From an uncultured Pseudomonadota bacterium (GTDB lineage Bacteria; Oederibacteriota; Muellerivitia; Muellerivitales; Muellerivitaceae): a stretch of DNA of 64,000 nucleotides. Where the stretch lies: positions 1,600,001 to 1,664,000 of the forward strand of contig CAWIIP010000002.1 in NCBI GenBank assembly GCA_963836235.1. The letters are read 5' to 3'. Numbering within the stretch: position 1 is the first letter of the stretch; each line of letters opens with the position of its first letter. This document shows positions 1 through 64,000 of the stretch, piece after piece. Under the pieces are notes generated by a model. The model worked only from the letters and a program-made list of their open reading frames with translations. It had not been told where the DNA came from and did not search any database. The translations under genes and the position numbers were made by a program.

Positions 1-133
1 AGCCTTCGAATTAAGGCATTTCAATACACCGCCCTTGTTCGTTGATTAGACCTATTCTCTCCGATAAGATAGTTTTCCTTTTATTGAAGTTGGCATACGC
101 CCTTGTTTTCCCAAGGCGGTGAAGGCGAACGGC

Positions 134-3100
134 ATGGAACTTCCTTTTGACCAAAAAATTTTCATTTCCTTTTTCAATCTTTCATCGGAATTGATGGCGG
201 TTCTGACGGAAGACGGCCGTTTTTTGGAAGCCAGCCCCGCCTGGGAAAAACGCGTCGGATTCCGCCCGGCCGAACTGGTTTCAGTTCCTTTCTTTGACTT
301 AATCCATCCTGAGGACCTGTCGAAAACCCAGCTTGAAATCCAAAAACTTTTTACGAATTTGCGACCTCTCATCTTTGAGAACCGGTTGCGCCGAAAGGAC
401 CAAGCTATCCTTTGGATCCGATGGACCTGCCTTTTTTCCCGGGAGGAGGGGCATTTTTATTTAACCGGACAAGACATCAACGAACTCAAGGAAGCCGAGA
501 AAGCCTTGGAAGAAAACCGGGCCAAATTTAAGCGCTTGGCCGAATCCACCACCGAGGGAATCGCCATCCATGAAAAGGCCATTATTTTGGAGGCGAACCC
601 GGCACTGGCCCGGATATTGGGCTACGAAAAACCTGAAGAATTGATTGGATTGAGCGGTTTGGATTTTGCCGCTCCCGAATACCACCAACTCATCTTAAAT
701 AACATCCTTTCGGGGTCGGAGGAGCCTTATGAGGTAATCGGCATTCGAAAAGATGGGACAAGGTTCAACTGCCTGCTTTCGGGCAAACCGATCCAATACC
801 AGGGCCGTTCCGTGCGGGTTTCCACTTTTTTGGACATCACCAAAATGAAAAAAAGAGAGCAAGAGCTTTTCGAAAGCCAGGAGCTGTTCCGGAAACTGGC
901 CGAGGCCTCGAAAGACGGCATCGCCGTCAGCGAAAGGGGAGTGGTCCTCATAGCCAATCCCGCCCTGGCCCAGATGTTCGAGCGCGAGGTCTCCGAAATG
1001 GTCGGCCACAATGCCCTGGAATTCACGGCTCCCGACTTCCGGGATACGCTTTTAAAAAAGGTCCTGGAGGAGGTTGAAACCACCTATGAAGTGATGGGTT
1101 TGCGGAAGAATGGAACCCGTTTTCCCGTGGAAATCACCCCGCGCATGACAACTTATCAGGGCCGGAGGGTCCGGTTGGCCTTTTTCCGGGATATCACCCA
1201 GCGCAAGAAAATCGAAGATGAGATCCTTCGCCAGAAGGATTTCTCCCAGAACATGATCAACAGCAGTACCGATGGGCTCTTAGCCTTCGACCCGGAATGC
1301 TGCTATACCCTTTGGAATCCCGCGATGGAACGTATCAGCGGCCACTCTAGGGAAGAGGTGCTGGGACAGTGCGCTTTCGATGTTTTCCCCTTCCTGAAGC
1401 AGATCGGGGAAGACGCGCATTTCTACGGTGCCTTGGAAGGAAAGACTTCCTTCGCTCAGGAGAGGCCTTACCGCACCCCGGCCGGAAAACAGGGGTTTTT
1501 CGAGGCCCATTATATGCCCATTAAAAATGCCCAGGGTCAAATACTGGGAGGGTTGGGCGTCATCCGGGACATCACGGAACGGAAAAAAATCCAAGAAGCC
1601 CTGCGGCAATCCGAACTGAACCTGAAGGCGGTTTTCCAGAACACTTTTCAAAATATCGTTCTCATGGACCGGGAGGGCCGGATTCGGGATTTTAATACCA
1701 ACGCCGCCGCGGATATCAAAGAAAATACGGGAAAAGATTTGGAAATTGGGAGATTCCTTTTCGATTACGTCCATCCTGAAAACGCCGATCTTTTGAAAAG
1801 AAATCTTTCCAAGGCCCTTCAGGGAGAGGCCGTACATTTGGAACGGACCTATCGGATGGGCGATGGCGAATCCCATTGGTATGAGCTTAACTATCATCCG
1901 GTCTTTGGTAGCGAGGGTGAAATCGATGGAATTTGCATGACCTCCCTCAATATTGATGACCGAAAAAAATCGGAAGAAACCGTCCAAAAATCGGAAGCCG
2001 ACCTAAGGGCCATCTTCAACAGCAGCCACCAAATGATTATCCTGGCGGGACGTAATGGAAAAATCCGGGACTTCAATCAAAACGCCAAACGAGTATTAAA
2101 GGGACTCATGGGGCTGAATTTGGAACTGGGACGCCCCTTGTCGGACTACGTCGAACCAGTCTTTGTAAAACCTTTCCAGGAAAGACTCAAAAGAGTTCTT
2201 AACGGCGAGAACGTACTCTTGGAAAGGACCGTTCGGAGCCAGGATGGCCAGGATGTTTGGTATGAATTCGCTTATAACCCGGTTTTTGACCGGCAGGGAA
2301 AAGTTACGGGAGCTTGCCTGGTCATTGCTTCCATCGATGATCGAAAAAGAACCGAGGAATCCTTAAAAGAAAGCGAGGAAAAATTCAGGAGAATTTTCGA
2401 GAAGGCTTCCATCGGAATGACCCTTGTCGACAAAAATTTCCACTTCGCCCATGTCAACCGCGTCTTTTGCGATTTCCTTGGTTACGCTTCGAAGGAGCTA
2501 ATTGGGAGAACCTTTGAGGAATTCACCCATCCAGATGATCTTTCCCAGAAAGCGGCTCTCTCGAACGAGGTTAAAAATGGCAAGGGCTTCCAACGACAAA
2601 AACGCTATCTCCACAAGGACGGAAGCGTCTTGTGGGCCAACCTGACGGTTACCAGTTTCCTGGATGAGAAGGGGCAATTGCTCTACAGCCTTGGGATGGT
2701 GGAAGACATCACCCAAAGGAAACTGGCCGAAGAAACTTCCCGCCAAAGCGAGGAAAAGTTCCGCCGGATTTTCGAAGATGCTTCGATGGCAATGGCGATG
2801 GTCTTGGATTATAAGTTCATCAAAGTCAACCGGGCCTTCCAGGAACTCTTGGGATACACGGAAGAGGAAATAACCGGAAAAACCCTTTTTGAGATCACTC
2901 ATCCGGATGACTTAAACCAAACCCGGGAAATCGCGACCAAAGTCCATGATCAAGAGAAAGACAGTTTTCAAGTCGAAAAAAGGTACCTCCGGAAAAATGG
3001 CCAAAATATTTGGGCCAATGTTTCGGGTACCGTTATTCGGGACAGTGCGGGTAAAAAATTATATTCCCTCATCATGGTTCAAAATATCACGGAGCGTAAA

Positions 3101-4915
3101 CAAGCACAGGAAGACCTGCGAAAGTCCGAGGAAGAGTTAAGGGCCTTCTTCAACAGCGGCTCCCAGGTGACCGTCCTGATCCGCCCGGACGGGATGATCC
3201 AAGGGTTCAACAAGACCGCCCAGCTTATGGCCTCCCGCGTCCTAGGCCGGGGGATTGAAAAGGAAATGCTTTTCGCCCAAACCCTTCCTCCGGGCGCCAG
3301 CCAGGAGATGTTCCAAATGAGCTTCAAAGCAGCCCTGGAAGGACGGGAGACCAAGGGTGAAAGGTCCATCCAATCGGCCGAGGGCCATCAGCGCTGGGTG
3401 GAGGTGAAATACCAGCCGGTTTTCAACGAAAAGGGCGGGGTGGACGGCGTTTGTTTCTCGCTTACCTTCATCGACGAGCGCAAGAAAACGGAAACGGCCC
3501 TCAAGGAAAGCCAGGAGCGTTTTGAAAGGTTGGTCCAAGTCACCCGGGAAGGGGTCTTGATCCATGAAAATGCCAAGGTCGTCGACGCCAATCCGGCGTT
3601 GGCCCAAATGCTGGGGTATACGCGGGAAGAAATGCTGAAAAAAACCGGGTTCGACCTGCTTGCCCCCGAAAGCCATGAATTGGCGCGGCTCCATATGCTG
3701 GAAGGATCCTCCGAGGCTTACGAGGTTTTGGCCCTCCGTAAGGATGGGAGTGTTTTTCCCATTGAGTTGCAGGGACGGAACTTCCAATACAAAGAAAAGG
3801 AACTAAGGGTTTTAAGCGTCCGGGACCTGACCTGGCGAAAGGAAACCGAGCGTATTTTGCGTGAAAGCGAGGAAGGATACCGGGGCCTGGTAGAGTCCTC
3901 GCCCGAGGCGATCATGGTTCATGACGGGGAAAGAATACTTTACATGAATCCCGCCGGCGTGGGGATGTTCGGGGCCCAAAACCAGGACGAGGTTGTAGGG
4001 AAAAGCATCTGGGAATTGGTCGATCCCGAATACCGGGAAGTGGCCCGCAAAAGGGTCGAGTCCATCCTCAGGGACCGCCGTCCAACCCCCCCCATGGAAC
4101 AAAAATGGAAAAGTTTTGACGGCCAGCCAGTCGACGTGGAAATCAAGGACATCCCTTTCACCTTTCGGGGCCGTCCCGCCATCATGGCGATTCTACGCAA
4201 TATCACGGAAAGCAAAAAAAACCACCAGACCCTTCTGCGCTATGAAAGGCTGGCGGCAGTGGGCAAGGTCATCGCGGCCATCGCCCACGACGTCCGCAAT
4301 CCCCTGGCGGTGCTTTCGGGCATGAGCCAAATCCTCACGGCCAAGTTGGAAGCCCGGAAGGAATATTCCCAGGAACTGAAAACCATCCTGGCCCAGGCCG
4401 ACCGCCTCAAGTATTTCATGAACGATATTTTGGATTATTCCCGGGAGATGGAAATCCGGAAATCCGAGATTGATTCGAGGAACGCCCTGGAAGAATCCTT
4501 AGTGGTAGCCCAATCCCAAGTGGGGCCCAAACAGGGAACCATCCAGGTGGAGTGGAGATGCGCTGAAAACCTGCCCCGCCTTTTCGCCGATGGCGAAAGG
4601 TTGGAACAGGTGATGGTGAACCTGATGGTGAACGCTTATCAAGCGGTGGATGAAAAAGGGCACATCCGTATCTCAGCCGAAGCGAAAGACGGAATAATGT
4701 TCTTGGGAGTTGAGGACGACGGGCCCGGCATTAACGAGACCGATCGGCCCCGGCTTTTTGAGCCTTTTTTCACCACAAAAAAACAAGGATCGGGGCTCGG
4801 GCTTTCCATCAGCCAAAAGATCGCTGAGGCCCATGGGGGAAAGATTGAGGTTGAACGCGTGAAGCCTCATGGGACGAAGTTCATTGTGGAGCTGCCCCTG
4901 GGGAAAGAAGACTAA
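134..4915 (+). CDS. Soluble multi-PAS sensor histidine kinase (about 11 PAS/PAC domains + HisKA + HATPase_c)
   Basis: Repeated PAS units ending in DIT/NIT-ERK linkers. H-box AIAHDVRNPL, N-box LEQVMVNLMVNAYQA, G1 DDGPGI, F-box FEPFFTTK, G2 GSGLGL. No TM segment or receiver domain. ATG 134 preferred over GTG 119. Confidence 0.93.
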   Translation: MELPFDQKIFISFFNLSSELMAVLTEDGRFLEASPAWEKRVGFRPAELVSVPFFDLIHPEDLSKTQLEIQKLFTNLRPLIFENRLRRKDQAILWIRWTCLFSREEGHFYLTGQDINELKEAEKALEENRAKFKRLAESTTEGIAIHEKAIILEANPALARILGYEKPEELIGLSGLDFAAPEYHQLILNNILSGSEEPYEVIGIRKDGTRFNCLLSGKPIQYQGRSVRVSTFLDITKMKKREQELFESQELFRKLAEASKDGIAVSERGVVLIANPALAQMFEREVSEMVGHNALEFTAPDFRDTLLKKVLEEVETTYEVMGLRKNGTRFPVEITPRMTTYQGRRVRLAFFRDITQRKKIEDEILRQKDFSQNMINSSTDGLLAFDPECCYTLWNPAMERISGHSREEVLGQCAFDVFPFLKQIGEDAHFYGALEGKTSFAQERPYRTPAGKQGFFEAHYMPIKNAQGQILGGLGVIRDITERKKIQEALRQSELNLKAVFQNTFQNIVLMDREGRIRDFNTNAAADIKENTGKDLEIGRFLFDYVHPENADLLKRNLSKALQGEAVHLERTYRMGDGESHWYELNYHPVFGSEGEIDGICMTSLNIDDRKKSEETVQKSEADLRAIFNSSHQMIILAGRNGKIRDFNQNAKRVLKGLMGLNLELGRPLSDYVEPVFVKPFQERLKRVLNGENVLLERTVRSQDGQDVWYEFAYNPVFDRQGKVTGACLVIASIDDRKRTEESLKESEEKFRRIFEKASIGMTLVDKNFHFAHVNRVFCDFLGYASKELIGRTFEEFTHPDDLSQKAALSNEVKNGKGFQRQKRYLHKDGSVLWANLTVTSFLDEKGQLLYSLGMVEDITQRKLAEETSRQSEEKFRRIFEDASMAMAMVLDYKFIKVNRAFQELLGYTEEEITGKTLFEITHPDDLNQTREIATKVHDQEKDSFQVEKRYLRKNGQNIWANVSGTVIRDSAGKKLYSLIMVQNITERKQAQEDLRKSEEELRAFFNSGSQVTVLIRPDGMIQGFNKTAQLMASRVLGRGIEKEMLFAQTLPPGASQEMFQMSFKAALEGRETKGERSIQSAEGHQRWVEVKYQPVFNEKGGVDGVCFSLTFIDERKKTETALKESQERFERLVQVTREGVLIHENAKVVDANPALAQMLGYTREEMLKKTGFDLLAPESHELARLHMLEGSSEAYEVLALRKDGSVFPIELQGRNFQYKEKELRVLSVRDLTWRKETERILRESEEGYRGLVESSPEAIMVHDGERILYMNPAGVGMFGAQNQDEVVGKSIWELVDPEYREVARKRVESILRDRRPTPPMEQKWKSFDGQPVDVEIKDIPFTFRGRPAIMAILRNITESKKNHQTLLRYERLAAVGKVIAAIAHDVRNPLAVLSGMSQILTAKLEARKEYSQELKTILAQADRLKYFMNDILDYSREMEIRKSEIDSRNALEESLVVAQSQVGPKQGTIQVEWRCAENLPRLFADGERLEQVMVNLMVNAYQAVDEKGHIRISAEAKDGIMFLGVEDDGPGINETDRPRLFEPFFTTKKQGSGLGLSISQKIAEAHGGKIEVERVKPHGTKFIVELPLGKED

Positions 4916-5022
4916 ACTCCGCCTCGCACCGATCCATCGCAGGGTTTAAAAATGGAAAATGGCGCCCGTGCCTTTTTCTATAGTGTTGCGATCTCCAGAA
5001 AACCACTTCAAAGGCATATCGA

Positions 5023-7143
5023 TTGAATTCCTTCCCTCCAACTCCCGGCCTTTCCCCCAAAAGTTTCCGGCTTCTTTTCTTGATATTCGCCATCTCCAAC
5101 ACCCTCTTGGCCTATGCCGCCATCCCTATTCTTTGGCAATGGGCTATCGGAATTTTGGGGCTGGCCATTCCTTGGGGCTTGGGGTTATTTTTTTATCAAA
5201 AGCCTGAAAAAGACTCAAAAACTCTTTTTTTGGAGGATTGGATTCCGCCGCCGCCTTTTTGGCTCTTGGCGATTCTTTTTTTGGGCGCGGCGTTTCTGCG
5301 GTTCACCCAACTCACCACCCTTTCCTTATGGCCGCTGACGGACGAGGCCAAAAGCGCCTATTACTCCATGCAATTGGCCGCTCATGGCTCTTTCCAAATG
5401 CTCTACGACTTCAGCCAGTTGCCGCCGTTTTATATTTGGCTCCAAGGGTTATTTTTTAAGCTTTCCGGAGTTTCCTTATTTTCTCTTTGGTGTTTTCCGG
5501 CTTTTCTTTCCCTGTTGACCGTAGCGGCGGCTTATTTCGCGGCCAGGGTAAATTTCAATAAAACGTTTGCGCTGATTTTTTCGGGGCTGATGGCTTTCAG
5601 TTTTTGGCCTCTCTATGCCGGACGTTTTTCGCACCAGGGTTCGCTGCTTCTTTTGTGGGAATTTCTCGTTTTGGGGATGGCAGGCAGGCTTGCCTCGGCG
5701 GCGGCTTCGGGTGGACAAACGAATTATGGATGGGGTTTGGGCCTCCTGACGGGGCTGGGTTTTTACACCTTCACTTCCTGGCCGACGGTGGCATTGGTCT
5801 TGGCGCTTTGGATCTTTCTTTTCCGCCGGAAGGTGATCTTCCCTTTTTTCGGGGGGGTGATTTTGGCCTACCTTCCCCTTGGTTGGTCCTGGTTCCATCA
5901 GGATTACGGGGGTTATATTAAGCACTTGTGGGTTTTGGATCCAGCCCGTCCTTGGCTTCCACAGACGCTTCAAAGCCTTTCGGATTTTTCGGCCCTATTC
6001 TGGAAATCAACCATTCCCCTAAATCTTTTTGCCTATAAACCCTTTTGGGGCGGTTACTTAAACCCCCTTTTGGGAGCTTTGTTTTTCCTGGGGTCACTCG
6101 TTTTTTTCCGGACGGAGTCTAAACTTAAGTCCCTCTTGGTTATTTCGGCCTTTTTGATTTTTTATGCGCCGGGGTTTCTCTCGGGCGGGGTGGAAATGTT
6201 CCGTATTCTTCCCCTGCTTCCGTTATTATTGGCTGGAGTGGCTTGGGGACTTTTAATCTTTCTGGAATCCTTAAAACTTCACTTCAAATGGATGGCCCTA
6301 GCATTAATCCTTACCCTTTCCTTGGGGTTGGATACTATCCACCTTTTTGGGGTTTACCACGGGGTTTGGACCCATCCCAAGGATAATTGGTTTGCCAGCA
6401 AGTCTTTAGAAAGATTGAGAGCTTTTCAAATTTTGGAGGAGTTGAGGCAACAAGATGGGCCGGGTTTCATCCTTTCCGAACTGGTCCCCGATCTTTACGA
6501 CCAAAGCCTCTCCGTTGCCGCTTACGAGTTTAATGTGGGACAAAACCCGGGATTGAACGCCAGCCAAGCCCAATGGGCCGCGCTACTCATCAATATCCAT
6601 TACCAGCCTTATCTGGCGGGAATTTTCCCGGAAGGGAAGTGGTACCGGCTGGCACCGGATGTGGACCGCCCCGACGGTGGACTGATGTTGGCGGTTTTCC
6701 CTTTACCATCCAACCATTCGGTAACCCTCAACCACTGGATCGGAGCCGACAGGGCTTGCCATGATTTGATACCCTTGGTCTTCGATTGTCGGGATTACAA
6801 GTCTAGGCGGCCCATTCTTGAAAAGCTTTATTCGCTTTATCCCTTGTTCAGGGGGGACCGATTTTTGGAATCTTGTTTTTGGGAGAAGATCGCTGAAAAT
6901 GAATATGGCGACCGAAATTACGAGAATCAAATAGACGCTTTAAAACAAGCCATTGGCAAAGGCTATCCCACCGCCCATCTTTTCAATAATTTAGGGGCTC
7001 TCTTCCTCAGGCGCAGCCGGTTACCGGAGGCTCGCGAGGCGTTTGAGCGGGCCTTGAAGTGTAATCCCAATTACACTTCGGCGGCGGTGGGACTTGTGTT
7101 TTTGGAAGAAGCCGAGAAAACGGGAAAGCTTCCTAGAGATTGA
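5023..7143 (+). CDS. GT-C fold glycosyltransferase (ArnT/PMT, GT39-like) with C-terminal TPR
   Basis: Multi-TM protein with 'LRF...W..DEA' first loop and 'QLPPFY' motif. C-terminal TPR (LFNNLGALFLRR...AREAFERALKCNPN). Confidence 0.75.
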   Translation: MNSFPPTPGLSPKSFRLLFLIFAISNTLLAYAAIPILWQWAIGILGLAIPWGLGLFFYQKPEKDSKTLFLEDWIPPPPFWLLAILFLGAAFLRFTQLTTLSLWPLTDEAKSAYYSMQLAAHGSFQMLYDFSQLPPFYIWLQGLFFKLSGVSLFSLWCFPAFLSLLTVAAAYFAARVNFNKTFALIFSGLMAFSFWPLYAGRFSHQGSLLLLWEFLVLGMAGRLASAAASGGQTNYGWGLGLLTGLGFYTFTSWPTVALVLALWIFLFRRKVIFPFFGGVILAYLPLGWSWFHQDYGGYIKHLWVLDPARPWLPQTLQSLSDFSALFWKSTIPLNLFAYKPFWGGYLNPLLGALFFLGSLVFFRTESKLKSLLVISAFLIFYAPGFLSGGVEMFRILPLLPLLLAGVAWGLLIFLESLKLHFKWMALALILTLSLGLDTIHLFGVYHGVWTHPKDNWFASKSLERLRAFQILEELRQQDGPGFILSELVPDLYDQSLSVAAYEFNVGQNPGLNASQAQWAALLINIHYQPYLAGIFPEGKWYRLAPDVDRPDGGLMLAVFPLPSNHSVTLNHWIGADRACHDLIPLVFDCRDYKSRRPILEKLYSLYPLFRGDRFLESCFWEKIAENEYGDRNYENQIDALKQAIGKGYPTAHLFNNLGALFLRRSRLPEAREAFERALKCNPNYTSAAVGLVFLEEAEKTGKLPRD

Positions 7144-7276
7144 AAAAAACGTGGCTAGTTGCAAGGCGCGGTTTATCAATGGATAATCGTCAGATTGTTT
7201 TTAACATGTTGTTGAACCCATCACTCAGGGTTCTTATTTTGTTAACGAACCGCTAAAATTCTGTTTAGGAGATTTC

Positions 7277-8731
7277 TTGAGCGTACCATCCTTTCAACGA
7301 CCGGCTGAGGTTCCGCCTGAATTCGCCTTTGTTTCCCTTCCCAAAGCCCTGGCTCAATTCCACCATTTGCCCCTGCATGTACCGATTTGGATCCATCGGC
7401 AGGAAGAAATCGAAAAAAATGGATATGATTTCGAGGAAGGAGTCCGGGTGATGGGGGCGCTTCTTCAAGAAGCGCCTGGAATTCCAGGAGCCTATCTTTA
7501 CCAATTGTTCGTGAAGAAATGGCCGAAGCTGGCCATGATTAATCCCTATTTCGGTTCGGGCCGGGTGGCGGAGGCGATTCCTAAGCTTGTGGAGATTCTC
7601 GATATAGACCCCGAGTGTCCCTTGGCCTCTTTTCAATTGGGATATTGTTTTCGGGCGACCGGTGAATTGGAAAAATCCGAATCGTTCTACAAAAAGGCCC
7701 TGCGGATGGCTCCGGAGGCGGGATGGATTTATAGCAACCTGGGCCGCACCTATCTGGCCATGGGAAATAAGGAAAAGGCCGCCGAAGTTTATTGGAAGGC
7801 CATCGAGCTTCTACCGGGCGACCACTTTGTATTGGAACAATTGATCGGTTTAGGTGAAATTTTCATGCTGTCCCCGCCAGAAGAGAAGGCCGATGCTCCG
7901 CCATCCTTTGTCCGCCGGTCGGACTATGAAAAGAAAATGAGAGAAGCAGTTGAAAAGGAAAAAAATCCGGCGAATCTCATAAAGTTTGGCTGGAAACTTC
8001 TTCATGACCGACTAAACGATCTCGCGTGCCAATGTTTTGAAAAGGCTAAAACAGCTGGATCTTCGGAAAGCCCGTCGGATATTCTTCTGGGACTGGGGAC
8101 CGCTCATTTGGAAGCGGGTCGTTTCAAGGAAGCCGAAGGGTTTCTCCAGGGATATTTGGATTCACACCCCGACTCGGCCACAGCCCACTTGAATCTTTTC
8201 AAGGTTTATTTGGCCTTGGAGGAACGGGAACTGGCCTTGGAGGAAATTCAAACCGCGGTCCAGCTGGACCCAGAACGATTGGAAGCCTTAAAACAACTTT
8301 ATTTTATGTACCTCCAAACCGACCGGAAAGAGGAAGGTTTGGAATGGCTGGACCAATTGGCTTTGGAACATCCTTCCAGTTACGCCCCGCTATTGGTGAA
8401 GGCTTGGGCCCTTACCGATGACCAAAAATGGAGTGAGGCAAGAGAAATCCTCCAAGAAGCCTTGAAACGGTCGCCCCATAACGAGGAAATCCTTCTTTTT
8501 CTAACTTCCGAGTTGGGAAAGAGGGGCCAAAGGAAAGAGATCATACAAACGCTTCAAGCCGAATCCACTCCCCTGCCGCTTTCCTTGACCATCAATTTAG
8601 CTTTGGCTTTCAGCCAGGACGGCCGATTGGACGAGGGAAAAAAGGTTTTGAAATCATTTTTAGAAAGATCTCAGATGGATCCTTTAGATCGGAACCGGGC
8701 AAAAACGATCCTCGAGGAATTTGAGAAGTAA
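7277..8731 (+). CDS. Tetratricopeptide repeat protein
   Basis: Multiple TPR motifs (FQLGYCF..GELEKS..FYKKALRMAP; YSNLGRTYLAMG; AHLNLFKVY). TTG start preceded by AGGAG. Confidence 0.8.
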   Translation: MSVPSFQRPAEVPPEFAFVSLPKALAQFHHLPLHVPIWIHRQEEIEKNGYDFEEGVRVMGALLQEAPGIPGAYLYQLFVKKWPKLAMINPYFGSGRVAEAIPKLVEILDIDPECPLASFQLGYCFRATGELEKSESFYKKALRMAPEAGWIYSNLGRTYLAMGNKEKAAEVYWKAIELLPGDHFVLEQLIGLGEIFMLSPPEEKADAPPSFVRRSDYEKKMREAVEKEKNPANLIKFGWKLLHDRLNDLACQCFEKAKTAGSSESPSDILLGLGTAHLEAGRFKEAEGFLQGYLDSHPDSATAHLNLFKVYLALEERELALEEIQTAVQLDPERLEALKQLYFMYLQTDRKEEGLEWLDQLALEHPSSYAPLLVKAWALTDDQKWSEAREILQEALKRSPHNEEILLFLTSELGKRGQRKEIIQTLQAESTPLPLSLTINLALAFSQDGRLDEGKKVLKSFLERSQMDPLDRNRAKTILEEFEK

Positions 8732-8737
8732 CCCGAC

Positions 8738-9271
8738 TTAATCATCCAACGAGAGCACCTGGATGGAAGGAGAGGGTTTTTCCTTGGACTTCTTTTGAAG
8801 CATTGGATTGATCACGAAGCCTTCCCCGCTATAAAGCTTTTGAATTCTCGCCAGTTCGGTTTTTTGGGTTTCAGATAAGAAACCGCAATTGTTCAAATGG
8901 TCCGCCACAAGACAAAATCCGGTCCCTTGGCGTTTCCAAAACTCCAGTAAATTTTCAAGGATAACAACGGGGACTTCCATGTTCCTGATTTTTTCTTCCT
9001 CCACGGGGTGGAGACCGTCGTGATAAACGAAGAAATAATTCGGGTCAAACTTGTATTTGATCTTACGCGCCGTGTCCATGAAAAAAACTCCAGCGTCGGA
9101 AACCACCAGTTCGATAAAACGGTCGTTATTGGTTTGCTGGCGGAACGCAAGGAAACGAACGGGATCCACCGCGATTCCGGCAAAACCCAGGTTGCGGTAT
9201 TCGTCGTAAATTTTTTTGTTCATCTGACCGAGCGCATCGACTTGCTCCGGAGTCATATGATCGAGAGCCAT
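8738..9271 (-). CDS. Hypothetical protein (177 aa)
   Basis: Fills the gap between neighbours, with a natural protein-like composition. No family recognised. Confidence 0.65.
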   Translation of the reverse strand: MALDHMTPEQVDALGQMNKKIYDEYRNLGFAGIAVDPVRFLAFRQQTNNDRFIELVVSDAGVFFMDTARKIKYKFDPNYFFVYHDGLHPVEEEKIRNMEVPVVILENLLEFWKRQGTGFCLVADHLNNCGFLSETQKTELARIQKLYSGEGFVINPMLQKKSKEKPSPSIQVLSLDD

Positions 9272-9442
9272 AAGAACAACCTTCGTCAGTGTTGAATGGT
9301 ATTGAGCGTCGTTTTTTCAAAAGCAACGTTCTTCAAATATTTTATCACGGTGAGTTAAGGAAAAAATCGGTTTGAATGGCGAAAATCATCAGATTTACAA
9401 GCTTCACGGTCAACCGGAGAGCGAAACCGGCTTGGGAAACCG

Positions 9443-10003
9443 CTATTGATCGTTCAAACGGCCCAAAGCCGCGTAGGATCGTGGTGAAAACAAAACAATC
9501 AGCCCCATGGAAAAAAATTCCAGGTCCCGAATAACCGACCACCAAGTTGCCTTTTCCGTCGGGTCGGTCAACCCACAGCCGCAATTAATATCCACGTCCC
9601 GAATTAAATCAAAACTAATCGCTAAAGTGTAAAGCGCCATTAAACCACAAAAAAGCAAAGCCGCCCCGCGGTAACGAAAGCCGAATACTAGACAGAGCCC
9701 AGCGAAAAATTCCAGCCAAGGGATAATCACCGAAGTCAGGGGAACCAGATGGGGAGAAAGAATTTGATAATTGGTTATCATTTGAGCGAAAGTCGACGGG
9801 CTTCCTAATTTATCGCCGCTGGCAAAAATAAGGATAAAACCGCAAAGGGCGCGCAAAAAAGTAGCCGTGGCGGCTTCCTGGCTCGAGCCGTTTTCCTCCC
9901 GGGTTGACCGGCTTAATCCATATTTAATAGCCGCCCAAAAGGCCAAAGATAAGAAGCCCAAAAGAGAAAGAACGGGGTCGGTCAAATGAGCCTGAATGTT
10001 CAT
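9443..10003 (-). CDS. MauE/DoxX family membrane protein
   Basis: 'FIFAS..KL..P..FA..I.NYQIL', 'IPWLE', 'DINCGCG' and 'VIRDL' motifs. Confidence 0.88.
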   Translation of the reverse strand: MNIQAHLTDPVLSLLGFLSLAFWAAIKYGLSRSTREENGSSQEAATATFLRALCGFILIFASGDKLGSPSTFAQMITNYQILSPHLVPLTSVIIPWLEFFAGLCLVFGFRYRGAALLFCGLMALYTLAISFDLIRDVDINCGCGLTDPTEKATWWSVIRDLEFFSMGLIVLFSPRSYAALGRLNDQ

Positions 10004-10629
10004 GGATTTTCACCAAAAGTCAGGGGATAACCGGCTTTTTTCCATTCGGGCCAGCCACCCACAAAAATCTCTACGTGCTTATAGCCCGTCTCCACCAGGG
10101 ACTTGGCTACCAAAAGTGAAAGATCGCAATCCCCCCCGTGGCAATAGGCGATAATTTCTTTATTCTTGTCCGGAATTTGAGGGATGACACTCGGAGCGAA
10201 TTGATCCAGTTCATTGCCATAGAAATTCAAGGCCCCTGATATATGGCCATCCCCGTACTCTTCGGGTTTTCGGGCATCCAGGAAGACGCAATTTTTTTTA
10301 TCGAAACGATCCTTGGCTCCCGCGAGACTGAGGCGGATGATATTGTCCGAAGCGGCAGGGATGGGCGTGGGAGTTACCCGAAGTGTTTCTTGTGGAACGT
10401 TTGAATCAAAGCCGGAAATGGAAATGGGTGCGGAAGGATGAAATCCGGTTTTAGGGATCGGTTTAAATTTAAGCTCAATGCCATCGGCGTAAAAAGCGTT
10501 GAAAAGGACCCCGGAAATTGCAGAGAAAATAAAAATTCCCCAAGCTTGACGGATAACTTGCCGGAAAAAAAGAAGGGATGGGATTTTTAAGATCGTTTTT
10601 GAATCGGCGGAATAACGAGATAGTTTCAT
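10000..10629 (-). CDS. Membrane-anchored rhodanese-like domain protein
   Basis: FLDARKPEEYGDGHISGA, YCHGGDCDLS and GGWPEWKKAGYP motifs, plus an N-terminal TM. Overlaps the mauE-like gene by 4 nt. Confidence 0.9.
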   Translation of the reverse strand: MKLSRYSADSKTILKIPSLLFFRQVIRQAWGIFIFSAISGVLFNAFYADGIELKFKPIPKTGFHPSAPISISGFDSNVPQETLRVTPTPIPAASDNIIRLSLAGAKDRFDKKNCVFLDARKPEEYGDGHISGALNFYGNELDQFAPSVIPQIPDKNKEIIAYCHGGDCDLSLLVAKSLVETGYKHVEIFVGGWPEWKKAGYPLTFGENP

Positions 10630-10836
10630 AAGTATTTCTATTGTAGGGTTGAGAATGAATATTTCAAGAAATAGACACGGAATAAAGCAACGACGATTTC
10701 GAGAAACGTTCGAATAGGCCTGAAGTTTGAGGGGTTTAATCGAAAAGCAATTTACGGCCGGTTTTTCCTTCTTGAATTCTTCTGGTTGAACCCCGAATTA
10801 AATGTAGAATAAGCCCCGAATTTCAAGGAGTTTCCC

Positions 10837-11946
10837 ATGGCCGACCAATTCAAGATATCCCGTCAAAATATTTTTGTCATTGCTTTCTTCGTTTTTTTGA
10901 TCGGGCTTTTAAGCCTTCTTTTTTCCCTCTTGGAGCCTTTCCTCCGGTCTTTCGTTTGGGCCACCATTTTCGTTATGGTTTTTTACCCATTTTATTCCTG
11001 GCTTTACCACCAGACGGGAAGGCGTTCGAGCCTGGCGGCCTTTATTTCCACCCTTGTCGTGCTGGCTTTCCTTGCCTTGCCTGGCTTTTTTATTGTCATC
11101 AATCTTGGAAGGGAACTTCCTAAAGCTTACGCTTTCCTTTCCACGGCCCAATGGGATGAAACAAGCCAATGGTTCATGGGGAAACTGAAAGATTTCAACG
11201 TCGGATCTTGGCTTCAAAATTGGGGGATCGACTCGAGCCAATATGAAGCCGTCATTCAAAAGCAAATTTCCACGGCCTTAGAGAATTTTTCCCACTTGGT
11301 CTTACAAAAATTTTCTGAGGCTTTTCAAAACATCGCCGGATTTTCCTTGGAGGTGGCTTTCGTTTGCGTCGCTCTTTTCTTCTTTTTTCGGGATGGGGCC
11401 CGGCTGGCCTTGCGGGTGACGGAATTATTGCCGCTTGAAAAGAACCACCGACAAAAAGTTGTTCATACCTTTTCCGTGACGGTAACGGCGGTAGTGCGGG
11501 CCATTTTTCTTACCGCTTTGGCCCAGGGTTTCATGGCGGGAATAGGTTTTGTGGTGGCGGGTGTGCCGGTTCCCATTCTTTTAGGGTTGGTGGCTTTCGT
11601 AAACTCGTTTATTCCTTTTCTCGGAGCCGCTTCCGTTTGGGTTCCGGTGGCGGTATGGCTTATTTATCAAGGCCATAGCATTGCGGCGGTGGGACTCATT
11701 CTTTGGGGCATTGTTATCACGTTTGTGGATTATGTGTTGAAGCCTTGGATTATAGGGAGCGAGGCCAAGCTACCCCTTTTCTGGCTATTCTTCACCACTA
11801 TCGGCGGTTTGAAGGTTTATGGCATTTTGGGGATATTCCTGGGTCCGATTATTCTTTCCCTGGGAATGGCTTTTCTAGCTATTTATCGTGAAGTCTACTT
11901 GGATTTGAAAAAACCGCTTTCCCACCGGGGGAGCGCTGAATCCTAG
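10837..11946 (+). CDS. AI-2E family transporter
   Basis: FFFFRDG, SFIPFLGA, DYVLKP and GG...GILGIFLGP motifs. AAGGAG RBS. Confidence 0.92.
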   Translation: MADQFKISRQNIFVIAFFVFLIGLLSLLFSLLEPFLRSFVWATIFVMVFYPFYSWLYHQTGRRSSLAAFISTLVVLAFLALPGFFIVINLGRELPKAYAFLSTAQWDETSQWFMGKLKDFNVGSWLQNWGIDSSQYEAVIQKQISTALENFSHLVLQKFSEAFQNIAGFSLEVAFVCVALFFFFRDGARLALRVTELLPLEKNHRQKVVHTFSVTVTAVVRAIFLTALAQGFMAGIGFVVAGVPVPILLGLVAFVNSFIPFLGAASVWVPVAVWLIYQGHSIAAVGLILWGIVITFVDYVLKPWIIGSEAKLPLFWLFFTTIGGLKVYGILGIFLGPIILSLGMAFLAIYREVYLDLKKPLSHRGSAES

Positions 11947-12061
11947 GGCTTAAATCTTTTTTTTTTAACGAAAAGGTTTTTTATTTTTCGGACGATTGCT
12001 TTCTACATAAAGATTGACCAAAAATGATGTGAAATCCACTCTTCTTTTTCTAGGAGCAACT

Positions 12062-13204
12062 ATGCGCTACCGTTGGCTGGGAAACACCGGGCTTCGAGTA
12101 AGTGAAATCGGTTTTGGGGCTTGGGCCATCGGCGGAAAATGGTGGGGTCCCCAGGATGATATGGACTCCCGTTTGGCCCTTCATAAGGCATTAGATATGG
12201 GTTGTACCTTTATCGATACCGCTTGGGTTTACGGAGATGGGCACAGTGAAAAGTTAATTGGTTCAGTCCTCAAAGATCGCCACGAACGGCCAGTGATTGC
12301 CACGAAGGTGCCCCCCAAAAATTGGAATTGGGATAATCGGCCTGGCACCCCTCTTTCGGAGACTTTCCCCTCGGGGTGGGTGGTCTCCAAAGCCGAGGAA
12401 TCCCTTCAGAATTTGGGAGTAGACTGCCTGGATGTCCTGCAAATGCATACTTGGCTCCAGGATTGGAACCACCAGGCGGAACCTCTTTTGGCGACGGTTG
12501 CCCGTTTGAAGCGAGAAGGGAAGATACGCGCGTTTGGCATTTCTTTAAGGGACAAGGGGCCGGAAGAAGCCAATGATCTCATCCGTTGGCGGCAGGTGGA
12601 CAGCCTCCAGATATTTTTCAACCTTTTTTACCAGGACCCTATTTGGAAGGTTTTTCCCCTGGCCCAACAATATGGGGTGGGTGTCATTGCCCGGGTTCCC
12701 TTGGCTTTCGGCGCATTGAGCGGACGCTTTACACCGAAGACCCGCTTTTATGGGGACGACCATCGACGGAATCTTTATTCCGGTGAAGGTTTGAAGGACA
12801 CTTTGAAAAAAGTAGAAAAATTGAAATTTCTTTCCTCGAAATCCATGCCCCTCAGCGAAGCGGCGATTAAGTGGACCTTAAACTATCCGGCGGTTTCAAC
12901 TTCTATACCCGGCATCCGTAACTTAAACCAAGCGGCGGTTAATTGCGCGGCAGGCGATGGAGAAAAGGTTTCATCTTCAACTGTCCAAAAATCCGAAAAG
13001 CTATACAAGGTTAATTTCGGCCTCCCGGTCAAGACCTTATCCTCCGACGAAGGAATCCAAGCTGTTTTCATGTCCGGTATCCGTTTGGCGGCACTCTCCA
13101 ATAAGAAGTTGAAAAAGGGGTCGGCGAAAAAAACGGGTTCAGGAAAATCCCCCAAATTGCGGAAGGCGGTAAAAAAAAGCCGTCCCAAAAAGAAAAAAAA
13201 GTGA
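12062..13204 (+). CDS. Aldo/keto reductase with Lys-rich C-terminal tail
   Basis: MRYRWLGNTGLRVSEIGFGAW, IDTAWVYGDGHSE, ATKV and SIPGIRN motifs. ATG 12062 follows AGGAG. Confidence 0.92.
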   Translation: MRYRWLGNTGLRVSEIGFGAWAIGGKWWGPQDDMDSRLALHKALDMGCTFIDTAWVYGDGHSEKLIGSVLKDRHERPVIATKVPPKNWNWDNRPGTPLSETFPSGWVVSKAEESLQNLGVDCLDVLQMHTWLQDWNHQAEPLLATVARLKREGKIRAFGISLRDKGPEEANDLIRWRQVDSLQIFFNLFYQDPIWKVFPLAQQYGVGVIARVPLAFGALSGRFTPKTRFYGDDHRRNLYSGEGLKDTLKKVEKLKFLSSKSMPLSEAAIKWTLNYPAVSTSIPGIRNLNQAAVNCAAGDGEKVSSSTVQKSEKLYKVNFGLPVKTLSSDEGIQAVFMSGIRLAALSNKKLKKGSAKKTGSGKSPKLRKAVKKSRPKKKKK

Positions 13205-13758
13205 TCAAACCGTGGAAAAAGAATAAACAATCCGTGGACTATGACTGTGGTTTTTTCCAAGTCCAGGTGCACCAAAGCGCCTCCCCTACGACAGGTAAGG
13301 AACATCCTTTTTATGTTCTTTCGACAAGAAATTGGACCAATATTGTCGCGCTCACCCAGGATAAAAAAATGCTAATGGTTTCCCAATACCGACATGGAAC
13401 GGGCGAGGTAAGTTTGGAAATTCCCGGTGGGGCCGTGGACCTTCAGGAAGAACCCTTGAAAGCCGCCCAAAGGGAATTACGGGAAGAAACTGGTTACGAA
13501 TCCTCCCAATGGCATTTTCTTGGGCAAGTGCGCCCCAATCCGGCCATCTTGAGCAACACCTGTTACTTATATTTGGCTTTGGACGCAAAACATGTGGCGG
13601 ATTTGGATTTGGACGAAGCGGAAGAACTGGAAGTTAGCCTGCATGACTTGAACGAAATTTCCAGCCTTATTCGAAGTGGCAAAATCCAACATTCTCTAGT
13701 AGTCGCCGCTTTCCATTTATTTGATCTTTTCCAAAAAGAAAATCCTGGCAAAGTTTAA
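13201..13758 (+). CDS. Nudix hydrolase (ADP-ribose pyrophosphatase-like)
   Basis: Nudix box EIPGGAVD..EEPLKAAQRELREETG and a QYRH motif. Confidence 0.92.
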   Translation: MIKPWKKNKQSVDYDCGFFQVQVHQSASPTTGKEHPFYVLSTRNWTNIVALTQDKKMLMVSQYRHGTGEVSLEIPGGAVDLQEEPLKAAQRELREETGYESSQWHFLGQVRPNPAILSNTCYLYLALDAKHVADLDLDEAEELEVSLHDLNEISSLIRSGKIQHSLVVAAFHLFDLFQKENPGKV

Positions 13759-13915
13759 AAAAACAATTTTAGTCTTTCTTTCCGCCTAATCTGTTAAACA
13801 GTTCAGGGCGGAAAAAGAAAAACCCTAAAGACCCACTTGCGGGCTTTTCAAAAGAGGAGTAGCGTAGTTTCACGATTCCTTTCCAATGTTCGTCATAATA
13901 TGAAAGAGGTGTTTT

Positions 13916-14500
13916 ATGTCCCGTATTTGTGTTTTCATCGATGGAAGCAATCTTTATTTCGCCCTCAAGCGTAATAATAAGATGACCCGGGTGGATTATT
14001 ACCAATTTTCACTCGCGCTCACGGGAGAGCGCAGAAAGCTGGTCCGAACTTACTATTACAACGCGGTGTTTGACGCGGCCCATTTTTCCGACAAGGCTAA
14101 AAGCCAGCAATCTTTTTTTGATTCCCTCGACCGTACGCCTTATTTGGAGCTTCGGCTCGGACGCATTATCCAAAACCGGGAAGGCCACCGAATGGAGAAG
14201 GGCGTGGATGTGCGCATGGCCGCCGACATGGTTTATTACGCCGCCCGGGATTTTTACGACACGGCCATCGTGGTGACCGAGGACCAGGATTTTTCCCCCG
14301 CGATGGGGCTGGTCAAGGAACTGGGCAAGCACGTGGAACTGGCGGTGTTTCCAGACGCTCAAAGCCGGGAAATGATCCGGGTAGCGGATAAGATTTTAAG
14401 TTTGGATGAAATCGTTAACGGCCAGGCGGCCCATATTTTCCCACCGTCCCAAAATGCGGAAGACCGCGCGCCGGACGCGGAAATGGCATTCGGCGTTTAA
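13916..14500 (+). CDS. NYN domain (LabA/DUF88, PIN-like) protein
   Basis: FIDGSNLY, EKGVDV and VTEDQDF motifs. Confidence 0.9.
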   Translation: MSRICVFIDGSNLYFALKRNNKMTRVDYYQFSLALTGERRKLVRTYYYNAVFDAAHFSDKAKSQQSFFDSLDRTPYLELRLGRIIQNREGHRMEKGVDVRMAADMVYYAARDFYDTAIVVTEDQDFSPAMGLVKELGKHVELAVFPDAQSREMIRVADKILSLDEIVNGQAAHIFPPSQNAEDRAPDAEMAFGV

Positions 14501-14509
14501 AAGGATGCT

Positions 14510-14640
14510 GAAAAAGTCTGAAAAACAGACTTTTTCCTTTATGCGAACGAGCCACGGGTAATAAAACCTATATTTTTAGTGGTTCGTTCCATTCCATGGC
14601 TGTCGACAAGGCGCTGAAAAATACATTTTCAGCGCCTTGT
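14510..14640. terminator. Cluster of three hairpins between convergent genes (bidirectional terminator or MITE remnant)
   Basis: GAAAAAGTCTG/CAGACTTTTTC; GAACGAGCCAC/GTGGTTCGTTC; perfect 15-bp stem ACAAGGCGCTGAAAA/TTTTCAGCGCCTTGT at 14606-14640. Confidence 0.55.
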
Positions 14641-14704
14641 TAAATTTTACAATCATTTAATTTTTGGAAAATATTTAAAAGTCCGCTTTGTGGACTTTTT
14701 GTTT

Positions 14705-15679
14705 TTAAGACAGTTTGTTTCTAAAAAGATCCAATTGTTTGTCTCCAAAAAGGGCCCTCCACCTCGTCCTCAACCTCCATTTTTCCCTGAAAAATTTTAT
14801 TTTTCCATAAAGCGATTCAATGTAGCTTTCCGGGGGATAAGCCCTGGAGCCGTAAAGCTTCAAGGTTTGTTCAAAAGCGGACCTGTCATATTTTTTTAGC
14901 ACATGATAATAGTAGCCTTTCACCACTTGTCCTCGAAGCCTCAGAACGTTGTAAACAAAATAATCCACCCCTATTTCAGCCGCCTTTTGAACCATTCCTT
15001 CGATCGCTTCATCAGTGTCGGTTACGAAGGGGATGATAGGCATGAGGTGGATACCGCAGGGGATTCCATGGGCCTTTAACCGGCGAAGGGCTTCGAGGCG
15101 CCTCTCAATAGGAACCGCGTGGGGTTCCAAAAATTTTTGTAAAACCGGATTCAAGGTGGTCAAGGTCATGGCCACGCCCCCATCCGCCCGGTCCACCACG
15201 TCCTTTAAAACGTCCAAGTCCCTCAAGACCAAATCCGACTTAGTCGAAAAAACAGCCGGCCAAGCGTATTTGGCCAAAAGTTTGAAAGCACCCCGCGCCA
15301 GACCGTATTTTTTTTCCGCGGGTTGGTAGGGATCGGTGGCGGCTCCTAGGCTGATCCAGTCCCTTTTCCGCCGGGGGTTTGAAAGTTCCAGTTCGAGAAC
15401 CTCCAACAGATTGACTTTGACCTGAATTTTCCTTTGGAAATCAAAAGAGTTTTGGAAACCCAGAAACCAATGGGTGTAGCGGGCGAAGCAAAAGGGGCAG
15501 CCATGGCGGCAACCTCGGTATAAGTTAAGGGTGTAGTAAAAAGGTTTGGAACTGTAAGGCAGCCGGGTGTGGTGAAGGGCGGATTTTACCTTTATTTCGA
15601 TGTATTCCACTTCCCGGGGATCATCATCCACTTCGGTATAAGTGGGCGAAAAAGAAGTTGAAAGGGGAGGTTCCATCAA
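14705..15679 (-). CDS. Radical SAM protein, SplB/Rv2578c-like (COG1533) putative DNA repair enzyme
   Basis: LNLYRGCRHGCPFCFAR (CxxxCxxC), TDPYQPAE, STKSDLVLRDLD and LEP motifs. Confidence 0.88.
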   Translation of the reverse strand: MMEPPLSTSFSPTYTEVDDDPREVEYIEIKVKSALHHTRLPYSSKPFYYTLNLYRGCRHGCPFCFARYTHWFLGFQNSFDFQRKIQVKVNLLEVLELELSNPRRKRDWISLGAATDPYQPAEKKYGLARGAFKLLAKYAWPAVFSTKSDLVLRDLDVLKDVVDRADGGVAMTLTTLNPVLQKFLEPHAVPIERRLEALRRLKAHGIPCGIHLMPIIPFVTDTDEAIEGMVQKAAEIGVDYFVYNVLRLRGQVVKGYYYHVLKKYDRSAFEQTLKLYGSRAYPPESYIESLYGKIKFFREKWRLRTRWRALFGDKQLDLFRNKLS

Positions 15680-15703
15680 TAAAACCGCCGGAAGGAAAAA
15701 CAG

Positions 15704-16210
15704 TTATTTGGTGAAGCTGGAGTTTCGATAAAAAAAGAAAAGGTTGGGGGAAAGTCCGCCCGACAGTTGAAGACTTTGATGGATTCGTTCGGCGGTTCGC
15801 AGAAAAGACTCTGTGGATTCAGAAAGTTTTTCGGAAGTAATCAATTTAATCCATCGTGGTTCCTCATCCCAAAATTCCCCCCCGCGGTCTCCGGTAGGCG
15901 CAGATTTTTCTTTCAGAAAGGTTAGAAATTCGGAAAGAGAAAAAGATCCTTTCAGGGTAACTCGGGTGGAAAGCCCCTTTGGCCAAATGAGAAAATCCAA
16001 AAGCTCATACTGTCCCAATAGCTCGCCTTTTAACAGCGACTGAACTAGATGGTGGGCGGCTGGAAGTTCCTTTAGCAACGGACGAGAAGATGCCGTTCGT
16101 AGCGCAATCTCGTAAGTGAAATTTTCTTTAGAGAAAGAATAACGAAAAGGTGTTTCCCGCGCTTGCGGAAGCAGGGGAACCGAATAATAAGGCATAGACA
16201 TCTCCACCAT
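15704..16210 (-). CDS. Hypothetical protein, probable inactive Y1/RAYT (IS200-like) transposase fold
   Basis: Colinear resemblance to RAYT blocks, but the HUH motif and catalytic Tyr are absent (see findings). Lies between lexA and the radical SAM gene with gaps of 30 and 24 nt. Confidence 0.55.
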   Translation of the reverse strand: MVEMSMPYYSVPLLPQARETPFRYSFSKENFTYEIALRTASSRPLLKELPAAHHLVQSLLKGELLGQYELLDFLIWPKGLSTRVTLKGSFSLSEFLTFLKEKSAPTGDRGGEFWDEEPRWIKLITSEKLSESTESFLRTAERIHQSLQLSGGLSPNLFFFYRNSSFTK

Positions 16211-16240
16211 TATTTTTAAGTTTCAAAGTCAAAACGTCCA

Positions 16241-16858
16241 TTAACGGGGGCTAAAGACACCCACGACTTTCCCGATGATCCGGAAATCCTGGCCCTCGGA
16301 AATCACGATAGGTGAATATTTTGGGTTAGCGGGTTCCAAAATCACTTTAGAACTGGTCTTGCGGAAGGTCTTTACCGTGGCTTCACCTTCAATGAGCGCT
16401 ACTACGATTTCCCCGGGCGAGGCATGGGTGGTCTGCTGCACGATCACCTTGTCGCCGGGAAGAATATGGGCGTTCAACATCGAATCGCCCCGAACCGTCA
16501 GGGCGAAAAGGTTTCGACCACCGCGCGCCATAGAAGGGTCCACGACCATGGTTCCCTCGCGGTTTTCCTCGGCCAACAAGGGTAAGCCAGCCGCTACCTT
16601 TCCTAAGATAGGAATGGAAACGCCGACGGAGGAATCGTCCACGATTTTCAACCCGCGGGCCGTATGATCCTCCCGTTCGAGATAGCCTTTTTCCTCGAGG
16701 GCCAGTAAATGTTTTCGGGCGCTTTGGGGTGAGTTCCATTTGAAGTGCCGCATGACTTCCCGCACCGTCGGAGGACGGTGGGTTTGGGTGAGATGTTCTT
16801 GGACGTAGTTCAGCACATCCCTTTGAATGTTGGTCAAGGTTTCGTCGGATGGCGCCAT
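16241..16858 (-). CDS. lexA: SOS repressor LexA
   Basis: wHTH PPTVREV...SPQSARKHLLALEEKGYL, cleavage site VAAG, catalytic Ser (GDSM) and Lys (TVKTF). ATG 16858 has a GGAGG RBS. Confidence 0.96.
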   Translation of the reverse strand: MAPSDETLTNIQRDVLNYVQEHLTQTHRPPTVREVMRHFKWNSPQSARKHLLALEEKGYLEREDHTARGLKIVDDSSVGVSIPILGKVAAGLPLLAEENREGTMVVDPSMARGGRNLFALTVRGDSMLNAHILPGDKVIVQQTTHASPGEIVVALIEGEATVKTFRKTSSKVILEPANPKYSPIVISEGQDFRIIGKVVGVFSPR

Positions 16859-16882
16859 CTTGTTCCTCCGGTTAAAATTTTC

Positions 16883-16932
16883 TTGAAAAAGAATACGGCT
16901 GTATACTAGTATACGAGTGTATTCTTCGTCAA
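16883..16932. promoter_or_regulatory. Symmetric divergent lexA/radC promoter with two putative LexA operators
   Basis: TTGAAA-AAGAATAC-GGCT-GTATACTAGTATAC-GAGT-GTATTCTT-CGTCAA. Boxes at 16891-16906 and 16909-16924. TTGA(A/C)N-N18-TAGTAT on both strands. Confidence 0.75.
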
Positions 16933-16953
16933 GCAAAAAAAGGGGTGCAAATC

Positions 16954-17682
16954 ATGGTGGAATTGGACATACAAAAAAACCTGAGCGTGGAAATCGCGAG
17001 GGAAAAGGGACTCTCCTACCAGGGACATCGCCGGCGCCTCAAGGAAAAATACGCCGCCGCGGGGGTTTCGGCCCTCCAGGATTACGAGCTTCTCGAACTG
17101 CTGCTTTCCTTTTCCATCCCGCACCGGGACACCAAACCTTACGCGAAAAAGCTGTTGGCGGTTTTTCAAAACGTCCGCCGGATATTGGAGGCGGATTCAG
17201 CCTCCCTCCAAACCCTTGGGGAATTGCCCCCCCAAAGCGCCTTGCATTTTAAGGCTATCGGGGACCTATACCGTCTGGCGAACCAAGAGGGTTTCAAGCG
17301 GGGAAGGATGATCACGAGCCCCGAGGACGTGGCTTCCTTCCTAAAGGAACAAATCGGCAGCCGTCCCCGGGAGGTTTTTACCGCCATCTTCCTGGACCAC
17401 CGGAACCACTTGTTGGCCTTCGAGCATCTACAGGAAGGAACCGTCGATCATACGGCGGTCTATCCCCGCGAGATTCTCAAGCGCGCCCTGGAACTGCACG
17501 CCACGGGCCTGATCCTCTCCCACAACCATCCGGCGGGAAGTTTGGAACCATCCGAGGGCGACAAGCAATTGACGAGGCAGGTTTTGGCCGCCGCCCGGGC
17601 CATGGGCATCACGGTGCATGATCATCTCATCTTAACCACCGAGGGGCACTTTTCCTTCCGGCAGGCGGGATTGTTGGTTTAG
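16954..17682 (+). CDS. radC: RadC/UPF0758 JAB-domain protein
   Basis: GHRRRLKEK, YELLELLL, GTVDHTAVYPRE, HNHPAG..PS..D and DHLI motifs. Start uncertain (16945/16954/16987). Confidence 0.93.
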   Translation: MVELDIQKNLSVEIAREKGLSYQGHRRRLKEKYAAAGVSALQDYELLELLLSFSIPHRDTKPYAKKLLAVFQNVRRILEADSASLQTLGELPPQSALHFKAIGDLYRLANQEGFKRGRMITSPEDVASFLKEQIGSRPREVFTAIFLDHRNHLLAFEHLQEGTVDHTAVYPREILKRALELHATGLILSHNHPAGSLEPSEGDKQLTRQVLAAARAMGITVHDHLILTTEGHFSFRQAGLLV

Positions 17683-17727
17683 GGCCGGGCGCTCGATTTT
17701 AAAAATTAATTCAAGGAGGGTCTTTTT

Positions 17728-18066
17728 ATGGAAGAAGCCGCGATGAAAGTTGTTTTGATGGTTGATCTTTTTCAAAAGGTCAAAAAGCGTGTGCCTCAAC
17801 ATTGGCGGGAAGTGAAGGATTGCATCTCCGGATTGGGATACCCGGTGGAACTCTCGGAGTTTCATGAGCTGAAGATTGAGGCGCTGTCCCACCAAAAATT
17901 ACTGATCGAATATTCGGTTTTCACCGGCGAAAACGAATGGACGCCCTGTCGTAAATTGGAAATGACTTCTTTTGACGACGAGTTAACGAGGCGGGATGGG
18001 GTTCTTTCCAAATTGAAACTGGAGAGCTTTGACCCAACCTGGGTGGAAGAATTGCAATTTTCATAA
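17728..18066 (+). CDS. Hypothetical protein, paralog of 18088-18441
   Basis: AAGGAGG RBS. Aligns by eye with the next ORF. Confidence 0.7.
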   Translation: MEEAAMKVVLMVDLFQKVKKRVPQHWREVKDCISGLGYPVELSEFHELKIEALSHQKLLIEYSVFTGENEWTPCRKLEMTSFDDELTRRDGVLSKLKLESFDPTWVEELQFS

Positions 18067-18087
18067 ATCGAAAAGGGAGGCCGCGGA

Positions 18088-18441
18088 ATGGAAAGGGATA
18101 AGAATCTTTATAAGGTCTTGATGATGTCGGGTATTTTTCGCTTGGATCACGGCTGCTGGCCGCAAAGCGCCGCCGAGCTGAAGGTTTTTACCGAGCAAAA
18201 GGGATGGAACCTGGATTTCTCGCCCTATTACAAGCTGACATTCCAAACCGACGACTGGCGCTGTCTGGTGGTTGAAGTGTCGTGGCTGGAAGATGGGGAT
18301 TGGCTGACGCGCCGCCGGTTTGAAATTGAGCCTTATTTCTTCGAGAAGGGTTTGGAACAGAGCATCCCTTTGAGGATTCGCTCCCGGGCATTGCCCCCGC
18401 ACAAGGCGGAGATTAAAACCTATTGCCCTTTGGCTTCCTAA
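18088..18441 (+). CDS. Hypothetical protein, paralog of 17728-18066
   Basis: GGGAGG RBS. Aligns by eye with the previous ORF. Confidence 0.7.
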   Translation: MERDKNLYKVLMMSGIFRLDHGCWPQSAAELKVFTEQKGWNLDFSPYYKLTFQTDDWRCLVVEVSWLEDGDWLTRRRFEIEPYFFEKGLEQSIPLRIRSRALPPHKAEIKTYCPLAS

Positions 18442-18445
18442 ATCC

Positions 18446-19258
18446 TCAAGAAGCCGGCGTGCCTTCTTCTTTCTTCTCGTCGAAGTGCATGCCCACGATG
18501 TTGGCGCCCGCGTCCACGTAAATAATCTCGCCTGTAACGCCCGATGCCCAGGAAGAGGCCAGGTAAGTCGCTGTGGAGCCCACTTCGTCTTGGCTGACGT
18601 TGCGTTTCAAGGGAGTCATTTCGCCAGCGGCTTTCATCATGGTCTTGATTCCGCCAACGGCGGAGGCGGCGAGGGTCTTGATGGGGCCCGCCGAAATCGC
18701 GTTGACGCGGATATTTTTCGGCCCTAAATCATAGGCCAGGTAGCGCACGTTGGCTTCCAAAGCGGCCTTCGCCACGCCCATGATGTTGTAGTTGGGGATG
18801 ACTTTGACGGCGCCGTAATAGGTTAAAGCGATAATACTCGCGCCATCATTCAGCAGGGGAACGGCAGGACGGGTGATAGCGATAAGGCTGTAAGCCGAAA
18901 TATCCATGGCCAGGTGGAAACCCGCGCGGCTGGTATTGGTAAAAGTTCCCGACAGGTCTTCCCGGTTGGCAAAGGCGACGCAATGGATGAGGATGTCAAA
19001 CTTACCCCAGGTTTTTTCCACTTCCTTATATAACGCCTCGATCTGGTCGTCCTTAGAGACGTCGCAGGGAAGGATCAGCTTAGCGTTCACCGATTCGGCT
19101 AGGGGGCGTACCCGCTTTTCCAGGGCTTCTCCCAGGAAGTTAAAGCCGAGTTCGGCTCCTTCCGCGTGAAAAGCCTTGGCGATGCCCCAGGCGATCGACC
19201 GGTCATTGGCGACCCCGAAAATGAAAGCTTTTTTCCCGGATAGTAATCCCATTTCCAT
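18446..19258 (-). CDS. fabI: Enoyl-ACP reductase (NADH)
   Basis: GVANDRSIAWGIA, YNIMGVAKAALE and NAISAGPIKTLAA motifs. Confidence 0.96.
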   Translation of the reverse strand: MEMGLLSGKKAFIFGVANDRSIAWGIAKAFHAEGAELGFNFLGEALEKRVRPLAESVNAKLILPCDVSKDDQIEALYKEVEKTWGKFDILIHCVAFANREDLSGTFTNTSRAGFHLAMDISAYSLIAITRPAVPLLNDGASIIALTYYGAVKVIPNYNIMGVAKAALEANVRYLAYDLGPKNIRVNAISAGPIKTLAASAVGGIKTMMKAAGEMTPLKRNVSQDEVGSTATYLASSWASGVTGEIIYVDAGANIVGMHFDEKKEEGTPAS

Positions 19259-19423
19259 TCCTCCATTGCTTTGAGAAGAGCTTCTTTGCGGACCTAACTT
19301 AACGGTTTTTCAGGGCACTTTAAAGGACAAAAAGACCGCGAATGAAAAGGAGGGTCTTTATTTTAGGACCGGCTTTCCGAATAATGTGGGCACGAAGGAA
19401 TTTCATTTACGCAAAGGCCAGGG

Positions 19424-19726
19424 ATGATCAAGCATCTCGTATTGTGGAAATTAAAAGAGGCGGCGGAAGGAAAGAGCCGGCAGGAAAACGCCTTGGAGCT
19501 AAAAGCGGCCTTGGAAGGATTAAAAGGGAAGCTTCAGGAGATCCACGCGCTGGAAGTGGGTTTGAATTTTAATCCGGCGGACACGGCTTGCGACCTTTCC
19601 CTTTATTCCGAGTTCAAAACGAGGGAAGACCTGGAAAAGTACCAGAAGCATCCGGAACATTTGAGGGTCGTGGAGTTGGTGAAGAAGGTGACGATGGAGC
19701 GCCGTGTGTCGGATTACGAGGCTTAA
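19424..19726 (+). CDS. Dabb family stress-responsive A/B barrel protein
   Basis: MIKHLVLWKLK, YQKHPEH and a C-terminal SDYE. Confidence 0.9.
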   Translation: MIKHLVLWKLKEAAEGKSRQENALELKAALEGLKGKLQEIHALEVGLNFNPADTACDLSLYSEFKTREDLEKYQKHPEHLRVVELVKKVTMERRVSDYEA

Positions 19727-19804
19727 AATTTAGCCGCACATCAACGTGGATTGGCGCTGAAATTTTTTATCCGCGCCCATTAACGGTACCCTTAGGAGAC
19801 CCGA

Positions 19805-20689
19805 ATGCCGAAGAAAACTAAACCTGGATCCAAACTCCCTAAAACCGTTCAAAGCAAGTCCTCCGCTCCGGCGGCTAAGCCGTCCAAAATAAAATCCATC
19901 GGAGTGGCCAAGGGTCCTCTTAAGATCGCCACCTTCAACGCCAATTCCATTCGGATGCGGACCGGCATTATTTTAAACTGGCTGAAAAAAGAAAAACCGG
20001 ACGTCCTGGCGGTACAGGAAACGAAAGTTCAAGACCATGAATTCCCCCGTGAACCCTTCGAGGCCGCCGGATGGAACGTGGTCTTCCACGGGCAAAAAAG
20101 CTACAACGGCGTGGCCTTCATTTCCCAAAAGCCCGTCGAAAAGGTGGACATGGGTTTCTACAAGAAACCGGATGAGCAGGCCCGGTTTATCACCTGCGAA
20201 GTTGAGGGGGTCCAGCTTTTCAACACCTATATCCCGCAGGGATTCGACATCGAATCCGATAAATACCAGTACAAGCTCAAGTACCTGGCGGACCTGAAAA
20301 AATATTTCGAGAAGAACGTGCCGAACTCCAAGCCCGCCCTTTGGATGGGGGACCTCAACGTGGCGCGCACCGAAATCGACCTGAACAACCCCAAGGGTAA
20401 TAGGGACCATCCCTGCTTCCACGTCGACGCCCGCAACGCCCTGGAGGAAGTGATGAAAGGGAAATGGACCGACCTTTTTCGTGAAAAAGAAAAGGGGCCG
20501 GGCCACTATACTTTTTGGGACATGCGCCAGCCCGCCACTTTCGAGCGGAACCTGGGCTGGAGAATCGACCTGATCCTGGGAACCCCGCCCATGGTGGAAC
20601 GCCTTCAAAAAATATGGATCGATACCAAGCCCCGGGGTCTGGAAAAACCCTCCGACCATACCTTTTTAATCGCCGAATTTTCCCGGTAG
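19805..20689 (+). CDS. xth: Exodeoxyribonuclease III
   Basis: IATFNANSIR, QETK, YNGVA, GDLNVA, GWRIDLI and SDH motifs. Confidence 0.95.
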   Translation: MPKKTKPGSKLPKTVQSKSSAPAAKPSKIKSIGVAKGPLKIATFNANSIRMRTGIILNWLKKEKPDVLAVQETKVQDHEFPREPFEAAGWNVVFHGQKSYNGVAFISQKPVEKVDMGFYKKPDEQARFITCEVEGVQLFNTYIPQGFDIESDKYQYKLKYLADLKKYFEKNVPNSKPALWMGDLNVARTEIDLNNPKGNRDHPCFHVDARNALEEVMKGKWTDLFREKEKGPGHYTFWDMRQPATFERNLGWRIDLILGTPPMVERLQKIWIDTKPRGLEKPSDHTFLIAEFSR

Positions 20690-20772
20690 CACCCTAGGGG
20701 GTTCCTCCGCCGGGAAATACCTTGGATGGACATTTGGTTTTACTCGTTTTACCCCTTTTTTTCTTCCTTTCA

Positions 20773-20905
20773 TTGACTAATAAAACCCATGGGTAGATAA
20801 TCAATTTGGGCTGGATTTAAACCAGTTTCCTTCCGGAGTTGCCGCTCCCCCCTTTCTTTATTTCATGCTAAAATTCAGCTGAAAAACACCAGTTTTTGGA
20901 GCGGC
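20773..20905 (+). promoter_or_regulatory. Putative sigma70 promoter and structured 5' leader of the pilin cluster
   Basis: TTGACT-N17-GATAAT at 20773-20801. GCCGCTCC (20841-20848) is complementary to the RBS region GGAGCGGC (20898-20905). Confidence 0.4.
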
Positions 20906-20908
20906 GTC

Positions 20909-21901
20909 ATGGGTCATGCCTCGCGACAATCTAAGCTTTCACGATTCTCCAAAGCCTTTGGGCGGATATTGGGGGGGGTCTCCAAATCTCCTTCAAGACA
21001 TTCCTTATTCAAAATCAAAAATTCCCGTGGCTCGGCCCTGATGATGGCTTCCATTTTCATGCTGGTGGCGACGGTGCTCATTACCGTCGGTGTCAAGCTG
21101 GTCGCCAACGCTTCCCGGTCGGCTAAGGAAAAAGAACTTTATGTCGGCGAGGCCGAAAACGTCGCCCGCGCCGGGCTCATTGACGCGCTCGCTTGGTTCC
21201 GCCGGCAATCGGGCAACGGCGGTGTCGTCGCCGCTTATGAAGGTACGGCCTTACCAGGGCAAGGCTCCGTCACTTGGGCCACCAACCCCCAGCCCACGCC
21301 TCCCGCGGGCGCCGTATTTACCTACGTGGACCAACCTTTTGAGCCCGTCGGCAACACCAGCAATCCCCAAGTCGCTGACACCATCGACGCCTCCATCGGC
21401 CTCGTCGGCGAATATCCCTTGAGCGATCCGGTGACGGCCAATTGCCTTTATTGGGCCCGTTTCGAGGTGCCTATGCAGGGTTCCGGCACCCAGGTTACGA
21501 ACGCCGCGCACGACGTCACCGGGGAGCGCACCGGCAGTTACGTGAACGGCGACGGGTTGATTTGGTCCGTGACTTCGACGGGTTATGTTTATAAAAGGCT
21601 GATCCGAGTGAACAGTGGGGGAGAAACCGCCGTCGACCCCGCCGGCAACTGGGTAGTCCCCTATAACACCGTCACCAATCCCCCCAACTGTACTATTGTC
21701 GCCAAGGCCCAATTCACCACCGAGTTCCGAAAATTGGGCTTGAACCTTCCCGTACCCACTCCCGGCCCCACGGTGTATTCCTCGGGGCTTTACGTATACA
21801 ACGCGGGCCAATGCGTGACGTTGACTTCCAGCGAAAGCCTCCTGGATGGGGCGGTATCTGAAATCGATACCTTCGGGGTGATCGGGCTATCGAGTCCATA
21901 A
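20909..21901 (+). CDS. PilX/GspK-like minor pilin, N-terminal part
   Basis: Basic leader, G|SALMMASIFMLV hydrophobic helix without E5, 'A.NVARAGLIDA..W' PilX-N signature and 'VTSTGY' strand. Confidence 0.7.
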   Translation: MGHASRQSKLSRFSKAFGRILGGVSKSPSRHSLFKIKNSRGSALMMASIFMLVATVLITVGVKLVANASRSAKEKELYVGEAENVARAGLIDALAWFRRQSGNGGVVAAYEGTALPGQGSVTWATNPQPTPPAGAVFTYVDQPFEPVGNTSNPQVADTIDASIGLVGEYPLSDPVTANCLYWARFEVPMQGSGTQVTNAAHDVTGERTGSYVNGDGLIWSVTSTGYVYKRLIRVNSGGETAVDPAGNWVVPYNTVTNPPNCTIVAKAQFTTEFRKLGLNLPVPTPGPTVYSSGLYVYNAGQCVTLTSSESLLDGAVSEIDTFGVIGLSSP

Positions 21902-21963
21902 GGAAGCCGCCGAGCCGGTGGTTGTTCCACAAGAAGGGTTGAATTTTTCGAGGGAGTTGACAG

Positions 21964-23679
21964 ATGAGGGTTCGGGGTAAAAAAAATTTAGAAAGCGCCT
22001 TTGGCCAGGGTTTCCTGAAGCCATGGACCGCCCTTGTCCTGATTTTGTTTTTTCCGGCCCAAGGCTCCTTTGCCGCCCCCCCAACCTCCACACCAACCAA
22101 AACCCCCACCAGAACCATCACTCAAACCCCGACGAAAACCGCGTCCTTTACTCCGACCTTTACTCCCACCCAAACGGCCACCAATACTCCGACCAACACT
22201 ATTACCCAAACTTTAACGAACACCGCGACCAACACCACGACCGCTACGATTACCCAAACCTTAACGAAAACCGCGACTAATACCGCGACCAACACCACGA
22301 CCGCTACCATTACCCAAACCTTAACGAAAACCGCCACCAATACCCCCACCCCTACTTTTACCTTTACCCCGACCCTCACTCAAACGAACAGCACCACCAA
22401 CACCCCGACGAACACCACGACCGCTACCATTACCCAAACCTTGACGCAAACCGCCACTAAAACCACGACCGCTACCATCACCCAAACTTTAACGAACACC
22501 GCGACCCAAAGCCCAACGGGCACCGCTACCCCAACATTCACAAAAACCGCGACCTATACCATCACCCAAACCTTAACCAAAACCCCGACCGGCACCCCCA
22601 GCTTCAGCCCGACGACCACTTTCTCTTTCACCACGACCAACACCACCACGAATACTTTCACTCGTACAGCGACCTATACTTTCACCAATACCGCGACTTT
22701 CACCCCCACTAAAACTTGCACCTACACCGCGACATACACCTTAACCTATACCGCCACCAACACCCGAACCGCTACCCCCTCCTTTACCCCGACCAAAACG
22801 CCGACCTCAACTCGAACCTATACCCCCACCGCGACCGCCACCAATACCGTGTGCTTCGTTATTATTGGCGGGGTTGAAGTGGCCTGTACCAATACGCCAG
22901 GAATACCCACAAATACCTTCACCCCCTACATCACCCCCACCCCCACCATCACCCATACCCCGACCAATACCCGGACCTTCACCCTTACTCCCACCATCAC
23001 CAATACCCCGACTCCCTGTTACATCACCAGTGGCGGCGGAGTGAAAACCCTCTGTACTTGCAATGAGCCTCAAGGGGCCGATACGACCGACTTCGAGGGC
23101 GGGGTCAAATGCTTTGAAGGACCCGTTTCCCTCCTTTCCGCGAACAGCGTCTTTGGAATGTCCCTGGCCGACGTCAAAAACATCGCCGACTATATCGGCA
23201 GTTCCTCCAGCGGGCAGTCCGTCGTCCTGAATATCGCCTCCGATTGGAAACTATCCTATTTCGATGGGGACCTCACCTATGGCCCCGACCAACCCTATCC
23301 CTATACCACCCTGGGCGCCCCTAAAACCGACACCACCCCCGCCACCAGCGGGTTTGGGATCCTGGTCGTCAATGGCGACCTGACCCTGGAAGGGGCCAGT
23401 GGAAGCACCCTCCCCAGTTCCTGGGGCGGAGTCATTTTTTGCACCGGCAACATGTTCGTGGGGGACGGCTGCGCCATCAACGGGGCGGTCATTTTGGGAA
23501 CCCCCAATTACCATGGAGGGGCCAACTACGGAACCATCACCCTGAAGGGAAGCTCGGGAAATTTCGGGCAGGTCATCTACAGCCCCACCCTGGTGACGTC
23601 GGCTGAGGAACTGGTGGGCGTGTACCGGGAAGACATCAGTGAAACGAAGAAACTGCTGGCGATTCCCTTTTCCCAATAG
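21964..23679 (+). CDS. Secreted Thr-rich (TxT) stalk protein carrying a PilX-type C-terminal beta-helix
   Basis: Signal-like segment WTALVLILFFPAQGSFA|APP, then ~310 aa of Thr-rich repeats, then GILVVNGDLTL..WGGVIFCTGN..INGAVI..VIYSP. Confidence 0.65.
   Translation: MRVRGKKNLESAFGQGFLKPWTALVLILFFPAQGSFAAPPTSTPTKTPTRTITQTPTKTASFTPTFTPTQTATNTPTNTITQTLTNTATNTTTATITQTLTKTATNTATNTTTATITQTLTKTATNTPTPTFTFTPTLTQTNSTTNTPTNTTTATITQTLTQTATKTTTATITQTLTNTATQSPTGTATPTFTKTATYTITQTLTKTPTGTPSFSPTTTFSFTTTNTTTNTFTRTATYTFTNTATFTPTKTCTYTATYTLTYTATNTRTATPSFTPTKTPTSTRTYTPTATATNTVCFVIIGGVEVACTNTPGIPTNTFTPYITPTPTITHTPTNTRTFTLTPTITNTPTPCYITSGGGVKTLCTCNEPQGADTTDFEGGVKCFEGPVSLLSANSVFGMSLADVKNIADYIGSSSSGQSVVLNIASDWKLSYFDGDLTYGPDQPYPYTTLGAPKTDTTPATSGFGILVVNGDLTLEGASGSTLPSSWGGVIFCTGNMFVGDGCAINGAVILGTPNYHGGANYGTITLKGSSGNFGQVIYSPTLVTSAEELVGVYREDISETKKLLAIPFSQ
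22081..23018 (+). repeat. Coding imperfect tandem repeats (TITQTLT[N/K]TATNTTTA-type units)
   Basis: Recurring ATTACCCAAAC(C/T)TTAACGAA(A/C)ACCGC and AACACCACGACCGCTAC units. Extreme A/C strand bias. Confidence 0.9.
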
Positions 23680-23702
23680 GGAAAACCGAAGGGTTTAAAA
23701 AC

Positions 23703-26700
23703 ATGCGTATCAAAAAACTTTCCCAAGCCGGGTTCAGCCTGGTTGAACTGTTGATCGCGGTAGGCATCATGGCGGGCCTGGCCTCCACCGTGATGATGGC
23801 CCGGTCCTACATGGCCAAGCAGACGGTCGCCACCAGCGACAAGGCCTACGCCACGCAAAAGGCCATCCAAATGTTCGAGGAGCTCAAGGCCCTGGTGAAC
23901 GGCAGCGAGACCTCGATCAACCTTTTGGACAATTACAGCGACGGCACCGGCTACAACGCGGTCCTCACCACGGATAAAACCGTGGATACGGGCCTGGCTT
24001 CCGCCAATCCGGCGAATTCCCTGAGCGGAAACAAGCCCACCCAAAGCGGGGCTTGGCGCTATCTGCGGCAGATCCAGGTCAACCATTTGGGCAACGACGC
24101 CTTCACCCGCCAGATCATCATCAAGGTTTGGCTCTACCAGTCGGACACCAATCCCAACCTGCCCGGCACGCTGTTAAGCGAGGTGGGCGGCAACCTGAGG
24201 ACCATCGCCAGCACTTTCCCGCCGACGCAGGTCATGGACGTTTACGTGCTGGCCATCAACAACATCGCCGGCTGGTGGGCCCATGAGCCGGTTCTTTACC
24301 AGACCTTCCAGAGCATCATCAACAACATCCAAACCCGCAATCCGGGGCTGGAATTGCGGCCCCACTATATCACCCGCACTTCCTACGGCCGCGACAGCCA
24401 ATATCAGCCTTATATCAACATTTATCCTTATAACACCGACGGTAATAACGACGTCACCGGCGCCGCCGTCACCAACGGCACCACGGTCGGAAATTTCCCC
24501 TTCGTTTACATGTACCCCGGCTATACCCTCGAGGATACCGCCGACGGAAGCGTGAGCGACAGCTTTTTCGACCCCGGGTTGGAACAATCTCCGCCACTGG
24601 GAGTCTGCCTGGACGGGAATTTCAACGTGGGGGGCTCTTTCGAAAACACCGGCCTGCAATTCACCGGCTGCCCCAATTACGCCGTGGCGGACCAGTACAA
24701 CAACAGCATGCGCTACCCCGACGAGCTGGCCATGTACCAGGCCGTTACCGCCGCCGCCGCCGCCGACAACGCCTCGGGCGTCACGACCGCTTACCTTCCG
24801 GCCCAGGATTCGGTCACCGAAATCAGCTGGCGCATGCTGATGGAAGGCATGTTGGACCAGCCCGCCTCCTTCACCAACGCCATGGTCATCAACCTGCACG
24901 GGGAAAACCTGCCCCTGCCGCCCATGCGCAACTACTCGGACGCCGCCAAAGACCCAGGCAGTTTGGACCTCGCCGGCAACCCCGGTGTCCCCGCCAACAC
25001 CAACATCCGGGTGGTCACCCACCCACAAATGCTCTACTACCCTGGCGCCTCCTCGATCGCCACCAGCGTCGCGGTTACCTTGAATGTCTACTCTTATTAC
25101 GCCGGATTGGACGATATCTCCACTTTAGACACGCTTTATCCCCCGGCCAACGACCCGAAAACCGACATCAGCCTTTTCTTCCCGGACCTTACCACCGATA
25201 CCCAGGTTTTGGGGGTTACCGCCATCGTCGGCAACTCGAATACGGCCTCCAACGTGGCCCCGGCCACGGGTCCCGTCATTTATAACTACGACAAGTTCGC
25301 CGCCTTTCCCATCGCCCCCGGCACGGCCGGACTTTATTCCGGTTCCCTCGCGGATGGAACCAACATCACGGGCCAAGGCCCCGTTCAAGTGAGCGTTACC
25401 TATGTGGGGCCCAATAAGCAATTGCTGATCACGCTTTACAATTCGCGTTTGCGCTGTCCCAACGGCGAGGCCTCGGTTGGGGGGAATAACGCCGGCTTAT
25501 CCGCCCTGGACCGTTTATACGGCCTGGAATATATTCCCTGCAGTCCGGACATGAAAAAATTAACCAGCCCGGTTACCTTCACGGCTTCCGATTTGACCCT
25601 CTCCGCCGGCGCCCCCGCGGCCAAAAACACGGCCCGATGGCTGGTGAGCCTTTCCATGCCCATCACCTCGGCCTTTCCCAACGTCGCTCCCGGCGCGCCC
25701 TTAACCATCCAGAACGTCTCGGGAGTTTCCGTTTACACTTCCCCCCAGACTTTCACCGGCATCCACACCATCGAAACCCGCATCGGCGCCAATAATTACA
25801 CCAGCGATACCGTCAGCATCAACACCAGCACAGGCACCCCCGTCACCACCATCGTCGGCGCTCCCAGCGACCTTTCCCGAACCTATGTATGGACCGGCTG
25901 GTCTTCCATCTCAGCAAGCGGCGTCACCCAGGGTGTCTACCCGCCCACCACCGAACAATACCAGTTCCTGGGCGACCCCCGGCATGAACCCTACCTGGAC
26001 GTCAAAGTAGGGGGTATCAATAACGGACAGGCCGTCGTCATCCAGCCCAACGGATACAACTGGTGGTTCAAGAACGGGACCAGCGGGGGAGCGGCCCCCA
26101 ATATGTTCACCGACGGCTACAACGGATTCACCGCGGCGGGAAATACCAACGGCTGGTCGGGAAGCGACGCCACTTTTATCGATGTTCCCCGGTTCCATCA
26201 AATGATCCGGCAAGGGCTTTTAAACAGCACCAGCATCTGGACCACCATGAACGGCTATACCTATTACTATTTCGGCTTGGGAGGGGAATTCGGATCGGAC
26301 CAGCCGCCTTTCTCCCACGGCCTTACCATCAATTCCACGGTCTACAACACCACGTCCACGAGCGGGGTTACCCAGGCCTCGGAAATGGTCAATTGGAACA
26401 ACGCCCAGCTTTATAACGTCCATATTCCGGCCAACACGGTCAACACTTGGTACGCCAAAACCTGGCTGGGGGAGCTTTATCCCGACGGCATGGTCGCCGC
26501 CTGGAACACTTATGGAAACCTTCCCGTGGCCAACATTGGGGGGCCGACTTCCCTCACTTTTTACCGGCAGGATTACGCCAATCTTCCTACCGAAGTTTCC
26601 GCGACCATCTCCAACGAGTCCGGCCAATCCTTGAACGGGTTGGGACGCCTGCAAAGCAACCGGCTGGGCCCGAACGGCTGTTCGTCCTTTTACCAGGGCG

Positions 26701-27746
26701 CGACCAGTGGCGTCACGGCGAACGGAACCATGAACCATGATTCGGCCACCGATACCGACACCAGCAGCAATTTGGCCGTCTCCTGTTACAACATTTACGA
26801 GTATCCCCTGCCGTCCGACGTGGTCAACGCCAACAGTAACGGGCGTCCTTGGCACTTGAATGACAAAGGAAACAATCCCCCCCAATTTGGGACCGCGCCT
26901 TATAACACCTATAACACCCTGGCCATCCCCTCGGTCGGGGCGACCTCTCGCATTTTTTACACGACCAGCAATAACTCCCCGACGGACACGGGAACAGGGG
27001 TGGTCCAGATCACCAATACCAACGTGACCCCGAACCAGGTCGCCTATGTGGTGGAATCGGGGCTTTCCATTTCCGCCCAAGTGGGCACCTCCGACCTGGG
27101 CGAAACGGCCCTGGTGGCCATGCTCAGGACCTTTTTGGACGGCGGACTCCTGGCGGCTTCCGGAAGCCCCGGCCATGTTCGCCAGATTCCCCTGGTCGAG
27201 CTTTATACCGACAGCCCTTCCAACCAGTATTACCAACCCACCAGCATCGACCTCTTCGTGGATGGGGCGGTGACGACCGGAACCGCCGCCCCGGTCACGA
27301 CCACGGGCGGCGCCGTCACCAGTATCTATGTCGGGCCCACCAACAACGTTTGGTTCCGTTTTCCGGGACTCACCTCCACGACGGCCAATGTTTACACCGA
27401 GGAATATCCCGGCTATCCCACCCTTTCCAGCAGCACCTACGAGGAAACCAGCGGCGGGACAGCCCTTCCGCTGGAGATGAACTTTCTCTATTCCACCGAC
27501 AGCGGAAATACCTGGCTGTATATGAGCAGCAATCCTGCCTATAACGGGCAAGTCCATCAAAAGGGGATTTTAAATACAAACGTCAACGTGATGCAAACCT
27601 CCAATAGCTTTCCCTTTGCCTTCAACTGGACGGGCCCACCAGGCGGTTTTTCACAGGGTAATTTGTATTTTATGGTCGAAGCCTACCGGGAGGGCTATCC
27701 GCTGAATTATGCTTACCACGTCCTTACCGTTTCGGTGGATGAATGA
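23703..27746 (+). CDS. Giant (1347 aa) prepilin-type N-methylation protein, PilV/GspI-like N-terminus with large unknown C-terminal region
   Basis: AG|FSLVELLIAVGIMAGL class III signal peptide, followed by ~1150 aa of Thr/Ser/Asn/Gly-rich extracellular sequence. Confidence 0.85.
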   Translation: MRIKKLSQAGFSLVELLIAVGIMAGLASTVMMARSYMAKQTVATSDKAYATQKAIQMFEELKALVNGSETSINLLDNYSDGTGYNAVLTTDKTVDTGLASANPANSLSGNKPTQSGAWRYLRQIQVNHLGNDAFTRQIIIKVWLYQSDTNPNLPGTLLSEVGGNLRTIASTFPPTQVMDVYVLAINNIAGWWAHEPVLYQTFQSIINNIQTRNPGLELRPHYITRTSYGRDSQYQPYINIYPYNTDGNNDVTGAAVTNGTTVGNFPFVYMYPGYTLEDTADGSVSDSFFDPGLEQSPPLGVCLDGNFNVGGSFENTGLQFTGCPNYAVADQYNNSMRYPDELAMYQAVTAAAAADNASGVTTAYLPAQDSVTEISWRMLMEGMLDQPASFTNAMVINLHGENLPLPPMRNYSDAAKDPGSLDLAGNPGVPANTNIRVVTHPQMLYYPGASSIATSVAVTLNVYSYYAGLDDISTLDTLYPPANDPKTDISLFFPDLTTDTQVLGVTAIVGNSNTASNVAPATGPVIYNYDKFAAFPIAPGTAGLYSGSLADGTNITGQGPVQVSVTYVGPNKQLLITLYNSRLRCPNGEASVGGNNAGLSALDRLYGLEYIPCSPDMKKLTSPVTFTASDLTLSAGAPAAKNTARWLVSLSMPITSAFPNVAPGAPLTIQNVSGVSVYTSPQTFTGIHTIETRIGANNYTSDTVSINTSTGTPVTTIVGAPSDLSRTYVWTGWSSISASGVTQGVYPPTTEQYQFLGDPRHEPYLDVKVGGINNGQAVVIQPNGYNWWFKNGTSGGAAPNMFTDGYNGFTAAGNTNGWSGSDATFIDVPRFHQMIRQGLLNSTSIWTTMNGYTYYYFGLGGEFGSDQPPFSHGLTINSTVYNTTSTSGVTQASEMVNWNNAQLYNVHIPANTVNTWYAKTWLGELYPDGMVAAWNTYGNLPVANIGGPTSLTFYRQDYANLPTEVSATISNESGQSLNGLGRLQSNRLGPNGCSSFYQGATSGVTANGTMNHDSATDTDTSSNLAVSCYNIYEYPLPSDVVNANSNGRPWHLNDKGNNPPQFGTAPYNTYNTLAIPSVGATSRIFYTTSNNSPTDTGTGVVQITNTNVTPNQVAYVVESGLSISAQVGTSDLGETALVAMLRTFLDGGLLAASGSPGHVRQIPLVELYTDSPSNQYYQPTSIDLFVDGAVTTGTAAPVTTTGGAVTSIYVGPTNNVWFRFPGLTSTTANVYTEEYPGYPTLSSSTYEETSGGTALPLEMNFLYSTDSGNTWLYMSSNPAYNGQVHQKGILNTNVNVMQTSNSFPFAFNWTGPPGGFSQGNLYFMVEAYREGYPLNYAYHVLTVSVDE

Positions 27747-27753
27747 GGCGGAT

Positions 27754-28992
27754 ATGACAAAAAAAAGAAAAGTTTTAAGTTTTAAATCCTTCCTTTCGGC
27801 TTTCGGAGGCTTTTCCCGCCGGAAGCCCATAAACCCCTGTAACCCAGAACCCAAAACTCAGAACTCAAAACTGAATGAGAAGGGCTGGACTCTGATCGAG
27901 CTGATGCTGGTCACGGCTTTGATCGCCATCATCACCCCGGCCATCACCTACCTTTTCAGCAAAGTCCAGCAGGGCATGGCCGCCGACGAAATGCACCTCC
28001 AACTGCAGTCCCTGAACGAGCAAACCATGCTTCGCATGCACGAAAAGCTGATCACCGGCCGCCATTTATTCCAGGGGGACTCCTCGGGTGTTTCCTATTT
28101 GGGATGCGTGACATTAGGCATGTCGTCCAACACCAAGAGCCTCTACCCGATCCTTACCGGCACCCAGCTGCCATCGGATTTTCCGGCCAGCCTTACCGCG
28201 TCCTTTTCCCCCTCCACGATCCTCGCGCCCTATTACGGCAACAGCATCCTCGTGGGTGGCTACGATACCCCCCAAACTTTCGGCACCAAAATTTATAACG
28301 CCCCTGCCACCGCCACCAGCACCGCCTCGATCCCGGTCATATATAGCAATGGGACTCTCGCCACGCAAATCATCGACCTTTACCGCTTTACCTACTATTA
28401 CCTGACGGCCAATAATCCCAGAACCCTGAGGGGCGTGCCGAGCTACGGGCTGGTGGAATGGCAGAGCGTCCAATTCGCCGATATGAACGAGATCAATGAA
28501 ATTACCGATCCCACCCTCCTTACCTGCGTCATCATGTGGCTGGAAACTCCTGGCAATGTTTCCCCCAATGACCCCAGCTATGCTGTGACCTGGGGCTGGG
28601 ATCCCACCCAGGCCGATCCTCAATCCTATCCCAGCCTTAATCAGGCGGCTTTTTACACCTTCAGCGGAGGCAACGCCAGTACGGCGAATTGGCCTGTCAC
28701 CATCCAAGAAGGAACTGTCACCTACTTGACCCATACTTCCTCCGGCCTCCTGAGCAACGGCTTTTTTTACGGGATCAGCCCCAACACCTCGCTTTGGGGC
28801 GGAACCCCGGACTCGGTGCCCGAATATGGGGTGAGCTCGGGCAGTTTTCCGGGCGGGTTCGAGACGGGAATTTCTGGAACCTCGGGAGGAACGGAAGTGA
28901 TGATTCGGTCCCTCCTGGTGGCGCAAGGTTCCGCCCCCCGGGTGGTTTGGAACGACCAGACGATGGTCAATAACGTGCGTAATATCTGGTAA
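27754..28992 (+). CDS. PilW/GspJ-like minor pilin
   Basis: KG|WTLIELMLVTALIAII (E5 present, Trp at +1). ATG 27754 follows GAGG. Confidence 0.8.
   Translation: MTKKRKVLSFKSFLSAFGGFSRRKPINPCNPEPKTQNSKLNEKGWTLIELMLVTALIAIITPAITYLFSKVQQGMAADEMHLQLQSLNEQTMLRMHEKLITGRHLFQGDSSGVSYLGCVTLGMSSNTKSLYPILTGTQLPSDFPASLTASFSPSTILAPYYGNSILVGGYDTPQTFGTKIYNAPATATSTASIPVIYSNGTLATQIIDLYRFTYYYLTANNPRTLRGVPSYGLVEWQSVQFADMNEINEITDPTLLTCVIMWLETPGNVSPNDPSYAVTWGWDPTQADPQSYPSLNQAAFYTFSGGNASTANWPVTIQEGTVTYLTHTSSGLLSNGFFYGISPNTSLWGGTPDSVPEYGVSSGSFPGGFETGISGTSGGTEVMIRSLLVAQGSAPRVVWNDQTMVNNVRNIW
27771..27875. repeat. Inverted heptamer-repeat element inside pilin leader
   Basis: AGTTTTA x2 ... AACCCAG AACCCAA AACTCAG AACTCAA AACTGAA. 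Confidence 0.7.
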
Positions 28993-29031
28993 GGGGCTTG
29001 AAAGCCCCGCCGGTAAACCTCAAAAGAAATT

Positions 29032-29139
29032 TGAACCACGAAGGCACGAAGGGCACCAAGAAAAGCAAAAAAACCGGACCTGTTTTCTAAAAAGATTCTT
29101 ACTGTTTTCTTTTGTCGTTCTTAGTGCCCTTGTGGTTCA
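29032..29139. repeat. Palindromic MITE/REP-like element, family 1
   Basis: TGAACCACGAAGGCAC...GTGCCCTTGTGGTTCA terminal inverted repeats with ~9-nt subrepeats. Related copy at 61241-61352. Confidence 0.7.
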
Positions 29140-29169
29140 TCAGGCCTTTTTGGGGTGTAAACCCTTTTC

Positions 29170-29198
29170 TTGATTAGCCCTAAAAAGAAGGATATTCT
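29170..29198 (+). promoter_or_regulatory. Possible promoter for the FN3/CTD gene (near-leaderless)
   Basis: TTGATT-N17-TATTCT ending 6 nt before ATG 29205. Confidence 0.3.
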
Positions 29199-29204
29199 TA
29201 TTAA

Positions 29205-32200
29205 ATGGATTCAAAACCGATGGTAAAACTTCCACCTAATCCTATTCGTTCATCCTTGTTTTCGTCTTTTCTCCTAGCCGCTTTTCTCCTGAGCCCTCTC
29301 CAAGCTTTGGCCGTCGACACCTTTAATTATGTGGTTCCCACCTCCCCTTACGCGGGAGTGACCTATCAAACGAACAGCCCGGTGACTTTTAACGTCCAGG
29401 CCCTGAGCGGGGCGTCCGTGGATAATGGTTTCAATGACGTGGTGACGGTGGGCCTCTACAACACCGCCACGAGCCAGTTGTCCGACCCCACAGCCGTCTT
29501 TGTTCCCAGCGGCCACGGGCCCGTCATCGGAGCGACCGCCCCCATGACCTTTCAAAGCGGGATATTGAATTTTGGCGTCACCCTGACCGCCGGGTCCAAT
29601 TCCATGCAGGTCAGCATTCAGGACGCCTCCATCACCGGTTCCACCGCCACTTATCCGGGAACCATGGGGAATGTGGGGGGGCCGGGTTATAACGTGGAAG
29701 GCTATTTCCAGCAGTATTTCCTGGCCACTTCCAGCGGAACCAGCATCCCCGCCTTTTATTCGCCCCTTCCCACCCCGGGCCCGACGGACCTGCTCCTGAC
29801 CAGCCCGGTCACGAATAACGCCAACTACACCTCGGTGACAGTGATCTCCGACATCGGCCTCACCAGCGCCGCCGCGGTGAGCAACTCCCTTTGTTTCGCG
29901 GTAACGGGAGTGACGGGGGGATACGCGGGGTTGAACGCGGGGGTATCGGTTGATTTACAGGCTTACCGGTCCAATCTCACCTCATCCGCCCCGGTTAGTT
30001 TTGAGGTGATCCTGGATTACAACGGAACTTTGACGGATTACAACACCCCGGACCTCAGCCAGGACACGGTTTATTCCGGGTCCATTCCCAACCTCGGCAG
30101 CAACAGCGCGGCGCCCAGCAGCTTTTTGACCAATCTTTCCACCGTCACCGGAATTTCCCCCCCGGCTTTCATGACCAACGGCCAGGTGATCCTGCGCTTT
30201 TGGACGGGCGCCGCCTCCACCAACACGGTCAATCTCGAGTGGAGCGACTACGAGGGCCAGGGATTTCTTTCTTCCATTATCGTTCCTTATTCCAACAGCA
30301 ACGTCCAGCCGGTGACGGCCGCCATGAGCCCCCCGGTCGTCCTGGACAGCGCCACCAACATTCCCGTGACCTATACCATCAACAACCAATATTCCTCGCC
30401 CATCAGCTACCTGACCATTCAAATTCCCACCAACAATCCCTCGGGTTCGGGAACACCCTTTAGCGTCAGCCTGCCCGGCTCCCTGGCCAGCCTTCCCGGC
30501 AGCAGCCTCGGCGTGCTCCAGGCCACCAATTCCGCCCCCGGGGCCATTACCTTGATTTCCGGGACGACTCCGATCGCAGTGGATCAGGTGATCCAAATTC
30601 CACTGACCATCACCTGTTCCAGCCAATCCAACGCCTGGGCTTTCCCCCTTCAGACAGTTTTATCCAACGCCGATATTAGCGTGCCTTCGGTTTCCGGCGG
30701 GGCGGTCATCACTTCCGAAGCGCCTCCGCCGGTTCCAGGGTCCTTCACGGCCTCGGCGGCCGCTTACATCACCCTCGGCGGCGGCAATGTGGCCCTCAAC
30801 TGGGGGCAAGTGACCCTTGATGGGGCCCTTGGTTATGTGCTCACGCGAAGCCCGGTGGGAGGCCTCTTCGCCAACTCCGTGACCCTTCCCAATGGGATGG
30901 TCGTGGCCAACGCGGTGACTCTTACCCCCAACAGCACCCTCAGTTACGTCGATTCCACGGCGGCCAACCTGACGGCTTATAACTATACCTTGACGGCCTT
31001 TAACGCCGTGGCCCAGTCGACGGTGCCAGCGACTGCCGGGCCGGTAACTCCCTATGCCGACCCAGGGCCTCCATCCGCCTTACAGGCCCTGACCGGCGGA
31101 GCGACAATCCAACTCAACTGGGCGACCCCCGTCGCCGTGCCCGGTTCCTATCCCGTGACGGGGTACCAAATTTACCGGGGAACCTCGCCGGGAGGCGAAA
31201 GCTCGACGCCCGTGGCCCAAGTGGGCCTGGTGACGACCTACAATGACCCGGGTTTAATCGCGGGAACCACTTATTACTATTACCTCTCCAGCATGGACAA
31301 TCAGTATAGCGGCGGAGCGACCTTTGGCCCCCACGACAGCGGGCCTTCCGCCCCCGTCACCGGATTCCCCAACGGCTGGCCTCCTACGGGGCTTACCCCC
31401 AGCCTGGTTTCACCCAGCATCCCCACGATTGGTTTAAGCTGGACGGCCCCCGATTCCACCCTTCTTTTGAACGGTCCGGTGACGAATTACCTGATTTACA
31501 AGGTTTTGGCTCCGGGAGTTCCGATTTATTACGCGTCGGTAGGCAGTAACGCCACGACCTTCGCGGACAGCACCGGCTTGGCCCAGGGGAACAGTTACAG
31601 CTACCAGGTGGCGGCCATCGACAGCGCGGGGGTGACTTCCAATCTTTCGAACCTGGCGACCCAGTCGGTCGGGCCCTCGGCGCCATTAGGCCTCAGTGCT
31701 ATCCCTTCCGCCAGCGGTGTTACCCTGACCTGGAATGCCAACCCGGGAACCCAAGGCGTCACCCAATATGTGGTCTATCAAAACGGTGTTTCCATTACCG
31801 CCACGGCGGGGGTCAGCTTCCTGGTTCCCTCCGCTACCGCCGTTCAGGGCCAAAACGACGGCTATACCTTGGCCGCCATCGGGGGAGGAGTTACCTCGCC
31901 TCTGTCCTTGGCCGTATCCTCGGCCTTGTTTCCCGTGGGGGAGACGGGCTTTACGGTCGCGGCGGCGCCCACCCCGAACACGACGGTCAACCTAAGCTGG
32001 GCCCCGCTGATCGCGGGTAACGCCAACGCGGTCAGCTATAACCTTTACCGGAACACCACCAACAGCTACCCCGCCGGGGCGGTGGCCGTGGCTTTGGGGA
32101 TACCCGTGACGACAGCGGGGAACCCGGTGACCTCCACCCAAGACCTGGGGCTGACGCCAGGAACCATCTATTATTATTTCCTCCAGGCCGTGAACCCCTA

Positions 32201-35200
32201 CGGCGTGGGCTCGGTGACCGAACAAGCCCTTCAAATCCCGCCCAATCCGCCGGGAACCCCGACGGCCACCTCTTCCACCAGCGCCGTGAACCTGTCCTGG
32301 ACAGCCATCGCCGGCCAGAACGTCTCCCAATACACCATCTACCGCTCCCAATTGCCTGCCGGGAGCCCAGCGGTGGTGGGGACGGCCACGCCCGGAACGG
32401 CTTCCAGCTTCACCGACAGCGGCCCCCTGGCCCAGGGTGTCACCTATGTTTACGACCTGACGGCCACCAACCCCGGAGGGGGACCGGGCATACCGGGAGG
32501 GGAAAGCGGGCCTTCCGGTTTCGTCACCTGGGGCTTGGCGCCCGCGGCTTCCACCGGCCTGGCCATTTCGGGGATCAGTACCGGCAATGCCATCACGCTG
32601 GCTTGGAACAATGTCACGGCTACCGACCCTAACGCCACGGCGGTCTCGCTGTTCGTCAACGCCAACTCCGCCGTCACGACGGGAGCTGTCCTTACGCCCA
32701 TTTCACCCGTCTCAAGCCTTTCTGTTACCGACAGCGGAGTTTTTAATAGCAGTGTCACGGGAGAAAGCCCGGATACCACCTATAACTATTGGCTTCAAGT
32801 CACCGCGCCTTTCGGTACCAGCGCTTTGGAAGGGCCCATCGCCCAATTGACCTATCCCGCCGCCGTCAATTTGATGCCGGTAACCCTGGGCACGGATGGA
32901 GTTTCCCGGATTTTGGAATGGAACGTCCTTCCGGCGGACGTGACGGGCTATACCGTTGACCAAGTTAACGGGGGAGTCACCCAAACCCAAGCTTATCCGG
33001 CCAACGCGGCGGGAGCCCCCGTCACCTTGGCCCTCGCCACCCAGCCGGGACTTACCTATACCTATTATGTCACGGCGACCAACGCCACCGGGGTCGGGCC
33101 GATTTCCAACGGCCAAACTTTCAGCAGCCTTCCCTCAGCCCCCGTCAGCGTGACGGCGGTTTCGGGAACCAGCAACACGGGAGTCACGGTTGTCCTTTCC
33201 TGGTCGGATCCGGTTTCCGCCTCCCAAGGCGTCACCGCCTATACGGTTTACAAGGCCACGGCCCTGGCCGGGCCTTATACGGCGGCGGTTTCAGGGCTTA
33301 CCAGCTTCACTTATTCCGACTCCACCGATTCGGGCAGCGTTTCTTATTTCTATATCCTCGCGGCGGACGACAACATGGGCCAGGAAAGCTTCCTTTCCAC
33401 CGCCAACGCGGTGGCGGTCACGGCTTTCGCCCTGCCCAACCCGCCGGGGACGCCCACCGCCGTTCCCTCCAACGGGGCGGTTTCCCTTAATTGGACCACG
33501 GGATCACAGACCACTTATTCCGTTTCCAGTTACGATATCAGCCGGGTGAACGCGGGGGTTACCACGGTCATTCCCACGGCGGGAATAACTTACAACGACA
33601 CCGCGGTAGTGAACGGCTTCACTTATGTTTATTTCCTTCAAGCGGTGGATAGCCAAGGCAACCTGAGCCCCGCGACAGCTTCGGTAACCGTCACGCCCTT
33701 GAACACACCGGGCCCGCCGCAAAACCTGGGAGTCGGGGCGGGGGACCAGGAACTATTATTGACCTGGAAAGCGGGGACGCCGGGGACCTTGCCTATCGGC
33801 AGTTACTTGATCTACCGGATTACCTCCGGGCCCGTAACTTCAGCGCCCATTTCGGTCACGGCCACCTCGACGAGCTATTTGGATACGGGACTGACGGACG
33901 GGACCTCCTATAGCTATTACATGCAATCGGTCGATTCAACGGGGGTCACCACGGGCCTGGATATCAGCCCTCCTTCGGCCCTGGTGTCCCAAACCCCCGT
34001 TTTAGGGGACGTTAACCCGGCTAGCAATTTGGCCGCCAACGCGGGGGCCGCGCAGGTGATCCTCACTTGGACCGATTCGGTGACCGTGATTGGCGGGGCC
34101 GACGTCACTAGTTACAACGTTTATCGGAGCACTTCGCCCACCTTCGCCAGCCCCGTGACCTTGGCGCCTGTGCCGGTGTCGGGTCCGACCCAGGCTGTCA
34201 CCGACACGGGTCTGACCAACGGCACTCCTTATTATTATTACGTGACCGCCGCCGCCCTCAGCAATGTGAGCGCCAGCAGCGCCACAGTATTCGGGATTCC
34301 TTCGATTCCCCCCGCCGCCCCCACAACCTTAGTCGTCACCCCGGGTAACCAGCAGGTTCTCATTGACTGGCCCGCCTCGGCGCCAGTGAGCGGATCCCTG
34401 CCTATTTCCTTCTATATAGTGACCATCAACGGGGCCCCGGTTACGGTCCCCGCGACCCAAACCTGGTATTTGGATTCGGGCTTGACCAATCCAGAGGCTG
34501 TTACCGTCAGCATCCTGGCCGTGGATACCACGGGTCTGGCCAGTGGAAACCACGAGAGCACGGTCGTGGGACCCATTACGGTCAATACCAGCGCGTCGGA
34601 CCTGAACCCGCCCACGAGCTTAACCGCCTCCCTCTCAGGAACGACGGCCATCAAGCTTACTTGGGTCGCGCCCGCGAACGAGGCCAGTTACCCGGTCACA
34701 GCCTATAACATCTACCGGGCGGGTAATTTTATTACCGCGGTGGGGAGCCCCCTGGTGACCCTGGCCAACACCACCCCCGTCACTTCTTATGTGGACAGCG
34801 GCTTGACCCCGGGTACTACCTATTATTATGTCATCCAGGCGGTTTACTCCTCCGGGCCTTCCGGCCCTGGCCCATTGGACAGCCCCAATTCCAACAACGC
34901 CACGGCGACGGCTCCCGCCCCGACCGCGGGCGTGCCGCCAGTCACTGTGGGGGTTATGGCTTTCGACGCCAATATTCTGAAACCCCTGACCGGCCAGCAA
35001 CTGGGGATTTATTTCATGGCCCCCAACAGCGGGCCTGTGGAAATTGACATTTATAATATCTCGGGCCATCCCATCCGGGCCCTTTACGCCACCGCCATCG
35101 CCGACGTGGCCGTTAACCTGGCCTGGGACGGCAAGGACCGCGACGGCAGTTGGGCCGCCTCCGGGGTTTACTTGATTGAAATTAAGGCTCCGGGCCTTCA

Positions 35201-35231
35201 CCAGATCAAGAAAGTGCTGGTGGTTAAGTAA
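29205..35231 (+). CDS. 2008-aa secreted fibronectin type III repeat protein with C-terminal FlgD-Ig/T9SS CTD-like domain
   Basis: Sec signal (..LQALA|VD), ~14 FN3 units (P..P..L....L.W....Y.IYR...Y.D..L..G..Y.Y...A), and tail IDIYNISGHPIRAL...WDGKDRDG...SGVYLI..K..KKVLVVK. Confidence 0.88.
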   Translation: MDSKPMVKLPPNPIRSSLFSSFLLAAFLLSPLQALAVDTFNYVVPTSPYAGVTYQTNSPVTFNVQALSGASVDNGFNDVVTVGLYNTATSQLSDPTAVFVPSGHGPVIGATAPMTFQSGILNFGVTLTAGSNSMQVSIQDASITGSTATYPGTMGNVGGPGYNVEGYFQQYFLATSSGTSIPAFYSPLPTPGPTDLLLTSPVTNNANYTSVTVISDIGLTSAAAVSNSLCFAVTGVTGGYAGLNAGVSVDLQAYRSNLTSSAPVSFEVILDYNGTLTDYNTPDLSQDTVYSGSIPNLGSNSAAPSSFLTNLSTVTGISPPAFMTNGQVILRFWTGAASTNTVNLEWSDYEGQGFLSSIIVPYSNSNVQPVTAAMSPPVVLDSATNIPVTYTINNQYSSPISYLTIQIPTNNPSGSGTPFSVSLPGSLASLPGSSLGVLQATNSAPGAITLISGTTPIAVDQVIQIPLTITCSSQSNAWAFPLQTVLSNADISVPSVSGGAVITSEAPPPVPGSFTASAAAYITLGGGNVALNWGQVTLDGALGYVLTRSPVGGLFANSVTLPNGMVVANAVTLTPNSTLSYVDSTAANLTAYNYTLTAFNAVAQSTVPATAGPVTPYADPGPPSALQALTGGATIQLNWATPVAVPGSYPVTGYQIYRGTSPGGESSTPVAQVGLVTTYNDPGLIAGTTYYYYLSSMDNQYSGGATFGPHDSGPSAPVTGFPNGWPPTGLTPSLVSPSIPTIGLSWTAPDSTLLLNGPVTNYLIYKVLAPGVPIYYASVGSNATTFADSTGLAQGNSYSYQVAAIDSAGVTSNLSNLATQSVGPSAPLGLSAIPSASGVTLTWNANPGTQGVTQYVVYQNGVSITATAGVSFLVPSATAVQGQNDGYTLAAIGGGVTSPLSLAVSSALFPVGETGFTVAAAPTPNTTVNLSWAPLIAGNANAVSYNLYRNTTNSYPAGAVAVALGIPVTTAGNPVTSTQDLGLTPGTIYYYFLQAVNPYGVGSVTEQALQIPPNPPGTPTATSSTSAVNLSWTAIAGQNVSQYTIYRSQLPAGSPAVVGTATPGTASSFTDSGPLAQGVTYVYDLTATNPGGGPGIPGGESGPSGFVTWGLAPAASTGLAISGISTGNAITLAWNNVTATDPNATAVSLFVNANSAVTTGAVLTPISPVSSLSVTDSGVFNSSVTGESPDTTYNYWLQVTAPFGTSALEGPIAQLTYPAAVNLMPVTLGTDGVSRILEWNVLPADVTGYTVDQVNGGVTQTQAYPANAAGAPVTLALATQPGLTYTYYVTATNATGVGPISNGQTFSSLPSAPVSVTAVSGTSNTGVTVVLSWSDPVSASQGVTAYTVYKATALAGPYTAAVSGLTSFTYSDSTDSGSVSYFYILAADDNMGQESFLSTANAVAVTAFALPNPPGTPTAVPSNGAVSLNWTTGSQTTYSVSSYDISRVNAGVTTVIPTAGITYNDTAVVNGFTYVYFLQAVDSQGNLSPATASVTVTPLNTPGPPQNLGVGAGDQELLLTWKAGTPGTLPIGSYLIYRITSGPVTSAPISVTATSTSYLDTGLTDGTSYSYYMQSVDSTGVTTGLDISPPSALVSQTPVLGDVNPASNLAANAGAAQVILTWTDSVTVIGGADVTSYNVYRSTSPTFASPVTLAPVPVSGPTQAVTDTGLTNGTPYYYYVTAAALSNVSASSATVFGIPSIPPAAPTTLVVTPGNQQVLIDWPASAPVSGSLPISFYIVTINGAPVTVPATQTWYLDSGLTNPEAVTVSILAVDTTGLASGNHESTVVGPITVNTSASDLNPPTSLTASLSGTTAIKLTWVAPANEASYPVTAYNIYRAGNFITAVGSPLVTLANTTPVTSYVDSGLTPGTTYYYVIQAVYSSGPSGPGPLDSPNSNNATATAPAPTAGVPPVTVGVMAFDANILKPLTGQQLGIYFMAPNSGPVEIDIYNISGHPIRALYATAIADVAVNLAWDGKDRDGSWAASGVYLIEIKAPGLHQIKKVLVVK

Positions 35232-37168
35232 TGAACGACCAAAAAAGTTCTGAGTTCTTAGTTTTGAGTTCTAAGTTAAAGAGAATTTTCAATTTTGAGG
35301 TGCAAATTGAAAATTTCATTAACTTAACACTTAACACTCAAAACTTAAAACTCGCCACACAACGATTATTCGCGGTTAACCTGTTCATCCTTGTTTTCTG
35401 CACGGTGGGCGCGGTGCGGGCCCAACAGCTCACCAGCGGCGCCGATTTTCTCACCATCGATAGTGGCGCGCGAAGCGAGGGCATGGGTGGGGCCTTTACC
35501 GCTATCGCGGATGACGTGACGGCGCTCACCTGGAACCCGGCGGGATTGGCCCTTTTAAGCCGCCCCCAAGCGGGCTACCTGCACATGCTTTACTTGAGCA
35601 ACATCGGCTACAACTTCGGCGGGGTGGCGGTGCCCCTGAGCGCCGGGGAAGACACCTTCGGGCTTGGCGCTGGGATCGTCAACCTGGGAACCGGCAGTTT
35701 CGACAGCACTTTGGGGCTGGCCCCCGCGGTTTCCGCCGGGGACAACGCCTTTTTACTTTCCTTCGCTTACCGGGTGAAAAGCATCGTTTCTTTCGGGGTG
35801 ACGGGAAAATATATCCTACGCGATCTCGCGGGATATAACGCCAGCGCTTTCGGAGGGGACGCGGGCGTCCTCTTAACCCCGGGGGACCGCGTGCGTATCG
35901 GGCTGGGTGTTTTTAATTTCGGCCAGCAGGTGCAGTTCATTTCCGCCGCCGACCCCCTGCCCCTCAGCGGCCGGTTGGGGCTGGCCTGGAAGGTACTCGA
36001 CGTTCCCCACAATAGCCTGACGCTTGCCGCCGATAACGGCTGGCAGTTCGGAAGTCAAACCTACACCGGCGCGGCCGGGGCCGAATATTGGTACGACCAA
36101 ACCCTAGCCCTGCGGGCGGGTTTCACGGGCGACTCCTACCAACAGCATCCCACCGCCGGTGTCGGGATCAATGTGGACCCGGTGGAGTTCGATTACGCCT
36201 TTTCGCCCCAGGGCACCCTGGGCGACACCCACCGCTTCTCCCTCGTCCTGAATTTCGGCCCGGAGGCCATGGAAGGGTTAATGGCCCCCACGGGCTTCAG
36301 CGCCCTTCCCTCGGACGGATCCATCTCCCTCCATTGGAAGCCGGTCCCCTCCAACGCGGTTGTGGGTTATAACATTTACGTGAAGAAGCCCAACAGTGAA
36401 AACCTGGTGCTGGTCACCAAAAGGCCCTTGGGTGTCGGCGAGTTCTCGGTCCGGTTGAACCACCTAGTGAACGGGCAGAATTACACTTTTGGAATCGTCT
36501 CGGTCAGCGCGGCGGGGCGCGAAAGCTCCCTGGCGACCCTGGCCACGGCGCCGGAAGCGGCGGCCGTCCCGCCCGCGCCGATCCTGCAGGCCCCCACGGG
36601 GTTCAAGGCGACGGCCACGGCGGAAGGGTTCAACCTCACCTGGGACAAAGCGCTTTCCACCGACGTGACGGGTTCTTACCTTTACATCGCCGACGATATG
36701 GGCAAGCCGGTGAGAAAATTATCGCCCAACCTGATCACGGACAACATCGTGGTCCTTAAAAAAGCAAACCCCGAAAAAACCTACCACTTCCTCTTGACCG
36801 CCGTGAATAAGGCCGGAAGCGAGAGCGTGGCGGCACCCCTGACCGTGAATTTCACGGACCTGAAAAAAGCCATGATGGCCGCCTTGCTGCCGCCGCCCGC
36901 CCACCTGACGCTTCAGGTGAACGGCGCCAAGGTGAATTTGAGCTGGGATAACGCGGGGGCGGGGATGAAATACAACGTTTACGTGTCCCACGACGGGGCC
37001 AGCTTCAAGCTTTTAACCCCCATCGGAACCGACAAAACTCAAGCCGTGCTGGGCCCCCTCAAGGCCGATACCGCCTATTATTTCGGCGTGACCACCCTGA
37101 CGCCCGACGGCAAGGAAAGCGATAGGGCCGTCCAGCCGCTTCCAACTCCAACTGCCGCCACTAAATAG
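35231..37168 (+). CDS. PorV/PorQ (UPF0164) family outer-membrane barrel fused to three FN3-like domains
   Basis: GADFLTIDSGARSEGMGGAFTAIADDVTALTWNPAGLA, GAEYW..LALRAG and DYAF..GTLGDTHRFSL motifs. TAATG coupling to the upstream gene. Confidence 0.85.
   Translation: MNDQKSSEFLVLSSKLKRIFNFEVQIENFINLTLNTQNLKLATQRLFAVNLFILVFCTVGAVRAQQLTSGADFLTIDSGARSEGMGGAFTAIADDVTALTWNPAGLALLSRPQAGYLHMLYLSNIGYNFGGVAVPLSAGEDTFGLGAGIVNLGTGSFDSTLGLAPAVSAGDNAFLLSFAYRVKSIVSFGVTGKYILRDLAGYNASAFGGDAGVLLTPGDRVRIGLGVFNFGQQVQFISAADPLPLSGRLGLAWKVLDVPHNSLTLAADNGWQFGSQTYTGAAGAEYWYDQTLALRAGFTGDSYQQHPTAGVGINVDPVEFDYAFSPQGTLGDTHRFSLVLNFGPEAMEGLMAPTGFSALPSDGSISLHWKPVPSNAVVGYNIYVKKPNSENLVLVTKRPLGVGEFSVRLNHLVNGQNYTFGIVSVSAAGRESSLATLATAPEAAAVPPAPILQAPTGFKATATAEGFNLTWDKALSTDVTGSYLYIADDMGKPVRKLSPNLITDNIVVLKKANPEKTYHFLLTAVNKAGSESVAAPLTVNFTDLKKAMMAALLPPPAHLTLQVNGAKVNLSWDNAGAGMKYNVYVSHDGASFKLLTPIGTDKTQAVLGPLKADTAYYFGVTTLTPDGKESDRAVQPLPTPTAATK
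35246..35353. repeat. Inverted heptamer-repeat hairpin inside the PorV-like leader
   Basis: AGTTCTG AGTTCTT AGTTTTG AGTTCTA AGTTAAA, inner AATTTTCAATTT/AAATTGAAAATT stem, then AACTTAA CACTTAA CACTCAA AACTTAA AACTC. Confidence 0.8.
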
Positions 37169-37260
37169 GGTTCAATCTTCGGTTTCCAGGATAAAATCCC
37201 TCATTCGCTAGTAACCTTATTCACTTTTATGACCTAATACCAGTCGTCGGAGGTTTCGCT

Positions 37261-37605
37261 ATGGAATCCAACACACCCGAAAAGCTTTCGGAAAGAAAAT
37301 GCAAACCCTGCGAGGGGAGCACCAAGCCGTTGAATTTGGTGATGATCAAGGGACACCTGACCCAATTGCCGGGCTGGGATTTGGTGGAGGGCTGGATCGT
37401 GAAGACCTTCACTTTCCAAAACTTCCACGAAACAATGTCTTTCGTGAACGCGGTGGCTTGGATCGCCAACCGGGAGGACCATCACCCGGACATGGAAGTG
37501 GGCTACAAAACCTGCAAGGTGAAATATATAACCCACGCCATCAAGGGCCTGTCGGAGAACGACTTCATCTGCGCGGCGAAAATCGAAGAACTGCTCAAAA
37601 GATAA
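37261..37605 (+). CDS. phhB: Pterin-4-alpha-carbinolamine dehydratase
   Basis: CKPCEG, EDHHPD and THAIKGLSENDFICAAKI motifs. Confidence 0.93.
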   Translation: MESNTPEKLSERKCKPCEGSTKPLNLVMIKGHLTQLPGWDLVEGWIVKTFTFQNFHETMSFVNAVAWIANREDHHPDMEVGYKTCKVKYITHAIKGLSENDFICAAKIEELLKR

Positions 37606-37655
37606 GTTTGGGTTATTTTAAGTTTCAATAATCCAAAATTCTCACTGGAGAAATC

Positions 37656-39518
37656 ATGACGGCCACCGCATCGGAAATACTGACCCTTCAGAAGTTCCTG
37701 GATAAATATCCCTGGCCCACCGAATGGCTGAAGAAGGGCAAGCCCATGCATTTCTTCTGGATGTTCGACCTGCCCGTCCCCGTGGAAAAGCTTTGGCCTT
37801 ATATCGCGGACCTTTCCTCCTTCAACAAAAGGGCGGAGATGGGGGAGATGAAGTTCACGGAAAAAAACGGGAGGCTGCAGGGTTCTTCCTCCGTCATGGG
37901 CATCCGCATGTCTTGGGAGGAAGTTCCCTGGCAATGGGAATACGGTAAAGAATTCCACCACGCCCGCGTTTACAGCCGGGGCCTGCCCCATTACATGATG
38001 GGCCGGTACCTTTTTGAGGAGCCCGAACCCGGTAAAACCCGCCTTTATACTTACATGGGGTTCATTCCCCGTGGGCCCAAGGCCTGGTTCATGATCAATA
38101 TGGGCCTGCATCAAATCAAGAAAGGGTACGGGAAGGCGCTCAAGGAAGTGACCGAAGCCATCCAGCGGGAGGAGGTCTTAAAGCCTCCGGCTTCGACCGT
38201 CAAATTGTCTCCGGGGGTTATTGAACAGCTAAAAAATATACGTCAAAAGCTGGTGGAAGGAGGGACGCTTTCTGAACTGGCGGACCGATTAGTCCGTTAT
38301 GTCGAAACCGAGCCGGACGAGACCCTTTACCGCATCCGCGTGAAAGCCCTGGCGAGGGAATGGGGTGTGAACGAGAAAGAACTACTCCTGGCTTTTCTCT
38401 GCGCCACCCGACTGGGACTTTTCAATTTGACCTGGGACGTGCTTTGCCCCCATTGCCGGGGAGTCCGCAACGAGACCAAAAACCTGGGAGACCTTCCCAA
38501 GCGGGGAAACTGCGAAGTTTGCAAAATCGATTTCGACGCGACTTCCTTTAACGTGCTGGAAGTGACCTTTCATGTCCATCCCTCCATCCGGGTTGTGGAA
38601 AAGAGGGTCTATTGCGCCGCCGAACCCGGTACCAAGCCCCATATCAAGATGCAAAAAACCATCCGGCCTAAGGACGAACTGGCTCTCAAGACGCTTCTGA
38701 GTTTGGGAAGGTATCGCCTAAGGGTGCAAGGCATGGAAATCTATAACCTGCTGGATATCAGCGAGGAATCCTCCGCGGACCAGGTTTTCTGGAAGGATTC
38801 GCTGGCCCAACAAAACTTTCAGAGCGCCCATTTCCCCACGGTGGTCCTCCAAAACACCTCGCCTGAGGCCAAGACTTTCATTTTGGAAGAAAACAAAACG
38901 GACCAAGATACCTTGAGGCCGGTGGACCTTTTTTCCTTCCAGGGTTTTCGCGACCTTTTCTCGCAAGAGGCCCTGGCCGCCGACATCAAGCTGGAAATCG
39001 GCGTCCAAACCATCCTTTTCACCGATTTGGTGGGGTCCACTAAGTTTTATGAACAGGAAGGGGATACGGTGGCTTTCGCCGAGGTGCGGCAGCATTTTCT
39101 CAAGACCTACGAGGTGGTCAAAAACCATAACGGCGCGGTGGTGAAAACCATCGGGGACGCGGTGATGGCGGCCTTCGTGCGGCCCCTGGACGCCCTATGG
39201 GCGGCGGTGGAACTTCAACGTTACTTCAATGGGGACAATCCGGGGTCTCGTTTACGCCTGCGGGTGACTTTGAACAGCGGGTCTTGCCTGGCGGTGAACC
39301 TGAACAGCAACATCGATTATTTCGGGAACACGGTGAATTTCGCGGCGAAGATCCAATCCATCGCCGACGCGGGACAGATTGGTTTTACCGAAAGCGTTCT
39401 CAACGATGGCGAAATCGTTCCTTTCCTCAAGGAACAGGGCTTGCCCTATGAAAAGCTTGGCTTTGAAACCAAATGGGCCAAACGGACGGTTCCGGTTTAC
39501 CGGGTGGAAGTGAAATAA
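37656..39518 (+). CDS. Class III adenylate cyclase with SRPBCC-like N-terminus and DUF5939-type Cys-rich domain
   Basis: WDVLCPHCRG..CEVC..EVTF..YC, ILFTDLVGST, VKTIGDAVMA and DYFGNTVNFAAK motifs. Confidence 0.88.
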   Translation: MTATASEILTLQKFLDKYPWPTEWLKKGKPMHFFWMFDLPVPVEKLWPYIADLSSFNKRAEMGEMKFTEKNGRLQGSSSVMGIRMSWEEVPWQWEYGKEFHHARVYSRGLPHYMMGRYLFEEPEPGKTRLYTYMGFIPRGPKAWFMINMGLHQIKKGYGKALKEVTEAIQREEVLKPPASTVKLSPGVIEQLKNIRQKLVEGGTLSELADRLVRYVETEPDETLYRIRVKALAREWGVNEKELLLAFLCATRLGLFNLTWDVLCPHCRGVRNETKNLGDLPKRGNCEVCKIDFDATSFNVLEVTFHVHPSIRVVEKRVYCAAEPGTKPHIKMQKTIRPKDELALKTLLSLGRYRLRVQGMEIYNLLDISEESSADQVFWKDSLAQQNFQSAHFPTVVLQNTSPEAKTFILEENKTDQDTLRPVDLFSFQGFRDLFSQEALAADIKLEIGVQTILFTDLVGSTKFYEQEGDTVAFAEVRQHFLKTYEVVKNHNGAVVKTIGDAVMAAFVRPLDALWAAVELQRYFNGDNPGSRLRLRVTLNSGSCLAVNLNSNIDYFGNTVNFAAKIQSIADAGQIGFTESVLNDGEIVPFLKEQGLPYEKLGFETKWAKRTVPVYRVEVK

Positions 39519-39519
39519 C

Positions 39520-40176
39520 TTATTTTTTACGGACGGATTTCTTGGCCTTGGGGCCGCCCATCAGGGCCTTTGCGATTTGAATGAAGGTGGGTATGAGGGA
39601 CACGAAGACGATCCCTAAGATCACCACCTCGAAATGTTGGTTTACCCAGGGCAGGTTTCCAAAAAAGTAGCCCGACCCGATGCAAAGAATGGTCCAGGAC
39701 AGCACCCCGACGAGGTTATAGCGGGCAAACTTGCCATAAGTCATGCGGCCCACCCCCGCCACAAAGGGGGCGAAGGTACGGAAAATCGGGGCGAACTGGA
39801 AGAGCACCAGGGTTTGCACCCCATGTTTCTCGTAGATCTCGTGGGTCTTGTCCAGGTACTTGCGGTTCATGAGCTTCCCAAAAATATTTTCCCCGAAGAC
39901 CCGGCCAATCCAATAGTTGCTGTGGTCCCCCATCAAGGCCGCCACGGTTAAGAGGCACCAGGAAAAGACCACATTCAATTGGGCGGTTGCGCACAAGGCG
40001 CCTACGGTGAAAAGCAGGGAATCACCCGGGAGGATGGGGGTCACCACCAGGCCCGTCTCGCAAAAGATCACGCCGAAAAGTACGGCGTAAATATAAGTCC
40101 CGTAAGCCTGGACCAACTCGGGCAGGTATTTATTCAGGTGAAGGATATGGTCGACAAAACCGTGCAGGGAATCCAT
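39520..40176 (-). CDS. dedA: DedA family membrane protein
   Basis: FCETGLVVTPILPGDSLLF and RTFAPFVAG motifs. Confidence 0.92.
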   Translation of the reverse strand: MDSLHGFVDHILHLNKYLPELVQAYGTYIYAVLFGVIFCETGLVVTPILPGDSLLFTVGALCATAQLNVVFSWCLLTVAALMGDHSNYWIGRVFGENIFGKLMNRKYLDKTHEIYEKHGVQTLVLFQFAPIFRTFAPFVAGVGRMTYGKFARYNLVGVLSWTILCIGSGYFFGNLPWVNQHFEVVILGIVFVSLIPTFIQIAKALMGGPKAKKSVRKK

Positions 40177-40253
40177 GGGTTTCCTTTTGCGGCAAGGGTG
40201 AAAGGCGCCGATAGTGTACCACAAAAAAATAGAGGTACCGGCGGAGCCTTCGG

Positions 40254-41744
40254 TCAGGCCTGGGGCGGTTCGTCCTTTTTAGCCGGTTCCCCGGCTTCGG
40301 CGACAACGGATGGAGTTTCCGTTTTTATGAGAGTTTCGGAGAGAGATTCACCGGATGGCGAAACGCCGGAATCCCCGTTTCCATCGGATTTGCCGTTGGT
40401 TTTCGCCTTGGGTTTGTACTGGCGCTTGCGGGGGTAGAAAATTTTCTGCGTGTCCTCGTCATAAGCGAAAAGGTTTCCAAACATGGACCAGAGGACAAAG
40501 GTATCAAAGGTCTTTTCGTAATTCTCCGTCGGCAGGTTGAAGATGATGATTTCCTGGACCAGATCAGCGTCCAGCCGGGCGCGGGGATGCTTGGTCAGCA
40601 TGTCATTGACCTGCTTGAACAACCTCAGCTTCAAAAGCTGTTCTTTCCAGATGTTCTGCCGCTCTTGGGAGGTGGCCTTCACGAACCTTTGGCCGTCGGA
40701 GGTCAGGACAACCATCCGCTTAGGGGTATCGACAAAATCCAAAAGCTCCAGAGCTTTCACGACCTTAATGACTTCGCCGAATTCCTTATCGGTTTCGGTA
40801 GCGATCCGGAAAACATCTTCTTTTCCACCGCGAGCGTCCAGGTATTCCAACAAGCCCACCATGACGCTGGGGAGGCTGTCGGGAAGGGGCTCGGCGGCGG
40901 GAAGTTCGTTGGGCGCCAGCACGGGCTCTGGAGCGTCGGGAATTTCATGGCCGGTGATGATTTCGTGCAGTTGGTCCACCATCTTCATGAAATCCTGGGA
41001 CCTGTAGTCGCGGGGGCGAGGCAGTTTGTTCTCGACTATTTTTAAAATTCGTCCCGGATGGGCCCCTAAAACCACGATACGGTCGGCCATGAAGGCCACC
41101 TCGGGGATGTCGTGGCTCACCAAAAGAATGGAAGAGGGGTTTTTATCGTGAGCGGCCCAGATATCGATGACTTCCGCCCGGAGGGATTCGGCGGTGAGGG
41201 CGTCCACATGGCTAAAGGGCTCGTCCATGAAGAGGATTTCCGGGTCCACCGACAGCGCCCGGGCCATGCCGACGCGCTGTTTCATGCCGCCGGAGAGTTC
41301 CCTGGGATAGGTTTCCTCGAAGCCCGCCAAACCCACCATTTGGATGGCTTTTTGCGCGCGCTCCTCGATCTCGTTTTCGGGGAATCCACGGGATTGGAGT
41401 GCGGTCTGGATGTTCTCGGCCACCGTCATCCAGGGAAAGAGGGCGAAACTTTGGAATACGATGGAAACTCCCGTGTTCAATTCATGAAGGGGTTGGTCGT
41501 GGTAAAAAACGTCGCCTTTGGTGGGGGTGATGAGCCCGGCGAGGATTCGAAGAATGGTGGACTTACCGCAACCGGAAGGCCCCAGCAAGGCTACGACTTC
41601 GCGTTTGTTAATACATAGGTTGATATTCTCCAGGACCTTTAAATCCTTGCCGTTGGGCATGTTGAATTCTTGGCTGACGTTTTTGACTTCGATAAGTTTT
41701 TGGTCCGTCGGGACCGCCGCTATTTCCTTCGCGTCCACCGCCAT
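40254..41744 (-). CDS. Nitrate/sulfonate/bicarbonate-type ABC ATPase with C-terminal AAA-associated domain
   Basis: [17 protein letters not shown] and MDEPFS motifs, plus a C-terminal extension GLLEYL..GGKED. Confidence 0.92.
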
Positions 41745-41756
41745 TGTGCCGCTCCT

Positions 41757-43541
41757 TTACTTGCTTAAAGAATACTTCTCCTCGGCCAAACGGTACAGCT
41801 TCTTCCAGACCAACCGGTTGAAAGTCACCACCATGAGGGACATCACCACCACGCTGGCCGCCAGCATGGGAAAATCCGCCTTAGCGGCGGAAACGCTGAT
41901 CTGGGAGCCGATCCCGAAGGCCGTCAAGGACTGGCCTTTGTCCGTCACGTATTCGGCCACGATGCTGGCGTTCCAGGTCCCCCCGGCGGAAGTGACCATA
42001 CCCGTCACCAGGTAGGGAAAAATACCCGGAAGCAATACTTTGGTGAATTTCTGCCAACCCGATATGCGGTACATCCGGGCGGCCTCCAGCAAGTCGGAAG
42101 GGATGTTCATGGCCCCCGCGATCACGTTGAACAAAATGTACCATTGAGCCCCCAGAAGCATCAAAGCCACGCTGCCCCAGTTGAGGGAAATGCCCATGAA
42201 CTTCATGACGATGATGACGTAGGAAAACAGCATGGGGGCGGGGAAGGAGGCGGCCACCTGTACAAAGGGCTGGCTGACGCGGGAAAGACGGGGAGAAAGG
42301 CCGATCCAAAGCCCAACAGGAATGGTCCAGAGCGAGGAGAGGACAACCGCCGCCACCACCCGTCCTAGAGTGGCTAGGGCTTCTTCTACGATCAAAAGCC
42401 ATTGCGCCAACTGGACTTTTGAAAAAAGCTCAATAATTTTCCAGGCTCCAAAAAACATTGAGCCCATGAGCAGTAAAAAAGCCAATAAGGAAACGATACG
42501 GCTGAGGGAAGTGGGGATGGAAATAGTGGGGATTTTCGTCTTGAGTGTTGCGGTGGGAACGGCCGAGTCCCCCAATTGTTCCTTTGGCTTACGCTTAAAG
42601 AGGTTTTCCAAAAAACGGAGGACTTGAGAGCGGTTAAGGAAATCCAGGAACCAGGAATGCATCGCCTCCTCGGCACCGCCCTCCTCCACACGGAATTTCT
42701 GACCCCAAACCACCAGGGGCCGCCAGAGAAACTGGTCCAAGGCCACGATCATCAGGATCATGGCGATCACGCCCCAGAATTTCGCCGTTTCGTCTCCCTT
42801 ATCGTTGGCGTAGCTCATGTAAGACCCCAGACCCGGCAGGCGGAAATCCTTGTCTCCCAACTGGAAAGTTTCCATGACCGTGATAAAAAACCAGCCACCC
42901 GCCATACTCATCATGCTGTTCCAAATGAGTCCCATTGCCGAAAAAGGGATTTCCAATTTAAGCGCCTTCTGAAGCCAATTAAACTGATAAACCGCCGCAG
43001 CTTCCTGGAGATAAAGGGGGACGGCCCGGAGGGATTGGTAAAAACTGAAGGTCATATTCCAAACCTGGCCGGTGAAAATCATGATGACAGCCGCCAATTC
43101 CAATCCCACATTACTATTAGGAAAAAGTGCGACCAGGGCCAGAACCAGTCCCGGCATAAAGCCCAGAACCGGAATGCTCTGGAGGATGTCCAAGAGGGGA
43201 ATGAGCACTTTTTCGGCCATGTGGTCCTTTGCGGCCCAATAACCGTAGGCCAGCGTGAAAAAAAAGGAAAGAACATAAGCCATTAAGCCACGGCAAAGGG
43301 TGAAGAGGGTATATTTGGGCAGTGCCCAGGGTGAAAGATCGATCTCAACCGTGGAACGGTGCTGGCCCGTCCATTCTCCGGCGACGTTCATGATCCCGAA
43401 AATCAAACCGATGAGGCCCAAAAGAAGGCCCAAATCCACCCACCAGATTTTCTGGTAGAAAGAAAGAAACGAAGTGGCTTCACCCCAGATCTTTCGGATT
43501 TGTTTAGGTGCGTTCCCGCCCCAAATGTTTTTGATTTCCAT
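41757..43541 (-). CDS. ABC transporter permease (duplicated TMD), partner of the downstream ATPase
   Basis: LDILQSIPVLGF, WNSMMSMAGGW, QWYILFNVIAGA and WNASIVAE motifs. Confidence 0.92.
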   Translation of the reverse strand: MEIKNIWGGNAPKQIRKIWGEATSFLSFYQKIWWVDLGLLLGLIGLIFGIMNVAGEWTGQHRSTVEIDLSPWALPKYTLFTLCRGLMAYVLSFFFTLAYGYWAAKDHMAEKVLIPLLDILQSIPVLGFMPGLVLALVALFPNSNVGLELAAVIMIFTGQVWNMTFSFYQSLRAVPLYLQEAAAVYQFNWLQKALKLEIPFSAMGLIWNSMMSMAGGWFFITVMETFQLGDKDFRLPGLGSYMSYANDKGDETAKFWGVIAMILMIVALDQFLWRPLVVWGQKFRVEEGGAEEAMHSWFLDFLNRSQVLRFLENLFKRKPKEQLGDSAVPTATLKTKIPTISIPTSLSRIVSLLAFLLLMGSMFFGAWKIIELFSKVQLAQWLLIVEEALATLGRVVAAVVLSSLWTIPVGLWIGLSPRLSRVSQPFVQVAASFPAPMLFSYVIIVMKFMGISLNWGSVALMLLGAQWYILFNVIAGAMNIPSDLLEAARMYRISGWQKFTKVLLPGIFPYLVTGMVTSAGGTWNASIVAEYVTDKGQSLTAFGIGSQISVSAAKADFPMLAASVVVMSLMVVTFNRLVWKKLYRLAEEKYSLSK

Positions 43542-43752
43542 GGCAGGACATCTTTCGTAAGGGACTTGGAAAAGAATGATCCGAACGTCGGATGGTTTCC
43601 TTTTCCGATGGGTCCTGGTGAACCGCCTGGAAATCATAAGCCCGGAGCGTGGACGAACAAAGTAAAAACTTTTTAAAATGGCCGGAAAGACTTGATGTTA
43701 AACTGGGCTCAACCATGGAAACAAAACTGAAGGCCCCGGAGATTTTACAAAG

Positions 43753-44688
43753 GTGAAACGCATGAACCGGTTGGTTCCTTCCACTCTTCTTTTAGGTTTT
43801 TTATGTTTGGGTCTGCCGTCCCTGATGAGGGGCCAGACGGGCCCTATGGAATGGAAGTCGGCGGAGGATATCCTTGGAAGAAGCGGAGCCAAACAAAGTG
43901 GATCCCTTCAAGCCCTCTTTCCCCGAACCGATTTGAATGTCGTGGTCAATGGCATGCCATTGGAGCCGGAAGGTTTGACCAGTTGGTTTATTTTTAGGCC
44001 AGAAGGCAAAAAGACCCGCCTAGTGGGTGACGTCGTTTTGCTGGACAGGGAAGTGCCGAGAACAATGGCCCAAGCGCTGCGGAACGGATTAGAAATAACG
44101 GCTCTTTATAATCCTTTTTTAAATGAATCCCCGGGCATTAAGCGCCTGCGGGTTCGGGGAAAAGGCGCTCAATCCAGCCTGGCTTGGGCGGTTAAGCTGA
44201 TCCTTTCTTCCACCGGTACTCCCATGGGCCCGTCAGTTTTACCCCTTTCAGGGGAGGGGATTGCGATTGAAACCCCTTATAAAGGACCCCAAACTGCCTT
44301 GGATTGGTCCAAAACCGTGGCCATCCTGGGTCTAGGAAAGATCGAGGGACGAACAATCCAATTTACATTTCCGTCGGAGGAAGCTACCCCGGGACCAGGA
44401 GTTGAAATTCAAGGAGATGGGGATCCGACCGCCACCCTTTTTCTGCAAAAGACGCAAGAGGGTTCCTTCGCAGCGATGGGCACATTTGTTTTAGCTGATG
44501 AGAAAGCGAAGATTGTCATGGAAAACCTCATCCGACACCATATCACTGTCACTTCGTTTCGAAACCAAGGCTCGAAAGAAGAGCCGCGGTTTTTCTTTTT
44601 GAACTTTTGGATCATGGGTGAGGAAACGGAAGTGGTGGAAAGTTTGAAAGAGGCATTGGATCAAGCCAATTTGTCTCCAGATCCCTAG
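43753..44688 (+). CDS. DUF1259 (LppY/LpqO-like) exported protein, degenerate
   Basis: Signal peptide. FPRTDL.V, GDVVLLDREV and GTFVLA..I.VT..EEPRFFFLNFW repeats. Confidence 0.7.
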   Translation: MKRMNRLVPSTLLLGFLCLGLPSLMRGQTGPMEWKSAEDILGRSGAKQSGSLQALFPRTDLNVVVNGMPLEPEGLTSWFIFRPEGKKTRLVGDVVLLDREVPRTMAQALRNGLEITALYNPFLNESPGIKRLRVRGKGAQSSLAWAVKLILSSTGTPMGPSVLPLSGEGIAIETPYKGPQTALDWSKTVAILGLGKIEGRTIQFTFPSEEATPGPGVEIQGDGDPTATLFLQKTQEGSFAAMGTFVLADEKAKIVMENLIRHHITVTSFRNQGSKEEPRFFFLNFWIMGEETEVVESLKEALDQANLSPDP

Positions 44689-44882
44689 TGGTAAAAGACT
44701 TTTGCGGAAGACCTAAAAGTGGACTTAATGGTTAAGATAAGCGTCAAGAAAGTTTATAAAGATAGCTTTGTCGCTATTGATATCGGCTTGGTTAATTAGA
44801 GGGGGTGGCCTTTTTTCGGCGGAGGTTCATGTTAAAATGCGCCCTCATTTAAAAGGGCAAACTTCAAAAGGGGAGGCGGACT

Positions 44883-46316
44883 ATGGCGGAGCAATTGAAA
44901 CAGGCGGACTTCGGGGTTTTGGGAATCGCGGTCATGGGCGAGAACTTGGCCATGAACATCGAGGACCATGGGTTTTCAGTGGCGGTTTGCAATCTCCGTA
45001 GCGACCGAGTGACCCCCTTTATGAAGCGCAACGAGGGTAAAAAATTCATCGGAGCCCATTCCCTGGAAGACTTCGTGAAGGCCCTGAAGTCCCCTCGTCG
45101 AGTGATGCTCATGGTTAAGGCGGGCGACCCTGTTGACGACGCCATCAAACTTTTGAAGCCCCTCTTGTCCAAGGGCGACATTATCATTGACGGAGGGAAC
45201 TCCTGGTTCAAGGATACCCAGCGCCGGGAAGCGGAACTCACTAAGGAAGGTTTTTACTTTTTCGGCGCCGGCGTTTCCGGCGGTGAAGAGGGAGCCCGGT
45301 TCGGCCCCTCCATCATGCCGGGCGGAAGCCCTCAAGCTTACGAGTTCGTGAAGCCCATTTTTGAGGCCATCTCAGCCAAGACCAACTCGGGCCCCTGTGT
45401 GACCCATTGCGGTCCCGATGGAGCGGGACATTTCGTGAAAATGGTCCATAACGGTATCGAGTATGGTGACATGCAGTTGATCGCTGAGTCCTACGATATT
45501 TTGCGAAAAGTATTAGGGTTGAAGGCTGCCGAACTGGCGGAGATTTTCACCGAGTGGAATAAGGGAATCCTGGATTCTTTCCTGATCGAGCTGACCGCCA
45601 AGGTCTTCACCGTGAAGGACGATGAGACGGGGAATCCCCTGGTAGACATGATCCTGGACAAGGCGGGACAGAAGGGCACGGGCAAGTGGACGGCCCAAAT
45701 CGCGTTGGACATGGGAATCCAAATACCCACGATTGCCGCGGCCATCGACGGCCGGGGGCTTTCCAGCATCAAAGAAGAACGTGTGGCGGCCTCCAAGCAA
45801 ATCAAGGGTCCGGCATCCGTGACGAAAGAGGATAAGAAACAACTGATCGACGCGGTACGGGATGCTCTTTATGACTCCAAGGTTTGTTCCTATACACAGG
45901 GCATGAGGCTGATCAAAGCCGCTTCGGATGAGTACAAGTGGAGTGTCAACCTGAAGGAAATGGCCCGCATTTGGAAGGGTGGGTGTATCATCCGAGCCAA
46001 ATTGCTGGATGAGATCATGAAGGCTTATGACCGCAATCCAAATTTACAATCCCTATTGCTGGATGAATCTTTCAAGAAGCAAGTGGAATCCACCCAGGCC
46101 AACTGGCGCAAGGTGGTTTCGGTGGCGGTGACCAATGGTATTCCGGTGCCAGCCATGAGCGGAAGCTTGGCTTATTTCGACAGCTACCGCACGGCGGACC
46201 TGCCCCAAAACCTGACCCAGGCGCAAAGGGACTTCTTCGGGGCCCATACCTACGAACGGACGGACCACCCGGAGAGAGGATTTATCCATACTGATTGGCT
46301 ATCAAAAACAAAATAG
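44883..46316 (+). CDS. gnd: 6-phosphogluconate dehydrogenase (decarboxylating)
   Basis: GIAVMG, VSGGEEGA, VKMVHNGIEYGDMQ, QKGTGKW and QAQRDFFGAHTY motifs. Confidence 0.97.
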   Translation: MAEQLKQADFGVLGIAVMGENLAMNIEDHGFSVAVCNLRSDRVTPFMKRNEGKKFIGAHSLEDFVKALKSPRRVMLMVKAGDPVDDAIKLLKPLLSKGDIIIDGGNSWFKDTQRREAELTKEGFYFFGAGVSGGEEGARFGPSIMPGGSPQAYEFVKPIFEAISAKTNSGPCVTHCGPDGAGHFVKMVHNGIEYGDMQLIAESYDILRKVLGLKAAELAEIFTEWNKGILDSFLIELTAKVFTVKDDETGNPLVDMILDKAGQKGTGKWTAQIALDMGIQIPTIAAAIDGRGLSSIKEERVAASKQIKGPASVTKEDKKQLIDAVRDALYDSKVCSYTQGMRLIKAASDEYKWSVNLKEMARIWKGGCIIRAKLLDEIMKAYDRNPNLQSLLLDESFKKQVESTQANWRKVVSVAVTNGIPVPAMSGSLAYFDSYRTADLPQNLTQAQRDFFGAHTYERTDHPERGFIHTDWLSKTK

Positions 46317-46428
46317 AAGGGTTAGCTGTTTACCCTTAGCTGTCAGCAATATAGAAAGGCGAAACCGGGAAGCCAATCAGGACGTCTAAAGAAAGCGGGA
46401 TAAAGACCGCCATTTAAGGAGGAGAAGG

Positions 46429-46998
46429 ATGCAAACAAAAATTTTTGCCATAGTTTTCATTTTAATGGGTTTGACAGTGATTCAGGCTTCGGCTCAGAAC
46501 TTTAATTTGGGAGTGGAAGCGGGCGCCAACTTCTCGAACTTTATCGGGAGTGGTGTAAGCCAAATCGGAGCCGTGAATGATTCTAAGCTTGGGTTTGTCG
46601 GAGGGGGATTTTTGTGCCTCAATTTTGGAAATTCTTTCGCTATTCGGCCTGAAGTGCTTTACGAACAAAAGGGCAACGCCATTTCGGGGACCAGCACCAC
46701 GACCGAACTGGATTACATTGAGGTTCCGGTGCTCTTAAAGGTGGGTTTGGGGTCGCCGGTGTTCAATCCCTCTATTCTTTTGGGACCTTCCTTTAGTTGG
46801 AACCTGTTAGCCCAATCGAGTGGAACTAATTTGAGCGGGATCAATAGCTCGGATGTTGGTTTAGTCGGCGGAGTAGAAATCGATATCGACAAGTTCCTGG
46901 TTTCGGGCCGGTATGAATTGGGGCTGGATAACGTGAAGAGCAATACGAACGTCCAAAACGGCACCCTTACCTTCCTGGTCGGCTATTCTTTTATATAA
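46429..46998 (+). CDS. Outer-membrane beta-barrel (porin family, OMP_b-brl_2/PorT-like)
   Basis: Signal peptide. GVEAGANFS, PEVLYEQKG, LDYIEVPVLLK and C-terminal VGYSFI. Confidence 0.82.
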   Translation: MQTKIFAIVFILMGLTVIQASAQNFNLGVEAGANFSNFIGSGVSQIGAVNDSKLGFVGGGFLCLNFGNSFAIRPEVLYEQKGNAISGTSTTTELDYIEVPVLLKVGLGSPVFNPSILLGPSFSWNLLAQSSGTNLSGINSSDVGLVGGVEIDIDKFLVSGRYELGLDNVKSNTNVQNGTLTFLVGYSFI

Positions 46999-47026
46999 AA
47001 AGTCGTTGAAAAGGTTGAAAAGACTG

Positions 47027-47054
47027 AAGGCCCGGGAAATCCCGGGCCTTTTTT
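47027..47054 (+). terminator. Rho-independent terminator
   Basis: AAGGCCCGGG-AAAT-CCCGGGCCTT followed by a T run. Confidence 0.88.
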
Positions 47055-47099
47055 ATTTCTACCTATGGATAGTAGGGATGAAGATGGGCGTTCTAGGGC

Positions 47100-47117
47100 T
47101 TGTGAAATCTTTCACAT
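47100..47117. promoter_or_regulatory. Rex-like operator 1
   Basis: TTGTGAA-ATCT-TTCACAT versus the Rex consensus TTGTGAA-N4-TTCACAA. Confidence 0.72.
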
Positions 47118-47182
47118 TAAAATTTGTCGAAAGGGTCATTTCCGCCTCAAAAACCCCAATAGGCCGACTGAAATAGATTAGT

Positions 47183-47229
47183 TTGTGAAATATTTCACAT
47201 TGAAATTTCGGCCTTTAGGCCCCTATAAT
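47183..47229 (+). promoter_or_regulatory. Rex-like operator 2 abutting the nuo promoter
   Basis: TTGTGAA-ATAT-TTCACAT (47183-47200), then TTGAAA-N18-TATAAT (47200-47229). Confidence 0.75.
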
Positions 47230-47311
47230 CCCTCAAATTTCGCCCTTCAGTTTCCCCAAAGCCTGTCAAACTCCATCAGGGGCGAAGTAACTTACAGAGG
47301 GGGTTCCGGGC

Positions 47312-47689
47312 ATGAATTTCGACACACTCGAAAATCTACTTCCCATAGTCCTCGCTTTCGTTTTGGCCATGGCAGTCCCCGCAGCCATGTTGCTTTTGTC
47401 CGCTTTACTCGGCCCTCGGCGGGACAACGAAACCAAACTTTCCTCTTATGAATGCGGCATCCAGTCCCCGGCGGTATCGGGCGACGCCCGACACCACTTC
47501 AACGTAAAGTTTTACCTGACCGCCATGTGTTTCTTGGTGTTCGACGTGGAGGTTGTTTTCCTTTTTCCCTGGGCGGTTCTATTCCAGAAGATGGCCTGGG
47601 GAGGGTTCTTTTCCATGCTGGGTTTCCTTGGGGTTCTCGCCTTCGGCTGGTTCTACCTGTTGAAAAGGGGGGCCTTGGAATGGGAGTAG
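47312..47689 (+). CDS. nuoA: NADH-quinone oxidoreductase subunit A
   Basis: YECG and [15 protein letters not shown] motifs. Confidence 0.95.
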
Positions 47690-48183
47690 AAACCTTTCCC
47701 GTCATGACGACACGCAAAGACGCGGTCATTGCCTGGGGACAGAAGAATTCCCTTTGGCCGATGCCTTTTGGCACGGCTTGTTGCGCTATTGAGTTTATGG
47801 GCGTTGTGTCCTCGGTATTCGACTTGGCCCGGTTCGGGGCGGAGTTGGTGCGCTTTTCCCCGCGGCAGTCGGACCTCCTCCTGGTGGCCGGTACGGTCAC
47901 TTTCAAACAAGCGCCTATCCTGAAACAAATCTATGAGCAGATGTGCGAGCCCAAGTGGGTCATTTCGATGGGAGTTTGCGCTTCAGCGGGAGGTTTCTAC
48001 AACAACTATTGCACCGTGCAGGGCATCGACCAGGTAATTCCGGTGGATGTCTATATTTCCGGCTGCCCACCCCGGCCGGAAGCCATACTGCAGGCTGTTA
48101 TGAAGCTCCAGCATAAAATTGAAAACCCCAACACTACGCCGCCGGCGCAGTTCAAGGTAGCCGAACCGCATTTTGATTACTAA
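47680..48183 (+). CDS. nuoB: NADH-quinone oxidoreductase subunit B
   Basis: [14 protein letters not shown] and GCPPRPE motifs. Real ATG at 47680. Confidence 0.96.
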
Positions 48184-48209
48184 ACCCAGTTCATGGACTA
48201 GGCAAAAGA

Positions 48210-48749
48210 TTGAATAACGAAAATCTGTTAACGCAATTAACTGAAAAGTACCCGAAGGCCGTGCTGGGTTCTTGTGACCGGTTTGGGGCATTAGAAATTC
48301 AAGTGCACCGGGCGACTATCGCCGAGGTGGTGAAATTCCTGAGGGATACCCCGGGGTTCGAATTCAACATGCTGATCGATCTGGTCTCGATTGATTATTC
48401 AAACTACCCCGGATGGACGGGGGATCGATTCGGGATTGTCTATCTTTTAAAGGCGCTCAATCTCGGGCACCGGCTACAGTTAAAAGCGACCGCGCCGGAA
48501 GACGAGGCGGTAGTTCCAACCCTTTCGGGACTTTACGGCAACGCGGATTGGCTGGAGCGGGAGGCTTATGACCAAATGGGAATCCGCTTCGCGAACCACC
48601 CCAATTTGAAACGGCTCCTGAACCACCACGAGTTTGTGGGGCATCCGCTTCGCAAGGACTATCCCATCACCCGGCGCCAATGGCTTTCGGCAAACGAGTC
48701 CCTGATGGATGAAATGGAAGTCCGGTTAAAAGAAAAGGATTACGAATGA
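48210..48749 (+). CDS. nuoC: NADH-quinone oxidoreductase subunit C
   Basis: WLEREAYD and GHPLRKDYP motifs. Confidence 0.95.
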   Translation: MNNENLLTQLTEKYPKAVLGSCDRFGALEIQVHRATIAEVVKFLRDTPGFEFNMLIDLVSIDYSNYPGWTGDRFGIVYLLKALNLGHRLQLKATAPEDEAVVPTLSGLYGNADWLEREAYDQMGIRFANHPNLKRLLNHHEFVGHPLRKDYPITRRQWLSANESLMDEMEVRLKEKDYE

Positions 48750-49999
48750 CCACCGTACTTGATACGAAAACCCTTCTCCCAACCGTCTCTGAAAATTCCG
48801 CGTCGGGATTGGATTCGGTCCGGCATAAGGACAAAAAAGACCTGGTCTTTGTGAATCTGGGACCCAGCCATCCGGCGACCCACGGTACTTTAAGGGCGCT
48901 TTGCGCGTTGGATGGGGAAACTATCGTGGCGGCGGTGACTGAGATGGGCTATCTGCACCGGGGTTTCGAAAAGGACTGCGAAGTCCATACCTTTCAGCAG
49001 GTGATCCCCTATACAGATCGGCTCAATTACGTTTCCGCCATCATGAACAACGTGGGTTTCTGCAAGGCGGTGGAACGGATGCTCCAGATCCAAATCCCCG
49101 AGCGGGCCCTTTACCTCCGGCTCATCACTTGTGAATTGAATCGCATTATCGACCACTTGGTCGCGGTAGGAGCAAACCTGGTGGACATCGGGGCTCTGAC
49201 CAACTTTTGGTATTCTTTCAACGCCCGGGAAAAGGTCTATGACATCCTCGAGAAACTCTGCGGCGCTCGCTTGACTTCCAGTTATACCCGCCTGGGCGGC
49301 CTGTCCCGCGATGTTTACCCCGCATTCGGGGACGAGGTGAAAGCCGTCCTGAAGGAGATCAAGAAAAGCGTAGGAGAAATCCAAGGCCTTGTTTCCAAGA
49401 ATCGTATCTTCTTGGACCGGACGAAGGATATTTGCGTGATCTCCCAAGAGACGGCCATCTCCTACGGCTGGACCGGGCCCACCCTCCGGGCGACGGGGGT
49501 CGAATACGATTTGCGCAAGGCCGAGCCTTATTACCATTACGAGGATTTCAAATTCGAGATTCCCGTCGGGAGCAAGGGTGATATTTACGACCGCATCTTC
49601 GTGCGCCTTTTGGAAATTGAGGAATCTTCCTCCATCATCGAGCAGGCGCTGAGGAAACTTCCCAAGGGACCCATCATGACCGATGACAAGCGGGTAGCTT
49701 TGCCGCCCAAGCAGACCACCTACGGCAACATCGAGGGGCTCATGAACCACTTCAAGATCATCATGCACGGCATCTGCCCCGAACCGGGTGAGATATATGA
49801 CTTCACCGAGGCCGCCAACGGCGAGTTGGGCTTTTACGTCATCGCTGACGGGACCAAGAACCCCTACCGGGTCAAATGTCGGCCGCCTTGCTTCATGAAC
49901 TTCGCGGCTTTCCACGGGATGATCGAGGGGGGCATGATCGCCGACGCGGTGGCGAATTTGGGGTCGATCAACATCATCGCGGGCGAATTGGATCGATAA
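48746..49999 (+). CDS. nuoD: NADH-quinone oxidoreductase subunit D
   Basis: NLGPSHPATHG, GYLHRGFEK, DRLNY and GELDR motifs. Confidence 0.96.
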   Translation: MTTVLDTKTLLPTVSENSASGLDSVRHKDKKDLVFVNLGPSHPATHGTLRALCALDGETIVAAVTEMGYLHRGFEKDCEVHTFQQVIPYTDRLNYVSAIMNNVGFCKAVERMLQIQIPERALYLRLITCELNRIIDHLVAVGANLVDIGALTNFWYSFNAREKVYDILEKLCGARLTSSYTRLGGLSRDVYPAFGDEVKAVLKEIKKSVGEIQGLVSKNRIFLDRTKDICVISQETAISYGWTGPTLRATGVEYDLRKAEPYYHYEDFKFEIPVGSKGDIYDRIFVRLLEIEESSSIIEQALRKLPKGPIMTDDKRVALPPKQTTYGNIEGLMNHFKIIMHGICPEPGEIYDFTEAANGELGFYVIADGTKNPYRVKCRPPCFMNFAAFHGMIEGGMIADAVANLGSINIIAGELDR

Positions 50000-50016
50000 A
50001 ACTTTTAAGGATTTTT

Positions 50017-50496
50017 ATGCCGGTAACTTTTAAACCTGAAGTCGTCAAAGAATTCGAAGGTATCGCTTCCCGCTATCCCCAACGGCGCGCGGCGCTTTTG
50101 CCCGCCCTTTGGCTGGCCCAGCGGGAGTTCGGCTGGGTTTCCCTCGACGCCATGAAGGCGGTGGCGGACCTGGTGGGATGCTCGCCCGCCCAGGTATTGG
50201 AGACGGCGAATTTCTACACCATGTACCAGAAGCAAAAGCCGGGCAAGTACCACCTACAGGTGTGCCAGACCATCTCCTGCCTCTTGAACGGTTCGGAAGA
50301 GATCAAGAAGACCGTCCAAGCTAAGTTGGGGATCAAGAACGGCGAAACCACTAAGGACGGCCAATTCAGCTACCAGGCGGTGGAATGCCTGGCCTCCTGC
50401 CATACCGGGCCCTGCATGCAGGTGAACGACGATTACCACGAAAACCTGACGCCGGAAGGCGTCGGGAAGTTAATTGACGAGTTACAAAAGAAATAA
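50017..50496 (+). CDS. nuoE: NADH-quinone oxidoreductase subunit E
   Basis: FYTMY, CQTISC and ECLASC motifs. Confidence 0.95.
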   Translation: MPVTFKPEVVKEFEGIASRYPQRRAALLPALWLAQREFGWVSLDAMKAVADLVGCSPAQVLETANFYTMYQKQKPGKYHLQVCQTISCLLNGSEEIKKTVQAKLGIKNGETTKDGQFSYQAVECLASCHTGPCMQVNDDYHENLTPEGVGKLIDELQKK

Positions 50497-50508
50497 CGGA
50501 AGAAGACC

Positions 50509-51789
50509 ATGGCAGACTTTGAACCACAACTGACCAAACGATTCGGCATCAAGGACAGCCACACCTTGAAGGTGTCCCTGGAAACGGGCGGCTACGCCTC
50601 CTTGAAGAAACTATTCACTATGAAGCCCCCCGAGGTCATCGAGGAAGTGAAGGCATCCGGCCTTAAAGGAAGAGGTGGGGCGGGTTTTCCCGCCGGGATG
50701 AAGTGGTCCTTCGTGCCTCAAAATACCGGCAAGCTCATCTATCTGGCGGTCAACGCCGACGAAAGCGAACCCGGCACCTTTTCGGACCGGTATGTGCTTT
50801 TAAACGATCCCCATTTGCTCATCGAAGGAATCATCTGCGCCAGTTATGCCATCAACTGCCATACGGCTTATATTTATTGCCGGGGCGAATTCGCCCAACA
50901 GGTCCAGCGGTTGAACGGCGCGATTGAGGAAGCCAAGAAGGCCGGTTACCTGGGTAAGAACATCCAGGGCTCGGGATTCGATCTGGAAGTCTATGTTCAC
51001 CGCGGCGCGGGAGCCTATATCTGCGGCGAGGAAACCGGACTTTTGGAATCGCTGGAAGGCAAGCCGGGCAAACCCCGCATCAAGCCGCCCTTCCCGGCGG
51101 TGGTGGGGTTGTTCGGATGCCCCACCATCATCAATAACGTGAAGACCCTTTCCTCCGTACCCTGGATCATCTCCAATGGCGCCGCCGCCTACACGGCCTT
51201 GGGCACCAAGGAATCCCCCGGCACCCATATTTTCGGCCTTTCGGGACACGTGAACCAGACGGGTTTCTGGGAAATGCCCTTCGGCCTTCCCATGATGGAT
51301 TTCATCAATAACTATGGCAAAGGAGTCAAGGGCGGCAAGCTGAAAGCCGTCATTCCCGGCGGGTCCTCCTGCCCGGTCTTGACCGCCGAGGAATGCAAGG
51401 ACCTGACCCTCACCTACGAGAGCATGAGGGACCACAAGACCATGTTCGGCACGGGTTGCGCCATCATCATGAACGAGCATACCGACATAGTGAAGGTCCT
51501 GAAAAACCTGACCCATTTCTATGCCCACGAGTCCTGCGGCCAATGCACGCCCTGCCGCGAGGGAACGGCCTGGGAAGACCGCATCATGAAAAAAATCCTG
51601 GACGGGGAAGCCACGACGAAGGAACTGGAACTGATGCTGGAGATCGCCGACAACATGGAAGGGAAGACCATCTGTGTGCTTTCCGCCGCCCTGGCCATGC
51701 CGGTGCGGAGCTTTCTCAAGAAATTCCGGGCCGACTTCGAGAAATACTGCAAACCGGCTTTGGTAGCCGTGCCGGAGGCGGTTTCCTAA
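50509..51789 (+). CDS. nuoF: NADH-quinone oxidoreductase subunit F
   Basis: GRGGAGFP, NADESEPGT, GAGAYICGEE and ESCGQCTPCREG motifs. Confidence 0.97.
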   Translation: MADFEPQLTKRFGIKDSHTLKVSLETGGYASLKKLFTMKPPEVIEEVKASGLKGRGGAGFPAGMKWSFVPQNTGKLIYLAVNADESEPGTFSDRYVLLNDPHLLIEGIICASYAINCHTAYIYCRGEFAQQVQRLNGAIEEAKKAGYLGKNIQGSGFDLEVYVHRGAGAYICGEETGLLESLEGKPGKPRIKPPFPAVVGLFGCPTIINNVKTLSSVPWIISNGAAAYTALGTKESPGTHIFGLSGHVNQTGFWEMPFGLPMMDFINNYGKGVKGGKLKAVIPGGSSCPVLTAEECKDLTLTYESMRDHKTMFGTGCAIIMNEHTDIVKVLKNLTHFYAHESCGQCTPCREGTAWEDRIMKKILDGEATTKELELMLEIADNMEGKTICVLSAALAMPVRSFLKKFRADFEKYCKPALVAVPEAVS

Positions 51790-53414
51790 TGGCCAAGATC
51801 ACCATCAACGGAAAACCCATGGAAGTGGCGGACGGAACCAACGTTCTGCAGGCGGCGCTGGACAACGGCGTTCCCCTGGAGCATTTCTGCTACCAACCCT
51901 ACCTGCCGGTGGCGGGCAATTGCCGCACCTGCATGGTGGAAATCGAGGGGCCCAAGGGCCCCATGCTGACCATCGGCTGCAACACCAAGGTGGCCGAGGG
52001 TATGGTCATTCATACCGAGTCACCCAAGGCCAAGGCTTCCCAAAAAAGCGCGCTGGAGATGCTGCTCCTCGACCACCCGCTGGACTGCCCGGTTTGCGAC
52101 AAGGCGGGGGAGTGCAAACTGCAGAACCAATATATGGAATACGGACTTTATAATTTTCGCCGGGACGTGCCCCGCTACTTCAAGGGCGGCAAAGCCGAGG
52201 ATATCGGCGAGCACATCATGCTGGACCAGGAACGCTGCGTGCTTTGCACCCGCTGTATCCGCTTCGTGGACGAGATACCCAAGACCTCGGAGTTGGGCAT
52301 CGTCAACCGGGGTCATGAATCCAAAATCACTATCTTCCCCGGCGTTCGGTTGGACAACGCCTACTCGGGCAACGTGACCGACATCTGCCCAGTGGGCGCG
52401 CTCACTTTGAAAGAATTCCGCTTCAAGCAACGAGTTTGGTTCCTCAAAAAGACCGAGTCGGTCTGCCCCGGTTGTGCCCGGGGATGCAACATCACCGTGG
52501 AGCAAAACCATGGGCATATCTATCGCTTTATGCCCCGCGAGAACGCCGAGCTCAACAAGACCTGGATTTGCGACGAGGGCCGTTTCTCCTTCAATCATTG
52601 GCAGGAAAACCGGGTATCCGAAGTAAGGCTAGGGCATGCGACCAGCGACCTATCCAATGGGATCGCTCAATTGGCCAACTTGCTGGAAGGAGTCGCGCCC
52701 GAAGAAGTGGCGGGCATTGCCTCCCCCGCGGCGGCTCTCGAAGACAGTTACATGATGAAGAAACTTTTCGAGAAGCGGTTCAAGGTGAAAAATTTAACCG
52801 CGCCTTTCTGGGGTAAAAGGGGCGATGAGGACAAAATCCTCAAGCTGGCGGATAAAACGCCCAATACCCAGGGCCTGAATCTCCTGGGAATCGATGCCGA
52901 GGGAAAAGACCTGTTTTCCCGCATTGAAAAGGGCGAATTTAAGGTGGTCATCGTCATGCACAACAACCCCTTCGGCCAGGACGAGGAAAGGGCCAAAAAG
53001 ATTTACGGAAAAGTGAAGGCTTTGATTGTGCTCTCCGTCCATAAAACGAAGATGGTGGAGCAAGGTTCCATGGTTTTTCCCATGAGGCCCTTCACCGAAA
53101 AAAATGGGACCTTTGTCAACGCCACCAGCCGCCTGCAACGCTTCAAGCAAGCCGTCGAGCCCGAAAATCCGGATGTGATCGAAGCTTCCTTGTGGATTTG
53201 CCGCCTGGCGAAGGCTTTGAAAGTGGAGGGATTTGATTTTCAGGATACGCCTTCCATCTTTAACGCTATGGCTAAGGAAGTGGAATTATTAAAAGGACTT
53301 ACCTTTTATTCCATTCCCCCCACCGGAAAAGTCTTGGACTTGAAACCCTTGGCGGCCGAGCCCTTCCAGGGCGTGAAGGCCCAGCCCAATGTCCTCGGGA
53401 AGGCCAAGGTATGA
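51789..53414 (+). CDS. nuoG: NADH-quinone oxidoreductase subunit G (short form, ~541 aa)
   Basis: GNCRTC, HPLDCPVCDKAGEC, RCVLCTRC and CPGCARGC motifs. ATG 51789 overlaps the nuoF stop. Confidence 0.93.
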   Translation: MAKITINGKPMEVADGTNVLQAALDNGVPLEHFCYQPYLPVAGNCRTCMVEIEGPKGPMLTIGCNTKVAEGMVIHTESPKAKASQKSALEMLLLDHPLDCPVCDKAGECKLQNQYMEYGLYNFRRDVPRYFKGGKAEDIGEHIMLDQERCVLCTRCIRFVDEIPKTSELGIVNRGHESKITIFPGVRLDNAYSGNVTDICPVGALTLKEFRFKQRVWFLKKTESVCPGCARGCNITVEQNHGHIYRFMPRENAELNKTWICDEGRFSFNHWQENRVSEVRLGHATSDLSNGIAQLANLLEGVAPEEVAGIASPAAALEDSYMMKKLFEKRFKVKNLTAPFWGKRGDEDKILKLADKTPNTQGLNLLGIDAEGKDLFSRIEKGEFKVVIVMHNNPFGQDEERAKKIYGKVKALIVLSVHKTKMVEQGSMVFPMRPFTEKNGTFVNATSRLQRFKQAVEPENPDVIEASLWICRLAKALKVEGFDFQDTPSIFNAMAKEVELLKGLTFYSIPPTGKVLDLKPLAAEPFQGVKAQPNVLGKAKV

Positions 53415-54721
53415 TCGATTCCAACCAACTATTCACGCTGATTAACATCACGGTCATGACCGTGGTGGCGTGGTTGATCCCGCTGCAGTTCATCCCCATC
53501 TTCATCTGGCTTGAACGCAAGGGAAGCGCCATCATCCAGGACCGCATCGGGCCCAACCGGGCGGAGATCATGGGCTTCCGCCTATTCGGCATGATCCATA
53601 ATTTCGCCGACGTGGTGAAGCTGTTGATGAAAGAAAACATCGTGCCCACCCACGTCAATCGCTTTTATTTCATCCTGGCGCCTTTTTGGTCCATGGCCGT
53701 GAGCCTCCTGCCCCTTTTGGTGATCCCCCTCGCGACGCCTATCCTCCTGGGGGGACATACGATCCGGTTCCAGGCCGCCGATTTAGGAGTGGGGATTCTT
53801 TTCATCCTTTCGATCACCAGCATGGGGGTATTCGGGGTCATGCTGGCGGGCTGGTCCTCCAACAATAAGTTTTCCTTATTGGGGGGTATCCGGTCCTCGG
53901 CTCAGATGATTTCCTACGAGCTTTCCATGGGACTGGCCGTGGTGGGACTTCTCATGGTCTATCAGGATGTTAAACTCAGTTCCATCGTGGAGACCCAGGG
54001 CCGTTTGCTTTCCGCTTGGGGCCATACTTTGCCCCTGCCTAATTGGGGAATTTTCCTCCAGCCGGTCGGGTTCCTCCTTTTTCTCGTGGCGTCCTTCGCC
54101 GAGACCAACCGAAACCCCTTCGATTTGGCTGAGGGCGAATCGGAGCTGGTGGCGGGCTATCACGTGGAATATTCCAGCGTGAAATTCGCCCTCTTCTTTA
54201 TGGCGGAATATTCCAACATGGTGGTGGCGGCCTTCGTGATTTCCACCCTCTTTTTCGGGGGTTACCAGGTGCCGTTTGTTTCTACCGAAGCCCTGGCGCA
54301 AAATCCCAAACTCGTCTTGGGACTTCTTTGCGGCTTGGTGGCCTTACTGAAGGGAACCGCGGGTTTTATTTTTCTTAAGGGGGCGAACCAACAAAAGCAT
54401 CTCTATACCGGCGTGAAAAGAAACGAGCCCTTTATTTGGGCGGGACTTTGCTTCGCGGCGGCTTTCGCTGCTCTCATTTTCTTGGCCGTTGGATTGAGTG
54501 TGGATTTGCCACCCGGTCTTGTCGCGGTTTTGGCCGCCTTGCTCCAGCTTCTTTGCCTGACCTTGAAGGTCCTGTTCTTTTGCTGGCTTTTCGTGTGGGT
54601 GCGCTGGACCATGCCTCGGTTTCGCTACGACCAATTGATGAAACTCGGATGGAAAGTGATGATTCCGCTGGCCCTGGCGAACCTGCTGGTGACCGGCGTG
54701 GTTGTTTTGACTCAAAAGTAA
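53411..54721 (+). CDS. nuoH: NADH-quinone oxidoreductase subunit H
   Basis: [38 protein letters not shown] and PRFRYDQLM motifs. Confidence 0.96.
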
Positions 54722-54731
54722 AGGAAACGCG

Positions 54732-55277
54732 ATGCGAGTGGTTCAAAGACCGGGAATGAAGAACTCGGAAAAAATCTATGTGGTGGAAATCGCCAAGGGA
54801 TTAGCCCTGACAATCGGCCATGTCCTGCACAATCTTTTTGAGCCGAAGGACATGCCGGTGGTTTCCTTCCCCGAGGAGCACAAGGACCTGCCCCCGGCTA
54901 CCCGGGGACGGCATCGTCTGATGAAGCGGGAGGACGAATCCCCCCGCTGCACGGCCTGCATGCTTTGCGCGACAGCCTGCCCGGCGGAATGTATCCATAT
55001 CAAGGCCGCCGAATCGCCCGACCCCAATGTGGAGAAATTGCCCGAGAAGTTCGACATCGACATGCTCCGCTGCGTCTACTGCGGTTTTTGCGTGGAGGCC
55101 TGTCCCCTGGACGCCATCCGCATGGATATCCCTGAGGTCACCGTGGCCGATTACACCCGGGAAGCCCTGGTGTACCACAAGGAATTTTTGATGGATCACG
55201 ATAACAAGGATGTGGTGCCGGATTACAATCCGCCCCGGCCGGTGCTATGGACGCACGGTCCGCACGCGAAGCCGTGA
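54732..55277 (+). CDS. nuoI: NADH-quinone oxidoreductase subunit I
   Basis: Two CxxCxxCxxxCP motifs. Confidence 0.95.
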
Positions 55278-55302
55278 AAATCAATTTGAAGAAAGGTTCA
55301 CT

Positions 55303-55806
55303 GTGATCGAAGCGGTTTTGTTTTATATCCTGGCGGCGGTCTTGGTGGGATTAGGATTGGTAGTCATCACCCGCACCAACCCCATCGCTTCGGCGCTGGC
55401 CATGGTGGGAGCCTTCGGTGCCTTGGCGGCCCTTTACGCGCTTTTGTCCGCGACCTTCGTGGCGATTCTCCAGATATTGGTTTACGCCGGGGGCATCATG
55501 GTGCTCATTATCTTCGTGATCATGCTTTTGAATCTCCACCTCGATGACTTGAAGCCGATGAAAGCCAAGGGCGTCCTTGTGGCGCTGGCCTTATTGGGAG
55601 TCTTAGGAGTCGCTTTCGGCCCGGTTTTCCTGATGGTTTTACCCCAGGGGAATTGGAGCTTCGCCGCCTTGCCGGAAGGGTTCGGGAGTATTTTCAGCGT
55701 GGGCGAAAAAATCTTTTCCGAATATTTGTTCCCTTTTGAAATGCTTTCTCTGGTGCTTTTAACGGCGGTGGTGGGCGCTTTGGTGCTCTCCAAAAGGAAG
55801 CTTTAA
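55303..55806 (+). CDS. nuoJ: NADH-quinone oxidoreductase subunit J
   Basis: QILVYAGGIMVL and YLFPFE motifs. GTG start. Confidence 0.93.
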   Translation: MIEAVLFYILAAVLVGLGLVVITRTNPIASALAMVGAFGALAALYALLSATFVAILQILVYAGGIMVLIIFVIMLLNLHLDDLKPMKAKGVLVALALLGVLGVAFGPVFLMVLPQGNWSFAALPEGFGSIFSVGEKIFSEYLFPFEMLSLVLLTAVVGALVLSKRKL

Positions 55807-56123
55807 TGGATTTACTTTATCCCATCACGCCCACCCACTATCTGGTATTGTCGGCGGTCCTGTTCGGCGTGGGCACGGCGGGGGTCTTGTCCCGCAAGAA
55901 CCTCTTTATCGTCCTGATGTCGCTGGAACTCATGTTGAACGCGGTGAATCTTTCTTTCGTCACTTTCTCAAGAATCAATGGCGACCTGACGGGGCATGTG
56001 ATCGTGCTTTTCGTCGTGGCCGTCGCGGCGGCGGAAGCCTGCGTGGGATTGGCCATCGTGATCGCCCTTTACCGGCTGAAGGAAAGCGTGGATTTGGACA
56101 TCTTTAAAAGCTTGAAAGGTTAA
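55806..56123 (+). CDS. nuoK: NADH-quinone oxidoreductase subunit K
   Basis: ELMLNA and VAAAEACVGLA motifs. Confidence 0.95.
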   Translation: MDLLYPITPTHYLVLSAVLFGVGTAGVLSRKNLFIVLMSLELMLNAVNLSFVTFSRINGDLTGHVIVLFVVAVAAAEACVGLAIVIALYRLKESVDLDIFKSLKG

Positions 56124-56125
56124 AA

Positions 56126-58108
56126 ATGGGCTTGGATTCTTTTCAATATAAAAACCTTGTCCAGTTCGACTGGATATGGCTGATTTTGGCCGCCCCGTTT
56201 TTGGGAGCGCTGGTCAATGGTCTATTAGTGCTGATTGGCGCCCGCTGGAAAAAGGATATTGTCCCCCCGGGCCTTTACGCAACCCTGTCTTGCGGAGCGG
56301 CCATCCTTTCTTTTGTGGCAGCCTGGTTCACCTTTGTCCACTTCAAGGACCTGTCCGACGGCAGCGTTCTCACCCAGGAACTGTTCGACTGGATCGAGTC
56401 GGGGATGTTCCACGTGAGAATGAGCTTCGAGCTGGACGCTCTTTCCATGACGATGGTGGTTTTCATCACTTTCGTCTCCAGCCTGATCCATCTTTACTCC
56501 ATCGGCTACATGAAGGATGATCCGGGCTTCGGCCGTTTTTTCACCTACTTGAACCTTTTTCTTTTTTCCATGCTCGTGCTGGTCATGGCCCAGAACCTCC
56601 TGGTCTTGTTCCTGGGATGGGAAGGCGTGGGTTTCTGTTCCTACCTTTTAATCGGGTTCTGGTTTGAGGATGAGGCTAAGGCCAACGCGGGCAAGAAGGC
56701 CATCATCGTCAACCGCATCGGCGACGCGGGGTTCTTGGCGGGGCTTTTGATCGTATTCGTCCTGGCGGGCACTTTTAATTTCAACGAACTGCAATTGGGC
56801 AAGCACGCCTTTACCGAGCTGTCGGCCACGATCATTTGCCTTTGCTTTTTCTTTGGGGCGGCGGGGAAATCGGCCCAAATCCCCCTTTACGTCTGGCTGC
56901 CGGACGCGATGGCCGGGCCTACCCCCGTCTCGGCCCTGATTCACGCGGCCACTATGGTGACGGCGGGTGTTTACCTGATCGCCCGCTTGAACTTCCTTTT
57001 CGTCCTGGCGCCCTGGGCTTCCACGGTAGTGGCGGTCATTGGCGCCCTCACGGCCCTCCTGGCGGCCACCATTGCCCTGGGGCAGACCGACATTAAAAAA
57101 GTCCTGGCTTATTCCACCGTTTCCCAGTTGGGCTATATGTTCCTGGGGGTCGGCGTGAGCGCTTATGGCGCCGGCATCTTCCATCTGATTACCCATGGCT
57201 TCTTCAAAGCCTGCCTGTTCCTGGCGGCAGGGTCGGTCATCCACGCCATGAAAGGGGAACAGGATATCCGCAAAATGGGTGGGCTGTTGAAGCATGTTCC
57301 CATGACGAGCGTTTCTTTTATGCTGGGCTGGATGGCGATTTCCGGCATCCTGCCTTTTTGCGGGGGGTTCAACAGCAAGGACGCCATTCTTTGGAAGACC
57401 CTAGCCACACCCAATCCGGTGATTCCCTTCCTGCCGGAAATTCTTTACTTCACCGCGCTCTTCACCGCCTTCCTGACCGCTTTTTACATGACCCGTCTTG
57501 TCGTATTGGTTTTCTTCGGCGATTACCGGGGAGACCGGGAAGTTTTCGAGCATCTTCACGATTCGCCGAAGATTATGACGGTTCCGCTGCTCATCCTGGC
57601 TATCGGATCGGTTGTCGTCGGATGGATTGGAATGCCCGAAGCCATCGGGGGCGGGAACACCCTGGGCAAGTTTTTGGAACCCATCTTCCACCTATCCACG
57701 ATCGAAGCCACCAATGTCTCGGCAAAAATGGAGCCGCTTCTCATGTTGATGTCCTTTTTGGTGGCGGGATTGGGCGTGGGCGTGGCTTGGTACGTTTACG
57801 GCTGGAAACACACGATCAGCCCCATGCTTCTCAAACTGATTCCTGGCGGCAAGAAGGCCATCGAGAAGAAATACTACGTGGATGAGATTTACGACGTACT
57901 GGTGGTTCGGATGGTCAGGGGATTCGCCCAATGGGTTTCCAACCGACTGGTGGAACAGATCCTCATTAACCGTATTGTCGAAGGTGTTACCCATGGTGTG
58001 TCTTACTTAGCCAAGATGATCCAAAAGACCCAGGTGGGATTGGTGCGGATTTATCTGGCTTACGTGGTGGCCGGCGCCGCTTTATTGATTTACTTGATTT
58101 TGCATTAA
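56126..58108 (+). CDS. nuoL: NADH-quinone oxidoreductase subunit L
   Basis: GWEGVG, GKSAQIPLYVWLPDAMAGPTPVSALIHAATMV and HGFFKA motifs. Confidence 0.96.
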   Translation: MGLDSFQYKNLVQFDWIWLILAAPFLGALVNGLLVLIGARWKKDIVPPGLYATLSCGAAILSFVAAWFTFVHFKDLSDGSVLTQELFDWIESGMFHVRMSFELDALSMTMVVFITFVSSLIHLYSIGYMKDDPGFGRFFTYLNLFLFSMLVLVMAQNLLVLFLGWEGVGFCSYLLIGFWFEDEAKANAGKKAIIVNRIGDAGFLAGLLIVFVLAGTFNFNELQLGKHAFTELSATIICLCFFFGAAGKSAQIPLYVWLPDAMAGPTPVSALIHAATMVTAGVYLIARLNFLFVLAPWASTVVAVIGALTALLAATIALGQTDIKKVLAYSTVSQLGYMFLGVGVSAYGAGIFHLITHGFFKACLFLAAGSVIHAMKGEQDIRKMGGLLKHVPMTSVSFMLGWMAISGILPFCGGFNSKDAILWKTLATPNPVIPFLPEILYFTALFTAFLTAFYMTRLVVLVFFGDYRGDREVFEHLHDSPKIMTVPLLILAIGSVVVGWIGMPEAIGGGNTLGKFLEPIFHLSTIEATNVSAKMEPLLMLMSFLVAGLGVGVAWYVYGWKHTISPMLLKLIPGGKKAIEKKYYVDEIYDVLVVRMVRGFAQWVSNRLVEQILINRIVEGVTHGVSYLAKMIQKTQVGLVRIYLAYVVAGAALLIYLILH

Positions 58109-58120
58109 CGAAAGAAAAGA

Positions 58121-58255
58121 TTAGCCGCAGATTGACGCAAATTTGCGCCGTAAAAGACGAAGAAAAGATTTTTGGTAAAGCACGAAGACTGATTTGAAAC
58201 AAAAGGATTAGGCCTTTGATTTTAACAGCGAAAATTTGCGCAGATCCGCGGCTGA
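58121..58255. repeat. Palindromic MITE/REP-like element, family 2, between nuoL and nuoM
   Basis: TTAGCCGCAGATTGACGCAAATTT ... AAATTTGCGCAGATCCGCGGCTGA imperfect inverted repeats. Confidence 0.7.
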
Positions 58256-58268
58256 AAGGGGGTTCGCT

Positions 58269-59795
58269 TTGATCCTATCCCTGCTTATCGGCCTGCCAGT
58301 TTTGGGTGCTTTATTGGTGGGATTTTTCCCCCAGGTCAAAGCCACCAAAACGCTTTCGCTTTTGGTTTCGGCCACCACTTTTGTTTTTTCACTGTCGCTT
58401 TACAGCCGCTTCGATACCTCGGACAGCGGGTTCCAATTCAAGGAACTGGTGGACCTGGTGCCGAATTTCGGCATCCACTATAGCTTGGGGTTGGACGGCC
58501 TTTCCCTTTGGCTCATTCTTTTGACGACCTTTATCACGCCCCTGGTGATCCTCGGCAGTTTCAGCGCGGTCCAGAAAAACCTCCGGGGTTTTTACGCCTG
58601 CCTGCTTCTGTTGGAAGCCGCGATGATTGGCACACTGGCCTCGACGGATATTTTCCTCTTTTATCTTTTTTGGGAACTGATGCTGATCCCGGCTTTTTTC
58701 CTCATCGGGGTCTGGGGCGGACCCAACCGGGTGAAGGCGACGATCAAGTTCGTGCTCTTCACCATGCTAGGGTCTCTTCTGATGCTGGCGGCCCTGATTT
58801 ACGTCACCCACGAAGTGAAAAGCTTCGACTACGCAACAATCTTCGAGCACGCTTTTCCGCAAGACGTTCAGTTTTGGTGCTTCCTCGCCTTCGCCCTGGC
58901 TTTTCTCATCAAGGTCCCGCTTTTTCCCTTCCACGCCTGGCTGCCCGATGCCTATACCGAGGCGCCGGCGGGCGGCACGGTGATGCTGTCTTCCCTCATG
59001 GTCAAGCTGGGGGTTTACGGACTGTTGCGCTTTTGCATCCCGCTTTTCCCCGACGCGGCGAAGGCCTTTGCGCCTTGGATCATGGTGCTGGCCGTGCTGG
59101 GGGTGGTTCACGGGGCGCTGATGGCTTCCATCCAGACGGACTTCAAGCGCATGGCGGCCTATTCGTCCCTCTCGCATATGGGGTTGATCGTGCTGGGGAT
59201 ATTTACCTTCTCGTTGACGGGCCTTCAGGGGGGCGTCCTGCAAATGATCGGTCATGGGATTTATATGGCGGGTATATTCCTCTTAATGGGCCTGCTTTAT
59301 GAGCGCCGTGAATCGCACGAAATGGGCGTTTTCGGCGGGATCGCCAAGGCGACACCCCTTTTAGCGGCGGCCTTTCTTTGGATGATGCTTTCGGCGGCGG
59401 GCTTGCCCGGCTTCGCCGGTTTTGTGGGCGAGATTTTGCTCCTGCTCTCCGCCTATAAAGCGGCTCCCTGGCTGGCCATCATCGCAATCACGGGATTCGT
59501 CTTATCGGCCTGGTATTTGTTTAACTTTTACGGGAAGGTTTTCTTCGGCCCTCTCAAGAAAGAAAACCAGAAACTTCATGACCTCTCCCTGAGCGAGGGG
59601 CTGTCCCTCCTGCCCCTGGCCCTGGCGGCCCTTTGGATCGGGTTGAACCCGAACTTTTTCCTGGCACCGATGGAAAAGTCCCTTCAAATGAAGGTGATCG
59701 AGAAACTCAAGCCCCCGCCTCCGATGACGGACTTCGCCGCCCAACAAAGGCGGGTCCAAGAAGAGATGGATAAAGACAAGAAAAGGAAGAGGTAA
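58269..59795 (+). CDS. nuoM: NADH-quinone oxidoreductase subunit M
   Basis: FWELML, KVPLFPFHAWLPDA and AYSSLSHMG motifs. Start probably TTG 58269. Confidence 0.94.
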   Translation: MILSLLIGLPVLGALLVGFFPQVKATKTLSLLVSATTFVFSLSLYSRFDTSDSGFQFKELVDLVPNFGIHYSLGLDGLSLWLILLTTFITPLVILGSFSAVQKNLRGFYACLLLLEAAMIGTLASTDIFLFYLFWELMLIPAFFLIGVWGGPNRVKATIKFVLFTMLGSLLMLAALIYVTHEVKSFDYATIFEHAFPQDVQFWCFLAFALAFLIKVPLFPFHAWLPDAYTEAPAGGTVMLSSLMVKLGVYGLLRFCIPLFPDAAKAFAPWIMVLAVLGVVHGALMASIQTDFKRMAAYSSLSHMGLIVLGIFTFSLTGLQGGVLQMIGHGIYMAGIFLLMGLLYERRESHEMGVFGGIAKATPLLAAAFLWMMLSAAGLPGFAGFVGEILLLLSAYKAAPWLAIIAITGFVLSAWYLFNFYGKVFFGPLKKENQKLHDLSLSEGLSLLPLALAALWIGLNPNFFLAPMEKSLQMKVIEKLKPPPPMTDFAAQQRRVQEEMDKDKKRKR

Positions 59796-61227
59796 TGAAT
59801 TTTTCCTGCCCGGAATTTTCGGGCATTGCTGCCCCTTTGGCTGGTTTCGGGGGGAGCTCTTCTTTTACTTTTAGTGGAAGTCCTTCTTCATGAAGAGGGC
59901 CGCAAAATAGCCCCCCTTTTAACCGGAACCATCCTAGTGATGTCTTTAGGAAGCGTCTTCCATTTGCTTTCCATGAGGGGCCATGGCGGGGTCTCTTTTC
60001 AACGGGACGGTGGTGGTGGATTATTATTCCCTGACGCTGGAGGGAATCTGCCTCTTGTCGGCGCTCTTGACCTGCGTTTTTTCCGCCTCTTATTTGAAAA
60101 GGAAAAAGGCGGTGACGGGTGAATTTTACGCCCTCCTGCTTTTGGCGGTGGCCGGCATGTTCACGCTGGTCCTGGCCGCCGACTTCCTTACTTTTTTCGT
60201 GGGACTGGAACTGATGTCCCTGGCCGGTTACATCCTCGCGGGATACCTGCGGGTGAAGGAACGGTCCACCGAGGCGGCCCTCAAGTATTTTATGTTGGGG
60301 GTTTTCGCTTCCGGGTTCTTGCTTTACGGCATCGCGGTGCTTTACGGGGTTTCGGGAACCATTCATTTTCCCGACCTGCGGCACTATTTAGAACAGGGCC
60401 ACCTTTCCTCGCCTTTCGTGGAACTGGGTGTGGCTTTTCTTTTAGTGGGCCTGGGATTCAAGGTGGCCCTCGTTCCTTTCCACGGCTGGGCGCCGGACGT
60501 CTATGACGGGGCCCCTGCGCCCGTCTCCGCTTTCCTTTCCACGGGAGTGAAGGCCGCCGCCTTCGGAGCTTTCGCCCGGCTTTTCACCGAGGCCTTCGGC
60601 CTGCCGGGTAACTGGATTCCTGTTTTCGCCGTCCTGGCGGTCCTCACCATGACCTTGGGCAATCTGGGGGCCTTGGGACAATCGAGCGTCAAGCGGATGC
60701 TGGGCTACTCCAGCGTGGCCCACGCGGGATACCTGATGGTGGGCCTGGCCGCGGCGTCCCTGGCGCCCGCGGATGAAGTAGAAAGAGCGGTGGCTTTTTA
60801 CCTTTTAGCTTATACGCTCATGACCTCCGGGGCTTTCGGCTGGATGGCCTGGGCATCGGGCAAGGGTGAAAAGGGAACGGGCTTCGGGGATATCCAAGGC
60901 TTGGGCTTGCGGTACCCCTGGATGGGAATCATGATGGCGATCTTCATGTTTTCCCTGGCGGGCATGACGCCCACCGCCGGATTCTTCGGGAAGTACTACC
61001 TTTTTAAGCTGGCAATGGATCATGGATTGATGGGGCTAGTTTTAATCGCCCTCTTGAACAGCTTTCTGTCCGCCTATTACTACCTGCGGGTGGTGGTTAC
61101 TCTCTATATAAGTCCGGTGGAAGAAAAGGAAACGCCCCCCCTTTCACCCACTTGGGACTTGCGACTGACATTTCTGCTTTGCGGTTTAGGCGTGCTGGCT
61201 GCGGGGTTTTTGAAGTTTCCCTTCTGA
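59795..61227 (+). pseudogene. nuoN: NADH-quinone oxidoreductase subunit N, frameshifted in this sequence (probably sequencing error)
   Basis: EAALKYF, FKVALVPFH.WAPDVYDGAP and KRMLGYSS lie in 59983-61227. The first two TM helices lie in another frame (59826-~59980), and the coupled ATG 59795 in a third. Confidence 0.85.
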
Positions 61228-61240
61228 AAAACGAAGGTTT

Positions 61241-61352
61241 TTGAACCACCAAGGGCACCAAGAATGGCGAAAACTCAAAATTTCGATTTCAAGATTTCTC
61301 TTTATTCCACGTTTTCGTTTTTCTTGGCGAACATGGTGTCCTTGGTGATTAA
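61241..61352. repeat. Palindromic MITE/REP-like element, family 1 (second copy)
   Basis: TTGAACCACCAAGGGCACCA ... TGGTGTCCTTGGTGATTAA. Confidence 0.7.
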
Positions 61353-61376
61353 ACCCGGTTACATTTTGGAGGTTTT

Positions 61377-61676
61377 ATGAAAGTCATCGCCGATCTTTGT
61401 GTCGTTCCCTTGGGAGTGGGCGTATCGGTCTCCGAATATGTGGCCGCTTGCGAGAAGGTTTTGAAAGAGGCGGGGCTTAAAACCCAGCTTCACGCCTATG
61501 GCACCAACATTGAAGGGGAGTGGGACGCGGTTTTCGCCGCCATCAAAAAATGCCACGAAGTTGTCCATCAAATGGGCGCCCCCCGCATTTCCACCACCCT
61601 CAAATTCGGCACGCGGACGGACCGGGACCAAAGCATGGAAGAAAAAGTAAAAAGCGTCGAAAAACGCCTCCCCTAA
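61377..61676 (+). CDS. MTH1187/UPF0045 thiamine-binding family protein
   Basis: VSVSEYVA, HAYGTNIEGEW, GAPRI and RTDR motifs. Confidence 0.92.
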   Translation: MKVIADLCVVPLGVGVSVSEYVAACEKVLKEAGLKTQLHAYGTNIEGEWDAVFAAIKKCHEVVHQMGAPRISTTLKFGTRTDRDQSMEEKVKSVEKRLP

Positions 61677-61816
61677 AGCCTTTATTATTCAAAGGATAAT
61701 CCCCCGCCGTAAGCCTTGTTTTATTCAATAAACTAAACCGGAAAAATAAGATAAACTTGAACCGGGTCGAGCTTTCCTTGTCGGGAAAGCTTTTATGTCA
61801 TGGGGGGAGAGAAGCT

Positions 61817-62278
61817 ATGCGGAGGGCGCGGAAAAATCCTCAAGGGTTTACTTTGATCGAATTGATGATCGTGGTCGCGATCATCGGCATCCTGTCAGCT
61901 ATCGCGATTCCGCGCTTCGCCCAGATGCTGGAAAAATCCAGGGAAGGCCAAACGAGGGGCAATCTCAACAGCATTCATTCAGCGGCGGCCATCTATTATG
62001 GCGACCAAAGGGGCGTCTGGCCCTCGACTCTCAACACCTACTCCAGTTTTGCTTTCAGCGAATATCTCGATAATGTCGACGCCGTCAAGGTCACCGGCGC
62101 TTTTGTCGCCGGGTCCACCAGCCCGACTGGGTCCCTGGTCACGATGACGGTCCAAGCCGGTGCCCCAGTGGATAGTTCAACCGGCTGGCTTTATGACAGC
62201 ACGAACGGTGAATTTTACGTCAACAGTACCGTTACGGATTCCAAAGGCATTCCTTATTCCTTTTATGGGTTTGAGTAA
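61817..62278 (+). CDS. Type IV pilin / GspG-like pseudopilin
   Basis: QG|FTLIELMIVVAIIGILSAIAIP, 'IYYGDQRGVWP' and GWLYD motifs. Confidence 0.9.
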   Translation: MRRARKNPQGFTLIELMIVVAIIGILSAIAIPRFAQMLEKSREGQTRGNLNSIHSAAAIYYGDQRGVWPSTLNTYSSFAFSEYLDNVDAVKVTGAFVAGSTSPTGSLVTMTVQAGAPVDSSTGWLYDSTNGEFYVNSTVTDSKGIPYSFYGFE

Positions 62279-62369
62279 CCGGGCTCGTCTAGTTTAAAAC
62301 CCTTTCCAACCCAAGGCGTCCAAGAACCCAACTACTTTTTGAATAGTCATTTGAGACGTTCCGCTTTTA

Positions 62370-63515
62370 TTAAAAGGTAAATCCGAACCTGAATTCGGGA
62401 AGGATATAAGGAAAGGGAACTGTCGTTGTCGTCGGCACGAACGAAGTCGTGTAACCCGAGCCGTTGTATTGAATAACCTCCGTCGCATTATGGACGAAGA
62501 TGACCGCCACCCCCAGCTTCCAGCCCAACTCCATCGTGAAGCCATCCATGGGAAGGGTCCGGAACCCGAATAGGTAACCCAACCCCAGGACGTCGAAATC
62601 GGTATTCTGGTATCCGTCGGCTAACGAGCCTTGGTGCAACCCGAAATAAATAAAACTGAATCCCTGGTAGGTGGTCAGCCCGCTGGGAGCTGAATAAAAC
62701 TTGATCCGGGGTTCCAAATAAATCAAGTCCCCCGGGATGGAGACGGGTTGACTGATGTAATAATTCCCGTTCACGAGGGACTCCTCATAATCGGTAGTGG
62801 GTAAAGGAACGTAGAAAAAAGCCAAACCGAGGTTCGTGGTCGGGTCGAGAAAAACTCCCAAATCCAGGTTGGCGAATGTCGGGGTCAGGATGCCGAAATC
62901 CAAAGTGAAATGCGGGGATAAATAATCGCTTTGGGGAGCGCCGTATTTGGCGATGAATTGTTCATCGCCCGCGAGCGTCTGGTTTTCGCTCTCCAGTTTC
63001 AGCCCTTCCCGGCTTCGCTCCTCCATGAGCTTGGCTGCGTAAAAATCGGTTAGTAGGGAATGGTCCTGGGGGTTCATCTTCTCGGCCTGGACCTTCGACT
63101 GGGCGTCCTCCAGCGCCCTGGAATAGAGGCTGGAGGAAGGGGGTGGGTTATTTAACGTCGAGCTGGAATTCAAGACCGGGACAGGAGGCGCGCCTCCTAA
63201 CTTACTCCTCAAAGATTCCGCGAAAGACTTCAGCTTGGGGTTGTCGGGATGGATCGCCAGGCTTTGGTCAAAGGCCGTAAGGGCGGCCTGGAGCTTGTCT
63301 TGATGGTAAAGGCAATTGCCCAGCACTTGATAGGCCCGCCAATTTTGGGGGTCGGCCTGGACGGCCGCCGTCAGGTTTTGCACCCCCTCGTCTAACCGGT
63401 TGTTTTAGTAGGAAGATGAGCCCGCGTCGTAATATTCCTGGGAGGTCATGGCCGAAGCGGTGGAGGTAATGCCAAGGGAAAGACCTAGCCAAAAGAGAAT
63501 TGCCGGGTTACGCAT
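62370..63515 (-). pseudogene. TPR + outer-membrane beta-barrel protein with in-frame nonsense codon
   Basis: ATG 63515 gives signal peptide MRNPAILFWLGLSLGITSTASA, then in-frame TAA at 63405-63407, then TPR and a barrel-like C-terminus ending FRFGFTF. Confidence 0.75.
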
Positions 63516-63550
63516 ATGGGTCCGTTTGACGAATAAGTAGTATTAAAATA

Positions 63551-64000
63551 GCTGAATTCAACCAGTAAGTGCAACACCTAGACGAAAGACCTGCTCCGGC
63601 GTTTTGAAGCGAAGGCACTTGCGTGGACGGCTGTTGAGAGCCCGCTCCACACGTCGCACGTTCGCTGGAGTTATGGTAGCAAAATCGGTTTTCTTTGGAT
63701 AGAAGCGCCGCACCAAACCATTAGTGTTTTCGACGGTTCCCTTTTCCCAACTGTGGAAAGGAAGACAGAAAAAGGAACGGGTTCCTAAGAGATTGTTAAC
63801 TTGAAGATGCTCGATGTTTTCAGAGCCGTTGTCGTAAGTAATGGTCCGGCGTAACCCCTTCGGAAAGAGGGTGAGCCGTCGATTGATAGCTGCTCGTGTT
63901 TTCGAAGCGGACTTTTGAGGCAACCAGGCGAGTTTCACGAGGCGGCTTTTTCGTTCGACCATCACCAAAAGGGAGGCTTTACTTTTTCTGGAGATGATGG
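63551..64000 (-). mobile_element. IS30 family element, 3' part (transposase stop at 63558; truncated by window edge)
   Basis: TITYDNGSE, SWEKGTVENTNGLVRRFYPK, LNSRPRKCL and terminal VAL motifs. IS30-type end GTTGCACTT..TTGAAT. Confidence 0.93.

What the first reader, a model, noticed from the sequence alone, without database searches (positions are those of the whole stretch)
14705..16858. lexA operon containing a catalytically dead RAYT/Y1-transposase-fold protein and an SplB-like radical SAM enzyme
Seen: lexA, a 168-aa unknown gene and a COG1533 radical SAM gene are co-oriented with 30- and 24-nt gaps. By eye, the unknown protein follows the block order of REP-associated tyrosine transposases (IS200/TnpA Y1 fold). 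RYSFSKENFTYEIALRTASSRPLL matches Y-D-Y-S..YFITICT..R.PLF; YELLDFLIWPKGLS matches ELD.FVIMPNHIH; SLSEFLTFLKEKSA matches SL..II..FKS..T; FWDEE..IKLITSEK...ESFLRT matches WQR.YY-H-IR.E......YI..NP. Both HUH histidines and the catalytic Tyr-I-x-x-NP are replaced. Established: HUH/Y1 proteins bind ssDNA hairpins, and SplB-like radical SAMs are often LexA-regulated. Inference: a domesticated, nuclease-dead transposase reused as an ssDNA/hairpin-binding or scaffold partner in an SOS repair module. I do not know this architecture as described.
Basis: partly seen in the sequence, partly recalled or inferred. Interest (0 to 1): 0.82.

Follow-up and report, generated by a model that had tools for sequence, protein, structure and literature searches.

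The report
Dead transposase-fold gene in lexA operon
A small gene wedged between the DNA-damage repressor gene lexA and a radical-SAM gene encodes a protein shaped like a single-strand DNA transposase but without its cutting residues; it is conserved yet dispensable in one family of an uncultured phylum, and its job is unknown.

Summary
On the minus strand lie lexA (16241-16858), an unknown gene X (15704-16195/16210) and a radical-SAM gene (14705-15679), with gaps of 30 and 24 nt, one promoter and one terminator.

X occurs only in one family of candidate division FCPU426. It is single-copy and always sits directly after the only lexA (23 of 23 loci). dN/dS is 0.08-0.32, and the gene has been lost repeatedly.

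The operon sits behind a double GWATAC-N4-GTATWC box that also precedes recA, dinB and umuDC, so X is very probably SOS-induced.

The claimed partnership with the radical-SAM enzyme is not supported, because each gene occurs without the other. ssDNA binding is untested, and X's near-neutral pI argues weakly against it.

Verdict: a real, inactivated transposase-fold SOS gene. It is a new variant of a known kind, of moderate interest.

The parts
16891..16924 (.). Double SOS (LexA) operator: GAATAC-N4-GTATAC-TA-GTATAC-N4-GTATTC. It lies between divergent lexA and radC.
   Evidence: The hexamers are conserved while the N4 spacers vary. The full double box is seen in 14 of 16 upstream regions shown; the other 2 have it displaced further upstream. 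It is also kept in a distant lineage, L104. Genome-wide there are 10 GWATAC-N4-GTATWC sites, against a mean of 0.82 for 360 permuted palindromes. Other sites precede recA, a dinB-like gene, two umuD-like genes (one followed by umuC-like) and dprA.
16903..16932 (-). Promoter-like site for lexA: -35 TTGACG, 18-nt spacer, -10 TAGTAT. It overlaps the operator.
   Evidence: A mirror site on the + strand (16883-16912) faces radC.
16241..16858 (-). lexA, 205 aa. It is the only LexA in the genome.
   Evidence: Pfam and NCBIfam matches. It is the single LexA_DNA_bind match in G000. A89-A90-G91, S126 and K163 are invariant in 26 sequences. Their roles as cleavage site and Ser/Lys dyad are recalled knowledge.
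15704..16210 (-). Gene X: Y1/HUH-transposase-fold protein lacking the catalytic residues. Probable start at 16195 (163 aa); the longest ORF starts at 16210 (168 aa).
   Evidence: No hit in Pfam, NCBIfam, PADLOC or PHROGs. AF2 model has pLDDT 87.1 and pTM 0.77. Family alignment A1 is. dN/dS is 0.08-0.32.
14705..15679 (-). Radical-SAM gene (324 aa) of the Rv2578c/PA0069 type, with a CxxxCxxC motif (CRHGCPFC).
   Evidence: No significant match to any solved structure by sequence.
14677..14699 (-). Terminator-like hairpin directly after the rSAM stop; it ends the operon.
16945..17682 (+). Divergent radC (RadC-like JAB) gene sharing the operator region.
   Evidence: Pfam RadC 1.6e-41. The divergent arrangement is conserved.

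Best explanation
X is a lineage-restricted, single-copy, chromosomally fixed descendant of a Y1 (IS200/IS605-TnpA or RAYT type) HUH transposase that can no longer cut DNA.

The two metal-binding histidines are replaced by Gly75 and Ser/Phe/Leu77. The position inferred for the nucleophilic tyrosine is a nearly invariant Phe132.

X is co-transcribed with the cell's only lexA from a LexA-operated promoter, so it is made when DNA damage lifts LexA repression.

Where present it is kept by purifying selection, but it evolves several times faster than its neighbours, has been lost repeatedly, and does not need the downstream radical-SAM enzyme.

Most likely mechanism (inferred, about 0.3 on its own): a non-catalytic recognition module. 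It would use the old transposase surface to bind structured or single-stranded DNA exposed during the SOS response. The rebuilt former active site (invariant Glu30, Arg79, Trp110, nearly invariant Glu113) would act as a structural plug or ligand site.

Shown here: the fold, the loss of catalytic residues, synteny, selection, the SOS operator, and independence from the rSAM. Inferred: transposase ancestry, SOS induction, and any binding activity.
For: Fold:
- AF2 model has pLDDT 87.1 and pTM 0.77, with topology b-a-b-b-a-b-a-b.
- Foldseek pdb ranks 1-30 are all Y1 transposases, best E 5.1e-4.
- Unbiased scan of 48,161 chains: the top 3 are Y1 transposases (11.3, 10.6, 9.9); the next score is 8.5.

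Dead site:
- In 19 genuine PF01797 domains from related genomes the only invariant columns are the two HUH His and the Tyr.
- In the one register hhalign finds, these His align to invariant Gly75 and to position 77 (S/F/L/Y), with Pro73 on the conserved Pro and Tyr29-Glu30 on Tyr-His.
- No His, and no helix Tyr, is conserved in 22 members.

Real gene:
- Profile hits in 22 of 30 family-f1 relatives plus G000, and in 0 of 68 genomes of 22 other families.
- One copy per genome.
- dN/dS 0.078-0.322 in the 13 computable of 15 same-genus pairs. For comparison, lexA is 0.022-0.118 and the rSAM 0.042-0.159.

lexA link:
- lexA is directly upstream in 22 of 22 intact loci, in the broken G072 copy, and in the distant metagenome locus L104.

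SOS control:
- Double operator. There are 10 genome sites against a null mean of 0.82, lying before recA, a dinB-like gene, umuD/umuC-like genes and dprA.
- No promoter-like site in the lexA-X or X-rSAM gaps, and a terminator after the rSAM.
Against: - Sequence gives no significant link to Y1 transposases. hhalign P is 0.055-0.21 and 0.066. PF01797 did not find X in the genome at E<=1 nor in any of 22 members at E<=10.
- The ferredoxin-like core is a common arrangement, and the margin over the next fold is only 1.4-2.9 Z.
- The residue mapping of the Tyr position rests on counting from strand 4, not on a superposition; no model coordinates were available.
- X proteins have pI 5.1-9.6, most of them below 7. 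Twenty genuine Y1 domains have pI 8.0-10.3. This weakens a DNA-binding role.
- X has been lost or broken in at least 9 of 31 family genomes, including the sister species, where only about 33 codons remain. Any role is therefore dispensable.
- SOS induction is inferred from a motif. No RNA data were found.
Confidence: 0.5

Rival explanations
1. X is an SOS-induced protein-binding modulator, not a DNA binder. The transposase-like fold has been reused to bind LexA, RecA or the division machinery, as a functional analogue of small, lineage-specific SOS genes that sit next to lexA, such as cell-division inhibitors.
For: - pI is near neutral, unlike genuine Y1 domains.
- X is the fastest-evolving gene of a conserved locus: 30-60% identity, against 73-92% for LexA.
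- It is always the gene right after lexA.
- No SulA-family (PF03846) match was found in the genome.
- No catalytic-type residue set is conserved.
- That SOS division inhibitors are small, fast-evolving and often adjacent to lexA is recalled knowledge, not a result here.
Against: - No partner is identified.
- The fold gives no hint of such a role.
- LexA does without X in at least 7 family genomes.
- Adjacency to lexA is also what plain co-regulation would give.
Confidence: 0.2
2. X is not derived from a transposase at all. It is an unrelated ferredoxin-like alpha/beta protein whose resemblance to Y1 transposases is convergent or too old to matter, so 'catalytically dead transposase' is a misnomer.
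For: - No significant sequence or profile similarity.
- No inverted repeats or hairpins flank the gene.
- X presence does not track resident PF01797 genes. Five X-bearing genomes have none, and five X-less genomes have some.
Against: - Every one of the top 16 entries in the second look, and the top 3 of 48,161 chains, are Y1 transposases.
- The best match, 4er8, covers residues 24-164, including the C-terminal helix and strand.
- The only hhalign register places the conserved Pro-x-Gly turn exactly on Pro-Asn-His, and 'SLSEFL..LK' on the '.LS..M..L' helix.
Confidence: 0.2
3. X is an obligate partner or scaffold of the downstream radical-SAM enzyme (the reader's module). It would, for example, deliver the enzyme to lesions in ssDNA.
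For: - X and this rSAM orthologue both occur only in family f1, both downstream of lexA. They may have arrived together.
- 15 of 22 intact loci keep lexA-X-rSAM.
- SplB-type rSAM genes pair with small non-catalytic proteins in SOS operons of other bacteria (PMC3765255, passages).
Against: - Seven genomes with intact X (G024, G012, G022, G016, G073, G017, G011; 86-97% complete) and G072 have no rSAM homologue at E<=1e-10 anywhere. G000 served as positive control.
- Six genomes keep lexA-rSAM without X.
Confidence: 0.05
4. X is a decaying transposase remnant with no function.
For: - Repeated loss.
- A frameshifted copy in G072.
- A 33-codon stump in G001.
- The highest dN/dS of the locus.
Against: - Intact ORFs of 150-170 aa in 22 genomes of 13 genera, and in deeper lineages at 25-34% identity.
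- dN/dS is well below 1 in all 13 computable pairs.
- Six columns are invariant and ten nearly invariant.
Confidence: 0.03

Closest known systems
REP-associated tyrosine transposase, TnpA(REP)/RAYT (E. coli, PDB 4er8)
   Different: - X has no HUH histidines and no helix tyrosine.
- X has no PF01797 match.
- No flanking hairpins or inverted repeats.
- pI is near neutral.
- X sits inside the lexA operon.
IS200/IS605 TnpA Y1 transposases (IS608, ISDra2, Sulfolobus; PDB 2vhg, 2xma, 2ec2)
   Different: X is not mobile (one copy, fixed locus). It lacks the catalytic residues that are the only invariant columns in 19 genuine family members. Whether it forms the obligate dimer could not be tested.
Small lineage-specific SOS genes co-transcribed with or adjacent to lexA (e.g. 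sulA after lexA in pseudomonads; recalled, not from a call)
   Same: Same position right after lexA, under the LexA operator. Small, cytoplasmic, fast-evolving and dispensable.
   Different: The fold is unrelated, and there is no evidence of any effect on division. PF03846 is not found in this genome.
SOS operons pairing an SplB-like radical-SAM gene with a small non-catalytic protein (standalone ImuB-C; PMC3765255, passages)
   Same: SOS context, with a small accessory gene next to a COG1533-type rSAM. splB and radC are reported as SOS-regulated in several phyla (PMC8565304, passages).
   Different: X has no Pfam match to any such domain. X and the rSAM occur independently.

Membership tests
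Y1_Tnp (PF01797): IS200/IS605 TnpA and RAYT | Significant match to the family profile | tested here: not met
   No Pfam hit at E<=1 for X. The PF01797 genome scan at E<=1 finds 3 other genes but not X. 0 of 22 family members hit at E<=10. hhalign against 19 genuine domains gives P 0.066.
Y1_Tnp (PF01797): IS200/IS605 TnpA and RAYT | Ferredoxin-like b-a-b-b-a-b core followed by a C-terminal helix | tested here: met
Y1_Tnp (PF01797): IS200/IS605 TnpA and RAYT | HUH motif (two metal-binding His on strand 3) | tested here: not met
   The aligned positions are invariant Gly75 and S/F/L/Y77. No His is conserved in the 22 members. The same positions are invariant His in 19 genuine domains.
Y1_Tnp (PF01797): IS200/IS605 TnpA and RAYT | Nucleophilic Tyr on the helix after strand 4 | tested here: not met
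   No conserved Tyr in helix 122-145. Nearly invariant Phe132 lies 12 residues after strand 4, the same offset as Tyr119 in genuine domains. The exact equivalence is inferred, with no superposition available.
Y1_Tnp (PF01797): IS200/IS605 TnpA and RAYT | Mobility or REP association (multiple copies, subterminal hairpins) | tested here: not met
   One copy per genome at one locus. No inverted repeats within 15600-16320.
Y1_Tnp (PF01797): IS200/IS605 TnpA and RAYT | Obligate homodimer | not testable with these tools
LexA (TIGR00498) | N-terminal LexA HTH plus S24 peptidase domain with cleavage site and Ser/Lys dyad | tested here: met
   A89-A90-G91, S126 and K163 are invariant in 26 sequences. 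Assignment of their roles is recalled.
SOS regulon (LexA-repressed genes) | LexA operator at the promoter | tested here: met
   Double palindromic box overlapping the -35/-10. The same motif lies before recA, a dinB-like gene, umuD/umuC-like genes and dprA, and is enriched 10 sites against a null mean of 0.82. LexA binding itself is not tested.
Radical SAM superfamily (PF04055) | Profile match and CxxxCxxC cluster motif | tested here: met
   E 5.7e-13, 49.8 bits against cut-off 29.5. CRHGCPFC is present in the translation.
Spore photoproduct lyase (PF20903) / Rv2578c equivalog (NF038135) | Score above the curated cut-off | tested here: not met
   SPL: E 0.14, 11.4 bits against 27. NF038135: 211 bits against 430. 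NF033668: 200 bits against 360. No solved-structure relative by sequence. It is a relative of these families, not a shown member.

The most novel reading that the evidence does not exclude
X is an exapted transposase that has become a regulatory part of the SOS switch itself. Made together with LexA, it would use the old hairpin-binding surface to recognise the large palindromic operator when it extrudes as a hairpin or cruciform (the 34-nt double box folds as ssDNA, z -2.9). Alternatively it would bind LexA or RecA directly. Either way it would tune how fast the response shuts off. That would be a transposase-derived component of a core stress circuit.
Probability: 0.1. Interest if true: 0.75.

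Novelty: new variant of a known kind. Interest (0 to 1): 0.45.

Why it matters
Domesticated transposases are well known in eukaryotes but rarely documented in bacteria. The one survey of Y1/HuH proteins whose passages I read set aside sequences lacking the core motifs as probably non-functional (PMC6006769, passage).

Here a motif-less, transposase-shaped protein is kept by selection at a fixed place in the lexA operon. That makes it a clean candidate for exaptation of a Y1 fold into the DNA-damage response.

The work also gives a testable SOS operator, GWATAC-N4-GTATWC, and a small regulon for candidate division FCPU426. My searches found no description of the SOS system in this phylum.

The limits are real. 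The family is confined to one family-level clade of uncultured bacteria, the gene is dispensable, and its activity is unknown.

Tried and rejected
My own error.
- In some searches the lexA query was translated one base out of frame (16857 instead of 16858).
- This produced a false 'LexA only 43-52% identical, dN/dS > 1' signal. I found the cause and corrected it (LexA 73-92% identical, dN/dS 0.02-0.12).
- The positions of the lexA hits in those calls were right. The identities and the 'LexA and X co-evolve fast' idea were artefacts and are dropped.

X as regulator of resident Y1 transposases: rejected.
- Five X-bearing genomes (G003, G006, G018, G019, G020) have no PF01797 hit at E<=1e-5.
- Five X-less genomes do have one.

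Searches that found nothing.
- Fused forms: the 'longer' search found none, which is weak evidence.
- Sequence search of solved structures with the X profile found nothing at E<=10.
- A genuine Y1 domain of this genome also found nothing at E<=0.001, so this search could not map residues.
- PADLOC and PHROGs: no hit.
- Rfam: no match in 14400-17200.
- RNA evidence: no RNA holder listed. Five runs hold small shares (0.06-0.14) only.

Outside family f1.
- rSAM paralogues of 34-41% identity are not next to lexA in 0 of 9 loci.
- So no older lexA-rSAM operon was found into which X could have inserted.

Literature searches for a dead Y1 transposase in an SOS operon.
- LexA / radical SAM / splB / SOS.
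- Y1 transposase / HUH / catalytically inactive / domesticated / LexA.
- IS200 / TnpA / SOS response / LexA / domestication.
- FCPU426.
- Rv2578c / PA0069 / COG1533.
- None described this family. Only open-access text is covered.
- Supplements are closed. The supplementary lists of PMC6006769 might hold motif-less sequences that I could not see.

- The search of earlier findings.
- The protein-atlas search.
- Complex prediction for LexA + X (nothing was folded).
- Fold search 'viral'.
- A second structure prediction on the distant subgroup A4.
- As a result, dimerisation, X-LexA binding and an independent model of the distant members remain untested.
Full report
WHAT IS THERE

On the minus strand of the window lie three co-oriented ORFs:
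- lexA, 16241-16858
- an unknown gene X, whose longest ORF is 15704-16210 (168 aa)
- a radical-SAM gene, 14705-15679

LexA carries LexA_DNA_bind (1.4e-19) and Peptidase_S24 (1.9e-32) and matches TIGR00498 at 2e-60. It is the only LexA_DNA_bind match in the 3.97-Mb genome.

The radical-SAM protein matches PF04055 (5.7e-13) and has a CRHGCPFC motif. It is closest to the Rv2578c and PA0069 NCBIfam families, but its scores are below their cut-offs (211 against 430 bits; 200 against 360). Its match to Pfam SPL is E 0.14. It has no sequence relative among solved structures. 'SplB-like' is therefore a family-level label, not a shown membership.

Flanking genes are a divergent radC (RadC 1.6e-41) and a convergent NYN-domain gene.

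X probably starts at ATG 16195, giving 163 aa:
- a GGTGGAG Shine-Dalgarno lies 6 nt upstream
- homologues begin at the aligned Met
- the stored gene call P0029 is 163 aa

OPERON AND REGULATION

A sigma-70-like promoter (-35 TTGACG, 18 nt, -10 TAGTAT; 16932-16903, minus strand) precedes lexA. No promoter-like site falls in the two short gaps, and a terminator hairpin (14699-14677) follows the rSAM stop.

The promoter is overlapped by a 34-nt palindrome, GAATAC-N4-GTATAC-TA-GTATAC-N4-GTATTC (window 16891-16924).
- In 14 of 16 upstream regions from related genomes the hexamers are conserved while the N4 spacers vary.
- In the other two the element lies further upstream, behind an insertion.
- A distant lineage keeps both boxes with a longer linker.

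Genome-wide, GWATAC-N4-GTATWC occurs 10 times. That is the maximum among 360 palindromes built from permuted half-sites (mean 0.82, median 0).

Besides the two lexA/radC boxes, sites lie just upstream of:
- recA
- a dinB-like Y-family polymerase gene
- two umuD-like S24 genes, one followed by a umuC-like gene
- dprA
- two genes without Pfam matches

One further site has no close gene.

This is a classical SOS regulon, so the motif is very probably the LexA box of this organism, and lexA-X-rSAM is an autoregulated SOS operon. LexA binding and induction are inferred, not shown. No RNA run was found.

In the literature, splB (COG1533) and radC are reported as SOS-regulated in several phyla (PMC8565304, passages). 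SplB-like rSAM genes are reported in SOS operons (PMC3765255, passages).

WHO HAS X

Record titles of related contigs name candidate division FCPU426.

- A profile of X found the gene in 22 of 30 relatives of the same family (f1) plus the window's genome. It found none in 68 genomes of the 22 other families of the phylum.
- A scan of 1.84 billion representative proteins found only 16.
- The 5.8-billion-sequence collection gave 30 clusters, all 'hypothetical protein' where named and none with a precomputed Pfam domain.
- No longer, fused form was found.
- There is one copy per genome, always at the same locus.

In the 22 intact loci (G000 plus 21 relatives) lexA lies directly upstream in 22 of 22. 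The rSAM follows in 15 of 22.

The seven genomes without it at the locus are G024, G012, G022, G016, G073, G017 and G011 (86-97% complete). None has a homologue of this rSAM anywhere at E<=1e-10, with G000 as positive control.

Conversely, X is missing from several genomes that keep the locus:
- G009, G013, G015, G023 and G071 have lexA followed directly by the rSAM.
- G010 has lexA alone.
- In G001, the sister species (LexA 97%, rSAM 90% identical), only about the first 33 codons of X remain before the rSAM.
- G072 carries a copy split by one frameshift.
- G007 (85% complete) gave no lexA or radC hit, so its state is unknown.

A metagenome contig with a 34%-identical X shows radC<>lexA-X<NYN.

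The orthologous rSAM is also confined to f1 (20 of 30). Other families have only paralogues of 34-41% identity, none next to lexA in 9 loci.

SELECTION

X is the fastest-evolving gene of the locus:

| Gene | Identity to the window's protein |
|---|---|
| X | 30-60% |
| LexA | 73-92% |
| rSAM | 66-86% |
| radC | 58-86% |
| NYN | 70-94% |

Nei-Gojobori dN/dS was computed in 15 same-genus pairs:

| Gene | dN/dS |
|---|---|
| X | 0.078-0.322 (13 computable, 2 saturated) |
| lexA | 0.022-0.118 |
| rSAM | 0.042-0.159 |

X is thus a real gene under moderate purifying selection, yet dispensable.

WHAT X LOOKS LIKE

X has no hit in Pfam, NCBIfam, PADLOC or PHROGs. No member of the 22-sequence alignment hits PF01797 even at E<=10.

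The AlphaFold2 model built on that alignment has pLDDT 87.1 and pTM 0.77. Its order of elements is b1-a1-b2-b3-a2-b4-a3-b5.

- Foldseek against the PDB puts Y1 transposases at ranks 1-30 (best E 5.1e-4).
- A Foldseek-independent scan of 48,161 chains again ranks three Y1 transposases first (11.3, 10.6, 9.9), with the next score at 8.5.

The fold claim is therefore supported, with a modest margin over generic ferredoxin-like folds.

Profile-profile comparison with genuine Y1 domains from related genomes is not significant (P 0.055-0.21; 0.066).
- Tyr29-Glu30 on Tyr-His of strand 1
- Pro73 on the conserved Pro
- invariant Gly75 and position 77 (S/F/L/Y) on the two HUH histidines
- 'SLSEFL' on the following helix

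As a control, in 19 genuine PF01797 domains the only invariant columns are those two His and the Tyr.

In X no His is conserved, and the helix after strand 4 (122-145) has no conserved Tyr. Nearly invariant Phe132 lies at the same offset from strand 4 as the catalytic Tyr. This last mapping is inferred.

The residues invariant or nearly invariant across the whole family (Tyr29, Glu30, Trp72, Gly75, Arg79, Trp110, Glu113, Phe132) cluster on the strands and loops that form the transposase active site. This suggests a rebuilt site rather than a decayed one (inference).

FUNCTION

- X cannot be an HUH nuclease.
- It is not mobile, and no inverted repeats flank it.
- Its presence does not track resident PF01797 genes.
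- DNA or hairpin binding is what the fold is known for. However, X proteins have pI 5.1-9.6, most below 7, against 8.0-10.3 for 20 genuine domains.

I therefore give the non-catalytic DNA-structure-binding reading only about 0.3 on its own. A protein-binding modulator gets about 0.2.

COMPARISON AND NOVELTY

X works, at most, like the DNA-recognition half of a RAYT or IS200 transposase. It is not a member of PF01797, because four defining features were tested and not met: profile match, HUH, Tyr, and mobility or REP association.

My literature searches found no description of this family or of an SOS system in FCPU426. The HuH survey PMC6006769 excluded motif-less sequences as probably non-functional (passage).

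I class X as a new variant of a known kind and score interest at 0.45. It is a neat case of probable exaptation into the lexA operon. It is also clade-restricted, dispensable, and without a demonstrated activity.

Noticed in passing
window 16891-16924; genome G000 sites C2:347514, C2:848186, C2:1023193, C4:115981, C4:149011, C4:214143, C4:802029, C5:148054: Candidate LexA box of FCPU426: GWATAC-N4-GTATWC. There are 10 sites against a null mean of 0.82. They lie before recA, a dinB-like gene, two umuD-like genes (one with umuC-like), dprA and lexA/radC. Two more lie before genes with no Pfam match (151 aa at C2:847670-848125; 88 aa at C5:147743-148009). My searches found no published SOS motif for this phylum.
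   Followed up: partly
L107 (G001:C4) about 1372-1470: In the sister species, most of X (about 430 nt) is deleted. About 33 N-terminal codons remain between lexA (97% identical) and the rSAM (90%). radC is also missing from that locus.
   Followed up: partly
L109 (G072:C11) 917-1350: This X copy is split into two frames by a single frameshift near residue 105. It could be a pseudogene or an assembly error in a MAG.
   Followed up: no
G000 C2:2047725, C2:1842566, C5:264042 (L013-L015): The genome carries three genuine PF01797 proteins of about 313-320 aa, with HUH and Tyr intact and a long C-terminal extension. They resemble the class-2 TnpA(REP)-like group with extra C-terminal domains described in PMC6006769.
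   Followed up: no
window 17728-18066 and 18088-18441 (+): Two tandem small ORFs (112 and 117 aa) lie next to radC, neither with a Pfam match. In relatives they cross-hit each other at 20-34% identity, so they look like diverged paralogues. Some relatives keep only one.
   Followed up: no
L047 and L050, upstream of lexA: In two relatives about 100 nt are inserted between the SOS boxes and the lexA start. In G005 about 270 nt separate X and the rSAM. These may be small inserted elements.
   Followed up: no
window 16885-16935 (-): As single-stranded DNA the operator palindrome folds into a hairpin (-6.5 kcal/mol, z -2.9; 2 of 200 shuffles fold as well).
   Followed up: no

Follow-up and report, generated by a model that had tools for sequence, protein, structure and literature searches.

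Does a 16-kb stretch in which minor-pilin genes stand upstream of a giant secreted fibronectin type III (FN3) protein and an outer membrane barrel encode one surface machine or two? The stretch lies in the 64,000 nucleotides of a genome of candidate division FCPU426 that we analyzed (hereafter, the window is that whole piece of DNA). An earlier reading, made from the letters alone and here called the sequence-only reading, proposed that a type IV filament tip complex is functionally linked to a CTD/PorV display pathway. Our answer is that the stretch is probably two ordinary, separate surface-protein gene sets lying side by side, and the evidence is against one combined machine. We consider it likely, judging from sequence comparisons, that these are two adjacent, separately transcribed modules and not a single machine, with the roles and the insertion history proposed below. 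The hybrid pilus/type 9 secretion system (T9SS) machine is probably not real, and a tempting but misleading reading is thereby removed.

Layout of the locus

ORF calls in the window confirmed the six co-oriented genes of the sequence-only reading, all on the plus strand at the positions claimed for them between 20909 and 37168 (Table 1). A profile search of the window ORFs also agreed with its statement that the window holds no ATPase, secretin, or SprA gene. Synteny with 9 of 20 relatives' loci shows that the arrangement is not due to chance. We refer to positions 20909 to 28992, the minor-pilin set, as module A and to positions 29205 to 37168, the FN3 giant and the barrel, as module B.

TABLE 1 Features of the locus in window coordinates
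Feature	Position	Strand	Remarks
Candidate sigma-70-like promoter, TTGACT-17 nt-GATAAT	20773..20801	+	10/12 matches, the region's best; upstream of pilin block
PilX-like protein, N-terminal part, 330 aa	20909..21901	+	Hydrophobic N-terminal anchor; aligns to residues 1 to ~330 of homologues that are one ORF
PilX-like protein, C-terminal part, 571 aa	21964..23679	+	Last ~200 residues align to C-terminal ~200 of single-ORF homologues
Giant prepilin-type minor pilin, 1347 aa	23703..27746	+	N_methyl/TIGR02532 motif, residues 7-30
Prepilin-type minor pilin, 427 aa, mature part ~370 aa	27709..28992	+	N-methyl motif, residues 56-75
GC-rich hairpin, no T-run	28995..29010	+	Directly after pilin stop codon; read directly, absent from terminator-scan listing
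Conserved promoter-like motif, TTGATT-17 nt-TATTCT	29171..29199	+	Just 5' of FN3 gene
Secreted FN3-repeat protein, 2008 aa	29205..35231	+	FlgD_ig/T9SS-CTD-like tail, residues ~1915-2008
PorV/PorQ-family outer membrane barrel, 645 aa	35231..37168	+	Barrel ~60-346, then three FN3 domains

The pilin genes of module A

Among the 20 relatives' loci, 11 have the PilX-like gene as one ORF of 438 to 652 aa; it is split in the window, as it also is in several relatives. The 571-aa product has its own signal-like N-terminus and an insert of ~370 aa rich in Thr and Pro. Among the relatives' loci, the split or fused state does not track the presence of the FN3/barrel pair. Of 14 family members, 3 matched PilX_N (PF14341) weakly (best E, 0.0037); the 330-aa ORF itself matched nothing in Pfam or NCBIfam, including PilX_N at an E of ≤0.1. 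The PilX-like family profile searched against the PDB found nothing beyond the pilin N-terminal helix.

The giant 1347-aa protein and the 427-aa protein scored 19.8 and 16.8 bits with Pfam PF07963, both below the cutoff of 21.2, and 17.8 and 16.6 bits with TIGR02532, both above the cutoff of 16.3. A motif scan for prepilin N-termini (G directly before (F/W)xxxE, plus a hydrophobic helix) recovered both, and PF07963 was matched by 14 of 16 orthologues of the 427-aa protein. Since these orthologues align from residue ~38 to 57 on, the true start of this ORF is probably after 27709. The NCBIfam equivalogs were not reached for PilV (13.3 bits versus 52.2), GspJ (13.7 versus 64.85), or GspH (22.9 versus 80), and these matches span the N-terminal helix only. 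Thus, of the PilV/W/X triad that had been claimed, the prepilin motifs in the two proteins stand, but the specific names PilV and PilW are not supported, the equivalog scores being 13 to 23 bits against cutoffs of 52 to 80.

The body of the giant pilin gave little more. AF2 models of its halves were poor (mean pLDDT, 52.0 and 56.0); that of residues 1 to 690 (mean pLDDT, 56) has a helix at 13 to 67 and a beta-sheet at 120 to 183. Foldseek with this low-confidence N-terminal half model returned nothing at an E of ≤0.001, and its weak pilin rows, 7ba2_A and 9a1f_R, had an E of 0.08. The profiles of both halves matched only the pilin N-terminal helix in the PDB, and a protein atlas gave pilin-like leads only, all <0.9. 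For the pilin block as a whole, family and PDB searches gave no characterized family.

The block is widespread. Of 99 genomes of the phylum, 30 have the giant pilin, and 243 confirmed stretches in many phyla are related to it over residues ~5 to 650. Outside FCPU426 (Elusimicrobia, Acidobacteriota, Planctomycetota, and others), 57 of 62 loci have all four HMM parts, in the same order and on the same strand in 55 of the 57. A three-gene minor-pilin block built around a pilin of 1200 to 1350 aa keeps its order in FCPU426 and in the three other phyla named.

The sequence-only reading had suggested a search of the genome for pil and gsp genes, and PilB, PilC, PilQ, and a prepilin peptidase (Peptidase_A24, 70 bits) are present. 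A type IVa core cluster (PilB/T/C/A/M/N/O/Q) that does not include minor pilins lies elsewhere on the contig, and the genome has a second GspE/F/secretin set. Genome-wide, the motif scan found no more than 8 credible prepilins, of which 2 are at the locus. PilY1 (PF05567) had no match in the genome, but this model was likewise silent in 14 of 14 control genomes. The most likely role of module A is as the priming and tip complex for the type IVa pilus whose core genes lie elsewhere on the contig; our guess is that the giant pilin probably acts as the tip adhesin instead of PilY1.

The FN3 protein and its barrel

In the 2008-aa protein, the fn3 repeats score 109.5 bits and the N-terminus, judged by eye, looks like a signal peptide. 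The tail is a C-terminal domain of beta-sandwich type with a Lys-rich motif at its end. It is above the cutoff for FlgD_ig (PF13860, 32.7 bits versus 27; residues 1934 to 1995) and below that for TIGR04183 (19.8 bits versus 23; residues 1937 to 2006), and so we call it CTD-like and not a member of TIGR04183. A further match of the tail is to the CTD end of the PorU model.

The 645-aa protein belongs to the PorV family (PorV_fam, NF033709), which it matches with 163.4 bits versus a cutoff of 90 over residues 68 to 342 and model positions 1 to 326. Its barrel profile had a single PDB match at an E of ≤0.01, F. johnsoniae PorV (6h3i_F; E, 5.6e-11). The equivalogs NF033710/NF033711 were not reached (PorV, 62.9 bits versus 250; PorQ, 75.3 versus 220; PorV2, 70.5 versus 325); weaker barrel matches were to Toluene_X (21.5 bits) and UPF0164 (31.5 bits). 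The PorP_SprF and type B CTD families had no match in either barrel or tail at an E of ≤0.1.

The two genes overlap (29205 to 35231 and 35231 to 37168) and are inherited together. A complex model of tail and barrel, which the sequence-only reading had proposed to build, placed the tail on the barrel with a score of 0.93 versus 0.02 for the best control, a value to be read knowing that the model may remember solved PorV-CTD complexes. Among solved complexes, 116 of 157 came up to the 0.93 mark, compared with 2 of 215 mismatched pairs. The model was built from custom 10-row alignments; at least 97% of the contacts agreed between runs, and partner pLDDT was at least 94. According to the available text of a published study, PorV loops bind type A CTDs inside SprA, and the modeled contact agrees with this mode only in general terms (PMC10994853). 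The overlap, the coinheritance, and the predicted contact all uphold the earlier claim that the CTD-tagged giant has its own PorV-like barrel. The FN3 domains of barrel and cargo are 27% identical, a generic likeness, and thus give no sign of recent domain exchange between the two.

Cargo-barrel cassettes in the genome and in other phyla

Module B is one of many such pairs. A count of CTD proteins and PorV paralogs, another of the suggested checks, gave 45 FlgD_ig tails and 21 PorV_fam ORFs in the genome. A same-strand tail lies within 2.1 kb of 12 of the 21 barrels, and in 8 of 11 pairs examined the cargo stop codon is ≤151 nt from, or overlaps, the barrel start. The genome thus has at least eight tight cargo-then-barrel pairs, module B included; the other pairs, at least seven, and ~32 further CTD-tailed proteins have no adjoining pilin gene. 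Across 77 barrel loci from many phyla, the tail of the upstream ORF matches the CTD HMM in 47, compared to 11 of 383 tails of other ORFs.

The similarity matrices of tails and barrels were correlated (r = 0.73), and only 1 of 5000 permutations gave a value as high. This correlation is driven largely by one four-member subfamily and reflects cassette duplication rather than proven coevolution.

Linkage of the two modules

The sequence-only reading had suggested comparing gene order in relatives and had taken unlinked modules as evidence against its own proposal; the modules are indeed unlinked in many of them. Of the 20 relatives' loci, 9 have the FN3/barrel pair, 9 lack it, and 2 could not be scored. 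Among the 18 informative loci, 9 thus have the pilin block but not the pair, and 6 of these keep the same exoIII and cyclase flanks. In all five of five genomes lacking the pair, the best barrel matches are 31 to 39% identical and are paralogues; orthologues are 48 to 76% identical. Mapped on the pilin tree, presence of the pair takes 4 to 5 changes (gained or lost at least 4 times), and its clustering does not exceed that of shuffled labels (193/500). Outside FCPU426, 44 pilin-block loci have a downstream flank of 5 kb or more, and in none of them does a barrel or CTD gene lie beside the block. Conversely, in flanks of up to 10 kb around 75 nonorthologous barrel relatives, one had a prepilin motif nearby, on the opposite strand.

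The orthologous FN3/PorV pair was seen only beside the pilin block, in 10 of 10 occurrences (the window included) and at least 6 genera. This pattern is explained by vertical descent but would also be expected from cofunction. The cassette was probably inserted beside the pilin genes in an ancestral member of one FCPU426 family, and the pair has probably been lost repeatedly since then.

The sequence-only reading had also pointed to a possible internal promoter at 29170 to 29198, and a conserved promoter-like motif does lie there. It is the only conserved block in eight aligned intergenic regions, recognizable in 5 to 6 of the 8, and scores 8/12, under the threshold of our scanner. The motif lies in a gap of 200 to 500 nt before the FN3 gene. 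Motif and gap size together suggest that the modules are transcribed separately. The promoter and terminator scan of the region found no more sites than in shuffles; because promoter-like sites are at shuffle expectation, the site upstream of the pilin block (20773 to 20801) is called a candidate here.

Export and anchoring of the cargo

The further genes that the sequence-only reading had named for a genome search were found in part. SprA/Sov is a 2028-aa ORF on another contig, above the cutoff (TIGR04189, 226.6 bits versus 200), and of the 60 high-quality genomes from the phylum, 58 have SprA-like ORFs. GldK/L/M/N (PorKLMN) were not detected: TIGR03525, TIGR03513, TIGR03517, TIGR03523, and PF12081 had no match in this 99.4%-complete genome, and GldM was in none of the 60 high-quality genomes. 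The GldM model was the only one of these with a positive control; among 26 genomes sampled from the phylum of a Bacteroidetes-labeled MAG it matched in 6, and it was silent in 5 named non-Bacteroidia MAGs, so that divergent homologues may have been missed. PorU was also not detected; matches to NF033707 in the genome span only model positions ~960 to 1095, which is the CTD, and the C25 body (PF01364) had no match in the genome, although the controls were likewise silent. The SprA route here would thus be without its known motor and sortase, and the earlier claim that the system is unlike the canonical T9SS holds in that no GldKLMN or PorU was detected, though SprA/Sov is present.

Because SprA/Sov is encoded elsewhere in the genome, a probable export route is available to the cargo. 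The FN3 giant would be exported by Sec, and its own PorV/PorQ-family barrel would bind the tail with its extracellular face at the SprA/Sov translocon. Since no PorU-type sortase was detected, the protein probably stays held at the surface by the barrel, as PorZ is by PorQ and SprB by SprF. We infer that export via SprA and this anchoring are the probable fate of the FN3 giant; what the analysis shows is the family membership of both proteins, their pairing, and the predicted contact of tail and barrel.

The available text of the type 9 literature describes the system as confined to Bacteroidota, and we found no description of T9SS or PorV in FCPU426, Elusimicrobia, or other non-Bacteroidota phyla; the accessible parts of two FCPU426 papers do not mention pili or type 9 secretion for the group (PMC10434106, PMC7031533). 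A near-complete genome with many cassettes of cargo and own PorV barrel, with SprA, and with no detectable motor or sortase makes it a testable question how CTD cargo is energized and anchored without PorLM and PorU.

Alternative explanations

The proposed link between pilin tip and CTD display is not supported, on several of these counts: pilin blocks without the pair and without any barrel or CTD gene in other phyla, tight pairs without pilin genes, the separate promoter-like motif, and an SprA route elsewhere. Its most explicit form is a pseudopilus in which a pilin piston or tip hands CTD cargo to the PorV-like barrel and replaces the PorLM/KN motor. The failure to detect GldK, L, M, or N in the genome, or GldM in 60 high-quality genomes of the phylum, counts in favor of such a motor, but SprA is present, the other pairs and CTD-tailed proteins have no adjoining pilin genes, there are phyla and loci with the pilin block but no such cassette, and genomes that lack the pair keep the block. 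We give this explanation almost no credence. A broader speculation is that FCPU426 and allied phyla have a motor-less type-9-like pathway, with SprA and one PorV-like carrier per cargo and no PorLM/KN/PorU, and that in this lineage pilus tip and cassette have stayed adjacent in at least 6 genera owing to the pull or scaffold that the type IV machinery gives the adhesin. If it were true, a type IV filament, not GldLM, would energize the pulling of carrier and cargo off SprA; we regard it as very improbable.

A looser association has somewhat more in its favor, although we still think it unlikely. The locus could be an adhesion island whose products use separate export routes and serve one process, for example first contact by the pilus and locking by the FN3 adhesin, the genes being kept together for coregulation. 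All genes are co-oriented, 9 of the 20 relatives' loci, from at least 6 genera, retain the adjacency with 48 to 76% barrel identity, and in the five genomes lacking the pair at the locus it was found nowhere else. Against this, the pair was gained or lost at least four times while the pilin block was retained, the pair has its own conserved promoter-like motif, and neither the 44 loci from other phyla nor the 75 barrel relatives (one exception, on the opposite strand) repeat the association. It is also rather improbable, more so than an adhesion island, that the barrel is a FadL-like uptake channel with the FN3 giant as a substrate-capturing partner, by a SusD-like logic. The PorV/PorQ family does group with FadL-type barrels, as the Toluene_X and UPF0164 matches reflect, but PorV_fam is by far the better match, the only PDB match is PorV of the SprA complex, the tail encoded upstream is CTD-like and was modeled onto the barrel, and the cassette has no TonB receptor or transporter gene. 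Two adjacent modules remain our preferred reading.

Comparison with known systems

Module A resembles the type IV tip sets FimU-PilVWX-PilY1 of Pseudomonas and GspHIJK of the type 2 secretion system in its prepilin-type N-termini, in forming a cluster separate from the major pilin and motor genes, and in having one member without the classical motif, which is PilX/GspK-like. It differs in having three genes instead of four or five and in reaching none of the PilV/W/GspH/J equivalog cutoffs of the known sets, and described minor pilins are far smaller than the pilin of 1200 to 1350 aa. A large pilin with grafted domains recalls the modular pilins of S. sanguinis, such as PilB, a likeness seen in the weak Foldseek rows (E, 0.08).

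For export, a close system is the SprA/Sov-PorV translocon of F. johnsoniae (PDB 6h3i, 8gl6, and others), with an equivalog-level SprA match and a barrel profile that matches PorV itself; the GldLM/KN motor of that system was not detected here. In gene order, module B is like SprB-SprF of F. johnsoniae and PG1035-PorP of P. gingivalis, where a cargo gene is followed by its own barrel gene, and the type B T9SS of Bacteroidota likewise has several such pairs per genome. Cognate PorP/SprF barrels are thought, in the available text of two studies, to carry type B cargo off the translocon and anchor it on the surface (PMC9143113, PMC12618676). Only the cargo-then-barrel order is shared, however: the barrel here is of the PorV/PorQ family and not PorP_SprF, the tail is FlgD_ig/type-A-like and not type B, the barrel has three extra FN3 domains unlike PorP/SprF-like carriers, and the host is FCPU426 and not a member of the Bacteroidota.

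The barrel family itself is that of PorU-PorV and PorZ-PorQ in the P. gingivalis attachment complex. To our knowledge, these are single-copy and are not encoded as adjacent pairs. The accessible part of one study describes PorZ as retained via its uncleaved CTD on PorQ and raises the idea of cognate PorV-like barrels (PMC10202324). No PorU or PorZ body was detected here, unlike in the P. gingivalis complex. The PorU-PorV and PorZ-PorQ partners are parts of the secretion machine, whereas the partners here are giant adhesin-like cargo, in at least eight adjacent pairs, and where Bacteroidota have one general PorV, this genome has 21 paralogues.

Two proposed neighboring modules

The results favor reading the six-gene stretch as two neighboring modules that, judged by their sequences, would be separately expressed: a widespread pilus-tip set, and one of many cassettes consisting of a cargo plus its own carrier. 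All six plus-strand open reading frames (ORFs) claimed by the sequence-only reading were confirmed at their coordinates. Four make up the minor-pilin block (ORF1, 330 aa; ORF2, 571 aa; a giant pilin, 1,347 aa; and a 427-aa pilin) and two the FN3/PorV pair (a 2,008-aa cargo and a 645-aa barrel). In the family scan the prepilin N-methyl motif (TIGR02532; cut-off, 16.3 bits) scored 17.8 bits on the giant pilin and 16.6 bits on the 427-aa protein. The cargo carries numerous fn3 repeats and ends in a FlgD_ig domain (32.7 bits; cut-off, 27); its TIGR04183 score, 19.8 bits, is slightly below the cut-off of 23. The 645-aa protein consists of a PorV/PorQ-family barrel (NF033709, 163.4 bits; cut-off, 90) and, C-terminal to it, three fn3 domains; these would presumably lie in the periplasm, given a barrel of the even-stranded FadL/PorV topology. 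Family scans of ORF1 and ORF2 gave no match. Prepilin motifs, FN3 protein with FlgD_ig tail, and PorV-family barrel stand as first proposed; the names PilV and PilW are supported by no equivalog model.

The genome (3.97 Mb; 5 contigs; completeness score, 99.4%) encodes housekeeping functions in the remainder of the window, including an ABC transporter, 6PGD, and the Nuo operon. The high G+C and negative skew along the stretch overlap the Thr/Pro-rich and FN3 coding regions and look like an effect of codon and amino acid composition, not a clear sign of foreign origin.

Features of the window, its genome (G000; contigs C1, C3, and C4), and relatives' loci
Feature	Location	Strand	Remarks
Minor-pilin block	window 20909-28992	+	four ORFs
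FN3/PorV pair	window 29205-37168	+	cargo, then barrel
Exonuclease III-type gene and adenylate cyclase	flanks of the six-gene stretch		
GC-rich hairpin	start of gap between last pilin gene and FN3 gene		
Promoter-like motif	window 29171-29199, end of same gap		TTGATT, 17 nt, TATTCT; recognizable in 5 to 6 of 8 genomes
Compositional region	window 22000-36000		G+C up to 0.56-0.62; GC skew strongly negative (to -0.32)
PilA/GspG-like gene, major-pilin type	window 61757-62278	+	173 aa; TIGR02532 38.5 bits; third prepilin gene in window; immediately beyond Nuo (complex I) operon, remote from pilus machinery
Stand-alone paralogue of giant-pilin head	G000 C3:34543-35115	-	190 aa; 45% identity over residues 3-165; degenerate prepilin motif; housekeeping genes either side
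SprA locus (L051)	L051:2870-13709, G000 C1	-	2,028-aa gene, then 1,545-aa fn3 protein
PorV-family barrel with FlgD_ig/CTD-like domain in same ORF	G000 C4:87761-89962	+	733-aa frame
PorV-family barrel with FlgD_ig/CTD-like domain in same ORF	G000 C1:~161604-162791	+	793-aa frame
Frame related to PorV-FN3 protein	G048 (a relative's genome) C11:206386-207936	-	38% identity, residues 51-576; two stops (1 TGA, 1 TAG)
Another PorV-family paralogue	L035:12468-13886	-	28% identity; few kb beyond pilin block, convergent
Another PorV-family paralogue	L041:5936-7267	+	as L035

Linkage of the two modules

The sequence-only reading had coupled the pilus tip functionally to the CTD/PorV display pathway, and the distribution of the two modules speaks against this. 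Every one of the 20 relatives' loci centered on the giant pilin contained the pilin block, though it was incomplete in the most distant. The FN3/PorV pair followed it in 9 (L031 to L034, L038, L039, L043, L044, and L046), was cleanly absent in 6, where the cyclase came directly after the pilin gene (L035 to L037, L042, L045, and L050), and was absent within 9 to 11 kb downstream in 3 (L040, L041, and L048); in the remaining 2 (L047 and L049) the contig ends and presence cannot be judged. In 5 of 5 genomes searched that do not have the pair, the top matches to the barrel were 31 to 39% identical, versus 48 to 76% for orthologues; a frame with two stops was one of these matches. On a quick IQ-TREE phylogeny of 19 giant pilins (L042 and L048, being fragmented, were omitted), presence of the pair needed five changes, at least four of them forced by starred branches, and did not cluster beyond what label shuffling gave (193 and 205 of 500).

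Genome G048 lacks the pair at its pilin locus; its frame with two stops, which may be a decaying paralogue, is some 160 kb away from the pilin block there. L035 and L041, which carry another PorV-family paralogue near the block, belong to two relatives of one genus without the orthologous pair.

Genes abut or overlap inside each module, and the gap between the last pilin gene and the FN3 gene is usually 200 to 500 nt. The promoter-like motif is the sole conserved block in an alignment of this gap from eight genomes, and coincides with the internal promoter proposed earlier.

A functional link between block and pair would fit the fact that the orthologous pair was only ever seen beside this pilin block, but a single insertion followed by descent accounts equally well for that pattern. 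Among the barrel's best 80 relatives, with flanks of up to 10 kb, the pilin motif was found in all 3 orthologous loci whose upstream flank was long enough (the positive control) and near 1 of 75 nonorthologous relatives, on the opposite strand. A motif scan found no prepilin gene adjoining any other cargo-barrel pair of the genome. We consider a functional link less probable than two separate modules.

The pilin block

Within the phylum, 30 of 99 genomes have the giant pilin (24 of 30 in the window's family). A scan using one genome per species confirmed 243 relatives. We kept 79 of these loci and set aside 17 (L203 to L217, L219, and L225) as orthologues from FCPU426, the candidate division named in the titles of the nearest public relatives of the window's genes. 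The titles of the remaining 62 loci name Elusimicrobia, Thermoanaerobaculia/Acidobacteriota, Planctomycetota, Eisenbacteria, and other groups. All four parts recognized by hidden Markov models (HMMs), that is, PilX-like, pilin N-half, pilin C-half, and 427-type pilin, occurred in 57 of the 62, in the same order and on one strand in 55 of those 57. The 44 non-FCPU426 loci whose downstream flank was 5 kb or longer, Elusimicrobia-titled ones among them, contained no PorV-type barrel or CTD-type tail. We regard the pilin block as ancient and self-contained. Several loci from Planctomycetota and Thermoanaerobaculia (L221, L243, L248, L250, L263, and L281) have, next downstream of the 427-type pilin, an ORF encoding ∼1,230 to 1,535 aa of no recognized family; lying in the PilY1 position, these proteins are candidate tip-associated partners.

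ORF1 and ORF2 are two parts of one PilX-like gene. At 11 of the 20 loci from relatives, a single ORF of 438 to 652 aa spans both; ORF1 aligned to the first ∼330 residues of this single-ORF homologue, and the final ∼200 residues of ORF2 aligned to the homologue's C terminus. The window's ORF2 has an added signal-like N terminus and a Thr/Pro-rich insert of ∼370 aa. PilX_N matched weakly in 3 of 14 members of the PilX-like family. An AF2 model of giant-pilin residues 1 to 690 has a long helix (13 to 67) and a sheet (120 to 183) at a mean pLDDT of only 56, and the C-terminal half was modeled poorly (mean pLDDT, 52). With the N-terminal model, Foldseek returned only weak pilin rows, Streptococcus sanguinis PilB (7ba2_A) and the Xcp pseudopilus (9a1f_R), both at E 0.08. 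Short paralogues like the 190-aa pilin head occur in at least seven relatives.

The genome has a type IVa core cluster (PilB, T, C, A, M, N, and O plus the PilQ secretin) without a minor pilin inside it, a second cluster (GspE/F/secretin) with three pseudopilins, and a prepilin peptidase. A motif scan of the whole genome found only eight credible prepilins. PilY1 (PF05567) was unmatched in the genome, in a search that was also silent in every control genome. We infer that the pilin block primes the type IVa pilus and forms its tip, with the giant pilin substituting for a tip adhesin.

Cargo-barrel cassettes

As to the number of CTD proteins and PorV paralogues, the genome has 45 FlgD_ig-type tails and 21 PorV_fam ORFs. 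A same-strand tail lies within 2.1 kb of 12 of the 21 barrels. In 8 of the 11 pairs examined the cargo stop was within 151 nt of, or overlapped, the barrel start, and in 10 the tail was at the extreme C terminus of the cargo. A CTD HMM built from the window's genome was applied to 77 loci, in many phyla, that hold the best-matching relatives of the barrel: at 47 of them the same-strand ORF directly upstream had a matching tail, versus 11 of 383 other ORF tails. Tail-tail and barrel-barrel similarities were correlated (Pearson, 0.73; Spearman, 0.33; 1 of 5,000 permutations equally high), mostly because of one four-member subfamily; the correlation therefore reflects the duplication of whole cassettes, not proven coevolution. 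Two further barrels carry a CTD-like domain in cis.

The barrel profile had one PDB match at E ≤0.01, Flavobacterium johnsoniae PorV (6h3i_F; E 5.6e-11). A predicted complex of the barrel (287 residues) and the tail (100 residues), each with a 10-row alignment, scored 0.93, versus 0.02 for the best of three controls; runs shared at least 97% of contacts, with partner pLDDT of at least 94. Among solved complexes 116 of 157 attained the mark used, and among mismatched pairs 2 of 215 did. The model supports binding of the FN3 cargo tail to its own barrel and, with the family match and the cargo-then-barrel order, agrees with the earlier description of the barrel as the cargo's own. Because PorV-CTD complexes have already been solved (PMC10994853), the pass may reflect likeness and not binding by this copy.

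T9SS components

The canonical T9SS was found in part. A 2,028-aa ORF on another contig matched the SprA/Sov equivalog (226.6 bits; cut-off, 200), and 58 of 60 high-quality genomes from the phylum have SprA-like ORFs of about 2,000 aa. With models tuned to Bacteroidota, GldK, L, M, and N (PorK/L/M/N) and Pfam GldM_1st were unmatched in the window's genome, as was GldM in all 60 high-quality genomes. When 26 genomes were sampled from the phylum to which a Bacteroidetes-labeled metagenome-assembled genome (MAG) belongs, the GldM model matched in 6; it matched in none of 5 named Ignavibacteriota, Bacteroidetes-labeled, Elusimicrobiota, or Zixibacteria MAGs; the model is therefore narrow, and divergent homologues may escape it. 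Neither a PorU body nor a C25 peptidase was matched in the genome, with models likewise tuned to Bacteroidota and silent in the controls; the PorU model matched 37 proteins, in each case only over the CTD at its C-terminal end. Of the T9SS components, the genome has the translocon and the carriers; motor, ring, and sortase were not detected.

At the SprA locus, a LytTR two-component pair precedes the SprA/Sov-like gene, the final ∼65 residues of the adjacent fn3 protein give a weak match (19.4 bits) to the CTD end of PorZ, and no PorK/L/M/N-like gene was found.

Comparison with known systems

The FN3 cargo would probably be exported via Sec and then the SprA-like translocon, and probably be kept on the cell surface by its own barrel, since no sortase was detected. 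Published accounts describe the same logic of a cargo held by a barrel, for PorZ-PorQ and PorU-PorV (PMC10202324) and for type B cargo with PorP/SprF barrels (PMC9143113, PMC12618676). The system proposed here differs from these in that PorV/PorQ-family barrels are combined with type-A-like tails, outside the Bacteroidota.
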